Assembly (NCBI GenBank): GCA_025558095.1
Contig: JAIVFI010000019.1
Location: 1 to 64,000, forward strand
Length of the DNA stretch: 64,000 nt
DNA from: Hyaloraphidium curvatum SAG 235-1
Taxonomy: Eukaryota; Fungi; Monoblepharomycota
Reading direction: 5' to 3'
The notes under the pieces were generated by a model. It had not been told where the DNA came from, made no database searches, and saw only the letters and a list, made by a program, of their open reading frames with translations. Position 1 is the first letter of the stretch. The number at the start of each line of letters is the position of its first letter. Below are positions 1 through 64,000 of this stretch, piece by piece. The position numbers were made by a program, and so were the translations under genes.

Positions 1-544
1 CGTCGTCCTCGCGACGGGCTTCGATGCCGTCACGGGAAACTACCTCAAGATCGAGACCGTGGGGAGGAACGGGGCACGGCTGGCGGACCGGTGGAAGGAC
101 AGGGCACACTCGTACCTTGGGCTGTTCGTGCACGGATTCCCGAACCTCGCGACCATCTTCGGGCCCATGGGTGGGTGCCTCGAGGGCAACGGGATGGGGA
201 TCGCACGCTCACCCGCTCGCTTCTTCGCAGGGCCGTTCACCAACCAGCCCCCCGTGCACGAGTACCAGGTCGAGTTCGTCTCCCGCCTCTTCCTCCACCT
301 CCGCCAAAACAACCTGACCTCGGCCGAACCCACCGCCGCCGCCGAGGGGTCCTGGATGGACGCGTGCGACGCGATCGCGGCGGGGACGCTGTTCCCGCAG
401 TGCGACTCGTGGATCAACGGTGCCAACCTGCGCCACCTGGGGAAGCCGGTGTCGGTGTACTTTTACATGGGGGGGATGGCGGAGTACGCGAAGCTCGCGG
501 AGAAGGAGGAGGAAGGGGGATGGAAGGGATTCGAGGTGCGGTGA
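1..544 (+). CDS. Baeyer-Villiger (cyclohexanone monooxygenase-like) flavin monooxygenase, 3' part; 5' end outside window
   Basis: Frame from nt 2 reads VVLATGFDAVTGNY...GLFVHGFPNL...GPMG|PFTNQP...QVEF...SWINGAN...YFYMGG, the BVMO C-terminal motifs. In-frame GT-AG intron 171-230; stop 542-544. Confidence 0.9.
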   Translation, partial: VVLATGFDAVTGNYLKIETVGRNGARLADRWKDRAHSYLGLFVHGFPNLATIFGPMGGCLEGNGMGIARSPARFFAGPFTNQPPVHEYQVEFVSRLFLHLRQNNLTSAEPTAAAEGSWMDACDAIAAGTLFPQCDSWINGANLRHLGKPVSVYFYMGGMAEYAKLAEKEEEGGWKGFEVR

Positions 545-758
545 GGGGGATGCCGGGGGTGCGTCGTGGGGAGCAAAAGCGGCAGCCCGGCAGTGGCCGC
601 GCCGGGCGGGCGAGGGAAGCTTGTCGGAGGATGCGCGGTACGGGGATGCCGGAGATCGTGCCGCGGGATGGATCGTAGGATTGTCGGCAACACGAGCCTG
701 AACCCGGTACCCCCCGTCTCTCGCCCGTCGTGGCCTACCGGCCGCTTGCCGATCCCCA

Positions 759-1349
759 TCAATCCCCCGTTGTCCACATGCAGGCCTTGCCGACGACATA
801 CACGCGCGACTTGGGCAGGTGTAGGCAGAGACCCCTGACCGTCAGCACCCAGTCCCCAAACAGCTCCCCGCAATCCGCGTGCGCCATCATCCCGTGCGCG
901 TTCTGCCTCGTGCACTCGGAAATGAACAGCTCGATGCACTGCACCCCGTGCCCGCTGTTGTCCGCGCTGAAGCCCATCGGGTACCAGGCCGCGTGCTCCT
1001 CGTTGCGCTCGTGGTGGTCGCGGTGTCCCGGCAGCCCGCACAGGCTGCGCCACACGCTGAACGTCGCGCCGGTCTTGACGCGGTGGTTGTACGTGGTGTT
1101 TGGCTGCTTGAAGTCGAGGAAGAAGTGGGTCGCCTGTGCGGAGCGGGGTCAGCGGCGCCGCGCGGGGCGCCGCCTTGGACTTGCCTGGTCCATCCTGGCC
1201 GCGCACCGCAGCTCCCCGTTCTTGTGCGGGTGACAGCGGACGGTGTGCTCGTTGCGGTAGGTGGCCGCGTCCTGGGAGCCGGCGGCGGCGCGGACGAGCA
1301 GCGCGAGGCAGGCGAGGAGGGCGGGGAGCAGCAGCCGCGGGCCGCGCAT
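759..1349 (-). CDS. Small secreted Cys/His-rich protein of unknown function (179 aa)
   Basis: Signal peptide MRGPRLLLPALLACLALLVRAAAG. A GC-AG intron 1134-1184 (CAG|GCAAGT...CTGAC...CAG) joins ORF 1149-1349 in frame to ORF 759-1055; spliced length 540 nt. Confidence 0.7.
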
Positions 1350-1950
1350 CGCTGGTCGTGGGAAGCGGCACGGGCTTCGTCTCGCGTGCGGCGCGGGTGG
1401 GCGCGCGCGCTGGCGTTCCGCCGCAGAGGGGGGGAAGTCGGTTCTGTGGACCCGCGAATCGCCCGGGCCCGTGCGTCATTGCGGAGGCGGGCAACTTGTC
1501 ATCCACGAAATCCGCCCGACCTTCCCCGAATCCCCGTGACTGTCGGCATCCGGCATAATCCAGTCCGTCAAAGTCACAGTGCGGACAGGGTTACTCCCCC
1601 CCGCACGCACAACGCCGAGAATTCAACCGATTTCCCGGCTCGCCGGCCTGCTCCCTAACCGACGACCCCTCTTCAATGAACTGGTATCTGGAGAAGGGTG
1701 GACTCGACGACGGATGTGTCTGTTATTTGCGAACGCCTGTCACTTGTCCTGCGATGGAGGTTCCAGTTGGTACCGCGTGCGTGCCTCCGGCTCGGTCCAT
1801 GCATCCTCGTCATCGAAAGTCCATTTCGCCGGGGTCGATTGAGTCTTGGAACCACTGAACACGGGACCCAAAATCCGAGCTTCTGGTCCGGTCCTGGGGG
1901 CAGCCCTAAGAAGAAGAAAATGGGATATTCCAAGGGAATGGCATGGGGCT

Positions 1951-2049
1951 GACATGGGCGTGACATGGGCGTGACATGGTCCTGACATGGGCCCGACATG
2001 GGCCCGACATGGGCCTGACATGGGCTGGACATGGGCTGGACATGGGAAG
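1951..2049. repeat. Tandem minisatellite, 11-bp unit GACATGGGCNN x9
   Basis: gacatgggcgt gacatgggcgt gacatggtcct gacatgggccc gacatgggccc gacatgggcct gacatgggctg gacatgggctg gacatgggaag, with extra degenerate units near 1941 and 2071. Confidence 0.9.
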
Positions 2050-2874
2050 TCCGAGAGGGGAAATCAAGTGGACATGGGATTCGGTCATATGCCCATGGGA
2101 AAACAGTCGGGGGTCGGGAAGTGTAGGACGCTGTGGCGGTCCAGGCCGCCTGTACATAGTTTGTTCCTTAGCAGGACATTTCTGGATAGCTGGGACATCG
2201 CGGGCGGAGCTGTGGCACAGCGGAGACGCTCCGGCACAGCAGCGACGCTGGCATCGTCTCTGGGAGCGTCGCCGACACGCACAGCAGGGACGCTACCGTC
2301 GTTGCTGGGAGCCCGTAATGAGCCTAGTACACGACGATGAATGCGAGGGTCATCGCACCTGTTGAAGGTCTGCTTGAGCTTGGTTCCTCCGGGCACCTCC
2401 ATCTCGTACGCGAAACCCGCCCGCGGAGTCTCCAAGGCCCTCCGTACGCCTTCGAGGCACGCCGGCTGCGTCTTGGAAACCTCGTGCAGGAACTGCTCCC
2501 GCAGGGCGGCCTCGACGAACGCGGACCGGGGAAGGAGGAGGTCCACCGGGTGCTCGAGGACGCCGGCCAGCAGCCCGTCCGGCGAGAGGTGAACGGGAAC
2601 CAGGGCGGAGGGCTCGGCGCGACCCGCACGGCGGCCTGCGTGCCGCCTTCGCTGGCCATACTGGACAAGTCTAAAGAAGGCGGTGACGCTGGCGTTTGGT
2701 TTTCAATTCGCTGGGGGAACTAGCGCCACGTGTGTGTCAAATTGCACTTCCGGGACAGTCGTGCTACTTGTGAACACATATCGAAATGAGGCGACGGAGA
2801 CGCTGGTGTCGATGACGGAGATAAAGATCTACGGCGCGCAGCATCCATTAATTGCAAGGGTCCCGTGCCCCAAG

Positions 2875-5739
2875 CTACTCCTCCCCGCCCCCGCCCTCGG
2901 CCTCCTGCCGGATCATCTCCTCCACCTCCCCCGCCTCCCGCTCCATGATCTTGCTCCTCTCCAGCGCCCGCTTGGCGTAGTCCATCCGCGCGGCCTGCTT
3001 GAACCGCAGCGCGAGCTTCTTGGCCTCGACCGCACCGGCGCGGAGCTGCGCGAGGTAACCTGTCCGCGAGACCGCGCGTCAGCCACCTTCCCGTCCGGCG
3101 GCAAGCGACGGCGGTGCGCACCGTCCATGGTCAGCTTCCCCGTCTGCACGGCGATGACCAGCATCTGCTCCCTGATCTGCAGCGCCTGCTTGCGCATCGC
3201 CGCGTCCTCCCTCTCGGCGGGGGTCCGCGCGGCGGCGATTCGCGCGTCGCACGTGCCGAGCTCGTGCTCCACGACGGCGTTGGAGAGGATGGCGTCGGGG
3301 GAGTCGAAGGAGGCGGCGAGGTCGTCGGCGTCTTCGGCGGGCTCGGGGAGGGCGGGGGCGGGTTCGGCCGCGGAGGGTTTGGAAGGGTTGGCGGGGGCCA
3401 CTGGGGATGGTTGGGTGGGGGGTGCGGCAGGGCCGGGTTGCCTTGCCGGGGAGGATGATCGTGGCAGGGTGGGGGAAGGTGCCTTGGGCCCCGGCCTCTC
3501 GAGCGTCGCCGCCGGCTTCCCCTCCCCCCCCACCACGGCCTTCACCCCCGCGGCCCCCGCAGACGGCGGCACGTCCCCCCTCTCCTCCTCCTTCCTCGGC
3601 ATCGCCGCCCCCCTCCCGTCCCCCACGTCCAGCGACACCCACCGCTCCGCCACCTCCACCACCTCCGGGCCCTTGAGCGGCGTCCGCATCCGCACCGCAA
3701 CCTCGACCCTCCCCCCCGTCCCCCTCCGCGGGTTGCTCGGGTCCGCGAGCTCCGCGACCTCCCTGACCTCGCACTTCCCGAGCAGCTCGGCCAGCGGTAT
3801 CTGCGCCCTCCCCAGGGACACCTTGCCCCGGAACCATCCCCGGCTGTGCCACGCCTCCACCACCAGCTTCTTCCTCTCCAGATGCCTCGCAAACGACCTC
3901 GACGTCCGGTCCACCGGCACCCTCTGCGCGAACCCGAACCTTGGATCCGGCCCGCGCGCCTGCGCGGTGGTCCCCGTCCCCTCGGGCTTGGTCGCGTCGC
4001 CGTCCCCCGCGGGGTAACCCAGGTCGAACGTGCACGAGACGTCCAGGTCGGCGGCGCGGACGTCCCGGTGCGCGAGGTTCTCGCACCCCCCGATGCACAC
4101 CTCGAGCTCGCCGGGGTCGAGGTCGGGGAGCTGCCGCTCGAGCCGGTACTCGACCGTCTCGGTCCGGAACGGCGGCATCGGCCGGCCCGATCGGGCGAGC
4201 GCTTCGACGGTTTCGAGGTCGGCGGTGTAGAGCTTCTTGAGCTTGTGGAACCGCAAGGCGAGGTCCTTGTCCCCGCGGCGGTAGGCAAAGGCGGCGGCGG
4301 CGGTGCAGGAGGAGATCTGGTGGCGCAGGGAGGTGGCGAGGAAGGTGGGGAGGTCCGCGGCGGGGGCCGAGTCGGCGGGGGAGGGGGGTACGTCCGGAAT
4401 GGCGGTGGTGCCCAAGGGCTGCGCGCGGGGGTCGCCGACGGGTTTGGTGAGCGGGCGGGGGACCGGTTTTGCCGCTGGGGCGCCGGAGGGTTTGGTAGAA
4501 GGAGGGCCCGGGTCCGCAAACCCCTGGGGAAGGGGCCGCCCCGACTCCAGGGCGGAGACAGCGTCGCCGATCCGCTTGGCGGCGACGAGGTGGTCCCGCG
4601 CTTTCGGCATGTCCCCGGCCTTCTTGGCCGCGAGCGCGGCGGTGCGGTATTCCTGCAGCCGCTTGCGGAGGAGGTTGAGCTGCGGGTTGGATGAAGGTTT
4701 CGGGGAGGGTGAAGGGGAACGGGCGGGGCCGGGGGAGGGGGAGAGCGAGGGGCCGAGGTCGGGTTGGGAGAGGGAGGCGACCTTTTGCTCGAGCTGCTTG
4801 AGATCGACGAGCGCCTTGCGCGCCTTGGTGGTGTCGCCTGCCCGTTTGAGCTTGACCGCCTGTGGGCACCGTCGCAAACTCGGTGTGAAACTCGTCACCC
4901 ACCGCCACACGTCGGCCGCCCACCTTGACCTTCTGCTTCTCGATGTACTTGGTGAGCATCTTGGCGTCCGACGCGCCCAGCATCTCTTCGATCGTCGGGC
5001 CCTCGTCCGCTTCTTCCGGCTCGCCCTCGTCCATGTCGTCGGGTGCCGGGGGAGGGGAGGCTGCGGCGGGGCTCGACGGGCCCGCGGCACCGGGGTGGAC
5101 CTTGTTAAGCTCTGCCTGTGGGCAGTCAGAGGTGCACACCTGTCAGTCCCCGCAGGAGGCACGGACGGGTCTTCGCTATGTAGCCCACCAGCAGCTCCGG
5201 GTCGTTCTCGTCCTCCTCGCCGAACTCGACCTCCACGTCTGCGTGCGGATCCGTCGGCACCTCGATGCCCAGCGCCGCGATGGGGTCGTCCGCCGGGGAG
5301 GGCGGCAGAGTGGGCTCGGGCGGAGGTTTCGGCGGCGCGGGCCTGGGTGCCGGGGCAGTTGAAACGGGAGGGGGGGCGGCCCGCGGGGCCTTGGCTGCGG
5401 GGGGCTTTGCGGTCGACTTTGTCAGGGAAGCCAGCGCCGCCTCGTCGTCGTCGTCGGCATTGCCGCCGTCGCCTGCCAGGGCCTGCAGCTCCCTCTGCGA
5501 CGCGTCGAGAAGTCAGATCCGACGCGTCCAAACAGCTGCCGGCACAGTAAACCCACGAGCAGCGCAGGGTCATTCAGCTCGCTCTCGTCGAACTCGGCGC
5601 CCTCCACGTCGTCGTCGAACGACGTCGGCAGCGAAAAGTCGAGGCCGGCCGGGTTCGCGCGCGGCTTGCGCGGCGGGGCGGCCGACGACGGCTTGGCGGG
5701 GGGAGCGCCGCCGCTCCACAGCCCCGAGAGGAAGCTCAT
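2875..5739 (-). CDS. CC2D1: Coiled-coil and C2 domain protein 1 (CC2D1A/B, Lgd-like; DM14 repeats + C2), ~867 aa
   Basis: Introns 5495-5556, 5116-5188, 4860-4923, 3060-3121 give one open frame. It has two NDP(A/E)LLxEL motifs, DM14 repeats (e.g. LRKRLQEYRTAALAAKKAGDMPKARDHLVAAKRIGDAVSALESGRPL) and a C2 domain (ELEVCIGGCENL...KLVVEAWHSRGWFRGKVSLGRAQIPL...TGGRVEVAVRMRTPL). Confidence 0.88.
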
Positions 5740-5938
5740 CGCGTTTAGGGCGTCCTTCCAGGCCGGGCCGGAAGGAGACGCGGTCGTTGGGTGTCCGCGC
5801 ACCTATCGGAATTGCTAGGAAGCCGACCAGGAAAGCGGGAAATTCCGGTTAGAAAGTCCTACGATCCCCACACCCACAAAGGGATCCCCCGGGACGCGTC
5901 CGCGGGGCGCCGGGTGGCCCGAGCGCCAGCGAGCCCGA

Positions 5939-7833
5939 ATGGAGGCGCCATGTGAGCCGCCCGATGCGGGCGTGGAGTGGGCGGCCGCGGTCGAGGCGGC
6001 GCGGAGGGCCGCGGCGGGCGACGAAGCCGGTGGCCAAGCGGAGCTTGCGGACGAGGCCGAGGACGGCGGGGACAAGTCCCTTGCAACGCGGACATCCTCT
6101 CTGGGATCGGCGGCTGGCGATCGGCTCGGGTTCGGAGGGCCCGCCGGGTCGCCTGCCGCCGGACACCCCGCATGCCCCCCCTGGGACTCTTGGCGGCAGA
6201 TGCCGCGGACGCAACCGGCGCCGCCCTCGCCGACGGCCCGCTTTCTGCTGGACCTCGTTTCCCCGCTGGCCCCGCCGCCCGACATCTCCGCCGACCCCTC
6301 GTCGCTGATCCGCCCGGCCGTGCTCGCCTACTGGACCTCCTTCCACCCCCTCTTTCCCGTGGTGCACAAAGCTGCCTTCGAAGCCGCCTTTGCCGCGCAG
6401 TCGGCAATCTACAAATCCGGACCGCCGCTGGCCCTGCTGTTCGCCATCGCCGCGCTGGGCAGCCGCACCGTCGGCGGGCTCCCCGAGGCGGAGCGGATCG
6501 CGTTTGCGGCGTGGTGCTGCGACGTTTCTCGGATGCTGGTGCTGGCGCGGGCGCCGGCGGACATCGAGGGCGCGCAGGCAATGTGCCTGATGCTGCACGT
6601 GCTGCTGATCGCCGGGCTGCCGCGGAAAATGTACGCGGTCCTGCAGCACTGCGCCAACACCTGCGATAGGCTGTGGTTCGGCCTCAAGCCCGGGTTCCCG
6701 ACGAGCGCCAACGCGTGGATCTACCGCGAGCTGGTGCTCCGCCTGCGGATCCTGGTCGGCGCCTTCGACGTCAGCACGGCCTTCTACAGCGGCGGCAAGA
6801 TGTTTGCCCACTACTTCTACCCCTCCACCTTCCCCCTCCCGGCCGGCGAGGGCTTCTTCGACCACCCGGACCCCTCCTCGGCCTTTGACGCCTACCGCTC
6901 CCTCCGCCGCACCGGCGAGCCCTCGATGCGGTTCGGCACCCTGGACTGGGACGCCGTCGGCCGCTCCGTCGCGGTGCTCGCCGCTGCCCCCTTCTCGGGC
7001 TCCTCGGTGCTCTCACTCTTCCACTACGCCTCGTTCGCGCGATACGTGCGGATGGCCCTCTCCCGCCCCACCCCGGCCTTCTCGGTCTTCGCGGCGCAGT
7101 ACGCCGCCCTGGTCGACTCGGCGCTCACCTCCCTCCCGCCGGACGTCTCCCTCCCCCTCTCGCGCGGGGACCCGCTCCCCTTGCTCCGCTCCCCGCACTT
7201 CCCCACCCGCGCGCACGCCCACGCCGCCGTGCTCTCGCTGCTCTTTGCCGACGTGCACGCGGTCGAGGCCGGGCTGTCGGCTGACCCCTCGGCCGAGCAG
7301 AGGGGGGAGGTGATCGCGCGGTGCCTGCGGGTGGCGAGCGCCGCGCACGCGCTGGCGCTGGACGATCCCGAGGGGAGGATCGCGAACCACGTGCTGGCCA
7401 ACCCGGCGTACGTCGTCGGGAGGGTGCTTCTGGCCGAGGTGGCGGCTGGGAGGGGCGGGAAGGAGGCGGTGAGCGGGGTGGAGAAGGTGGCGTGGTGCCT
7501 GGAGCTGTACGGGCGGTGCTTCGGGCTCCAACGTGGGTGCAGCGTTCCGTGTTTGCCGGGAGGATGGTGGTGCTGACATCCGATCGATCGCCGGCAGCGC
7601 GACGGCTCGCCGCGCGGTTCGCGCAGGAGTGCCTCCGCGCCGGCCTGCGGCAGGTCCCGCAGCGGGACCCCGGGCCGGCGCCGATCGGCGACGATCCGGG
7701 CCCCGCGCCGATCGACGACGATCCTGCCCCGCGGGGGGGCGAGGGGGAGGCGAGGTTCTTTGCCGAGGTGCTGCTGGAGGGGGGAGAGGGGAAGCTGGGG
7801 TGGCTGCCGGCGGTGAGACCCGTGGCGTCGTGA
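5939..7833 (+). CDS. Fungal-specific transcription factor (middle homology region) protein without a visible Zn2Cys6 cluster, ~609 aa
   Basis: YWTSFHPLFPVVHKAAF...LLFAIAALGSR...IEGAQAMCLM...WIYRELVLRLRILVGAFD matches the MHR pattern. Intron 7533-7597 links to a final exon ending at 7833. Confidence 0.75.
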
Positions 7834-8122
7834 GGCGGACGGGGGTGAAGGCTGCGGGGTGTCTGATACCTGGGATCGCGGCGTGGTGCTGTTTGCGCTC
7901 GGATGTCCGTGGAACGGAAGGCGGATGGTCGGGCGGCGTCAGCATCCGCGATCGATCCGCGTGTCCGATCCCTTGCCCCCTGCTCCCGCGCCGTTGAGCG
8001 CACGTTCCGGCCCCTGCTGCGGGGCCAGCGCCCGGCCGGTGCGGACGCCGAGTGGATCTCCTCGCGAGGGCCGGAAAGGAGCCGGGCCCGCGGCCGCTGG
8101 TGCCGCCCGGAGCGACAGCAGC

Positions 8123-9471
8123 ATGGAGGTTTCCGACGCTTCCGCGCTCCGCAAACGGACACCCGGGTCGGGCGACGACGGCGAGGGCCTCGGCAAATCC
8201 GGAGAGGGCGGCAACGGCGCCGGCACGGTGGTGGTCGTCGGCGACCCGCCGCCGCCGGGCAAGCCCGAACCCCGCCCCCCTCTGTCGCTGAAGGAACGCG
8301 CGGCCGCGCTCTGGGCCGACCGCACCTTCCGCCGCTCGGTCTTGGTCACCGCCGCGATGCTCGTCATGGTGCTCGGCGTCGTGCTCGGCTTCTACTTCGG
8401 CTGGCGCCGGGGCACGGACCTGGAGCTCGGCGGCGTGGGCTACAGCGCGGAGCTGCACAACGTCACCATCGAGGAGGTGGCCGAGTGCCTGGGGTTCGCG
8501 GCGATCAACAGCACCAGTTCGTTCGTTCTCGTCTACCTGAACATCATCCAGGTGGACCTGCAGGCGTTCGAGATGCCGGTGCGGTTCAGCTCCATCGCGT
8601 GCGGGCCGGCGCTGGTCGATGCGGACGGGGTGACCTACGACGACATCGACGTGACGCTGGATTTCTCGACCAACACGATACCCAAGGGCGGGGTGTCGGT
8701 GCAGGGGACCTACGAGTACAGCCTGACGGGCGGGCCGCTCTACAGGTGGGCATCACCCGGCGTCTAGCATCTTCCTCTCCCACTTCAAAAACCCACCGTC
8801 CTCCATCGCTACCAGCTATCCCTTCGACGTCTGGAACTCCCAGATCATCCTCAACGCCTGGCGCCGCGGCCGCAACACCACCGACAAGGTCCCCGTCGGC
8901 ATGGTCCTTAACCCCGTCTCCTCCTCCTTCTTCATCTCGGCCAACGAAGGCAGCTCCATCACCACCATCAACCGCGGCGTGCTGCGGGACGCGCTGCTGG
9001 TCTACGTGACCGTCTCGCGCGCGAGCACCTCGATCGCCATGGTCATCCTCATCGCCCTGTCCATGTGGGTGCTGTCGGTGTCGATGCTCATCACGGCGCT
9101 GGACGCGGCCTACATACGGCCGCACCGGATCGAGGCGGACGTGGTGGGCGCGAGCATCAGCCTGCTGTTCGCCCTGCCGCAGCTCCGGTGGGTTCCCTTC
9201 CCCCCGCCTTGGCTCCGCTTTGCCTGACAATCCCACTCCCGCTGCCAGCGACGCGATGCCGGGCATCCCCTCCCTCGGCTTCGCCCAGGTCGACGTGTTC
9301 GCCTACTCCGTCTGCCTGCTCGTCTCGGCGGTGGCGGCCATCATCCTGCTGTGGGAGTTCATGGTCAAGACGCACGTGGTGGACGGGATGGACACCACCG
9401 AGGTGGACGCGAAGGAGGTGGTGGGGGGGATGGAGGACAAGGACCACGTGGACAGGGTGGAGACGGGGTGA
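8123..9471 (+). CDS. DUF4436-like membrane protein (N-terminal TM, extracellular beta domain, 3 C-terminal TMs), ~405 aa
   Basis: Introns 8746-8815 and 9188-9248. Motifs YSYPFDVW and LLFALPQLRDAMPGIPSLG..VD are typical of DUF4436. Confidence 0.8.
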
Positions 9472-9689
9472 AGGGGGGCCCAGGGGAGGCATCCTACTTG
9501 CTGGAACATGGAGCGTGTAGTGTAGCATGTGAGCCATGTGACTTGAATGTATTGACTCCAGATCCTGCGAGGCAACGGGCGGCGGGAGACCGGCGGGGAA
9601 ACGTCCTCGAGCTCCTCGCGAGAGCGAGCTTCCCGCGCTCCCTCTGCCCGTCGGCGCACGAAACACGAGGATCTCCCTTCTCCAACCAA

Positions 9690-10883
9690 ATGATTTCCGA
9701 TCCGCCTCCTTGTTCGTACGCGGAACCGCGCCTCCTCCTCGAGCTCCTCGCCCTCGTCGGCGCGCACCTCGCCTCCTCCCTCTCCCACCGGACGCTCCTG
9801 CACCTGATGCTCTCCTCGCGCAAATCCCACGCATTCCTCCGCGCGCTCTTCGAACGCACTGCCGTCAGACGCGTGCACGCGGGGTTCGTCTCCTCCGCGC
9901 CCGGGACGGAGGCGGAGCTCTGGGGGGTCAACACGTCGACGGCGGCGGCGCTGCGGAGGACTGTCCCTTGGGGGGGAATCAGGATGGTCAGGGACGTGGT
10001 CGTGGTCGGCGCGGTGCGGCCGGGGGACGCGGTGCACGTTCGGAAGCCGGGGGAAGGCGTGCTCATGGTCGACGAGCTCGCGGGGTGCGTGAGGAGGCCC
10101 GAGGGCGCGTCGGAGGACGAGTTCTGGACGGGTGTACTCGAAAATGGATGAACACTGCCTGCGTTTCTGTTCCTTGGTCTGCCTCCTGCGTCAGCATGCC
10201 CCGTCACAGGGGGCCCTCCTTCCGCGGGCCTCGACCATCATCCAGCGCGCCTCCTCCTACGAAACCTCCAGAACCACATCTCCGTGGGGAACGCATCCGC
10301 ACGATGGGCAGCAGTGCTTGTCGGGGAACGGGTAGGCCGCCTTGCACGCCGCGCAGGCGAACCATTCCTCTGCCCCCGCAGCACAGACCCGAGCATCAGG
10401 ACCCGCTGTGATTGCGGCACTCCGTTTGCGCCGGACATGATCGTGATAGATTTGAGCGGAGGCAAGGTGTCGATGAAGGCCCTCGAGTCTGGGGGCACGC
10501 AGGCCGCGCGCTTGCGCCGCGGTCCGCCCGGCCTGACGGGGCCGTCGCCGTCCCCCATCTCGCTGGGAGGTCCTTCTCGGGCAATGTCGGACCGGGTCGA
10601 AGTAGTAGTAGACGTCCATTGCGCTGGTCTCCTCGGGGGGGCCGGCCGGCGGAACGGCACGGCCAGGTGCGGGCGAGCCTCCTCCCGAGGGGTGAGGCGC
10701 GGTGCCGACGACCTGAGCGGTTGGAGCGGAGCGAGCGGTGTCCGCCGAGGGCATTGCAGGTGCAGGCTTGTGGTTGGGCTGCTGAGGCTGGATGTTGTGC
10801 GAATGATGACCTGTGGCACGAGCGCCTCCCGACGACTTGTCACCCAAAATCGTTGCCCCGCCTGGAACCACATCGCCTCTTAG
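9690..10883 (+). CDS. Hypothetical protein, possible F-box-like N-terminus
   Basis: ATG 9690 (LLELLALVGAHLASSLSHRTLLHLMLSSRK). ORFs ending at 10151 and 10883 share a frame and could be joined by a weak 63-nt intron 10132-10194. Confidence 0.35.
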
Positions 10884-10995
10884 GAAGCCAAAATTGCAGT
10901 GAAACGTCTATGATGCCAGTCTATCAGTCAATCTAGGGTATGTGCAATGCGCGAGATGTGCCCCCCCCACCCCCTTCCTCCACATCGGACGGAGC

Positions 10996-12380
10996 TCACC
11001 ACACCTCCCTCCTCCCTCCCTCGGCATCCACCCTCTCCAGCACCCTCGTCCTCCAATCCATCACCACAGTGAGCGCCCTCATCTTCCTCGCCATCTCCGG
11101 CATCGCCTCCCTGATCAGCCTGGCCGCATACTCGCCCGCGAACCGCGCCTTGAGGACTGCCGACGCCCTGTCCACCCCGGGGTCCTCGTACGGGGACGAG
11201 GCGAGGAGGAGGAAGCCGTCGGCGGGGATGCGGCCGGCGGCCATGTTGGAGGCGATGATGCGGGCGGCGGTGAGGATGGGCGGGGCGAGGTCGGGGGAGT
11301 AGGGCCCGACGATGAGGGCGGTGTTGGGCAGCGTGAGCCTGGACGGCGGGGGAGGCGGATCAGCTTCCCTCTCCTTGCGATCAGCAAGTTTGATGCCCAC
11401 CAATCGAAGCCACGGCCGACGCACAGCACCCATTCCCTGTGCTCAATGTCCAGCACCCGCGCGGCCTTCCTCATCGCGGCCACGTGGTCCATGTTGCCCA
11501 GGATCAGCGGCAGCAGGTCGTTCCGCATCTCGTCCGGCATGTCCGGGAACAGCACGTCCAGCCTGTTCCGCAGGTCGCCCCGGTCGGCGTCCGAAAGGTC
11601 CGCGACCGAGAGCACCGCGCCCGTGCTGCTGTGCAGGAGGAGCGCGTCTTCGTCCGTCTCGAGGCCCACGACGAGGGGGAACACGGTGGTCCTGCCAAAG
11701 AGCTCCTCGAACTGGTCCCTGATCCGCAGCGTGTGCTCCTGCGCAGCCGTGGTATCGTAATCGAACCCGGCGCAGCCCCGGTGGTAGTCTCCGCGCGAAA
11801 AGTGGTACGACAGCAGCGCCAGCACCCGCCGGCCCTTCTTGACGGCCTTGGACACGGCGGCGATGAGGATGTCGCAGACGTGCGGCCAGCCGAGGTCGAA
11901 GCGGCCGCCGATGTTGCGGATGGTGCGCACGATGCCGGGCGGGGTGCGGGTGGCCATCTGCCAGTTGAGCCGGCCGTCCATGCACGAGAGGACCAGCACG
12001 CGGGACGGGTAGCGGGAGAAGTAGCGGTCCCGCGCCAGATAGGCTTCAGGGGCCGAGTAGACGTCGGCTTTTTCGCGCGCGAACGAGCGCAGGAACTCGA
12101 TCCGCTCCTCGATGGGGTGGTCGTAAATCTGCGGGCTGAATGCGCGCGGGAGCGGCGCGGCGCCCGGCAGCCCCTTGCGCGGCGACACGGAGACCACGGC
12201 GGGGCCGATGGGCGGCGACGGGAGGTGCGAGTGCAGCGAGGCGCGGCGGGGCTCGACGGCGCAGCAGCCGTCGAGGACGTCGAGCGCGTCGGCCTCCGAG
12301 ACGTCCTCGAGCGGCCGCGTGTCCGGCGCGGGGTGCGCGTCGAGGGCGTCGGCCAGGGAGGGCTCCCGGACGTGCGGCAT
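10996..12380 (-). CDS. Beta-carbonic anhydrase of carboxysome-shell (CsoSCA-like) type, ~440 aa
   Basis: Zn ligand motifs LSCMDGRL and YHFSRGDYHRGCAGF, plus RNIGG, GLETDEDAL and IEHREWVLCVGRGFDW. One intron 11339-11400; spliced length 1323 nt. Confidence 0.82.
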
Positions 12381-12817
12381 TTTGGCGCCCGCGGGAACGG
12401 AATGCCGGGTAACGAGGGGAAAGGGAGCGTGGCGGAGACGAGTCACGCGGGGATTGGCATTTTGGAGACCCGGGGATTCCCGGGATTCCGCGTGCAATCA
12501 GCACCACACTCCAGTCGGTCCACAAGGCGCAAAAATCCACCAGTGCTATGCTTTCGACGCGGACGTCCGATTTGCATCGATCGTGCTGCCGGGAGCCCGG
12601 GATGGACCGTCTTCAACGCGTCAGCCCGAGTGGTGTTGCGTCGGGTGCTGTACATAGCCATCACATTCCAATACGTAGCGTTATGGCGTAAGAAGCCGAC
12701 CCGCAAATGATCGTGCCAACTTCCCTGTCCACGACGTCCTCGCCCTGCACGTTCGGCCGTCCCCCGGCCGCTCCGCTTCCGATCCGATATCTACTTTGCT
12801 CCGGCCAACTCAGTGGA

Positions 12818-13798
12818 TCACTCGTTGTAGATCTGCACCTTGATGGCCCCCGACTTGCGGTCCCGCGCAGCCTCGAACGCTTTGGCCGCCTCCCGGAGCG
12901 GGAACCTGTGCGTCACGACCGCCTCGGCCAGCTTGGGCCCCATCCCGCCGATCATCCCCGCCGCCTCCTTGAAGGCGTCAGGGGTGTATGCCACCGAGCT
13001 GACGAACCGCAGCTCCTTCAAAAAGAACGCCGGGCCGACCTGCACGGGCACCGCCAGCCCGCCGAGCTCCACGATCGTCCCGCCGGGGCGGGCGGCCGCG
13101 ACGCAGGCGTCGAGTGCTTCCTGGCTGTGCCCGACGCAATCGAACACGAACTCTGCCGAGCCCGCCTCGGCCTCGGCGACGGGCTTCCCGCCGAGCTTGG
13201 CGGCGGCGGCGGCCTGGTGCGGGTGGCGGGCGACCACCGCCGCCGCGATGCCCCTCTGCGCGAGGACGGCGACAACCATCAGGCCGATAGTGCCGGCGCC
13301 GTAGACGCAGCATGGTGTGTCCTTGTCTAGCCCCTTGGCCAGATTCACGCCGTGCAGAGCGACGGCGAGCGGCTCCACCAGCGCCACGTGAGAGGGATCG
13401 GTGCCTTCTGGGACGGCCGCGAGGCGGTCTTTCCCGACGACGCACACCTCCGCGAGCCCACCCGGGTTGAAGCTCAGCCCAATCGCGTCGCCGAACGCGT
13501 CGGCGCACGCGTTCCCGCGCCCGCCGCCGCACTCGCGGCACGACCAGCACGCGCCGGTGGGCCGCACCGCGTAGAGCTTCCCGTCGGGGCCGTACCCGCC
13601 GAACTCGTGGCCGGGGATCGCGCCCTCGGGGTCCCAGAAGGCACTGAACTTGCCATCGAGGAAGCTAAGGTCGGAGCCGCAGATGCCGCCCGCCGTGACG
13701 CGGACGGCGACGCGGTCGGCGTCGTCGCCGGTGGGGCGGGGCACGGCCTCGAGGAAAACCTGGCCCGCGTGGAAGACGACTGCGTTCATCGTCGCCAT
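12818..13798 (-). CDS. Zinc-dependent medium-chain dehydrogenase (threonine/sorbitol dehydrogenase-like), intronless
   Basis: GICGSD, PGHE, structural Zn CWSCRECGGGRGNAC, LVEPLAVALHGV, Rossmann GAGTIG, VTHRFPL. Confidence 0.92.
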   Translation of the reverse strand: MATMNAVVFHAGQVFLEAVPRPTGDDADRVAVRVTAGGICGSDLSFLDGKFSAFWDPEGAIPGHEFGGYGPDGKLYAVRPTGACWSCRECGGGRGNACADAFGDAIGLSFNPGGLAEVCVVGKDRLAAVPEGTDPSHVALVEPLAVALHGVNLAKGLDKDTPCCVYGAGTIGLMVVAVLAQRGIAAAVVARHPHQAAAAAKLGGKPVAEAEAGSAEFVFDCVGHSQEALDACVAAARPGGTIVELGGLAVPVQVGPAFFLKELRFVSSVAYTPDAFKEAAGMIGGMGPKLAEAVVTHRFPLREAAKAFEAARDRKSGAIKVQIYNE

Positions 13799-14328
13799 GG
13801 CGGGGAGCTCTCGGTGGGCGTTGGGGGGCAGAATTGCTGGAGAAGCGTGGAAGGGCTGGTGAGCTTCCACGGGCCACAGACCCCGTCCCGAACTAGGACG
13901 TGGCTAAAAGTGCCTCCCGCATACGCATCAGCAACAGAATTGCAGATCGACCAGACGATGCCGCCGGACAAGCTCCCTTCCACTCCGGACGCAAGTCGGG
14001 ACCGGAGGGAGGACCGACGAGCTGTCATCCTTCGCGCATGCGTCGCAAAGGGTCTGCTTTCTACGCCGGGTGATGTCCATCTTCTCTCTCCTGTTGATGT
14101 AATGGACGAAGTGGGTGCAGGGTGGTCAGCAGCGGACGACCACGGAGCGTAGAATGATAGCCTTCCCTACTGGCCGCCCGATCGCCACCTTCCGATTGAA
14201 AGTTGGACGAGCTGACGAACCCAAAACATCGTCATCCGTGGATCGCGACACGTGGAGCGGGGACAGCTAGATAGACGCACATCAAGCAAGCCGTCAAGGC
14301 TAGAAACTTCAAACAAATAGCACGTCAG

Positions 14329-16257
14329 CTACACGTAGCCCAAGGAGAAGGAAGCCACTCCGCCGTAGATCGTGTCCACGTCTCGCTCGGCGACGTCCGC
14401 ACCCGCACCGTCCCGGTCACACCCGTTGCCCTCCCTGATTGCCAGCCATGGCGACACCCCGCAGCGCCACGCCGACACCTCCGCCGCCACGCTGCGCACA
14501 GAGTCGACGAGAAAGGAATATTTGCTGACGTGGGTGGTCGCCAGCAGCTTGAGCGCGCGGTTGGCGTACGCCACCCCGGCCTCGGGGCCGAACCCCACCC
14601 TCGCCTCGAACGAGCCGGTACGAACGGCGAGGCGGGCGCGGGCGAGCCGGTACTGCGCGGCGAAAATGACGAGGGAGGTGAGGTAAGCCCCCTCGGGAGA
14701 GGCGAAGAACCAGGGTTCCGGATCGTGCAGGTCCGCGAGCGACGCCGCGACCGCAAGGCATGCTTGGTCCGCGGGGGAACCCGGCGGCGGGCCGAGCTGC
14801 TGCAGGCCGCGCTCGAGGAGCGCCGGGAAGCGGAAAACGGGGAACTGAGGGCGGCCTCGGACGTAGCGCCCGGGGTCGCTGCCGACGGAGAGCTGGGCCC
14901 CGGTGCGCGAGGTCAGGGCAAGAAGGATGGCACCGCTGAGGAGCTTGAGCGCCATATAGGTCCTCGGGGTCCGGGGGAGGGAAGAGACGACGCGATGGAG
15001 CAGTGCGGCGTGCGGGGCGACCGTGGCGCCGAAGGGGAGTCTGGGATCAGGGTCGGGTTGGCCCAACGCGCGGCACAGGATGTTGTACACGACCACGGGG
15101 CGGAAATCCTCGTGTATCTGAAGCCATAAACTGCGAAGGAGAACGTCATCGTTGGTGGCTAGAGCAGCAAAAACGTCGGAATAGCGAGGCCCGTCCAAGC
15201 CCAGCACGGCAAAAGCCGGGGCGGGGTCCGCCCGCAGCGCGTGCGGCAGCGCGAGAGCGGGCGGATGGTTACAGTCCATCGCCTCGGCACGGTCAAGGCA
15301 ATGTAGAAGGACCCAGACCCTGCGCCACCCTCGAGCACTACCCGGGGCGGCCTCGCCCCATCCCGGGGATCCGTCCTCGACCGGCATCCCGGCCAAGAGG
15401 GCACATGCCGAGTAGACGTACCGTTCAGCCGCGGCCGTGACAACCAGATGGACTTCACGAACAAGACGCTGAGTCTCGCGGGGAGAAAGGCCCGCCGACG
15501 CGGCCCAGCGCGCAGCCGAGGCCAATATCCCTGACGTGAGGTTGCCGCAATACGCCAGACACAGAGCCTGCATGGTGTACATCATCGACAAGGAGTCCGC
15601 CGGCGGCCTGCCGAGCTCCGCTGTCAGGGCCGCATCCAGCGGCGAAAACAAGAAGTCTGGCCATCCGAGCGCTTTGGACTCCGGCTGCGGCCAGCCCGGC
15701 AACCGGCCGGCCACGCAGTACAGCATGGCGCACTGGAGCAGGGGCGTCAGCAATGCGAACCCTCCGGGGGTGAAGATGGCAGGGTCGGGGCCGAGCACGG
15801 GGACAACCGGCTGAATGTGTTGTCGGAAGGCCGCAAGGAGGGGGCCGAGCAGCGCGGGCGGGACGGCCGCGACAGCGGCCGCAGCGGCGTCCATTCCGTT
15901 TGCAGGGTCCACGGCCGGCCACGGCGGTGCCGGTGGGGCGGCAGGCTCCCACCACGCCGGCATCCCCGCGGGGAAGCACGCGGTCGGGCTCGCGCTCGCG
16001 GGGTCCGAGCGCCCACTGCCCGACCCGTCCGGAGGGCTCCCGCCCGCCGCGTTCGCAGACTGGCGCCGCCGCGGGACGCCCGGCGTCCCTTTCGGGGGCC
16101 CCGGGACGCCGCGGGCCGAGAACACGCACACCTTGCCGTGCCGCCGGCAGAGGTCGCAAGCCCCGGCCGTCGGTCCCCCGGCGACGCAGCGTTTTCTGCG
16201 CCGAACGCACTCGTCGCAGGTCTGCCGCGGAACGGCCCCGGCGCCGTGGTCCGCCAT
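14329..16257 (-). CDS. Zn(II)2Cys6 transcription factor, intronless, ~642 aa
   Basis: CDECVRRRKRC-x8-CDLCRRHGKVC, followed by an MHR-like region (FRQHIQPVVPVL...WRRVWVLLHCLDR). Confidence 0.88.
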   Translation of the reverse strand: MADHGAGAVPRQTCDECVRRRKRCVAGGPTAGACDLCRRHGKVCVFSARGVPGPPKGTPGVPRRRQSANAAGGSPPDGSGSGRSDPASASPTACFPAGMPAWWEPAAPPAPPWPAVDPANGMDAAAAAVAAVPPALLGPLLAAFRQHIQPVVPVLGPDPAIFTPGGFALLTPLLQCAMLYCVAGRLPGWPQPESKALGWPDFLFSPLDAALTAELGRPPADSLSMMYTMQALCLAYCGNLTSGILASAARWAASAGLSPRETQRLVREVHLVVTAAAERYVYSACALLAGMPVEDGSPGWGEAAPGSARGWRRVWVLLHCLDRAEAMDCNHPPALALPHALRADPAPAFAVLGLDGPRYSDVFAALATNDDVLLRSLWLQIHEDFRPVVVYNILCRALGQPDPDPRLPFGATVAPHAALLHRVVSSLPRTPRTYMALKLLSGAILLALTSRTGAQLSVGSDPGRYVRGRPQFPVFRFPALLERGLQQLGPPPGSPADQACLAVAASLADLHDPEPWFFASPEGAYLTSLVIFAAQYRLARARLAVRTGSFEARVGFGPEAGVAYANRALKLLATTHVSKYSFLVDSVRSVAAEVSAWRCGVSPWLAIREGNGCDRDGAGADVAERDVDTIYGGVASFSLGYV

Positions 16258-17005
16258 CGAGATTGGACCGCGGCGAAGCAATCCCCTTGATGCAACCTTG
16301 ATGCCTTCCGCACGTCGAATCTTCGACCGCATCGTCTGAGCATGCCGTGAACTCGGTCCGTCGGGAAGAGGACGTGGCGGTTAGGTGCCTTGGACGTTTG
16401 CGACGTCCATCGCGAACGCCTCCCAAGCTCGTCGCTGCCGCATCCCCTTCGATCCACGCATCCATATCCGAGCATTCCCAGCGAAACATCGCAAGTGATC
16501 CGAGTCGGGACTGTTGCTTTTTTTGTATTCTTTCGCTGTAGCCCGGCAGCAGGAACGCAGAGCACTCCGGACCTCGATTGGGAACGTTTCCCGGTCCGCC
16601 CCCCGCCTCCTGTCTGCTGAATCCCGTCCTCTTCCCTGCCGCACCTCCCGCTCCCGGAATGCCCCCACTTGTGCAGTTCCGAAGCTTCAGTTGCCGCCCG
16701 CGGCAGCGACGCCTCCAGCTGCCCCATCCTCCTCCTCAACCCCTCCTTCTCCCCCTCCGGCTCCCTCAGACCACCCCATGTTCTCCCATCCTCCTCTCTT
16801 GGCACCACAGTTTGCCCGACGGGGGTATGGTTGACGCGCTGCTGCCTCTGCGTCGCAAAAGAGGAGGTGGGAGGCTGGAGAGGCCCGCGGAGGCGAACGG
16901 CAAATCAGAATCGGAAAACGAATCTGTCGGCGCGGTGGCACCGCTCGGCATCGGCGGAATTGGCCCAGGAGTGTCGCAGTTGCCCACAGGGCAAGTGCGG
17001 CGCGG

Positions 17006-17551
17006 CTAGCCCGCCGCGACCGGACGTTCCAGCACGTAGACGAACTCGGTGCAGCGCTCGCCCTTGAAGTCACCCTCGCGCGTCCCGGATAGCCGGAACC
17101 CGAGGCGTTCCAAAAGGCGGATCGAGGGCGCGTTGCGCGCGTCCGCCGCGGCGCGGACGCGTTCCGCAGGCGTCCGTTCCCACAGCAGGTCGAGCACGGC
17201 CTCCATCGCGGCCGTCGCGAGGCCGCGGCCCTGAGCGCCGCGTGCGAGGGTGATCCCGACCTCGGCATCGCGGCCGTCCGGCGAAACGAACACGCCGACG
17301 TCGCCGACAAGGTGCCCCGAAGACGCGTCCGCGACGGCCAACTGCATCCAATCCCCGCGCGGCAGCAACGGCACCGCCGCCATCCTGTCGAGGAACGCGA
17401 GCGCCTCGTCGTCGCTCGTTGCCGACCAGCCCTGGTACCGCGCGAGCTCCGGGTCGCCGCGCACGGCCTGGAACGCGGCCAGGTCGTCCGCGGTCAGGCG
17501 CCGCAGGAGCGCGTCGCGGCACCGGCGGGGAAGGGCGCCGCCCTCGTCCAT
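17006..17551 (-). CDS. GNAT N-acetyltransferase, RimJ/RimL type, intronless
   Basis: LRRLTADDL...AEVGITLARGAQGRGLATAA...DARNAPSIRLLERLGFRLSG: acetyl-CoA binding QGRGLA and NxxSxxLLxxLGF motifs. Confidence 0.9.
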   Translation of the reverse strand: MDEGGALPRRCRDALLRRLTADDLAAFQAVRGDPELARYQGWSATSDDEALAFLDRMAAVPLLPRGDWMQLAVADASSGHLVGDVGVFVSPDGRDAEVGITLARGAQGRGLATAAMEAVLDLLWERTPAERVRAAADARNAPSIRLLERLGFRLSGTREGDFKGERCTEFVYVLERPVAAG

Positions 17552-17725
17552 CGCGGAATTGGTACTGAGATTCGGACAGAGCGCCGCAAGTGTTCTCGAG
17601 CCGAGCGTTGAGAATTGGAGATACCCGCGCTAAGCTGCCAATGTGGCAGGAGACCGCCGCGCGTCAAAAGGTGAACGTGCTCAATCGCGCAGTTCCGATA
17701 CTACGCCTTTCTGGTGGCTCTCGCG

Positions 17726-19388
17726 ATGAACGACACCGAAAGTAACCCCGCCGCCGCCGCCGAAACCGATGGCGGGGCGCGGGGAGCCCCAGCCTCGTCT
17801 GCCTCCCAAGACGCGGCCGGCGCACGGGACACCGACTTCACGCCCGAAGAATGGGCGTGCCTCTTTCCCGGCGGGACTCAGCCGTTCCGACCACTCCTGC
17901 CCGACGAGGAATCCGGGGATTCGGGGCGCGAACCCGCCGAAGAGTTCCGCAAGGCGCACCCCGTGACGGTCGAAACCATGCTGGCGGAGTTCGACGACCC
18001 GGTTCTCCGTTTCTTTGCCTTCCTCGGAGCCTCCCGGAGCGCGAGCTTCCTAGGGTGGAGGAACGCGGCGCAGATGGCCCTATCGTACACCATGGCGTTG
18101 GCCTTCCTAGCGCTGGCCTGGACGTGGAACGACGGCCGCTTCGGGACCAAGGAGATGGCAGCGGGCATAGCTTCCCTGGCGCTCATTTCTCTCGCGGCTA
18201 CTTGCACTGTCGTGCTCGTTGCGGTCGGCATGCCGAGGGTGCCAAAGGTGCTGGATTTCGCCCCACCGGCTGTACTCTGCAGGTGGCTGCAGCTGGCGAG
18301 GGAATCGGACCGGGGATTGCGGAAGCCCGGCGATCCGCCCGGAGGAGCACACCGTCTCGTCGGACACGAAGAGGGCGACCGGTTCTGCCCTTGTCCCGCC
18401 TGCGTCGGCAGTGTGCAGCGGCTTGCGGCCGGCATGACCTTCCTGGACGTCGTTCCCCTTTTCCTGATGCTTTTTTGTTCCCGGTGGACCGCAGGGTGGA
18501 CCACTTCGGTAACGTTTGGTTCCAGACTGTGGTCCACATGGTGGGGCCGCGTTCTCGGAGCAGTTTACAGTTGGTGGCCGATCGAATTGTCTTGGTAGCG
18601 CAGAAGTGCTTACCGACTCGCCTTGCGTCTGCAGTCTGTGGCGCTCTGGCTTCTTTCATGAACTCCTGCTCGCGGTTCGTCGGCGTGACCAACGCGGCGT
18701 ATGCCAAGCTCGAAGCGAGGCTGCACCACCGGGCCGTCGCGCTCTCGATGAGAGCGATGCTGCGATCCGTGCTCGGCGGCCGCCCGGTCGGCCAGGGCCC
18801 GTGGCTGTACGTGCGACTGCACCGCAGCTTCGCGTCTTGGTGCAAGATGCGTGAGATGCAGGACCAAACTTTGCTCAGCAACGCCGTGTTCGTCATAATA
18901 TTTCCGCTGACGGTCATCGCCATCATTGTTAATGTTGTAAGTAAGCCCGCGGACGGAGGATCGGGCATCTCGCGTGCTGACGCCGCTGCCGTCGCCAGGG
19001 CGCTGGGTCCTGCATCCCAGCGTGGCTCCTGTTCGGCGTCTGCCAGTTCATAGTGTACATGATCGTCAACACCGTCAACCTTGCCTCGCGCAACAACCTC
19101 ATCTCCGTCGTCGCATCGGCGTACCACGACGCCCAGCGGGACCTCCGGACCGCATGCCTCAGGCTCGGGCCGACCCCGCTCGCCGCCGCGCTGGAGCAGC
19201 ACGACCGGGTCATCGGCTCGTTTCTCGAGGTGTCGCGGTACAGCGCCAAGATCCTGGGGTTCACCGTCACGTACGGCGGTGTGCGAACGATGCTCGTGAC
19301 ACTGGTCACCCTCACGGTGGCCCTGTGGAGCGTGTTCCGGTCCCTGGGAGTGTTCTTCACCTTGGAGAGCTTCTGTCCCGTTGTGTAA
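17726..19388 (+). CDS. 7-TM membrane protein, gustatory-receptor/DUF3537-like family, copy 1 (511 aa)
   Basis: Introns 18570-18634 and 18937-18998 give an open 1536-nt CDS with seven hydrophobic segments. C-terminus SFLEVSRYSAKILGFTVTYGGVRTMLVTLVTLTVALWSVFRSLGVFFTLESFCPVV; paralogous to 27031 and 55099. Confidence 0.75.
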
Positions 19389-19764
19389 TGGGGGTTGAGC
19401 CCGCGAATGGAAGATAGCCTGCTCGTTATCCGAGCTCGAGGCTTCGAAGGCCAGTTGGCGACAATGGGTGGCGGCACGGCAGGAACCAGAATCGTCGCTG
19501 GCGTGGGTTGGGATCGCCCTCACCGTCGCGGTCCCGGCGGTCTCGGAGTCCCATTTCCTCGCTCCGTTTCCATTCGGGCACGGAAGTAAGACGAAAGAAC
19601 TGCATTCACCATTGTCGAAGACATCGAACGCTTTTTCACCAGCTGGCTCCAACTTTTTCGCGCGCCCGGCGCAAGACGTCTCCCGCGTTCACCTCCATCC
19701 GTTCCTGCCCGCCCGTCCCGCCCCCCCGGGATCGCCCCCATAACATCACCCTCCGCAAAGGGCT

Positions 19765-21254
19765 TCACGACCGGCCCCCCATCAGCAGCGCCTCCAGCTC
19801 CCCCACCCTCCCCCTCAGCATCTCGTTCTCCCCCTCCAGCTCCGCCACCCTCCCCTCGAGCCACCCGACGTGCTCCCTGCGCCTCTCCCTGCTCCTGCGC
19901 GCGGCGGCGGTGTTGCGCGAGCGCTTGGAGAGGATGTGCTCGACGCACTGCTGCCTCTGCTGCGGGGACAGCGAGGCGGGGGGGAGGGAGAAGAGGAGGT
20001 GCGAGGCGGTGGAGAGGACCTTGGGGGCGATCTGGTCCTCCGCCGAGGCGGGGCCGCGGGGCTTGCCGCCGGCGGGCTTGCGGGCGCGCTTCCTGCGCGG
20101 CCCGGCGTCCGAGTCCGAGTCCGGGTCGGAGGAAGGGGTGGGCGAGCGCGCGGGGCGGCGGCTGGCCTTGCGCTTCGGGCGTCTGGCGGAGGGGCCGGAG
20201 GAGGGGGGGGCGGGGGATTCGGGGGAGGAGAGGGCGTCCATGTCGTCGTCCTGGTCGGCGGGGGTGTCGGGGGCCTGGGAGGCGAAGCCGAGGAGGATGG
20301 GGGCGACGGAACCGCCGCTGTGGTCGCTGCGCGGGGTGGAGATCTTGGGCGTGCCCTGCGCGTTGCTGTCGGCGGGGGAGTCGGGCTGCGGGGGGCCCGG
20401 GTAGGGAGCGGAGAATGCCGAGGCGGAGAAGGCCGAGGCGGGGAAGAGCCACGCGGCGCCCTTGAACGCCGAGGGGTCGAAGGTGGCTTCGCCGACGAGG
20501 CGCGAGTCCGAGACGGCGCGCGGGACGCCAAAGTCCGGCGCGATGCCGAAGGCCGGCTGCACGGGGGCGACGGCGTCGAGCGAGCGCGCGGCGCGGGTGC
20601 GGAAGCTGGCGCCCTGCTGCGCGTCGAACGGCAGGCCGGCGGCAAAGGGCAGCGGCATGCCGGCCAGCGGGGGGAAGAGGGGGACGGAGGCGGCGTAGGG
20701 CTCGGCAAAGGCGATGGTGCCCGAGGGGACGAAGCCTGCCGGGGGGCGGGGGACACGTCATGTCAGCGGGTGCCGGAGAAAAGCCAATAGGGGGCCTTTG
20801 ACCCACCGGAGTCCATTGTGTCGCTGCGCACGTGCATGCCGGGCTCCGTGAAGGGCGGCAGGCGGGCGTCTGCGCGGAAGAGCGGGTCGATGAAGTCGTC
20901 GTTTGCGCCGGCGGGGTCGTCGCAGTAGTCGACGAACAGCTCGGTGGAGGCGAGGCGGAAGGGCGCCAGTGAGTCTGCGCGGAAGGAGGGCGCGGCGGAG
21001 GCGGCGGGGGCGTCGGGGAGGGCGGGCGGGCGGGGGGCGTCGGCGAGGTGTGCGGCGGCGGCCCCCCCCGCCGGCGGCGGCGCGGCGGGCTCGGCAATCC
21101 CCGGCGCGGGCGCGGGCATCCCGGCGGAGTGCGGCTCGGCGGCGTGCGCGGCGGGGGGCGTCCCGGCGGCCGGGGCGGAGTGGGCGACTTGGCGGGCGGC
21201 GGGGCGGCGGGCGGCGCGGGGCGGCGGCGGCGGCGCCATCGCGGCGGCGAGCAT
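19765..21254 (-). CDS. bZIP transcription factor, Gcn4/CpcA-like, ~472 aa
   Basis: C-terminal basic region KRSRNTAAARRSRERR plus zipper VGWLEGRVAELEGENEMLRGRVGELEALL; intron 20736-20806. Confidence 0.85.
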
Positions 21255-24200
21255 TCTCGGAGGCGGTTCGGGTAGGAAGTCGGGGTTGCTGCGATTCGAT
21301 TCAAGCAAACGTCCCGAGTGTTTTGGACTTGGCGGTGCCGGTGCCTGGACTCTCCTCAGCCCCCTGCCGATCGCGGTGCGGCAAGCGACGTCACTTTCAC
21401 TCGCTCCCCGGGGCTCTACACGCCGCCGCCACGCACGGCCCTCACCCGCGAACGCGTCCCGCCCCACAGGCCGCAGCTAGCTCCCCCGGGCCTGCGTTAC
21501 CGCGGATGCCTGGGGGCTTCCAAGGAACGGACCCTAGGCACGCTGATTAAGCTCCTCACTCCGACCCTCTCCTCACGTGCTTCCCCGCCCAGCACCGCGG
21601 GCGCCGTCGTTCGGCCCCGTCGGCCCGCGCTCCACCCATCAATCACTTGCGCCCGCCACCGCCCGTGCCTCCGACGCCGCGGCCGACAGGCCCGCGTCCG
21701 CTTCCCCGCCCGCCCGGGGCCGGCCGACCGCCGGACCGCCCCCCCGATTCCCTGTCCGCGGCCGCCGGGACCGCGCCGCCGCCCGCGTCCGCGTCTCCAC
21801 AGCTCGCCGCGCCGTCCCCGACACCCCCCGCCGCCTCCCATCCATCGCCGCCCCGCCCCGAGGGATGCTTCGCCACACGCCTCCCATCGCCCGGATCCAG
21901 GCCCCGAACCTCCGTTGCAGCCGATCCACCCTGTCCTCCCTCCTTCCGCGCAGCAATCCGCCCCGTCGTTCCGTCGGTGATCGGCGCGATGTCCCGGGTG
22001 GCGCGCGGGAGGTCCGATCCGCCCGTCCCGCACGGCCGGCGGCCGGTGGCCGGTCCAGGGGGGCCTTGCGGCCCTGAGGCGGCGCGGGGAAGCGGACGGG
22101 GTCCTGGACTTCAAGATCGAGGCGGGATCGCGGCATCGGGCGGAACAGGGTGCGCGTGTCGGGGCAGGGTGGCAGAGGGGGAAGGAGGGGCGTCGGACCT
22201 TCTTGGTGCGTCGGAGGGATTCGGGATGCTGGTATTGCCCGCGCGGGGTCGGGGTCCTCGGCACGTACCTACGCGATCCGCGCGGAATCGAACGCCCGAT
22301 GCCGCGGCGGCGAAGCCCAAACTTCCCGCCGCGACCATCCCCGTGCGCTCCGTCTCGTGTCGATACTTGCCGTGCTGTTCTCCGTCCATACGCACCGGAT
22401 TTCCCTTTTTGGATGGCGATTCGGACTCGCGTCCGGGCTTCCCGTGAGACGGGAACCGTCGACCGCCTCGGAAGCCACGGGCCAGGTCATCGATCGAACA
22501 CCCGCACCCATCACTGCCCCTTAGCTCGCACCCTGCGCAAGACAGGAAGATGGCTACGAGGCGGCGGAGAGCTCCCGGTGTCGCCGGGAGTGATTCGCTG
22601 CCAGCGCGCCGCCGGCGCCCCGTCCTTACGCGACGGCGCACGAAGGATACGCCGCGCCGGCGGCGCCGCGGCTTCCGCCCCCGGTTCCGCGTGTTCGCGT
22701 GGGGGACGGAACTGTGCAGTGGACGCGGGAGGAAGACCGTGGGGGACCGAGCCGCCGCGGGTGCCGCTGCGACGCTCCGGACGCGTCCGAAGCGCAGCGT
22801 TACGTTTCCCGTTGGGGGAGCGGTCTACCTGTCACGACGATGGACAACCTTGTGTTCATGCAGGGCGCCGCACACGCATGGAATAGCTGTCCGCGTTTCG
22901 GACGCCGGGCGCGGGAGGAAGCACATGTGCAGGACAGGGCCGCCACGGGTTCGTCCGGTGGCGCTCCCGACCCGCATCGGGAGCACTCGGAAAGAGCCGC
23001 AGCGGCATCGGTCTACCTACCGCGCCCTGTGATCTCGCATGGCGCTGCATGGTCCATTCGAACGGAGGCGCGCGTCGGACGGCGAGACGCTGCCGATCGC
23101 TGTCGGTAGTTCTCTCCCAATCCGGCCCGCGCCGCCCTTTGGCCGCGCGCAAGCGACGAGGGCTTGGAACCTGCGCAAAGACATTTTGCGCTGCAACCGG
23201 GGGGGAAGCCAGACACAAGAGGAACCTCGGGGAGCACAAAGCCGGCGCGTGGACCACGCGCGCTCGCGACCGCCGGCATGCTGGACGGACCGACCGTTTC
23301 CACTCCGTTTGCAGATGTGGGAGCCGGCATTCCGCAGCGACGCTCTGGTCCCTTCTGTGTACGGGACTAGGGGTTTCGAGGGGATGCCGGCGCCTACGGG
23401 GGCCATCGAAAGGGCTGCTGTGCGGGGGGCGGGGGGGCCGGTGCTGCGGGACCGGTCCTCTCCGGGCGCGCATTAATCTCGCATTGGAAGTGGTCCTGGA
23501 TCCTCCCGGCCTTTGCCATGTATACAGTAAGTGCCCGACAGTCGGCTTTGGCCGGCGGAAGTGCTACCCTCGCTCCCGGTTCGTGCCGGGCGTGAGGCGT
23601 ATAGCCACTCTCCGCCGGCACGCCGGCCGCCGCAGGCAGCAAGTGACTGCTCCGCGGCATTAAAGGCACCGGCGCAGTATCCCCGGTAATGGACAGTGCG
23701 GACCCGGAAGCCGGGAATGTGGCATCCACAGGGCGAGTCGGCCGGATGTGCCCCAACGCACCGGACCCGTGGGGTCCGGTATGTCGGGCGCCACCGGGCC
23801 GGCATCTCCACGGGTAGTACGCGGGATGAGGGACCTCTCGAAGGGCATGTGGTAAAGCGGCCCTCCTCGATGCGGCGGCCGCAGCTCCGGGCCGCAAAGA
23901 GCGGGATCGAACAGTCCCCGCCCGCCGACAACCCGGTTACCGTCGCCCGCGAAAGCACAGGCCGGTCTGGGCCGGGGCGTCGGCGAGGCGGAACGCGATC
24001 GCATCGCCCGCACAGCCACGCCCTACCAAAACCCCTGCACCGCCCGCGGCCCGCCCGATCCCCTGTCGCGTCCGGCGCCGTTGCGGGTGGCCGCGGACGG
24101 CCGCCGCCGCCGGACCGAATTTCTTGGTCGCCATCCACGGAATTCCGACCGAGTACGAGCGGCCACCGGCGGACGGGATGTTTGCCATAGGGCTGCCCCC

Positions 24201-25022
24201 GCCACGATCCGATTGGACCGTGCTGAGCTCCCCCGACCTCAAACCAGCGCTCGCCCGGGGAATCCGATCGCGACCCGCGGAATATCTAAGGAAGATGCTG
24301 CGTCCCCAACCCCTGTCCGTCAGGGTTTGAGGGACGTCGGTCTGGGCCTGCCGAGGCGCGTTTTCTGAGGTATGGGGGACAGGGACATCCTCGTACGCGG
24401 CGAGCATCGGAAAGGCCGTGCTGGTCGATTTCAAACAACGCCGGCTCCGCAGCCGCTCGCCCACCTCGACGGCTTCCGCGATCACCATCGGGGACCCGCA
24501 AGGTGCATCCGGGTCTGCGGGTCGAATGCCGACCAGTCGGCCGCGTCCCCTCGCCGACAGGGGACGTGGCCGACAGGGCCGCGTCCTTCCTACTCACCCC
24601 GGGGAAGTGGTGGAGTGCGGCTGGCGGTGCATTTGCGGTGGCCGCAGGGGCCGCATCGTTGCTGCGGCGGCCTGGCCCGGCCGTTCAGGGCATTGCGTTC
24701 CCGAATGGCGACTTTGGGGGCGGCGGGGATCCGAGCGAAAATGCGATCGGACGCATTGGAGAGCGGAAGAAGGCCCGGGAGAGGTCGGTTGAGGTTGGCA
24801 TTGGGCTTGCTGATGCATGGTAGCCGCGGTGCTGGGCCATCTGGGCGGGACGATCGAGGCGGGCGGGGACCCTGAGCGGGGGACCTCGTCGGGCGGTCGG
24901 CCGAGCGGTCGGGATGAGCGACCCTGGCGGCCGATCAGCTCCGAAAACTATCGGCATTCGGGGACGACGCCAGTCGACATCGGACGAGAGCGGAACGCCG
25001 GCACACCTTTCAGTACCGAGAA

Positions 25023-25690
25023 ATGGCCTGCCTCTCCTGGTGAGCGCCGGCGGGCGGGCGGGTCGCGTCGCGCAATCTCTGACACCCCTCGCCGTCGACA
25101 GCAAGGCGCTGAAACGCAAGTGCGAGCGCGTCGACGGCGCCTCGGCGCCGTGCACGCGCTGCGCGCACCGCGGCCGCGAGTGCGTCGCCGACGGGCCCGC
25201 CCCGCGCGCGGCCCCGCGCTCGCCCGGCGGCCACAAGCACCGGCCCGCCCAGACGCCCTCCATCGTCTTCCCGCGCGTCGCCCAGCTGCCGGTGGCCGCG
25301 GCCGCGCCCGCCGGCCCGACCGTGCTGCTGCCCGTCGGCGTGGCCCCCGCCGCGCTGGCCCCGGCGACCCTCGCGCCCTCCTCCTTCTTCCTGGCCCCCG
25401 CGCCCGCCGATGCGCCGCAGCGCGCACCCGTCTTTGCCCTCGTCGACCTCCGCGCCCTCGGTCTTGCCGACTTCGACGCCTCACTCTTTGCTCTGCCCTC
25501 GCCCACCGCCTCCCCTCCGCCGTCGTCGACCGCCTCCCCCTCCCTCATCTCGGTCGGCTCCCCCGCGAGCGAGTGGGACGACCCCTTCTTCGGCTCGGCC
25601 GAGAGCGCCTCGGACGCGGACGAGTGGCTCGACTTTGGCGCCCGGCATTCCCTCGGCGCCGACGCCTCCCTCTTCGCGGGGCTGCGGTGA
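25023..25690 (+). CDS. Compact Zn(II)2Cys6 transcription factor (201 aa) with acidic C-terminal tail
   Basis: Intron 25040-25101 splits the cluster. The spliced sequence MACLSCKALKRKCERVDGASAPCTRCAHRGRECV has all six Cys; tail SEWDDPFF...DADEWLDF. An extra upstream exon cannot be excluded. Confidence 0.8.
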
Positions 25691-26399
25691 CGCTCCCCAC
25701 GGACCCCGGACACGTGATTGCCCGCCGGCGGGCAAAGGGACGCGATACTTTCTCTATCGCGGCCTCGTGAGGGAGGCCGCCTCTGTTGGATGGACGGTTG
25801 GACGGAACGGGTGCCCATGCGGGTCCCGGGCTCTAGAAATGGCATCCTCTGCGTGTATTGTTACAATCGGCCCCCGCGGGGGGTTTGGCCATCAGCTACT
25901 TGGAGGATAACTCGAGTCCGATCCGCCCGTTTCCCAACGCAGAACCTTTCGCAGCCGTTTCCGCGTTTCCGACGGTTTGGAAGGGTCCGATAGCGGGCGG
26001 GGCGGTGTTGGATGACGGCCGGACCCGCGCCCCCGCCCGCGCCGACGGCCGGTGCCGCTCAGGGTCCCCGATCGGTCCGCGATCGGCCGCTCTCGGGGCG
26101 GCTCGTCCGGCGCCGCAGCACAAACGAGGCGGCCGAGACCATCTGGAAGAGAGGAAGAGGAGCAGGGCCTGCATAGGCCGCATGCCAGGCGGCTGCCGGC
26201 GCGATCGTCCCCGATCCCCCGTTTCCCCGTGCACAGGTTCGTACGGAAGCGGCGAACCGGCCGTGCGGCAAAGCGGCCCGCTTGTGGCCCAGATGCGCAA
26301 CGCCGCCGATGGCCGGCTCCGTCGTCCCGCCCATGCCGCAGCGAAGGACCAGGCCCGCTCACGGGCACCGGCGGCGGCCCTCCCCCACAGCTCCGTCAT

Positions 26400-26830
26400 C
26401 AGGGCAACAATACCTGGCCAGCTGCGCGCCTCGAGTGTGCCAAGCGCTGCTCGGCCTTTACTGCGCCGCAGCTCTTTGGATTGCGGCCGTAGCTGGTTCC
26501 CTTCACTTCGGGCGGGTCCACCGTGGAATCTCGGACCCGGAACCCGGGCAACGGGCGATGAAGGAGCATTGCACTGGTGCCGGTCCGTGTGCCAGATGGT
26601 AACAGTAGCTAGTCACCTGATGGAAGATTTGCGCGCGCGAAAACCAGGCTACTGTAGTCCGCTGTGCCGCAGGGGTCTCCCTCAGCCCGGCGGACCAGGC
26701 TTGTCCATCGCGGCAGCAGCCGATGAGGGACGAATCGAAATACGTGACAATACGCTGTGTTGTCTTTTCCTGGTATCGGATTCGACTACGGCCACGTGCA
26801 GCACGGGGGGATCGACGGCCAGCTGGACAC
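26400..26830 (+). pseudogene. Possible decayed fragment related to the Zn2Cys6 factor at 14329-16257
   Basis: Short pieces in different frames, in collinear order, resemble that protein: VCQALLGLYC vs TMQALCLAYC, SPADQAC vs SPADQAC, ESKYVTIRCVVFSWYRIR vs EGAYLTSLVIFAAQYRLA. Confidence 0.3.
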
Positions 26831-27030
26831 AACAGCGCTGCACCGTCGGTGGTCGTCCCCCTCCCAGCTCCGGCAAGTGACGAGCAATCGTTGCAAGGTC
26901 GGGGAGCTGATCGGATCTGCATCTTTTTGGCAAATCGAGCGAGCATTCTGGGATAGAATGGTCCCCGTACGTCCAACTGTTGCCCAGGTCGATCACCCTT
27001 CTGGAGGCCCGACCCCGGCGTTGGGCCGCC

Positions 27031-28616
27031 ATGGCGTCCTCGCTCCCGAAACCCGCCTCGCTGACAGAGCACGAGTGGCTGGCCCTTTTCCCGCGGCCGG
27101 CGGCGGGAGGAACGGGTCCAGCGTGGGCCGGGACGCCGCCGGACCCGGCAGCCGCCCTGAGGATTTCCGACCCGCTGACCGCCTCGGCGCTCCTCGCCGA
27201 GCTCCCGCCGGCGCTGCGCCTTCTGACGCGTGCCCAGCTGGCCGTGTGGCCGCTCGGGAGGCTCGCCGGCGTGCTGCAGTGGCTGTACAACCTCGCGACC
27301 ATCGGTGTCCTGGCATCGGTCTGGCCGCTGAACGACGGGCGGTTCGGGAACGCGCAGATCGCCGCCGGATTCGGCGCAGCCCTCGCGGGCAATCGCCATG
27401 TTCTTTGTGGTGCCCCTCCTGGGCTCGACACAGGGTGCATTTACCGGCACGGTCGAAAGCGCGGGCGGGAACGACATGGGGGGACACTATCTCGCCGGGT
27501 TCGCCCGGTGGAAGCAGCTGCTACGGACCCGGGGCACCGTTGTGGGACCTGACTCCGAGACGGGAAAGGGCGACGGGGCAGCAGCTTCTCCGCTCGTGGC
27601 CCACGTCGACAAGGACCCGCTGTGCCCCTGCGACCGCGCGTCGTGCGCCGGCGGTATCGCCCGAAGAGCAGGCATCCAGCAGGTGGTGAAGCTGGCCGCG
27701 ACTTTCCTGGTGTGGTTCTCGTGGTTCGTCCTCCTCCGGTGGACCCCGTTCGTCACTTTCGCGGAAGGCTTCTGGACGACCTGGTGGTCGGCATTGCTCG
27801 GCGCTCTCTGCGGTGAGCTATTGAGCAACGACATGGGAACCTCAATTGACGTATCTCGCTCGTCATCGCACTACGCGTACCCCAGTGCTCACTCTCCTTT
27901 TCAATTTCGGTCCCAAGGCCATCAGCACCATGTCGACATGTTCCGCTCTCCTCGGCCTCCCCCGGCGCCTGGGCATGCGCGCCGCCAACATCGCATTCAC
28001 CTCCTTCTTCGAACGCTTTGGCCTCGCCCTCGAGGGCGCCGTCCCCGAAGCCGACCTCCCGTCGCTGCTCGCCGGCCGGGAGCTCTACGTGGACCTGCAC
28101 CACCAAACCGCCGCCGCGCTCCCCTGGGGCATCGGCGTGCCGATAGTCGGCGGTCCCCTCGCCTTCCTCTCCCTGGCAGGCTTCGCCCTCTGGGCCACCG
28201 CCAACGTCGCCGCGGGCTCGTGCATCCCGCTCGCCTACATCGTCTTCCTCCTCTGGGCCGCGTGCTTCTTCCTCGTGGACCTGTCGCTGACCGCGGTGCA
28301 CAACCGCTCCATCGACGACCTGGCGGGGTCGTACCGCGACGCGCGGCAGCGCATCAGGCTGATGCTCGCCTCGGCCGCGCTGCGGAGACCGCCGCCCCCG
28401 GCCGAGATCGTGGATGCCCTGCGCGCCCACGACGCCGTGCTAGAATCGTTCCTGGGCTTGGAGAGATACCGCGCGGGGCTGTTTGGGTTCCCGGTATCGT
28501 TCGCGCTGCTAAGGACGCTGGTGGTGACCGCGGCCACGGTGGTCGTGGGGCTGTGGGGCATCCTCAGGGGCCTGGGGGTGTTCGTGACGGTCGAGACGTA
28601 CTGCCCGAACCGATGA
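27031..28616 (+). CDS. 7-TM gustatory-receptor/DUF3537-like family, copy 2; carries a +1 frameshift (recent pseudogene or sequence error)
   Basis: Removing one G at 27387-27389 joins ...AALA to [11 protein letters not shown]. Intron 27813-27885; ends ...[50 protein letters not shown]. Confidence 0.72.
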
Positions 28617-28687
28617 TCCGCGCTTCCGCAATAGACGTCTGTGACAGCTCGTCTTTTTCTGATAGAGCGACATACAGCGCCCACTGC

Positions 28688-31411
28688 CTACAGCTTCGCC
28701 TGGCTCTGCAGGATCCCGCCCAGCTTGGTCGCCATCATCAGGTTGCCCTTGACCTTGAGCTTCCCGCTCATAAACATGCTCTGGGCGTTGGCCTTGCCCG
28801 TCACTAGGCCCACCATGTCGTCGTCCGAGAGCACGAGCGTGACGTCGGCCTTGCCCGGCGCCGGGCCCATGCCGACGGCGCCGAGACCGTTCTTGAGGTC
28901 GATGTGGTACGTGGCCTTTTCCTTGGCCGCGTTGGTCACGTCGAACTGGAAGATGCCCTTGACCTTTGCCACGCGCTTCTTGCGCTCGTCCTCGCTGCCG
29001 GACTCGAGGCCTATCCATCCACCGATCAGCAAATGGTCCAGAGCAAGCACCAAGTAGTAGCTCACCCTTCTTGATGCCCTCGAACAGCTTGGCGCTCTTG
29101 AACTGCCCGCCCTGCGCCGCCCCCGCGACCGCCGGCTTCGCCTGCCCGGCCGCCGCCTGCGCCTGCGCGTGGGCAAATGCCCGCATCGACGACTCCTGCA
29201 GCGTCGACGGGTACAGCGCGCCGTCCCAGTTGGTGATGTCCGCGAACCGCGCGCGGATGTCCTCGGGGGTGAGCTTGCGGTCCCGCGGGAAGCCGACGCC
29301 CTTGGTCTGCTCCCAGCGGAGGCTCGAGACCCAGCCAGCGCCGACCTCGAAGATGCCCTTCGTGACCTTGCAGTCCTCCGACCCGAGGAACACGACGAGG
29401 GGAGCGACGTAGTCGGGCTTCAAAGCCTCGACGGCCTCGGGGGGCATGACCGTCGCGGTCAGGCGGGTGCCGGCGTTGGGGGCAATGGTGTTGCAGAGGA
29501 TGTTAGCCTTGGCGCCCTCGATGGCGATCGAGTTGGAGAAGCCGACAGTGCCGAGCTTGGCGGCTGAAAGCGGCCGTCAGCTCCCACAGAAGAGAAGATG
29601 GGCAGACCAACCCACCAGAGTAATTGGCCTGGCCGAAGTTGCCGTAGAGACCGACCGCCGACGCCGTGTTGATGATGCGGCCGTACTGTGGGAGGGCAGC
29701 CTTGAAATCAGCTCCGTGTACCAGATTTACTGGCGGTCGTCCTCCCACCTTCTGGTTCTGCATGTGCGGCCACGCGGCCTTGGTCACCTTGTAGATGCCG
29801 CGGAGGTGGACCTTGTGGATCAAGTCCCAGTCCTGGTCGGTCATGCGCTGGAACGACTTGTCGCGCAGGATGCCGGCGTTGTTCACGACCACGTCGATGC
29901 GGCCAAAGGCCTTGATCGCCGTGTCCACGAGCTTGTCGCCGTCCTCGACCGAGTCGTAGTTCGCGACGGCCTGGCCGCCGAGGGCCTTGATCTCCTCGAC
30001 GACCTTGTCGGCGGGGTGGGTGCCCTTCTCCTTCTCGTCCTCGCCGAAGCGGCCGCCGCCGAGGTCGTTGACTAGAGGTGGGTGTGAGCCTCGATCACTA
30101 GCCTTCTGCTAGGAAGAGCTCACCAACAACCTTGGCACCAGCCTTGGCAAACGCAAGGGCGTAGGCGCGCCCAAGTCCGTTACCAGCACCAGTAACCAGA
30201 ACGACGCGGTCCTTGAGCGACACGGCGGCCTCACGGCCGGGCTTGTTGGCCGGCAAGGCCGCGGCGGCCTTGAGGTTGCCGAACCAGTCCACCTCCGAGA
30301 TCAGGCGCGGGTGCTCGGCGTTCTTGTAGTCCATAATCTGGCCGATCTTGTCGCGCACGTCGGCAGCCACGAAGCCGGCGTCGGTCTTGAAGATCACGCC
30401 CTTGCTCCGCTCCCAGCGGTCCTCGGCGACCCAGCCCGCGCCGGCCTCAAACAGGCGACCCGACACCTTGGAGTCGAGCTCTTTCGACGAAAGGAAGGCA
30501 ACAAGGGGAACAATGAAGTCGGGGCTCAGGAGTTTGAGGGCCTCGGCGGGGGTGACCGTCTCCGTGAGGCGGGAAGCGGCCAGCGGGGCAATGGTGTTGG
30601 CGAGGATGTTGTTCTTCGCGCCTTCACGGGCGAGGGTGAGGGTAAAGCCGTGGAGGGCGAGCTTGGCAGCTAAATGGAGGGGAAATGAGTGAGCCAGAAG
30701 TTGGCGGACGAGAACTGGAGGAACACGAACCCGAGTAGTTGACCTGGCCGAAGTTGCCATAGATGCCGGCGGCCGAGGCAGTGTTAATGATCCGGCCGTA
30801 CTTCTGGGCCTGCATGATGGGCCAGGCAGCCTGTCGAGAGCGGCATTGCCAGAGAGATCAGGATCCGGAATTTATCCAGCTCTCGCCTCGCCCGACCTTT
30901 GTGACCTTGTACGACCCCCTCACGTGGACCTTGTGGATCAGGTCCCAGTCCTCGTCCGTCATACGCTGGAACGACTTGTCCCTGAGAATGCCGGCGTTGT
31001 TCACGAGCACGTCGACTCGTCCGTAGGCCTTCATGGCCGTCTCGACGATCTTGTCTCCGTCCTCCACCGAGTCGTAGTTGGGCACGGCCTTGCCGCCGGC
31101 CTTGATGATCTCCTCCACCACGGCATCGGCGGCACGGGTTGAAGCGCCCTGGCCGGAGAACGACCCGCCGAGGTCGTTCACAACAACGTTCTGCAGAGGT
31201 CCGGGGCACGACCGAATGTCAACCAGAGCACTTGAGAGCCTCCGATGAGCGACGCACCGCGCCCCTGCTGGCGAAGAAGAGCGCATAGGCCTTCCCCAAC
31301 CCTCCGCCAGAACCTGTGACGATGACCGTCTGCAGGGCACGTTAGCCCCGGAGGGGACAAGGAAGGACGGCAGAAACGCGCCTGGCCAGCAAATGAAATC
31401 TCGCTGGACAT
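28688..31411 (-). CDS. FOX2: Peroxisomal FOX2/MFE-2-like protein, copy A: SDR-SDR-SCP2, no hydratase domain, PTS1 -AKL
   Basis: Eight introns (the first, 31330-31381, is GC-AG). Two SDR domains ([34 protein letters not shown], YGNFGQxNYSAAK), then SCP2 ([10 protein letters not shown]...[25 protein letters not shown]); ends QAKL. Confidence 0.9.
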
Positions 31412-31653
31412 GTCTCCGCCTCGCCTCTGACGATTCGTGGGGGAGTGAGGGGGCCGGAACTCCGGAGAATCGTCGGTCGCCCGAGGGAGCTTCGGCACGT
31501 GATTTGCCGATTTCCCCCTCCCGGACCTTTCGCACTTGGAGAAATAGCTCTATAGAACCTGGATAAAGCGTTCTAAACCACAACACTCCACTCAGAGGCT
31601 ATAGATGCCCCCGGCGGGCATGGTACCCGCAACCTGCCTCCCGATCCTCCCGC

Positions 31654-33944
31654 TCAGATCTTCGAGCCGGCAATGGGGCCGGATCCGGCGTTCGCGAACG
31701 CCCTGAGGGACGAATCGCGGAGCTGGGTCGGGTAGAGGGCGCCGTCCCAGCTGGTGATGTCCGCAAAGCGCGCGCGGATCGCCTCCGGGGTGAGCTTCTG
31801 GTCGCGGGGGAAGCCGACGCCCTTGGTCTGCTGCCAGCGGAGGCTCGAAACCCAGCCAGCGCCGACCTCGAAGATGCCCTTCGTGACCTTGCAGTCCTCC
31901 GACCCGAGGAACACAACGAGAGGGGCGACGTAGTCGGGCTTCAGGGCCTCGACGGCCTCGGGGGGCATGACCGTCGCGGTCAGGCGGGTGCCGGCGTTGG
32001 GGGCAATGGTGTTGCAGAGGATGTTGCTCTTGGCGCCCTCGATAGCGATCGCGTTGGAGAAGCCAACCGTGCCGAGCTTGGCGGCTGTTTCGGAGAGAAT
32101 TTCTGTCAATGAGGGGGGGCAAGAGAGGCAGTTCAACCCACCAGAGTAGTTGGCCTGGCCGAAGTTGCCGTAGAGACCGACCGCCGACGCCGTGTTGATG
32201 ATGCGGCCGTACTGTGGGAGGGCAGCCTTGAAATCAGCTCCGTGGACCAGATTTACTGGCGGTCGTCCCACCTTCTGGTTCTGCATGTGCGGCCACGCGG
32301 CCTTCGTCACCTTGTAGATGCCGCGGAGGTGGACCTTGTGGATCAAGTCCCAGTCCTGGTCGGTCATGCGCTGGAACGACTTGTCGCGGAGGATGCCGGC
32401 GTTGTTGACGACCACGTCGATCCGGCCAAAGGCCTTGATAGCCGTGTCCACGAGCTTGTCGCCGTCCTCGACCGAGTCGTAGTTGGCGACGGCCTGGCCG
32501 CCGAGGGCCTTGATCTCCTCGACGACCTTGTCGGCGGGGTGGGTGCCCTTCTCCTTCTCGTCCTCGCCGAAGCGGCCGCCGCCGAGGTCGTTGACTGGAA
32601 ATCAAAGTGAGCGACGATCACAAGCAACCTCCTCAGCGAGACTCACCGACGACCTTGGCACCGGCCTTGGCGAAAGCAAGGGCGTAGGCGCGCCCAAGTC
32701 CGTTGCCAGCACCAGTGACCAGCACAACGCGGTCCTTGAGCGACACGGCGGCCTCACGGCCGGGCTTGTTGGCGGGGAGCGAGGCGGCGGTCTTCAGGCT
32801 GCCGAACCAGTCGACCTCGGAGATCAGGCGGGGGTGGTCGGCGTTGGCGTAGTTCATGATCTCGCCAATCTTGTCGCGCACGTCGGCCGCGACGAAGCCA
32901 GCGTCAGTCTTGAAGACCACGCCCTTGCTGCGCTCCCAGCGGTCCTCGCAGACCCAGCCGGCGCCGGCCTCGAAGAGGCGGCCCGAGACCTTGGCGTCAA
33001 GGTCCTTGGAGGAAAGGAAGGCAACGACGGGGACGATGAAGTCGGGGCTGAGGAGCTTGAGGGCCTCGGCGGGGGTGACGGTCTCGGTCATGCGCGAGGC
33101 GGCGAGGGGGGCGATGGTGTTGGCGAAGATGTTGTTCTTGGCGCCCTCGCGAGCAAGGGTAAGGGTGAAGCCGTGGAGGGCGAGCTTGGCGGCTGTCGAG
33201 CGGGCAAGAGATGAGCAAGTGGGTTTCGACAGGGTGAACTGGGGCGGACGAACCGGAGTAGTTGACCTGGCCGAAGTTGCCGTAGATTCCAGCAGCCGAC
33301 GCGGTGTTGATGATGCGTCCGTACTTCTGGGCCTGCATGATGGGCCAGGCAGCCTAAGAGACCAGGAAAGCACGGTGGATCAGAGGACGAAAGCTGATCC
33401 GGTCGAGTCGACCCACCTTGGTGACCTTGTAGGTGCCCCGGACGTGGACCTTGTGGATCAGGTCCCAGTCCTCGTCCGTCATACGCTGGAACGACTTGTC
33501 GCGGAGAATGCCGGCATTGTTGATGAGCACGTCGACGCGGCCGAAGGCCTTCATCGCGGTCGCGACGATCTTGTCGCCGTCCTCGACGGAGTCGTAGTTG
33601 GCGACGGCCTTGCCGCCGGCCTTGGTAATCTCCTCAACGACAACATCGGCAGCCTTGGTCGAGGAACCCTGGCCCGAGAAAGACCCGCCGAGGTCGTTGA
33701 CGACGACGTTCTGCCGGGAACGGTCAGAGGAGCCCTCGGGTGCCAACAACCCGGACTCACGGCACCGCGGCTCGCAAAGAAGAGCGAATACGCCTTACCC
33801 AATCCTCCGCCAGCGCCAGTAACGATCACAGTCTTAAAGGAAGCGTTCCCGAAAGAAGTTCGCGAAGGATCGAGTTAGGCGTCGCCATTGCGGGGAGCGG
33901 CCCCGACCGGAACGCACCTGGCCCGCGAACGAGATTTCCGACAT
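31654..33944 (-). CDS. FOX2: Peroxisomal FOX2-like protein, copy B: SDR-SDR only, PTS1-like -SKI
   Basis: Seven introns at the same positions as copy A. Starts MSEISFAGQ; two SDR domains; stops after ...[15 protein letters not shown]. Confidence 0.9.
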
Positions 33945-34704
33945 CGTTTCTGTGTTTTCGGCGGCGGATTCGGCCGAGGAAGCGGGCGGGAGGAGGGAGG
34001 CCGGGTTTGTTGCTGGAGCGGGACTTCGGCTCGTGATTTTCCCGGCTTCAAAGAACAAAAGCGAAATCGCCGTCCACCACATGCTGGTCGATCGAGGGAG
34101 GCCATGTCGCCAGACAAATAGAGCGATGCTATGTAAAGCATTGTGTTCTGGCAATCCTGGACACCCAGAGGGCGGTATGGCCTGGATGCGGTGGCCTGCA
34201 ACATCGGGTCGGTACCATCAAACACTCAGCAAGGCGCCAAATTCCTCAGAAACGGACCAACGAAGGCTGGAGACAATAACAATCAAGTTTGTGTGGCAGT
34301 GAGGTGGGTCCAACTCGTGCTTGGAGACGCGACAAGGGCCTCTAGGCAGACCACAGCAGGAGCACGTGGGGACGAAAAGACCTTGCCGACAACCAAGACG
34401 ACAGGGTCATCTTTTTATCCCGCTCATTTCTCTAACGAGATCGAAGCTTGCCGCGGGACATCGCGCTCGACAGGTGCGACCACCCGGTGGCGAGTTGCCG
34501 CCGCCGCCGGCTGTGCAAGACCCCGCCGGACCCCAACGACCCCACCGAACATCCGGGCCCCTCCATTGGGGTCCATACCGCCCGGATAAAAGCGCCGATG
34601 GCTCCGAGACGACGCCACCCGCTGCCGCTCGTGCCGCACTTCACCTTCCGCTCCACCTCGACGGCGAACCCGGCCCCCGACTCCCGCTCTTCCTTCCAAT
34701 CACC

Positions 34705-35971
34705 ATGCAGCCTTGCCGGCGGCCCTGGCCCGCCCTCGCGGGCTTCGCAGCGGTGGCTCTCACGATGCTCGCGGGCATGCCGGCCGGCAACGCCGCCGCC
34801 GTGCACCCGGCCGCCCTGAGGTGGGCACGATTCCTTCGGCGGGACCACGGCACCGGACGGACTTCTGACGCCCTCTCGATTTTCAGGGAACGCCAACTGC
34901 TCCCCATGGGCGCCCCCTGTGCCGGCGGCGCTCCCTGCGAGACGGGCTGCTGCTCGTCCATGCTCTCGTCGGACCCCGCCGCCGCCGTCTCTGCATGGAC
35001 ACCTGGGTCTGCTCCGTCACGGGCCAGGGCGACTGGGCCGCCTGCCACTCGGACGCCTCGTGCTCTTCCGGATGCTGCGGCTACTGGGCGACGAACGGGG
35101 CCAACAGGATGTGCCACCCGGCCGGCTTCGACCCTTGCGTCAACCAGCCGCACCCTTTCCCGGCCCCGTCGGGCACCCCAGCACCGGCACCCTACTCCCC
35201 TCCATCGGCCGGCTACTCCACCCCCTCCAACTGGCTGCCCCAAGGCCCGGGCGGCAAGTCCGACGGCCAGCAGTGCTCCTCCAGCGGCCCCGAATGCTCC
35301 TCGACCTGCTGCCTCGGCTCCACCTGCCAGCCCCGCGACCTCTGCTACGGCTTCCCCGGCGCCGCCATCGGGGGCCAGTGCACAACCTCGGGCCCCGAGT
35401 GCGCTTCCTTCTGCTGCATCAACGGGCAGTGCGCGAACCGCGCGCAGTGCTACGGCGACGGGTCGGCTCCCGCGCCGCCGGTCGAGCAGTTCGTCGCCCC
35501 GCCGCAGCAGCAGTTTGTCGCCCCTGCACCCGCCCCTCCTCCGCCTCCGCCGCCGCCGCCGCCGCCGCCGCCTTCCGCGTCGTACACCTAATCGGGCCGC
35601 GCGACCTGGTACTCGCCCTGCGACCCCAACCAGAACCACGGCTTCTCCTGGTGAGCTCCAGCCTTCATCGTACTCTTCTGCCCGGTGGATTCTAACCCAC
35701 CCCGTGCTACAGCCTCGGCGCCTGCGACAACCACCTCGACGACAACGTCCCCTCGATCGCCATGTCGCAGGAGCTCTACCAGCCGTGGATGTGCAACTCC
35801 GCTTGCGTGGAGATCCAGGACGTGGCGCGGGGCACGGTGGCGCGGTACACCGTGGCGGACCGGTGCGTGGGGTGCGGGTGGGGTGGGATCGACATGACGC
35901 CGGCGGCGATGCGGGCGATCGGGAGGGACGTGAGCGACGGGATGTTCGAGATCCGGTGGCGGTTCTGCTAG
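34705..35971 (+). pseudogene. Secreted Cys-rich repeat + polyproline + expansin-like DPBB (RlpA-like) protein with a frameshift and a premature stop
   Basis: Signal peptide; introns 34821-34886 and 35651-35712; four CxxxxxCxxxCC-type modules; DPBB motifs SGRATWY, LGAC, VADRCVGC, IDMT. Frameshift at about 34989 and in-frame TAA at 35589-35591. Confidence 0.75.
35547..35570 (+). repeat. (CCG)8 microsatellite encoding part of a polyproline linker
   Basis: Directly visible ccg run inside PPPPPPPPPPPPP. Confidence 0.85.
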
Positions 35972-36068
35972 TAGCAGGCAGGGCGAGCTAGAAGCATAGA
36001 GGCGAGTAGACCAGTTTGCCTTTGAGAAGCAGACAGCGCCAGGTACAGTCTTGCCCGGAGGGCGACAT

Positions 36069-37630
36069 TCACTCCCCCGCCCGCGCGGGATCTCGGAGCA
36101 TCCTTCTGAACCCGCCGTTCTCCCACGCCACGTACGCTTCCCTCGTCGGCTCGGCGGGATCCCAATCCCACCTGCTCGCCCGGCAGGCATCGTCCGCCCT
36201 GCGTGCCCCGCGGGCTCCGAAGTATCCCCGGTAGGTGCTGAAGTCCCCATCCTGCTTGCCCACCGGCGAAAGCGGATACCTCTCGCCCTCCCGATGGTTC
36301 TCCGCCCCTGGAGGTTCGTTCTCCAAGTAGAACGCGGCGGCCCGTACCATGTCCTCCCACCGCTTCACATTGTGCGCCAGCACGGTCCGGCAGCGCCAGC
36401 ACCGCGACACGAACCCCACTGCCGAGGGTGCGTCGTGCAGCCCCACCTCGTCCGAGAATATGTTGAATCCCCGCCCGGGGACGTATGCAGGGATCCCGTC
36501 GCCCATGGTGTAGTTGAAGCCCGGGAGCGGAGGCAGGGAGGCGGCCACCTCGTGCACGCTGCGGCCCATATGTATTTCCTCATTCATGATCCCGCGGATG
36601 AGGCTGGTGTTGGCGTGGTAACTGGCGATGGCTACGACCACTGCGGGACAGGGGTGCGGTGAGCTTCGGGGACAAAACGGCGGGTCAATGACCCCACGGT
36701 CCCAGCTCAACCCATATCCCATACCAAAGGCGTAATCCGTTCCGCCGGCAAAATTGCCGTAGTAGACCCTCTCGTACCGCCCCGGCCCGCAATTCTCCCT
36801 TTGTCCGCAATCGATAAGGAGCTGCGATGGGAGAGATTGGGACAGGAGGCGCTCGAGATTTGGGAGGTGCAGGAAATTGTCGCTGTCCGCCTGGGCGCGC
36901 TGGCATCAGCATCGCGCCGTATCCACACCGCGTTGCCAACCTTCATCACAAAGTCGTAAGGCCACGCCGTCCGAAGGCGGCCGTCCACCTCGTCCTCGGG
37001 GACCTCCCGGGCCACCCGTGCCCTCCACCGGGCAAACACCTCGCCGAAGAACGTGACGGACTTGCCCTCGTTCATGTTCTCCTTTGGGCACGACTGAAGC
37101 ACCAGGATGTCCCCGTGTTCGGCCATCTCGAGTGCGACGAGCGCCGCGCCCGGGCTCGGGCCCGCGTCGCCGCCGGAGGGAGGCGGGCAAACGACGAACA
37201 GAACGTCGACCATGTCCGCGCGGTGGTACTTCCTCAGCAGCGGCGTCCACGCCATCCTTACAACATTCTGCGTGGGCAGGAGGCAGATGAGAAAGGTGCA
37301 GCGAGCGATCCGGGTTGGCCGACTCACCCGTTGGGCATGGTCTTCGGCGCGGGAGAACACTCCCACGAGCACGGTCCTCGGCCAGGGTAGCGGTCCGGCA
37401 GGCTCCGAAACGCCGGCAAATCCCGGTGCAGCTTTCCAGGCCACATCTATGGCATATTTCTCCCTCGGAAGATGGGTGGCCACCCCGGGGCAGGCGGGAG
37501 CCGGCCCTGCCACGGTGACGGCGAACAGCAGCGCGGCGAGGAGCGCCGACGCTGCCAGCAGCAGGCGGAAGTGCGCCCGCGCATGGTACAGGTGTTGGGC
37601 GACGTGGGACGCGGCCCTGGCGTGCCACAT
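36069..37630 (-). CDS. GT31-like beta-1,3-galactosyltransferase, type II membrane protein
   Basis: N-terminal TM, VLVGVFS, EMAEHGDILVL, ENMNEGKS, YDFVMK|ADSDNF (DxD), YYG...GMGYGLSWD; three short introns. Confidence 0.82.
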
Positions 37631-37771
37631 CGTTCGGTTGGGTAGGTGGAGTCACGTTCGCGTGGCTGGAGCGGACGAGGATCGAGTCAAGGACGATCGC
37701 ACCCTACGCGTTCCGAGCACCAAGGATCTCCGCAGCACCGCTCCGCCGATCGGACTCGCTAATTTACACAT

Positions 37772-39823
37772 TCACACGTTCCCCTCGGCATCCAGCACCC
37801 CCGCCGTCGCGCACATCCCCTCGAACCGCGGCACCCCCCCCACCCTTGCCCGCACCCGTTCCGGCATCGCCCCCGCGCCGACCTCTGCCATCAACGACGG
37901 CGGAACCAAGCCAGGGGCGCGCACCCCGGCTAGGTCCAAGGGGCTGGCGAAGATCCTCGTGCGCGGAAGGGCGGCGGCCAGCCGCCCGAGAAGCGCCCTG
38001 CGATCCCTGAGCGCGTCCCCCGCGGCGGACGCCATGGACGCAAGAGCATTCATCTCCTCATCCGGCCCGGCGGGTTGCCATCCGTAGGTGAGCGCGGCAT
38101 CGGACAGCCTCGGCGAGACCGTTGCCCCGGGGAACCCGGAGACCGACAACCCCCCGATCCCGGCGCCCAGATCCAGAGACACCAGCTGCCCCGGCCCCGG
38201 CCCCATCCTCTGGCTCGGCGACGGCCCGCCGGTCGGGTGCATGGCGGCGAGGAGGAGCGTCGGATCGAGGTATCGCAGCGCGGGGCAGGCCTGGGCAAGC
38301 AGCTCCTCGGGCGGCTGCGACCTCCCGATGTACACCGCAGGTCCCGGAGGGCGCGGGGCGTACCCCGGTCCGAACGAGAACGCGGGGCGTTGCTCGGAGG
38401 GCGGCCGCGTGCCGGCGGCCAGGTCGAGCACCACCAGGCCGGGCGGCAGCGCGGAGATGACGGCGGCGATGGCTACGGGGTACCCGCCGCGGTGGATGAA
38501 CTGCCGCACCGCGTCGTTGCCCCTGAACGCCGCGTGGCAACCCTCCAAGCAGAGCGCCGCGAGGTTGGGCAGCGCAGCCAGCACGGGCGGGAGTACCACC
38601 GCGTCCGCGGCATCCTGGTTGGACAAGTCCAGAACCACCAGCCCGCGCAGCCTGCCCAGCATCGACAGCGCGCGTACGTCCATCGGCCCCATGCCCACGA
38701 GCGCACGGGGAATCATCCCGGGGATCCGTGCGCCGGGGGCGCCGAGGTCCAGCCGGCGCAGGGATTGGCCCGCGGGGGACGAAGCCAGCGCGTGGATGCC
38801 CTCGGGGGTGGTCCAGCTCCCCCCAGCGGACCCGACGCACAGGGTGGCCAGGTGCGGGCATCCCCGCCCGAGGGCCTCGATGCCCACCGGGGAGACGGAG
38901 CAGTAGCCCGAGGAGACGCGGAGGTGCCTCAGCTCCGCGCACGAGCCGGGAGACGCGATCTCGAACAGCATCTGGTCCGAGAAGGGGCCGTCGCGGACGT
39001 GCAGGGAGAGGAGATTGCGGAATGGGCGCAGGTCCAGCGGTTCGGGGGCGATCCGGTGGCGGACACGCACGGTCGACAGGCCGTCGATCGATTCCAGCAC
39101 CGGTCCGGCGTCCCCGTGGGCGGCCGACTGCGCCTGCGCGAGAGCCTGCAAGGCGGACGGGCTGACGGCCTCGAAGGCGCCCGAGTCGAGCTCGTCGTCG
39201 CCAGCCGCCCGCGTCCCGAAGTTGACCTTGAGCAGGCCCGTGAAACGGGAGAACCAGTGCCGCAAAAACCGCCGCGGGTCTACGTCGATGTGCAGCGGCT
39301 GCCTGTTGGACACCAGGTGGGGGAGGGATATGGATTCGAGGCGGCCGGCGTCGATGTGGGAGAGCACCTCGCCGGCGAGCACGAGGAAGGCCGGGAGGTC
39401 CGCCGCTGCCGAGCTGAACGCCGCGGGCCGCGCCCTGCAGGCGGAGAAGTCGATGCTGCGCACGTGCAGCCCCGTGTCGGGCCCGGTGTCGCGCTCCTGC
39501 GCGTCGCGCATCTCCTTCAGCGTCCGCGCCAATAGGGCGAGCCGCCTCCCCGCCCGCCAGGAGACGTCAAACTCGGCCTTTGCCGCCTGCGCCGCGCCAT
39601 GCTGCCCGCCCAAGTCGAGGGAAACGCGTTCCGGGGCGGGCAGGTCGGAGTCCGGCGAGGTCGCAACGGCGATGTTCGCGTAGAGCAGGTCGCGCGCCGC
39701 GGCCGCCCACGTGCGGCTGACGAGCGACGGCGCGTGCAGCGCGTGGCCGCGGACACCGCCGTCGTCCGGCAGCCCGCGGAGGTGCCGCAGGATCGGCAGG
39801 ACGAGCTCGACAGGGAGGGACAT
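37772..39823 (-). CDS. F-box / leucine-rich-repeat (RNI-like) protein, intronless
   Basis: MSLPVELVLPILRHL...LVSRTWAAAARDLLY F-box, then LRRs (CPHLATLCV, SLRRLDLG, LVVLDLSN, LPNLAALCLEGC). Confidence 0.8.
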   Translation of the reverse strand: MSLPVELVLPILRHLRGLPDDGGVRGHALHAPSLVSRTWAAAARDLLYANIAVATSPDSDLPAPERVSLDLGGQHGAAQAAKAEFDVSWRAGRRLALLARTLKEMRDAQERDTGPDTGLHVRSIDFSACRARPAAFSSAAADLPAFLVLAGEVLSHIDAGRLESISLPHLVSNRQPLHIDVDPRRFLRHWFSRFTGLLKVNFGTRAAGDDELDSGAFEAVSPSALQALAQAQSAAHGDAGPVLESIDGLSTVRVRHRIAPEPLDLRPFRNLLSLHVRDGPFSDQMLFEIASPGSCAELRHLRVSSGYCSVSPVGIEALGRGCPHLATLCVGSAGGSWTTPEGIHALASSPAGQSLRRLDLGAPGARIPGMIPRALVGMGPMDVRALSMLGRLRGLVVLDLSNQDAADAVVLPPVLAALPNLAALCLEGCHAAFRGNDAVRQFIHRGGYPVAIAAVISALPPGLVVLDLAAGTRPPSEQRPAFSFGPGYAPRPPGPAVYIGRSQPPEELLAQACPALRYLDPTLLLAAMHPTGGPSPSQRMGPGPGQLVSLDLGAGIGGLSVSGFPGATVSPRLSDAALTYGWQPAGPDEEMNALASMASAAGDALRDRRALLGRLAAALPRTRIFASPLDLAGVRAPGLVPPSLMAEVGAGAMPERVRARVGGVPRFEGMCATAGVLDAEGNV

Positions 39824-40344
39824 TTGGTTCTCGCGTACTCCGTTGGACTCCGCGGGTCTTCGCGGCACCGGTTCGCAAAACACCGGTCAAGATATTGCAA
39901 TGCCGCCAGATGGATGCAATGAGCTCTTACTTCCCTAGCTTGATGGATCCATCAATGCCGCGCATGAAAAAGGAAGACGGTGCCGTTGTGCGACGATGAA
40001 CGGTGAAGAAGAACGGCCTTTGGACACCTTAAAGCCACGATTCCGTCTTCGCAACCCTCGTTCCGCATCTTCGGAGGGATCGGAATGTCAGAGGCGCCGC
40101 ATGCGTCAGCGGCGCCGCGGGTGCGTGCGTCGGAAGCTCCTAACCCCACACTGACGCGTCCGCCAGCATACCCCGCGGATTAAAATCAGATGTCGAACGA
40201 CCGTCCACGACGTCGCCGGCCCTCGACACGTAGAAGCAGTTGAATGGTGATCTGAAGGACACTTCGCCGCTTGCCCGAGGCTTCTGCGACTCCTGCCTTT
40301 TGAGAGCCCGCGCCACCGCCAACCAACAACCAACCGGCAACGGG

Positions 40345-41331
40345 ATGCCGACGCACGCGCCGGACTACGGCGCGCTGAACGCCGTCTCCGCCGGCCGCGC
40401 GCCGGGCTTGGGCCGCCTGGCCGGAAAGCGCGTGCTGGTGGTCGCGGGCGGCCAGAAGGAGTTCCCCGGCGACGACCCGGCACGTTCCCCCGGCAACGGC
40501 CGGGCAATATCCGTCATCTGCGGACGCGAGGGTGCCGCCGTGGCGGTGCACAATCGGACGGTGGAAAGCGCGGAGGCGACCGCCGCGATTGTGCGGGGTG
40601 AGCCGGCTTGCCCGTTGGCCATTCCTCTGGCGGGGGACGTGACAGGTACGCGTTTGACGCGTTCGGTCCTTCGGATTCCGGAACTGAGCCCCGTTTGCTG
40701 TTTGCAGTGGACGATGATGTGAAGCGCATCGTTGCCGAGGCCGTGGATCGCCTGGGCGGACCTCTGGACGGGCTCGTCGTGAACGTCGGCATCTTCAGCC
40801 CGGAGCCGGGCCTCTCGCTCACCATGGAGTCGTTGGACAAGGTCATGCGGACCAACTTCTATGCCCACGTTGCGTTCCTCAAGCACGCCGCACCGCACAT
40901 CCGCCCCGGGGGCTCCGTCGTCCTGGTTTCGTCCGCCGGGTACGATTCGTTGACGGGAAGCATCCCATACGACTCCAGCAAAGCCGCACTGGAAGGCCTC
41001 CTCCGCAATGCCGGCAGCGAGCTCGCCCCGTCCGGCACGCGCGTCAACGTGCTCCGGCTGGGGGGCATGGACACGCCGCTGGGGCGGCTGGCCAGCAAGG
41101 TGGCGCCGGAGCGGCTCCAGGGGTACACTATCCCGCTGCAGTCGAGGCAGGGGACGTCCTGGGAAGGGGCGTACTTTGCGCTTTTTCTCTTGTCGGACGA
41201 TTCTGCGTACGGTGGGTGACCTTCGCGGTGTTTGAGCCGTGGGGGAAGGCTGATGCGGATTCGCAGTCACCGGGCAGGTGCATACAATCGATGGAGGCCT
41301 GACGACGCTGCGGAACATCACGTCGCGTTGA
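40345..41331 (+). CDS. Short-chain dehydrogenase/reductase (289 aa)
   Basis: GRLAGKRVLVV...PGNGRAIS, LDGLVVNVGI, VLVSS, catalytic YDSSK, YVTGQVHTIDGG; introns 40646-40707 and 41212-41266. Confidence 0.9.
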
Positions 41332-41506
41332 GCGTCGGTCCCGCGCTGCCCTGCCGCAACACTGCAGGGTCGTGCGTCAGTCAAATCCCACTTTTTCCAA
41401 TATGCATTGGTCATCAGATCCTATGGACGGTCAAATCCTCTTTGCCAGTTCCCATGCCATAAATCAGATGAAGACAGGAGAGAGAGTGCGAGAGAGAGGT
41501 ACATAG

Positions 41507-43807
41507 CTAGTAGTACCCCCACACCCCGCCGTTCCCGATGTTCGCGGAAACATGCAGCGCCTCCGTCCCGCAGACCCTCAACCCCAGCTTCCGCGCGTAA
41601 TCCACGACGTAGCGCTCGAGATCGTACATCCCCGCCCCTCCCGCCCCCTCGAGCACGCCAAGATCCACGCCGCGGAACAGGTCCGCGAAGTGCCGCCCCC
41701 GCATGGCGAACAGGAACGTGAGCAGCATGTCGCCGCCCGGCCGCAGCACGTGCAGCTTCTCGCGGTCGAGGTACCAGCTCCCGAACGTCCGCGCCCACAC
41801 GTCGCATTCCGGGTGGGACGCGACGAACCGCAGGAAATCCGGGCGCGCGAGGCGGTACCGCCCGCTGAGCTTGACCACGATCGCGTCGGGCGCATCGAGG
41901 GCCGCCGCCGCCGGCTCGGGGGACGCCAGGAACCTGTTCAGCGCGAAGGCCTCCCGCGCCCCCTTGTTCCGCAGGGTGGCGGGCACGTCCGGCACGCAAA
42001 CCGCGCGGGTGAACGGGAACCGACGCGGCAGCTCCCATCCGCAGGTGGGGTCCTCCGAATACACGGCGAAAGAGCGGGAGAAAAGGGGCAGCGCGAACTC
42101 GAGGGCGGTACGGTACTCCTCCTCGCGGGTCGAAGCGAGCTCGGCGAGGACGGATTCGTTGTAGTGCACGACCAGCGATGTGTCCGAGGGGGCCGCCATC
42201 GTGGCTAGGAGGATGAAGTTTTGGGAAAGGCGGAAGGCACCCGCATCGAGCCCCCGGGAGTCGACCTGTTCCGGGTAGGTTGGAGCCGTCCGCGGCCGCC
42301 GGCGGTCCTCGTCCATGCCGGATCCCGCTTGCCCTTGTGGATGAATCCCCGTTTGCGGCGATATGGCTTCCGTTCCGATTTCGTGCCGCCTGACTTGAGC
42401 GCTTCCCATCTCCAAGAAATGCGCAAACGTCTTCGTCACAGCCCAGTCAACGTAGTTTCCACCGTACTGCTTCACCGCGTGCTCCTGCGAGCGATGCGCG
42501 AGCTCCTTCCGGAACGCTTCATCCTCGGCGAGCAGGCACATGTGCCCGGCGATCTCCTCCACCTCTTGCTTGGAGCTCGGAATGTCCGGGTGCACCGAGT
42601 GGAGCAGCGCGTACGTCCCATTGGGCGTTCCGGCTCCCAGCATGTCGAGCGTGCCGCCGACGCCCGACGCCAGCGCGGGCAGCCCGGCAAAGAGGGCTTC
42701 GAGCAAGGCAAGGCCCCACGACTCGCCGTCCGCCTGCGCGTTGCTAACGAAAACATCCGCGGCTGCCAGGTAGGCCGGGACCTCGGGGGGAGGGACCCCG
42801 CCCCGCAGGACGAACTGCGGGTGCGTGAGGGTCCACCGAGTTTGCTGGTCGGGGAACACTCCCCGCACGGGCTTCTCCGCTGCCATGTGGGAACCGAGCG
42901 CGAGGATGCGGATGCGTGGGTGGGCGGCAGGGCAAAGGTAGCGCGTGCGGTTGAAGGCGTGGGCGACGCCGGCGTGGCCCTTGTACCAATGGAAGTAGGA
43001 CAGCATCATGAATACCACGGCGTCGGAAGGCAGGCCGAGGGCGGAGCGGATGCGCTCCCGCTGGGCGGTGTTGCCCCGCGCTTCGAGGAGGGGCTTGGCG
43101 CGCCAAGGCGGCATGCCCCAAGGCAGCGTCAGGCTGTGTGGGAGCCGCTTCAAAGCTCGGGGGCCGAGCTCGCCGGCGAGATAGGCGATAAAGCTGGCGC
43201 GTGCGGATGGAGAGATGAAAATGATGCTAGTGACGGTTCCCCCTGTTGCTGCTTCAAAGACTTTGAGGCGGTGTTTGGTGTGCCAGTGGCGGAAGAGTGT
43301 CCCGCCCTCGTGAACCCAGAAGACGACGGCTTGATTGGGGCGGCGAGTGTAGGAAAGAAGGAAGTCGACCGAGGCGGGGGCCGTGGTCGACACGACGACG
43401 ATCTGCGCCTGGGACGCGACTTCGGCCGGGTCCCCCGCATAGAAGCCGATGCGCTCCGCCGCGGTCCCTTCGAACGCCCCTATGACGGTCGCCCTGAACC
43501 GCGCCTCCAGCCGATCCGCGGCCGACGCGCCCTCGGGCTCGCCCTCCGCGGGCTCCAGCTGCCTGGGCGGCACGTGCAGCGCAACCCGTGCGCCGCGCCG
43601 CGCCAGGATCGCCGCGAGCTCGGCGCACACCCGCGGCGCGCCGGTGGCCGTCATCTCGTGCGAGAGGATCGCGATGCGCACGCCGCGCAGTGGTCCGTCG
43701 GGGGCCGCGGGGGCGGCGGCCGGGGGCGGTGCGGGGCCCGGCCGCAGCGGGCCGAACGCCGCCATGGCGAGTGCCGCGACCAGCGCGGTCCGGAGCCGCA
43801 GGCCCAT
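41507..43807 (-). CDS. GT4 (GT-B) glycosyltransferase fused to a second uncharacterised C-terminal domain, intronless
   Basis: Signal anchor, ILSHEMTATGAP, FWVHE, YKGH, AADVFVSN and ESWGLALLEALFAGLPALASGVGG (EX7E). Separate C-terminal domain with NKGARE and IVVKLSGRY. Confidence 0.85.
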   Translation of the reverse strand: MGLRLRTALVAALAMAAFGPLRPGPAPPPAAAPAAPDGPLRGVRIAILSHEMTATGAPRVCAELAAILARRGARVALHVPPRQLEPAEGEPEGASAADRLEARFRATVIGAFEGTAAERIGFYAGDPAEVASQAQIVVVSTTAPASVDFLLSYTRRPNQAVVFWVHEGGTLFRHWHTKHRLKVFEAATGGTVTSIIFISPSARASFIAYLAGELGPRALKRLPHSLTLPWGMPPWRAKPLLEARGNTAQRERIRSALGLPSDAVVFMMLSYFHWYKGHAGVAHAFNRTRYLCPAAHPRIRILALGSHMAAEKPVRGVFPDQQTRWTLTHPQFVLRGGVPPPEVPAYLAAADVFVSNAQADGESWGLALLEALFAGLPALASGVGGTLDMLGAGTPNGTYALLHSVHPDIPSSKQEVEEIAGHMCLLAEDEAFRKELAHRSQEHAVKQYGGNYVDWAVTKTFAHFLEMGSAQVRRHEIGTEAISPQTGIHPQGQAGSGMDEDRRRPRTAPTYPEQVDSRGLDAGAFRLSQNFILLATMAAPSDTSLVVHYNESVLAELASTREEEYRTALEFALPLFSRSFAVYSEDPTCGWELPRRFPFTRAVCVPDVPATLRNKGAREAFALNRFLASPEPAAAALDAPDAIVVKLSGRYRLARPDFLRFVASHPECDVWARTFGSWYLDREKLHVLRPGGDMLLTFLFAMRGRHFADLFRGVDLGVLEGAGGAGMYDLERYVVDYARKLGLRVCGTEALHVSANIGNGGVWGYY

Positions 43808-44746
43808 TGCAGACGGTCCCGGTTGCAGGAGTCAGAGGGTGAGGGATGGGCCTGTCCTTGAGCCGCCCCAGCCGCCGGTTCCCTTGCATCCCCACCAGTC
43901 CCACCCAGGAGCATTCGCCATATCGTGGCACGTCTTTAGAGCATCTCAAGCGCGATTTTTTCGGAAAAAAACACAGTCCATCGTCATCGCTCCGCAAGAG
44001 CAATAGACTCCGTTCCTAGGCGGATGGATCCGTCTGCCCACAGGAACGGTGTCGCTTGCCGGGCGCGCCGCCGATGAGATTCCAGAAGACGACCATCCAA
44101 CACCCTAGACCACGATCACGTCCAGTCAAGGTCATGTATGGCGCCGAGGGATAGAGACCCGGACGCACCGGCGCCCTTTTGGGTGCCGGCGCTGCCGCTC
44201 GCGGATCTCGGCGCCCGTCAACCCCGCGATTCCGCACCTTGACCGTCCGTCCGTCCGTGCCCTCTGCTGCTGAATCCCACTATCAAAAGCTTGAAGCACA
44301 ATCGAGAGAGGCGGATGGGGAGGAAACGCAAAAGTACCGGCGCCGTCGGCACCCAATCTGGCTGCTGGAGGCGCTGCATCAAGTCAACTGACCCACTAAT
44401 CGCTGGGACCTGGCGCTTTCGCGTGGGCTTTCAAACAGAAGTTCGGACGACGCTCCACAGACGAATACGTTTGAACACATTGCATCGAGAACGGAAAAGC
44501 AATACATGGTATACCGGGGATCCGGCGCCCTGGTGGGCCCGGCTCCCCAACGCGAGTGCCGTCTAAAGAGGTATCGTCCGAAACCCCCATAAATCCCGTG
44601 AAAGGCGCCGCGGTGGCGCTTGCCAATATAAGAATGGCAGTGATAGAGGTATCACATGCGTGGTTGGAGACAGAGAATCTTGAGCTGTGCATTTCCAAGG
44701 GCCGGGATGCCGCCTCCGGCCTGCCGATCCCGGGGTCCTTGCGGCC

Positions 44747-47700
44747 TTAGAACCCGGTGATCTCGTCCATGTCCTCGTCCTCCTCCGTCTCGTCGCCGTC
44801 GGGCACGCCGAGCTTCTTCTTGCCCTTGCCCTTGCCGCCGGCGAGCGAGCGCTGCCGCTTGGCGTCGGGCGACTCCGAGTCCGAGGGCCGCTTGCTGACG
44901 TTGGGCGGGGAGTGCAAGATGCGCGGGAACGCGGCAGCCGCCGCGGCAACCGAGCCGGATCCGCGCGAGTTGATGATCTTGATCTTGGGCGCCGGTGATG
45001 CTGGTCGCGCGGCGCCGGGCGTGAGCCGTGGGGAGGGGGTCGGCGGCCCAAAGGACCCGATCGCCGGGCCGCCAAAAGAGCCCATCGGCGGCAGCTCAGG
45101 GGAAACGGCTTTCGGGGTCGCCGGCCGCCGAGGCGCGGGGCTGCTGCGGCCAACCGGCGTCCCTCGCGTCCGCGCCGCCGCCCTCGTGCTCCTGCCCGGG
45201 CTCGCATCTTCCATGGTGATGTCTTGCCGGGCCTTGAGGGCGCCCGGCTTGATGGTGATCGACGTCGTGACAATGACGGTGCGCTCCACCGCGACGTCGC
45301 CTTCGTCGTCCGTCGTCGCCGACCCTTCGCGAGCGGCTGCAGCGGTGGGCACGGCGGCCGTAGTGGGGAACACGCCGCTGGGCGTCGCAGTCGGGCTTGC
45401 GTCGCCCTCCGAGTCGGTTGCGTCGTCCTCCACGTCGCGTTCGTAGCCTGTCTCCTCGTCCGAAGAGCCGCGCTTCTCGGGAGGCCGCTCCTCCTCCTCG
45501 TCGTCGTCGTCCGAGCCAAACCACGACGGCGAGGATTCCTCCTCGCCCTCCGAGTCGGTCTCCTGGGCGCGAGCACGGGCGGCGGCCTCGGCTGCGGAAG
45601 CCGCGGCATGCCGCTTCCTGATGATCTCCCTGCGCCGCTCCCGGGCCTCGTCCCCGTCGTCGTCGGACGACTCCCAGCCTTGGGCAAGCACGTGCAGAGC
45701 ATCGGCCATGACGGCGGCGTCTGGGATGCCGAGCGGGTCGCGTTCGTTGAGGAGCGAGGTCGGCGGGTGGTCCTTGGAGCCCGTGTTGGCCCGAAGCAGC
45801 GGCGGGATCGATCGCGCTGCTTCCGCCGGGCGAAGAGAGGGCGAGATGAGGAACAGGTCGTCCTTGGCCTGGGCCCCCGTCGAAATGCTGGTGAGCGTGG
45901 CGTTCAGGACCTGCAATCCAGCCGATTCGCGGCGGCCCGGTGCCGTAATGTGCTGCACGTCCTCCGCGTCAAGCGAGGCGGCGGCGGCTTGTTCCAGCAG
46001 GGCGGCGGTCGGTGTCGTGTCGTCGACCATCTGGTCCGAGCCGGGCCCGCCAGCGGCGACGAGCTTCTGCAGCTTCTTGATGAGCTTCTCGCTTGCCGCC
46101 TGGGAAGTCGGCTTGATGGGCACGTCGACCGCCTTTCTCGACTTGGATCGCCGCGACCCTGATCCTTCAAGAAAACTGGCCATCAGCTGCGCGCAACACG
46201 AAGTATAGGACCGCCAACCCACCCTTGTCCGACTTCTGGACCGGGCCATCGACGCCGGCAAACACCCTCGGCAGGCCGTCGCTGAGGAAAAAGGCCAGCT
46301 TGGATTCGAGCAGGTACGTGCGCGAGAGCTCGCGCGCCCGCTTGAGCGGAATCCAGGTCCCCAGCAGCCCCGGCTTCTTGCGGATCTTGATCTTGTGCAC
46401 CTCGAGCGAGAGCACCGTCGAGCGCTCGCGGTCCGAGACGAGGCCGCCGGCGAGCAGCAGCGTCGTCGCGTTGACGGAGCCGTCGTCGACGCGGCGCACG
46501 ATGGGGATTTGCGAGCCGAGGAGGGCGAACGGCGCTTCGCCCCTCGAGGGTGTGGAGGGCTGCGAGCCCACGCGGGGTCGCGGCAGCACGGTCAGATAGA
46601 CGTCGACCCCGTCGACGGACGTCTTCCAGACGGGAGCCGAAGGAGGCGGCAGAGGGATGGTGGCGTGGTGGAGCTCGAGCGCGCTGATGATGATGCTGGG
46701 CAAGCCGGCTTCGGCGAGCTTGGACGTGCGCTCGTCCTCCTCGCCCGCGATCGGGTCGCCGCTCGATGCCCTGGTCTCGCGGCCGGGCCCGTCCGACTCG
46801 TCGCCAGGGATCAGCGGCGCATGGTCGCCCGACTGTTCGCCCGACGCCATGGCCGCATCCTCCCCGTCCGAAGACAGGTTGAAGTAGCTCTGGCTGTCGT
46901 CACCGCTGAAGAGCGACGCATCGTCCTCGGCAAACAGCTCGCGCAACACGGGGGAAAAGGCCGCGGGGAAGTTCTGTGGCGACGAAACGTCCGTGCGGAT
47001 GCCCGTGGGCCGCTTGGGCGTCGTTGTCGCCGATGCGCCCCGCGAGCCAGGCCGCGCGCGGCCCTGCCTTGTGCTCCGCGGCACCGCCCCCGAAGGCAGG
47101 CCGCCGATGATGTCCCTGAGCACGTTGGCCGACGCGGGCGGGAGCATGCCGTCGAACGCGGGGCCCTCGGCGGCGCTTTCGGCGGCCATGGCGGTGAGGA
47201 GGTCGGCGTTGGCCTGCGGGAGCTCGATGTCGCCGTCCGAGTCCTTGTCGTCCTCCTCCTCCGTCGTCGTGCCGAGCTCCTCGTCGTCTACGGAGAGCAG
47301 GTCCGCCAGCTGTTCGGGCAGCGGCTGCGGCAGGGACTCGGCGAGCGCGGTCGCGCAGCGGAGCGGTACCCTGTGAGCAGAAAGGTCAGGACTTCTCCAG
47401 CTTTCGGACCAAAACCTTTGCCTGCTCACCAGATGCCGTCGAGCTCCTTGTCCACGCTCTCGCCCGCCTCGAGCCCCGCCGCATCCGCCGTCACCACCAC
47501 CACCGCGTTCTCCTCGTCTGCATCCGCCGCATCCACACCGCCCAGGAGCACCACCTCGATCGCCCGCAGCGCGTCCTGGCCCTTGCCCCCCTTGCCCCTC
47601 GTCTTGCCGCCCTCGGCCCACGACTTGCGCTCCCGCGCCGCGCGGCACCGCGCCAGGACGGCATCCACGTCCGGGTCGCCCGACGCCGCGCCGGGGAGCA

Positions 47701-50689
47701 GCCGGAAGAACGGCTCCGCGTTGATGTAGTTGGCCAGGTCCACGTTGACCTCGACCCCCTCGGCGCCTCCGGCCCCGCGGCAGTGCACGATCCCGGCCAG
47801 CATGCCCGACTTGACCTTGGCAAACAGCGCGCCGTCCGCGTCCATCTCGTAGAGCGACATGACCTGCAGCCTGTTCTCGGGCATCGCCCCCACGTGGCGT
47901 AGCCGGATCACCGACGACACGTACTCAGCCTTGCGCGCCCGACGGCCGGGCGTGGGCTCCGGCGTCGGCAGCGCGCGCGGCCGCCCCTCGTCGTCGTCGT
48001 CGCCGTCGTCCCCGGCGGCCCCGGCCTTGCCCTTGCCCGCACCTCGGCCCGAAGCGCGCGGCGACGTCGGTCCCCCCGACGTTCGTGGCGGCGGCGACGC
48101 GGGCCCCCTCCTCCCCTTGGGCGACCCCGCCCCTCCGGTCCCGCACTGCCTCCCCTCCAACCCCTTCCCCAAATCGGGCCGGTAATACCTCTCGAAAGCC
48201 TCCACGATCCCCATCGCCGCCACCCTCCCCCACCGCTCCCACGTCGCCGCGTCCACCTCGGCCCGGCGCACCTGCAGGTCGAACCCCTTGCCGTAGTGCG
48301 CGTGGTCCTCGTACGCCGGCCTGCGCGGCGGCGTGGGCGTCGCGGGCGAGGGGCGCGGGGACGCCGTGTCGCCGGCATCCGAGTCCGAGTCGGAATCGCC
48401 GTACGCGGCGGCGATCTGCGCCAGAGGCGCCGGCAGCTCCTTCCCCATGGCAATGCCCTTGGCCTTCCTGGGCCTGGGCGTCGGCGCCGGCGTCCTCTCC
48501 CTCGCCCCCCTTTCATCCTCCTCCCCGTCCCGCTCAAAGAAATCGTGCGGCGCCTTGCGGATCTCGTCGATCCTCCCGGCGGACCCCCCCGAACTGCTCC
48601 CGCTCCTCGCGCTCGAAAGCCGCCCGGTGGGGCTCTCCTTCCCCACCCCCCTCCCCCTGGGCTCGCGGCGCACGGTCTCGAGGAACGCCGCGTGCGGGTC
48701 CTGCATGTACCGCAGCACGCGGTCCGTGTCCTTCCCCACGACGATGTTGGCCGCGGCGCCGATGGGCGTGACGGCCGCCGACGTGTAGAGCAGCCTCGAT
48801 GGCGGCGTCGCGGCCGGGGAGCCGAACGACGCGCGCTTGCTCGACGCGACAAAGGTCGCATCCGAGGGCTCCCCGCCCAGCGGCGGATGCTCCGACACCT
48901 TGCCCCCCTCCGCCTCCCTCTTGACCGCCGCGCCCGTGCCGCCGGGGGTGCGCTGCGGCGTGCCCATCTCGACGAGCCACAGCGCCGCCACCTTGTCCGG
49001 ATCGGGCTTGGTCGAGGGCATCGGCGACCCGTCCACGAGCATCGGGTACCCGGGCGACGGCGCGCCAAAGTCAATCAGCAGCTGGAGCAGCTCCTCCTCC
49101 CCCAGGCCGTCGATGGCCTCGGCCTCGGCGGCGTGCGCGGCCAGGTCCGCCGCGGCGTCGAGATCCGTGCGCACCAACCCCGCCATCTGCGCGTCCTCCG
49201 CGGCGGGCAGGACCGCCGGAGCCGCAACGGGCTGCACCCGCTGCAGCACCTCGTCCTCCATCACGTCGTCAAACTCGTCCTCGGAATCGCTCACGCTCCT
49301 CGCCCTCCGCCCCTTCTTCCTCCTCCCCCCCTGGCTCCTGCGCTTCTTGCGCACCGGGCTCCCGTAGTTCCCGTCCTCGTCCTCCTCGCTCCCCCCGCTC
49401 CCCACCGCATCGGAGCTCGCCACCCCGGGGCCGGGCAACAGCCCCTCGGCGTAGAGGGAAGCCTTGCTCGGCCGCCCCCTCTTCCTCTTCCCGGCGCCCG
49501 CGGACGGGGGCACGACGGGGTCGTACTCCGGGTCCTCGTCCGACAGCGGGCCGGAGGAGCGGGTCTTGTGCCGTGAGGTGGGTTCGCCGCGGGAGGGCCG
49601 CGAAGGGCGCGGGATGCGGGGTTTGGGGCGGGGGTGGTCGGGGATGGGGGACCCGGGGGGTTCGCCTTCGCGGCGGGGGCGGAGCTGCCGTTCAACGATA
49701 TTGTCAGCAGCGAAGAAGAGGGGAAAGGATGGGCGACCCACGATGACGATGGTGTCGTCCAGGTCGGGAAGCAGCCGCTCGTCCACCCCCGTGTGCGGGA
49801 TGCGGAGCGCCAGCCGCGCCTCGGGCACCTCGGCGACAGGTATCGGCGGGTCGTCCTGGTCGACATAGTACCTGTCGCGCGGGGCGGGTCAGCCGAATAC
49901 CGGGGGAGCAAAGGAGAAGGGGGACGGTACCGGAGCTTGCGCTCGCCCTCGTTGGCCCACTTGCCCAGGATCGGCTTGCGCGGCGGGTTGTGCTCCGAGC
50001 AGCGCTTGAAGTGCTGCGAAATCCTCGAGGAGACGGTGGCGTGCGGCGTGTTGCCACTGCGGGTTCGAACAGAACCGCTGAGCCCGACGATGCCGGCCTC
50101 CCAGCAGGATAGGAACCCACCCCAACAGCGCCACGTTCCCCTTGAGTATCATCCCGCTCAGCTCCCTCGGCGTGGCGGGCGTGTTGCCCGTGCGCATGAT
50201 GACCTTGATGATGGCCGCAAGCACCTTGTCCCGCGCGTCGTCCGGGTGGATGTACACCGTGACGCGCGGGCGGTCGCCCGCCGGCTGCGGTGCCGAGGAT
50301 GCGGGTGCGGGGGCATCCTGCGAGGTGGATGGTGCGGCGGCGTCGGAGGATTGCGGGCGGGGAGGGGAGGAGGAGGCGTCGGTGCGCGGGGGGGCGAGGC
50401 GCACGGGGGGAGGGGAGCGCGCGGGGGGCGGCGGGGAGAAGGCGCGGGAGCGGGTCCCAGCGGGATCGGGAGAAAGTGCGCGCGCGGGGGAGTGCCGCAG
50501 GGGTGCGCCCGGCGGGGAGCGGGGGTGGGCCGGGTGCGCCGGGCGGGGCTGCCGGTCGGGCGAGGCGTTCTCGCCGTCGGGGCGCTTTTTCGCGGGTGCG
50601 GGCTTCGTAGATGCGGGGGGCGGGGGCAGATCGTTGCCCCGGGGGGTCGAGCCGGGCCCCGGCCCCGGCAGGGCGGTGTCCAGTTTCAT
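44747..50689 (-). CDS. Large nuclear protein (~1900 aa): GDS1/HARE-type winged helix, AT-hook, degenerate APSES-like domain and APSES/KilA-N domain
   Basis: Introns 50057-50120, 49872-49930, 47371-47429 and 46165-46222 give an open 5703-nt CDS. Motifs DKVLAAIIKVI...TPRELS...GGNTPHATVSSRISQHFKR, KRGRPSK and RRVDDGSVNATTLLLAGG...GTWIPLKRARELS. Confidence 0.8.
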
Positions 50690-52878
50690 CTGCGTTGGGC
50701 TGCGGGGAAGGGTCAGCGTCGGGCGTCCCGGCAGCACCACGAGGCCCGGCACGCAGGTCCTACGGCTTGCCGGAGCCGCAGAAAATCCGCCCCGGCCGCC
50801 CGTGTCGCCCCAAACAGCACCTTCAGTCAGCCTTTGAGGGGGGCAAAAGGGCGCGGCGTCGTTTCGGTGTCGGCCCTGCGGGGCATACCAGGCGTCCTGC
50901 GCGGCGGCAAAACGACGGGCGGTTAGAACAAGCCCAGTAATGCCAATAGGCGCCCCAGAATGGCCCGGCCGTTGCCGGGGACGGCGGTGCCCCACGCCGC
51001 CCCCCGCGTCCCGCGCCGCCGGCCGCCCCCCGCGCCGGGCGCCCTGCGCCGCCGCCACGCCGCCGCATGCGCCTCTGCCCGCACCCTCCGCGCCGCAACC
51101 CCGCCGCGGCATCCCCCGCGCCGCCCGCCGGCCCGCCCGTCCCGGTCCCCCGCAGACTCCACCGGCCGCCCCGCCGCCCTCTCAACCCGCCCCGGTCTCG
51201 CTCCGCCGTCAACTCCTCCGCAAAACCCCAGCCAGCCAGCCCGCAACATCCCGGCGTGCTTACCTCGCTCGCAAGGGGGCGGGGGTCGGGGTGTCGCGTG
51301 CGTTTTGCCGGCGCATCTGACCGCTCAACGGCTGGAGGGCGCGCCCGGGACCCGGTCGGCGCCGCACAAATAGGCACGATATGCCACGGAGAACGGGGAA
51401 AGAGGGAGCGGAAAAGATGGATAGGGAGGTGATTGGTTTGCTGGGCGTTAATGGTGGGGATTGGAGGCAGATGGGGCCGTGGAAGGAGATGGAGTGATGC
51501 GGCGCCAGTTCAACAAGGCCCCGCGCTCCGGTTTCCTGTCCAGGGAGCTCTATCGTACATCATTTGCGGCAATCTAACAAGAGCGGTGCCGTCGATCGGG
51601 GGAGGGAGGGTCTCTGGGCACGGGTGGTTGCCCTTGCCACATTGGCCCCGCCGGGGGATCGGCGCCGCCGACTTTGCGTCCGGGCATCCGGCAGCAGGTC
51701 CATTGGACCCGGTCGCTCTGCTATCCGAAACGGATCTGTTCACTTCACCGAAGCGGGCCGTTGTGGGCGTGGTGATGGCCGCCGCTAATCGAAAGCCTTC
51801 GAGCGCATCCGATCTGTTCGATGACTTGATGGGAGCCCACTTTAGTCTCTATCTTCTCGTTCTCGCCCCCGGTTTAGTTCGGCTCCGGGTCCGAGAACGA
51901 GTCGAGATACGGAACGACGCTGAAGGCGTTCAATGGGTCGCGGAGGTGGACGGTCCGCGAGGTGGCGGTCGTGGCTGGGGTATTCAAAAAGTACGGCTTC
52001 AAGGTCAAGCACGCGGCCAAGGACTCGGCGCTGATCTTCCGGGCGCAGTGAATGATTTGGAGCGGGATTTTGTCACAGACTTGTTCTTTGTTCCTGAGGA
52101 AGAAGAGAATGTATTTGTTCAAGTACTTGTTCTCCCCGTCGGAGTCAGTACATCTTTTGGATAGCCGGGGCTTGCGGTCCCCGTCCAGTCCAGTTCCTTT
52201 CCGCTCTGAAAATGAACTGAACATTGCCGAGGAGAGGCCAGCTTTAAAAGACATGGATGATGGCTCTGGGTTGCTACCGAAGCGGCTCTCGGCATCGCAG
52301 GGAGCTGGTGAGGCCCACGGATGGCGTCGGGGTTGCAAGCTATGAGCAACGAAGCCGGCACCGCCCGGAGCATGCTGCTGGCGACGCCCCGCTCACCCGA
52401 GCCAGAGGCAGAGGGGGGGTTGGACGAGGGGACTGTCCTCCGTCGCTTCGCTCCGTCGTCCCCCCGGGGTCGCGGCGAACAGCGCCCGAATCCTCGATGC
52501 GCGTGCAAGCCAGAAGCACCTCTTTTAGCATGATCCATTTACGAGGACGATTGCGGCGCAGGTATGGCTCGCTGGTCTGAAGGCATGGCTGTAGCGTTGA
52601 GTAATGGCCGAGTATTGCCTTTTGCCGGCAAGACTCGACTATTTACTTTGACGGGGTGAGGAAACAGGGAGAGCACCAAGGTCCCACATTGGAGCCGTCT
52701 TTCGGCCAGTTCGACACGTTGCGCGACTGAAGTATCGGGGTGACGGTGGCAAAGCTTGGCGGTGCAGGAGTTGTTGCAGGAATCGGCACAGCCCGCGTTC
52801 CGAAGAACCTTCGCGGAGGCAGCGACGTAATTGTTCTCTCTGCTCAACAACTACTCAGCTTCGTTTCCACCGTCTAGA

Positions 52879-54361
52879 ATGGGAATGGCTGCTCCGGGCC
52901 CGCTCCGCCCCTTCAAGCGCTCGCCCCGTGCCGGAACCGTCGGAGCCCTGTTGTTGGCTGCCGCGTGCGCCTTCCTGCTCGCCGCCGCGGCCCCGACCGC
53001 AGCCGCACAGTCTGTGACCGGCTACATCAACTTCCCCGGCCCGGGCCGGTCGAATCCCGCGAACCCTGCCGCGAACAGCCTCTGCATCCCGCAAACGGCC
53101 GTCAACCTGCCCGCGCTCGGCGTGTACGATGTAACCCTCACGGGCTACTGGTGAGATTTCGTGGACCCCGGAACCTACTTTCGGCGACCCTCACATTTGC
53201 GGTCCGTTCTAGGATGAACGGAGGGCGGTTCCCGCGCGACGCGGCGTTTGTCGGTCGATGTCCCGGAAACACCGCCGCATCGGGTCCCATTTTCGACAGG
53301 TGCGGGACTTGATTCGAAAAGCTGTCTGCCGCCGCTTGATAGCCCATCCTGTAGCGTGCACAACTTCTACGGCTACTTCCGCTGCAACGTCAACGGCGCG
53401 ACCGGCGGGACTCCCGATCTTCTCGAGTGGGTCAAGCTAGCCGAGAGCGCCGCCGCTGGAACCGTATTCGTCAACGTCGGTACTCTCCGGATCCATCCCG
53501 ATCGTGCCTTACAAGTCCTTTCAACAGGGCCAGTTCGTCGACTGGGGTTCCACATACAGCCCGGTGCAAACCTACACCAAGAGGCTGACCTTCACCACGT
53601 CGCCGGTGCTCCTCGGCGTGCGCGACACGCTATGCGAGGACAATATCGACAACGTCACGACGGTGGACCCCAATATCCGAGCTCAGGCGTTCGGCGCGCC
53701 GGGTATCGCCTTCTCCTTCTCTTTGGTGGCCACCGCGGTGGGATGCCGGAGTATCGTTGCATGACGTGTGATCCTCTCGCTCACAAGCGTGTTCTACCAG
53801 ACGGCCACCGCGACGACAACCACCAGCCAGAGCACCGCAACCGCCAGCGAGACGCCGACGCCTAGCACGACCAGCGAGACGCCGACCACCACGAGCGAAA
53901 CGCAGACGTCGAGCACCACAAGCCAGACCTCCTCGGTAAGGCTGCAGCTTCCGCTGCGCAGGATGGCTCGGTGTGATCGTGTTTTCCATGACCAGACGAC
54001 ATCGAAGACCACGAGCGAGACGCCCACATCGACGAGCGAGACGCAGACCCCGAGCACCACCAGCGAAACCCAAACGCCTAGCACAACCACCCAGACCTCT
54101 TCGGTAAGGCGCCCGCCTCCGTCCTAAGCGTTACTTGTGCGATCACCTGTCCTCTCCTCCCAGAATACGGCGGCTCCGACTAGGACAACATCCCGATCGG
54201 CGACGCGCACGCGGACCGCGAGCCGCACCCGCACGACGACGATCAGGTGCAGCCGGCGCAACGGCAGGGGGAAGTGCCGAGGAAGCGGCAAGGAGGATGA
54301 GGACAAGGATGACAAGGACGACAAGGAGAAGGACGACGACGATGATGGAAAGGACGATTAA
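52879..54361 (+). CDS. Secreted protein: Cys-containing beta-rich domain, Ser/Thr-rich stalk, basic then acidic tail
   Basis: Signal sequence LLLAAACAFLLAAAAPTAAAQ; about six GT-AG introns link the pieces; SETPT/SETQT repeats; ends EDEDKDDKDDKEKDDDDDGKDD. Confidence 0.7.
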
Positions 54362-55098
54362 GCCCCAAGCCCATGGTGTTCGGCGACCGGTAGCGAAAAG
54401 GCGGCGGCCGCCCATTCATGACTTTCTAGGACACAAAGCGCATTAGAGAGGAGCTGGAATTCGCTTCATTCGTTGCGCTCTACGTGATCGTTATTGAACA
54501 TTGCAGCATGATGCCTGAAGATCCGCGCCCTGCTGCAACCTGTCATCGCATGCCATCCATATTCTGGATGATCACGACAGGTCTTACGTCCTTCGTGTGG
54601 CTTCATGTATCTCGGAGTCGGAAAATCAGAGCGGCCTAAACGAGGGGATGACCTGGCAGTGGTGATCTGGCCGTTGGCGGAAGCCGCCTCTCCGAATACA
54701 AAAAGCGCCCGGTCTCCTGAGGCCGGCGGCCTCCTGCCCGCTCCAGACACGTCACGAGGCCTAGGCCGACCCGGGTCTGGACCCTCGCCGCATTTGCAGA
54801 AACGCTTGTTTGCAGAATTGGGGCCCCGGCGGGGCTCCAACCACGGCTCGCCCTTGGGCCCTTTCGGGTCGGCGCGATGAGACGGCGCGTCCGCGGCTGT
54901 CCGCAACGACGGCCGCGGCCACCCACGCGCGGGCTCCCGCGTCATCGGTTGCGGCCAACGGGCGGGAGGCCGTCAGGTGCCCTGAAGCTGGGTTGGCCTC
55001 CGGTGGGCCCGTCCGGTCTCGGACGTTTCATGCGCTCCAAAAAGGAAAGCAAACGAAAGAATTGCGCCGAAACGACAGGGCAGAGGCAATGGTCCCAT

Positions 55099-56604
55099 CT
55101 AGAACAATGGACACACGCTCTCCATCGTCACGCGCACCCCCGCGGCCCTCAGGACGCTCCAGAGTCCTAGCAGCACCGTGATCCAGCTTGCCGCGATCCC
55201 ACGCACCGTCCCGTACCCAACCGTGATGCCGAGCACGCGGCGGCGGTACCGCGCCGACTGCTCCAGGAACAGGCCCAGCACGGCGTCGTGCGCTGCGATC
55301 TCGCCTCGGAGCGAGGGGGACGCGGCGCCGGGGTCCGCCGGTGCGGCAAGCATGCGGAGGGAGGCCTGCGCGGAAACGTAGAGGTCCGTGATGGCGTCGA
55401 TCTGCAGGTTGGACTCGGCGATGTAGACAAGCTCGAAGAGGAAGTAGACCGTGAGGCAGCCCATGGCCAGCAACTGCCACAAAGCTACGCAGTTTCCGAC
55501 GGCAACGTTCAGGATGAAGGAGGCCGCGATGGCGATGAGCTGCAGTGGTGCTACGATCTGAACCATGTCCGTGGTTCCGAACCGGGAGATCCAAGCCTGT
55601 ATAAGCGTGCGGTGCAGGGTCTGATATTGCCAATACAATTCCATGGCCGGTTTTTCCTCGGAGTTTGCCTGGTCTGGTTCGCGCAGCCGGTCCCGCAGCT
55701 GTCGCAACGAAGCAGCCATCGCCCGACGTTGAAGCCTGCCACGAAAGCGGGCCATGGGCACGGTGTTCACCACCCCGACCCGGGACACGTCTGAGGTGAT
55801 GCCGGCCGCGAGTAGGGCCAGGAGGAACAACGTGCCGAAAGCGGCGCTCCACGGTGTGCTCCAGAATCTTGGGGCTAGCGAGAACCACATGGGAGTTGAG
55901 AATGCCGCAAGTTGCGCCGGAAAAACCGTCGCCAGGAGCATGACAAAGTCCAGGATCAGCCAGCGGAGGTTGCGGCGCGAAATTCGGCCGCAGCAGGACT
56001 CGCGCGGGCATGGGCAGCGCTTGTCGCCCGGGTCGTGGTACGTCAGAACGACGTTGTCGGATTCCCCAGTCGAAGAGACCGACTTGCACAAAAGGCGCCA
56101 CTGCAGGAACCCATAAGCATTGGCAAAGGCCAAGAGACGCGTCGGGTTGGCGCGAACGGCTGCTGCTTCGCCAGCGCCGATTTTGAACCTTCCGATGCGG
56201 GAGTGCAAATTGAACGACACGGGTCGTGTCAGCAGGTAGAGGAAGATGGCAGTGTATCCGACGCCCAGCTGCGGCGCCGCGAATAGGGACGGCGGGGCGA
56301 GAAGGAGGGCTGCCGCCACGACGGGCACGGCCAGCGCGACCGACGCCAGGCCGAAGGCTCCGAGCCCCGTGGCGCCCAGCGCCGGCCACGTGTCGACCAG
56401 GAATTCGATGTACTTGGCGCGGATCCCCATGCCGGCGGCGCGCAGGAGGCGCGTGGTGCCGGCGTAGGACGAATCGTCGCCCACGCGGAGATCCGCTGCC
56501 GGGTCCACCGGCGCTTCGTCGACGGCGTATACCGAGGCGTCGAACACGGGCAGCATGGGGAAGAGCACGAGGAACTCGCGCGGCGTGAGGACGAGGGGAG
56601 GCAT
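55099..56604 (-). CDS. 7-TM gustatory-receptor/DUF3537-like family, copy 3 (501 aa), intronless
   Basis: ATG 56604 MPPLVLTPREFLVLFP. Shares CPC, FWST.W, YxxLH, GxC, NxxI and HDAVL with copies 1 and 2; ends RYRRRVLGITVGYGTVRGIAASWITVLLGLWSVLRAAGVRVTMESVCPLF. Confidence 0.75.
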   Translation of the reverse strand: MPPLVLTPREFLVLFPMLPVFDASVYAVDEAPVDPAADLRVGDDSSYAGTTRLLRAAGMGIRAKYIEFLVDTWPALGATGLGAFGLASVALAVPVVAAALLLAPPSLFAAPQLGVGYTAIFLYLLTRPVSFNLHSRIGRFKIGAGEAAAVRANPTRLLAFANAYGFLQWRLLCKSVSSTGESDNVVLTYHDPGDKRCPCPRESCCGRISRRNLRWLILDFVMLLATVFPAQLAAFSTPMWFSLAPRFWSTPWSAAFGTLFLLALLAAGITSDVSRVGVVNTVPMARFRGRLQRRAMAASLRQLRDRLREPDQANSEEKPAMELYWQYQTLHRTLIQAWISRFGTTDMVQIVAPLQLIAIAASFILNVAVGNCVALWQLLAMGCLTVYFLFELVYIAESNLQIDAITDLYVSAQASLRMLAAPADPGAASPSLRGEIAAHDAVLGLFLEQSARYRRRVLGITVGYGTVRGIAASWITVLLGLWSVLRAAGVRVTMESVCPLF

Positions 56605-57230
56605 CTTTGGCGCAACGTCGGTGTGGAAGCGTTGCGAGGTCTTCCTCCGAACCCAAAGACGTCTCGGGCCCCAACAGATCTTCATTAGCAGTTCTCTTTT
56701 TGCGTGATCCGTGTCCGACTGCCGGCATGACTCTCCAGAATGTGATGAAACAGGTTGCGGGGCCCTTGCTCGGCCGCTGCCCCGCAGGAGGGCAGGGAGG
56801 CGCCGCATCACCGGACCCAGGGCCGCGCAGCGATGGGTTCCGCGATATTCCGCGCGATTATTTCCCGGTTCTCCGGGGGTCGCGTGACGAGTTGGTGCTT
56901 ATGAAGCTCCGGTTCCAGGATCCAGCGATCCCGAGCGGTCCCGAAGGCGGGAAGCTCCAACCCGGGCAATTGCACCCCAACCTCCGGGAACAGCGACGGT
57001 CAAAGGAGCACGCAGTTTACCAGAGGATGTCTCTTTCATTTTTGGACTTCAACGGACGAAATGTGCAAGAGTTCTGGAGTCTTTGACTCACCGCACAGAG
57101 AGGGAGGTTCGGCTGACCAAGCGCCCACCGGAGCTCAAAAAGCAGCCGTCCCTTTTTCCGCGCCTCCACCAACTCCATTCGAACACTCCCACCGCTCTTC
57201 CCTTCCGCAAACCCACCGCAAACACCCGCA

Positions 57231-58335
57231 ATGGCCGAGGCGCAGGCTGTCACCAACGCGGGCGAGTTCCGCGACCAGGCGAAGGTCTTCGCCGTGGCGC
57301 GCTCCAAGGCCGAGAAGGACCGGATCCACAAGGTCGCCATCGAGGAGTCGCTCAAGGGCGCCTTCTACGGCCTGATGGTCGGCACGGCCCTGAACATGGC
57401 GCTCACGCGCTACTCGCCGGCGTACGCGAAGTTCAACAAGACCCCGAAGTGGATGTGGGTGCCCCCACCGCCGGCCCATCGGCCGCTGCTGACCCCTCGA
57501 CAGCATGCAGCTGGCTTTCCCCATTGCGGGCTTCGTCATCAATGGCGAGCAGGCGGCATTGTCGCTCGAGCGCGAGTACGCCCTGTCGAGGTCCTACGTC
57601 AAGGTGCGCCTCTTGATCCTGGTCCCTTTTGGCCCGGTGGCGCCCGCCTTTTCCGTCTTCGGTGGACGCCGCTGCATTGCTTGCACGCGGCGCGGCCGAT
57701 TCCGGGGCGCCGCCGGGCCCGGGGCGTGCCGCATCACCGTCTGATCCGTTCTCACACCTTTGCCACCGCCACAGGACCTCGACGGCCTGCCCGGCGAGAT
57801 CAAACAGGCCATGCAGTCCGAGGTGAAGCACGAGAAGTTCACGATGGACGACGTCAAGTCGTACATCCTCGAGAACCGGTACAAGGTCGTCGGGCTTACC
57901 TGGGCCGGCGTCGTCGGCTCGGTGCTGATCACCACCTGGGCAAACAAGAACGTGCGTTCGATTGGACTGCTGCGCCGCCAATTCTCTTGCTCATCCCTTC
58001 TCCTTTCTCTTCAGATGCCCGTGGCGCAGAAGATCATCACCGCCCGTGTCGCCGCGCAGGCCTCCGCCCTCGGCGGCTTCGTGGCCTTCGCCGCCGCCGC
58101 ATCCGTGCCCGTCAGCAAGGACACCGTCGTTGACAAGCTGAACAAGCAGTACTACGAGAAGATGCTGACCTCGGGCTCCTCGACCGAGGCCGCCAAGTGG
58201 GCCGAGAAGTGGCACCAGGAGCTGCTCGCGCGGGCACCCGAGGAGGTCGAGGCCCGGAAGCAGAAGATCCAGGAGCGGTTGGAGGCCGAGGCCAACAAGA
58301 AGAAGCACCACCTCGCCATGGCTACGCAACACTAG
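57231..58335 (+). CDS. RCF2: HIG1-domain mitochondrial respiratory supercomplex factor, Rcf2-like
   Basis: Three introns. N-terminal TM pair, then ENRYKVVGLTWAGVVGS...MPVAQKIITARVAAQ (HIG1 QxxxxARxxAQ motif). Confidence 0.8.
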
Positions 58336-58553
58336 GCGCTTGAGGGACGTAGAGGACCGCTCCTTGGGAGCCGACTGCTCTGGCACGGTGATAGCTGTAC
58401 ATACCTGATAGACTGTATTTTCGGAATCGATTTCTTGAGGGCTGCATTTGATCCTCTCGTCCTTTTGAGTTCTGATATAGCTTTAGCTGCGTGCTTCAGT
58501 GCTTCGACTTGCGAAAGCTCTCGCGCGGCGGATCGGACGGGAGGTGGTGGCCA

Positions 58554-60212
58554 ATGCCAGCATGCCTCCCCCCGCCTCTCCGGCTGCTCCGCAATGCGGT
58601 GGTCCTTGCGACCATTTATTTCCTTTTCTCTCTGCTGCGGTCTCCGTCCCCGCCGGCTACCGTCCCCCTGCCCAAGGCCGGCGCGGAGGACGGCCCGAGT
58701 GCTGCTTGGGTACTCGCGGGGGTGGAACAGCACCTCGCGAACTTGCAGGCGACCGAGGGCACGGTCATCCAGAACAAATTGACGAAGATTCCGCAGGGCC
58801 GGAGGCCGTGCCTGCCGGCGGGCGACGGGGAAGGCGGGCCGCGCGTCTTCGTCCTGCAACGGGGACGGGCGGAGGACCCGGAGATCAACAACCTGCTGGT
58901 CTCGCTGCGGACATTGGGATGGAACCGGACGCGCGTTGTCGACCGAGCTAAAGGATCGGCTGGCGAAGCTGGGCCTTTGGAGCTTGCGGACGCCCTGCGG
59001 GAAGTGTCTTCCGACGAAGCGGTCGTCGCGGTCACGTCGGCCAATGTGCTATTCTTGGCGCCGCCCGAGGCGCTGCTGCAGCATCTTTCGAGCACGACCG
59101 CCAAGGCAGTCGTTTCCCCCTGCGGCGGTGGAGCTACTTGTGCAAATGAGCTCCCTGCCGTCATTGCCGGTTCGGCCAGGGTGGTGATTCGGCACCTCGA
59201 ATCCTTCCAGAAGGCGAACAATCACTCGCTCGGCGATGTGGACAATGCCATGTTTGCCACAGTCTCGGACATGGATGCTGAGCGGACGTACGGGGGCTCC
59301 GGCCTCGCTGCAATCACCAGGGATCGCGTTGCCATTTGTTTTGCGTCGCTCGGACCCCGACGGGACCGGAAGACGCTCACGCCGCTCCAGCGGCTTTATA
59401 CCTCCGTGCTCCCTCCGCTGCGCCAGCGGAATAGGCCCAAGCGGCCGCGCGTCGTGATCTCGCTGACGACGGTTCCGCCGCGGGTTCTGCACATCCGATC
59501 GACGCTCGATACCCTTGTCAACCAGACGATGAAGCCCGACATGATATACCTGCAGATGCCGAAATCGAGCGAGAGGTTCAAGGACGGGTACTGGATCCCG
59601 CGGTGGCTGCGGAAGTTGCCAATCACCGTGAACCGGTGCGACGACCGCGGTCCAGCGACGAAGCTGCTCGGGGTTCTCCCGTTGGAGTCCGATCCGGACA
59701 CATTGATCATCCTGGCCGACGACGACATGATCTATCCTCCGGATATGGTCTCGGATCTGGTCTCGCGCTTCCTCGGTGCCGGCAGCCGGACGGCGGTCGG
59801 CTACGCGGGCCAGGTGATCGAAATGGACAACGGCCGGCTCCGGGTTCAGACGGCGCAGAGCGTATACCACTCCAGCGCGGGCGTGGACGTGCTGGAAGCC
59901 TTCCGCGGCGTGGTGTACCGGCGCGGCTGGTTCGACGCCTCGCTGGAGCGGATCCCGGACGAGTGCCTGCGCACGGACGACATCTGGATCGCGGCGCATC
60001 TGGCCCGCAAGGGGATACCGAGGGTCAAGCTGGAGCAGCCGACCTCGGTCATGGCCCGCGTTTCGGAGAACGACGTGGTGGAGCCGCTGCGGGAGGGGAA
60101 CGTGTTCGGGCAGAAGAGGAACGACCGCTGCGCGGCGCTGCTGAGGCCCGATTTCGAGAGGTGGTGGCTCGAGAAGGAGGTACCATGCCCAGTGGAGTTT
60201 AGGCCGTTGTAG
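58554..60212 (+). CDS. Type II membrane glycosyltransferase: degenerate N-terminal GT-like domain plus C-terminal GT-A domain, intronless
   Basis: TM VVLATIYFLFSLL; VVISLTTVPPR...LVNQTMKPD...DRGPATKLL...IILADDDMIYP (DxD)...TDDIWI. Confidence 0.78.
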   Translation: MPACLPPPLRLLRNAVVLATIYFLFSLLRSPSPPATVPLPKAGAEDGPSAAWVLAGVEQHLANLQATEGTVIQNKLTKIPQGRRPCLPAGDGEGGPRVFVLQRGRAEDPEINNLLVSLRTLGWNRTRVVDRAKGSAGEAGPLELADALREVSSDEAVVAVTSANVLFLAPPEALLQHLSSTTAKAVVSPCGGGATCANELPAVIAGSARVVIRHLESFQKANNHSLGDVDNAMFATVSDMDAERTYGGSGLAAITRDRVAICFASLGPRRDRKTLTPLQRLYTSVLPPLRQRNRPKRPRVVISLTTVPPRVLHIRSTLDTLVNQTMKPDMIYLQMPKSSERFKDGYWIPRWLRKLPITVNRCDDRGPATKLLGVLPLESDPDTLIILADDDMIYPPDMVSDLVSRFLGAGSRTAVGYAGQVIEMDNGRLRVQTAQSVYHSSAGVDVLEAFRGVVYRRGWFDASLERIPDECLRTDDIWIAAHLARKGIPRVKLEQPTSVMARVSENDVVEPLREGNVFGQKRNDRCAALLRPDFERWWLEKEVPCPVEFRPL

Positions 60213-60324
60213 GCGCGGGCGGCGCTGAAGCAGGAGATGGAAAGTGATGACTCGTGCCTCGTGTCTCCCTCGCGAAAATCTCCATCATTGTCTCCCGCAA
60301 ACACCCAGCGTCGCAAGCGGCGGA

Positions 60325-61484
60325 ATGTCGACGCGACCGCGCATCGCGCTCGCCGGAGCCACGCCATCCGCCGACGGGTGGTCGACGGGCACCTTCATCG
60401 CGCGCTCGCTGTTCCGACGCGGCGTTCCGGTTCTCGTTCTCGGCCGCGGAGGAAAGCCCGAATGGGAGGCAGAGGTCAAGGCAGGGGGCGGAACCTTCGT
60501 GAAAGTCGACTACGCGGACGAGGATGGGCTGGCCAAGATCCTGGAGGGCGTGGAGACAGTTGTGTCTGTAGTAGCAGTGAAGGATCCTTCAGGTAAGCTC
60601 CGTTCAACGCATCGGCCTCGCTATTGCCTAATGGCTCTGGTTATCCTCCCCTTCGATGCGTCTTCATGGTCTCGCAGCGATCGCCGACGCCGAATCCGCG
60701 CTGATCCGGGCTGCGGCGCGTGCAGGCGTCACCTGGTTCCTCCCATCCCAGTACGGAGCAGACCAGGAAAACACGCCGCGTGAGAAGTGGTCTCCGATCC
60801 AGCAAAGGAAGAACGCGAACAAGGAGCTCGTGGAGAAGTTGGGCATGAAGTGGACTCTTGTCGTGACAGGTCGGTCTGCCTATCGACCTGACATCGTCAC
60901 TCATCGCTTTCGTTCTGACATGCTGCCCCCAACAGGGATGTTCATGGACGTTCTCTGGTCCCCGCTGCTGGGATGGGACACCTCGAAGGACCCCGCCACG
61001 ACGACCGTAATCAAGGGCGATGGGAAGCTGGCCGCTGTCGCGCTCGAAGATGTCGGGGAGTTTGTGGCCTCCTTGGTCACGGACAAGGATATCGCGGGGC
61101 AGGCAGCAAATCGGGTTAGTCGATCGGATCCTTGGCTTCGAGATGGCCGCTGACGGATGCTCACCATGGCTTTTCAGAGCGTCCGCATCATCGGGGACAG
61201 ATTCCCCGTCGCCCACATCGCCGAGTGCTTTGAAAAGGCCACTGGACGCAAGGTGGCGGTGACAGCTCTCGATCCCGCGGACCCCGCCGCGGTGAGCATG
61301 GCTTTCCCGAGACTGCTGGCCTCGGGGTTCTACGACATTCCGGAGGAACGGTAGGCTTGTGTTGGACAAACCCTGGCAGATTCGTCTGATAATGGTTTCC
61401 TCTGCCAGATGGGACGCAAAGATGTTCCCGAAAGTGCGTGCCTCGAAGCTCGTAGAGTTTGCTCAGAAGAAGTTTGCCGCTTAA
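60325..61484 (+). CDS. NmrA / isoflavone-reductase-like atypical SDR
   Basis: RIALAGAT, VKVDYAD, LEGVETVVSV, LIRAAARAGVTWFLPSQYG, WTLVVTGMFMD, LEDVGEFVA; four introns, stop 61482-61484. Confidence 0.85.
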
Positions 61485-61672
61485 TCGGCTCGAAGGTCCT
61501 GCTGATGTAAGCTCCTTCGTCTTGAAATTGAAAATTCGAGCGAAGCCTGTTCATACTTGGTGCTGTGGAGGTTTCCTCGATGGTCGAAGCCTTCGAGGAC
61601 CAAGAGACGAAAGACCAGAACCTCGAATATGATTGGCAGGGAGGAATCCTCTATCTCCATATATATCTCTTC

Positions 61673-62239
61673 CTAGAGCTTGCCGCTCAGCTCGTCCTTC
61701 ATCTTTCATGAGGAACGGGAGGTCAGACGAATGGAACTGACCACCCAAACCCGCGCACCTGCTCCTCGTCGTAGTAGTCCCGCCAGAGCCCAATTTTGTT
61801 CTGCGAGATCTGCACCTCGAAGGCCCCCATGGCCTTGATTTGAAGCGTCCTTCCGCTCTTCAGCTTGATCATGTCGAGCCGTTCGCAGAGAACGACCTTG
61901 ACGCCCCGGAACTCGAGCTTCCCCATCGAATCAGGTACCTCGGCGATAGAAAGGATCTTTGAAGAACGTTCGGCCTCCTCCTCGTCGTGCCACATCCTTT
62001 CCAACGCGGCCTTGAACTCCACGGGTCCGAAAACCGGCTTGGCGTCGCGCGGGCGCCGGAACCTTCATCGCGACACGTCAGAGCGCGCCGGTCAGCAGGC
62101 GCGGAAGGACATGCCATTCGAAAGAGGGGTGGAGGTGGAACTGGAGCCGCGGCAGGTTCGCGGGGGTCCATGGCGTCGTGAGGAACGAGGTGACGAGCAG
62201 CGCCGCATCGGTCGGCAACGGAGCGTAGGTCGACGTCAT
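61673..62239 (-). CDS. Limonene-1,2-epoxide hydrolase-like (NTF2/SnoaL fold) protein, 152 aa
   Basis: VVLCERLD...MGAFEV...KIGLWRDYYD signature. GC-AG intron 62063-62114 and GT-AG intron 61703-61758; ends SGKL. Confidence 0.8.
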
Positions 62240-62490
62240 GGCGGTGTCTAACGAGCAAGATGCGTCGAGACAACCGGGATTCAGGAAGGAGAACGCGTTT
62301 GAGGGCCGACGCGGGAGACGCTCTCGGAGCAAGCAAGCACGGCTGCAACGATTCAGCCGCGACCGCCCCTCCAAATCTCGTCTGCAGTCTAGCCTTGCAC
62401 TTGCAATCTGTAAGATTTAAGAAGCCACTACTCTTTACAACGATCCTATGAGATGATACAAGATTGGCCGACGATTCCAACCGTGGAACG

Positions 62491-64000
62491 TCACGCAACC
62501 GGCACGAAAGGCCTCATCATCGCGTTGTCCTCTGGCAATGTGGATCAGCATCGCCTGCGCACTTCCTTCTGCGAAGGATACTGACCGTGATGGAGGATGT
62601 GGCAATGATAGACGTACCCCGGCCCGGCAGTCGCGTTGAACGGAAACGCCTCGCCTCGCGTCCCTGTGAAGCGCACCCCGAAGATGGTGACGTACCCCGG
62701 CGGCGCCTTTCCCGTGTCTTTCCATCCTTGCTCGGCGATTTCGGCCGGCTCGGGGTTTCCCTGCAGGTACGGAGTGACGTCGAGGGGCCGCGGGGCCGAA
62801 GACAGCGGCAGCTCGTCCGCCTCGTTCAGCCTCTGCCAGTCCTTGAGGTAGTCCTCCGCCCGGAACTTCTGCCTCGAAGCAATCTGGAACTGCACGAGGT
62901 GGATGTGCATCGGATGCGTGTCCTGGGTGGGGTTGATGAACATCCAGTCCTCCGTGCCGCCGAGCTTGGGAAACTCCGTCGCGGCCACTTCGAACGGGAG
63001 GCCGTTGATGAAGAGACCAGTCGGCCCATTCTCGCCCACGGCTTCAGTCAGGACGATCTGGCGGCGGACCGTCGGCGCGGGCAGGTTCGGGAAGGGGCCG
63101 GCCAAGGTCGGGTTCGAAACGTAGGAGTTCAGCGTAACGCCGATCGCCGCCGCGACGTTGAAACGCATAACGAGTCTCGTCGTTTCGGGATCCACGGGAT
63201 CGCCATCGGGGAAAGGAGCCGGCGCCGAGTTGCGCCAGTAGAGCTTGGTGTTGGGCGGGAATGGCGAAAAGTCGACCACGATGTCGGCACGTTCGCCGGG
63301 CGCAAGCAAGATCGAGGACAAGGTCGCGGGGCTGTACCGGAAGACGCCGTCGGTGCCGATCATCGTGAAGGGCACGGTAGTGTTGGAATCGCCGCGGACC
63401 AGCGCCAGGTCAAAGAACCGCGAATCAGCTCCGTTGAGCATGCGGAAACGATAGGCGCCTCGGGCGACTTGGAGGTTCGGCCTGAGGCGGTCGCCGCATC
63501 AGATGGACTGGCAGCAGATGCTTCAGATCACCAACCAAGCTTTGCCGTTGACCACGACCACATCACCGAAGTATTCCGGGTTCCAGTTTGGATGGACGGA
63601 CGGGTTGTCGCCTTCCTTCTCGATGTAGATCGAGCCGTCGGCGCGGAACGTGCGGTCTTGCATCACGATCGGAATCTCGTACGGTCCGGAGGGAAGAACG
63701 CTGGCTTCGACAGGGTGCTTGATGATGTAGAATCCCGCCATTCCTGCCCCTGCGCCTCAGTACTGCCCGATCGCAAGAATCGGGGGTTTGAACTCACCCG
63801 CGAGCACGTTGAGCCTCGTCATGTACGCGACATGGTCGTGGTGCCATAAAGTCGTGGGCTTCATCGCGTTCGGATAGACAAACACGGCCGAATCCGTCCC
63901 GGTGGCTTCGGCACTCGAATACGTCGGGCCCCGCTGCCCGGCAGCCGTCCAATAGGCGTCGGGATGGCCGTCCGAGGCGCTCGGCGAGGCGGAGCCGTGC
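62491..64000 (-). CDS. Multicopper oxidase, CotA/bilirubin oxidase/LPR type; 5' end outside window
   Basis: SDGHP, WHHDH, WNPEYFGD, YRFRMLNG, PGERADI, HPMHIHLVQF and HCHILHHEDNAMMRPF after splicing three introns. Confidence 0.93.

Follow-up and report, generated by a model that had tools for sequence, protein, structure and literature searches.

The fungus Hyaloraphidium curvatum carries a very large gene family whose predicted products resemble the odorant (OR) and gustatory (GR) receptors of insects in fold, and by analogy with these receptors it is fairly probable that this lineage-specific family of 7TM ion channels (7TMICs) also works as they do. We lean slightly towards the wider reading that chemoreceptors in the form of ligand-gated 7TM ion channels evolved independently, and on the scale of an insect repertoire (450+), in a non-swimming, unicellular fungal lineage. 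This repertoire, with a cytosolic metal-binding module and a gate design of its own, would be shared with an uncultured relative and would be the first use of this fold as a receptor repertoire outside animals. The wider question is whether 7TMICs of non-animals act as ligand-gated chemoreceptors; the published unicellular and plant cases comprise 1-12 genes. If true, our reading would mean that the 7TMIC fold expanded to chemoreceptor scale outside animals and in the absence of neurons, and would hint at a new sensory ecology in a fungus that is poorly understood; several hundred genes, often single-exon and under receptor-like selection, in a cultured strain make the question directly testable.

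Gene models in the window

The window, i.e. the whole 64-kb stretch of DNA analysed, harbors three genes that a preliminary description had proposed as homologues: g1 (17726-19388, +), g2 (27031-28616, +) and g3 (55099-56604, -). Alignment confirms this, with pairwise identities of 28-33% (E 1e-35 to 1e-55), and all ten collinear motifs listed at the time are found in order in each gene. A homology search revealed no fourth copy within the 64 kb. The copies had also been called unlinked, which is loose wording, as all three lie on the same contig, and the family tree groups g1 with g2 in a single clade (support 0.93). Signal peptides were judged absent in g1-g3 from hydropathy and the structure model only.

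The predicted length of about 500 residues holds for g3, an intact single exon of 501 aa, and for g1, with 511 aa in three exons, and fails for g2, whose frame is broken. In g1, exon 1 (17726-18569, +) encodes the N-terminal helix motif, the re-entrant-helix candidate, TM1-TM3, the His-Cys3 loop and the start of TM4, exon 2 (18635-18936, +) extends from the TM4 extension to TM5, and exon 3 (18999-19388, +) encodes the cysteine of EL3, TM6, TM7a, the hairpin, TM7b and the C-terminal CP tail. The two GT..AG introns, of 65 nt (18570-18634, +) and, at EL3, 62 nt (18937-18998, +), were placed by homology rather than by reads, since g1 becomes collinear with g3 once they are removed, and introns of similar size (about 60 nt) interrupt many paralogues at these two positions of the profile. 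A GNAT acetyltransferase gene (17006-17551, -) is located head-to-head with g1, with 174 bp between the start codons and possibly a shared promoter.

The second copy was previously treated as an intact frame of about 500 aa, and its frameshift was missed. Exon 1 of g2 (27031-27812, +) contains a +1 frame change in TM2, at approximately 27385-27395, followed by a premature TGA at 27550-27552; exon 2 (27886-28616, +) encodes TM4 to the C-terminus, and the spliced length is 1513 nt (3n+1). An in-frame ATG at 27398 yields a 381-aa product devoid of TM1 and of part of TM2, and the database protein for this locus (P0088) is 100% identical to that product. In a public RNA contig the 73-nt GT..AG intron (27813-27885, +) is removed and the sequence matches the assembly base for base over the break; an assembly error is therefore unlikely, and in this strain g2 is transcribed despite its frameshift, with an intact allele possible since contigs drop rare variants. 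Among the three genes this transcript evidence covers g2 only, and the depth of the contig is uninformative on the level of g2, as the contig continues into a convergent gene (28688-29447, -). The latter encodes an SCP2 sterol-carrier domain ending in AKL, similar to the tail of a peroxisomal multifunctional enzyme; the two stop codons are about 70 bp apart and, because one RNA contig covers both genes, their 3' ends probably overlap.

Size and age of the family

Searches of the H. curvatum genome (31.9 Mb, 55 contigs) returned 415-858 first-look candidates, essentially all scored ones being significant. A six-residue C-terminal DNA pattern had 182 exact matches in the genome against none in the control, and a longer pattern, with two mismatches, had 331 against 8; calibrated on 142 family proteins, these counts correspond to about 480 and 480-500 sites, respectively. 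A profile search gave 462 clusters (50% identity) at E<=0.001, 410 at 1e-10 and 292 at 1e-30, numbers that take in fragments and a few other organisms. By our own count roughly a sixth of the sampled loci carry a frameshift or are incomplete. The family is estimated at about 450-500 loci, perhaps 400 of them intact, so the large genome-wide repertoire originally suggested is borne out, with several hundred copies by both pattern counts and profile search. Some loci occur in apparently identical pairs on large and small contigs (L035/L036, L047/L048, L034/L054; C17/C47, C30/C48); these are apparently duplicated segments or redundant assembly pieces, which raise the counts by a few percent.

The median pairwise identity is 27%, and in the family tree the tips are long and the internal branches short, so the expansion is old. 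Relatives of g3 are mostly intronless, and those of g1 share one intron or two, always at fixed positions (L001-L030 versus L031-L060); the family may have lost introns or been copied by retro-duplication as it expanded. Among ten long members the only domain fusion found was a SIMPL/DUF541 domain (P0056, residues 574-783), probably the result of two merged gene models.

Predicted fold and topology

Structures were predicted, as monomers, for g3 and for P0068, an annotated paralogue of the g1 clade, 38% identical to g1, that stands in for it. Both models are confident, and in every structure search ORs, GRs or Orco ranked first, in agreement with the GR/Orco-like fold anticipated from the sequence; the insect references were MhOR5 (7LIC), AaegOR10/Orco (8V02), BmGr9 (8VC1), Gr43a (8JM9) and Orco (6C70). 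In both models the match is sequential and involves the whole chain, over about 300-340 residues, with modest Z and 6-10% identity. The closest predicted structures belong to unnamed animal clusters (TM 0.65-0.70), presumed GRLs. Seven hydropathy peaks across the family coincide with helices in both models, and long loops (67-82 aa, 8-10 Lys plus Arg) alternate with short ones (4-14 aa, 0.1-1.0 Lys plus Arg). These computed values suggest an intracellular N-terminus, an extracellular C-terminus and intracellular loops longer than the extracellular ones, the arrangement by which the 7TMIC superfamily is recognized (bioRxiv 2023.08.30.555482), TM0 not being required there. A GPCR topology is ruled out by the N-in charge bias and by far lower GPCR structure scores.

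In the g3 model the anchor helices 251-308, 326-370 and 375-420 represent long extensions of TM4, TM5 and TM6, and TM7 is split into helices 430-452 and 464-487 by two short strands near 456-461; P0068 is alike. Seven TMs, N-in orientation and a TM7 split by a hairpin, as first described, are thus seen in hydropathy, charge bias and models. Helices at residues 47-76 lie in the span aligned to the N-termini of the receptors and, membrane position aside, are candidates for a re-entrant TM0. At the sequence level, neither single proteins nor alignment members match the Pfam GR (PF08395), OR or DUF3537 (PF12056) families above cut-off, nothing significant was obtained from Pfam and PDB when queried with single proteins, with full alignments or with a C-terminal alignment, and a genome search with the PF12056 profile, run without a positive control, was blank. 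For g1 and g2, the database searches covered individual exons or frames, and the joined models (g2 with X at the break) entered the local comparisons.

Based on the models, membership in the 7TMIC superfamily is very likely. The missing sequence link, the modest Z and the many intronless copies would also fit a convergent helical bundle unrelated to 7TMICs, or a functionless family amplified selfishly. We consider this highly improbable in view of the whole-chain, sequential OR/GR match in two models, the purifying selection on the genes and the spliced transcript of g2; moreover, an unsystematic look at the flanks of the genes showed no transposon features.

Conserved residues and selection

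The most invariant positions of the family are H190, C197, C199 and C204 of g3 (55993-56037, -), a family-specific cytosolic cluster in the TM2-TM3 loop with the spacing H-x6-C-x-C-x(2-6)-C, 100% conserved in 135 sequences. This His-Cys3 cluster of the first intracellular loop is a candidate metal site, probably for a structural zinc. Its invariance would also be compatible with channels whose main gating signal (redox state, metal or light) acts from the cytosolic side on the cluster and on conserved tryptophans, for which nematode LITE-1 is a loose parallel; this is quite improbable, since an invariant site leaves more than 450 divergent pockets unexplained and a structural zinc site is simpler. 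Likewise family-specific, C372 in EL3 (55489-55491, -) and C498 in the tail (55111-55113, -), conserved at 100% and 97-99%, respectively, are each next to short strands in the g3 model and probably constitute a disulfide pair.

Another putative functional feature is TM7b (residues 464-487 of g3; 55144-55215, -), the presumed pore helix, which displays a family-wide stripe of polar or small residues at 469, 473, 476, 480 and 483. The pore of BmGr9 is lined by T429, T436, I440, Q443 and F444 (PMC11100771), and this spacing falls on positions 469 (T in 54%), 476 (T in 98%), 480 (G/A), 483 (S/G/T) and 484 (V/I/L) of the family. On this register, which is taken from spacing and for which structural end-points scatter up to one helical turn, two hydroxyl rings and an outer hydrophobic plug would be kept, the inner gate would be small and the glutamine would be replaced by a small polar residue. 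Compared with the insect GR motif TYhhhhhQF, the TM7 consensus T-V-x-V-G-L-W-S-V keeps the threonine (98%) and lacks Y, Q and F, so the motif as such is missing. Conserved arginines 468 and 486 flank TM7b and are compatible with more than one ion selectivity.

In five independent paralogue pairs, a small sample analysed by a simple counting method, dN/dS was lowest in the hairpin and TM7b (0.09) and in the tail (0.11), intermediate in the anchor (0.25) and highest in the membrane portion of TM1-6 (0.44); whole-gene values were 0.29-0.38 and no region exceeded 0.6. Such a pattern would be expected if the pore is conserved and the pockets diversify, although membrane helices often tolerate change anyway.

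The altered gate motif could instead indicate proteins of 7TMIC fold that are not ligand-gated, namely carriers of lipids or small solutes, constitutive leak channels or scaffolds in the membrane, a possibility that also applies to PHTF and DUF3537. The inner-gate equivalent is G/A, and in BmGr9 an I440A substitution raises the resting current (PMC11100771); PHTF has no assigned function (PMC12635824), and TMEM39 is also among the language-model neighbours of the family. Nevertheless, such a role is unlikely given the conserved hydroxyl stripe of TM7b and the pattern of conserved pore and variable pockets, and it is difficult to see why hundreds of divergent scaffolds should exist. By analogy with the known receptors, we judge a ligand-gated channel function within a sensing repertoire to have the better chance.

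Comparison with known systems

Similarly to insect ORs and GRs, the family combines the predicted fold, topology, anchor helices and split TM7 with a large repertoire, a conserved pore helix, variable TM1-6 and broken copies. Unlike them, it has no TYhhhhhQF, carries a TM2-TM3 loop of about 80 residues with the His-Cys3 cluster, an extra N-terminal helical region and the CP tail, has no identified co-receptor and occurs in an organism without a nervous system. By language-model features the nearest proteins are Class-A 7TMICs (animal GRLs, plant DUF3537 (PF12056), nematode DUF267 and chytrid SpunGRL1/SpalGRL1), from which the family differs in having no Pfam match. The PHTF cluster (Class-B) is absent among the neighbours listed. 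PHTFs are conserved genes present in few copies. IL1 of the family is about 80 aa long and both language-model and structure neighbours are Class-A-like, so by neighbours Class-A would be likelier than Class-B; the family very probably lies within the 7TMIC superfamily and outside the GR, OR and DUF3537 families proper. Published non-animal 7TMIC counts of 1-12 genes per genome, namely a single gene per Spizellomyces, 6 in Thecamonas or Vitrella and 4-12 in plants (PMC7746228), contrast with the several hundred genes of H. curvatum, and an expanded insect GR set holds 197 (PMC12635824). In literature searches mostly restricted to journals outside subscription, we found no link between Hyaloraphidium and these receptors and no published repertoire this large outside animals.

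The family extends to at least one further eukaryote, recovered from a metagenome. A protein collection yielded 29 family proteins, of which 27 are listed as 'hypothetical' in H. curvatum and two represent metagenome clusters. The contig of P0151 has 54% GC (59-76% in the window) and its product is at best 54% identical to the scored members of this genome; P0140, from the same JGI sample, has 59% GC and a best identity of 36%. Both keep the His-Cys3 motif, and each is placed within a separate subclade of H. curvatum proteins (support 0.98 and 0.95), which implies that the subfamilies diverged before the two lineages split. We infer that both contigs derive from one organism, a fungus. The DNA-pattern scan of JGI metagenome contigs was insensitive and missed real metagenome members; its single match was rejected as chance, having in-frame stops and no profile score. 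Blanks from the word-indexed homologue search carry no weight, as it recovered 1-2 of hundreds of known paralogues. P0151 adjoins an SNF2-type helicase gene whose frame appears interrupted (L062:1412-2800), and the best genome match of that gene (G000 C45:86903-90498) is likewise flanked by a family member, at a distance of no more than about 2 kb and on the opposite side, an adjacency that could be chance at such gene density.

Proposed role

H. curvatum has neither flagellum nor rhizoids and forms 4-8 spores shaped like the mother cell (PMC6899921); the absence of a flagellum rules out zoospore chemotaxis as the purpose of the family in the known life cycle. Extrapolating from known receptors, four identical or mixed subunits would join via the cytosolic anchor, with TM7b lining a central pore; a small molecule bound among the TM helices would open it, and cation entry would signal to the cell. 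Hundreds of paralogues under birth-and-death evolution would allow broad chemical surveillance. Because the known cells do not swim, the outputs are likely to be developmental or defensive, such as growth, spore release, dormancy or a response to other organisms.

With the same biophysics, these channels might rather serve an immune-type role as sensors of non-self or danger (parasite, bacterial or grazer molecules, allorecognition), maybe with an ion flux that leads to death or arrest of the cell. The very many copies, both scattered and clustered, the broken sixth of the loci and the variable TM1-6 fit host-parasite turnover, and taste is less useful to a non-motile cell. However, the whole-gene dN/dS and the absence of any region above 0.6, the lack of death or NLR-type domain fusions in the ten long members and the persistence of subfamilies in two distant organisms speak against it, and we regard it as doubtful compared with a chemoreceptor repertoire.

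Elsewhere in the window, frames match a CC2D1-type DM14 domain (2913-5573, -), a fungal transcription-factor domain (5939-7576, +), an F-box-like domain, weakly (37772-39883, -), and a family-1/4 glycosyltransferase (41507-43807, -). A further frame (11115-12497, -) matches Pfam CsoSCA_cat, the carboxysome-shell-type carbonic anhydrase, barely past the cut-off (E 2e-6); this label is unusual in a fungus, and the frame may encode a divergent beta-carbonic anhydrase.
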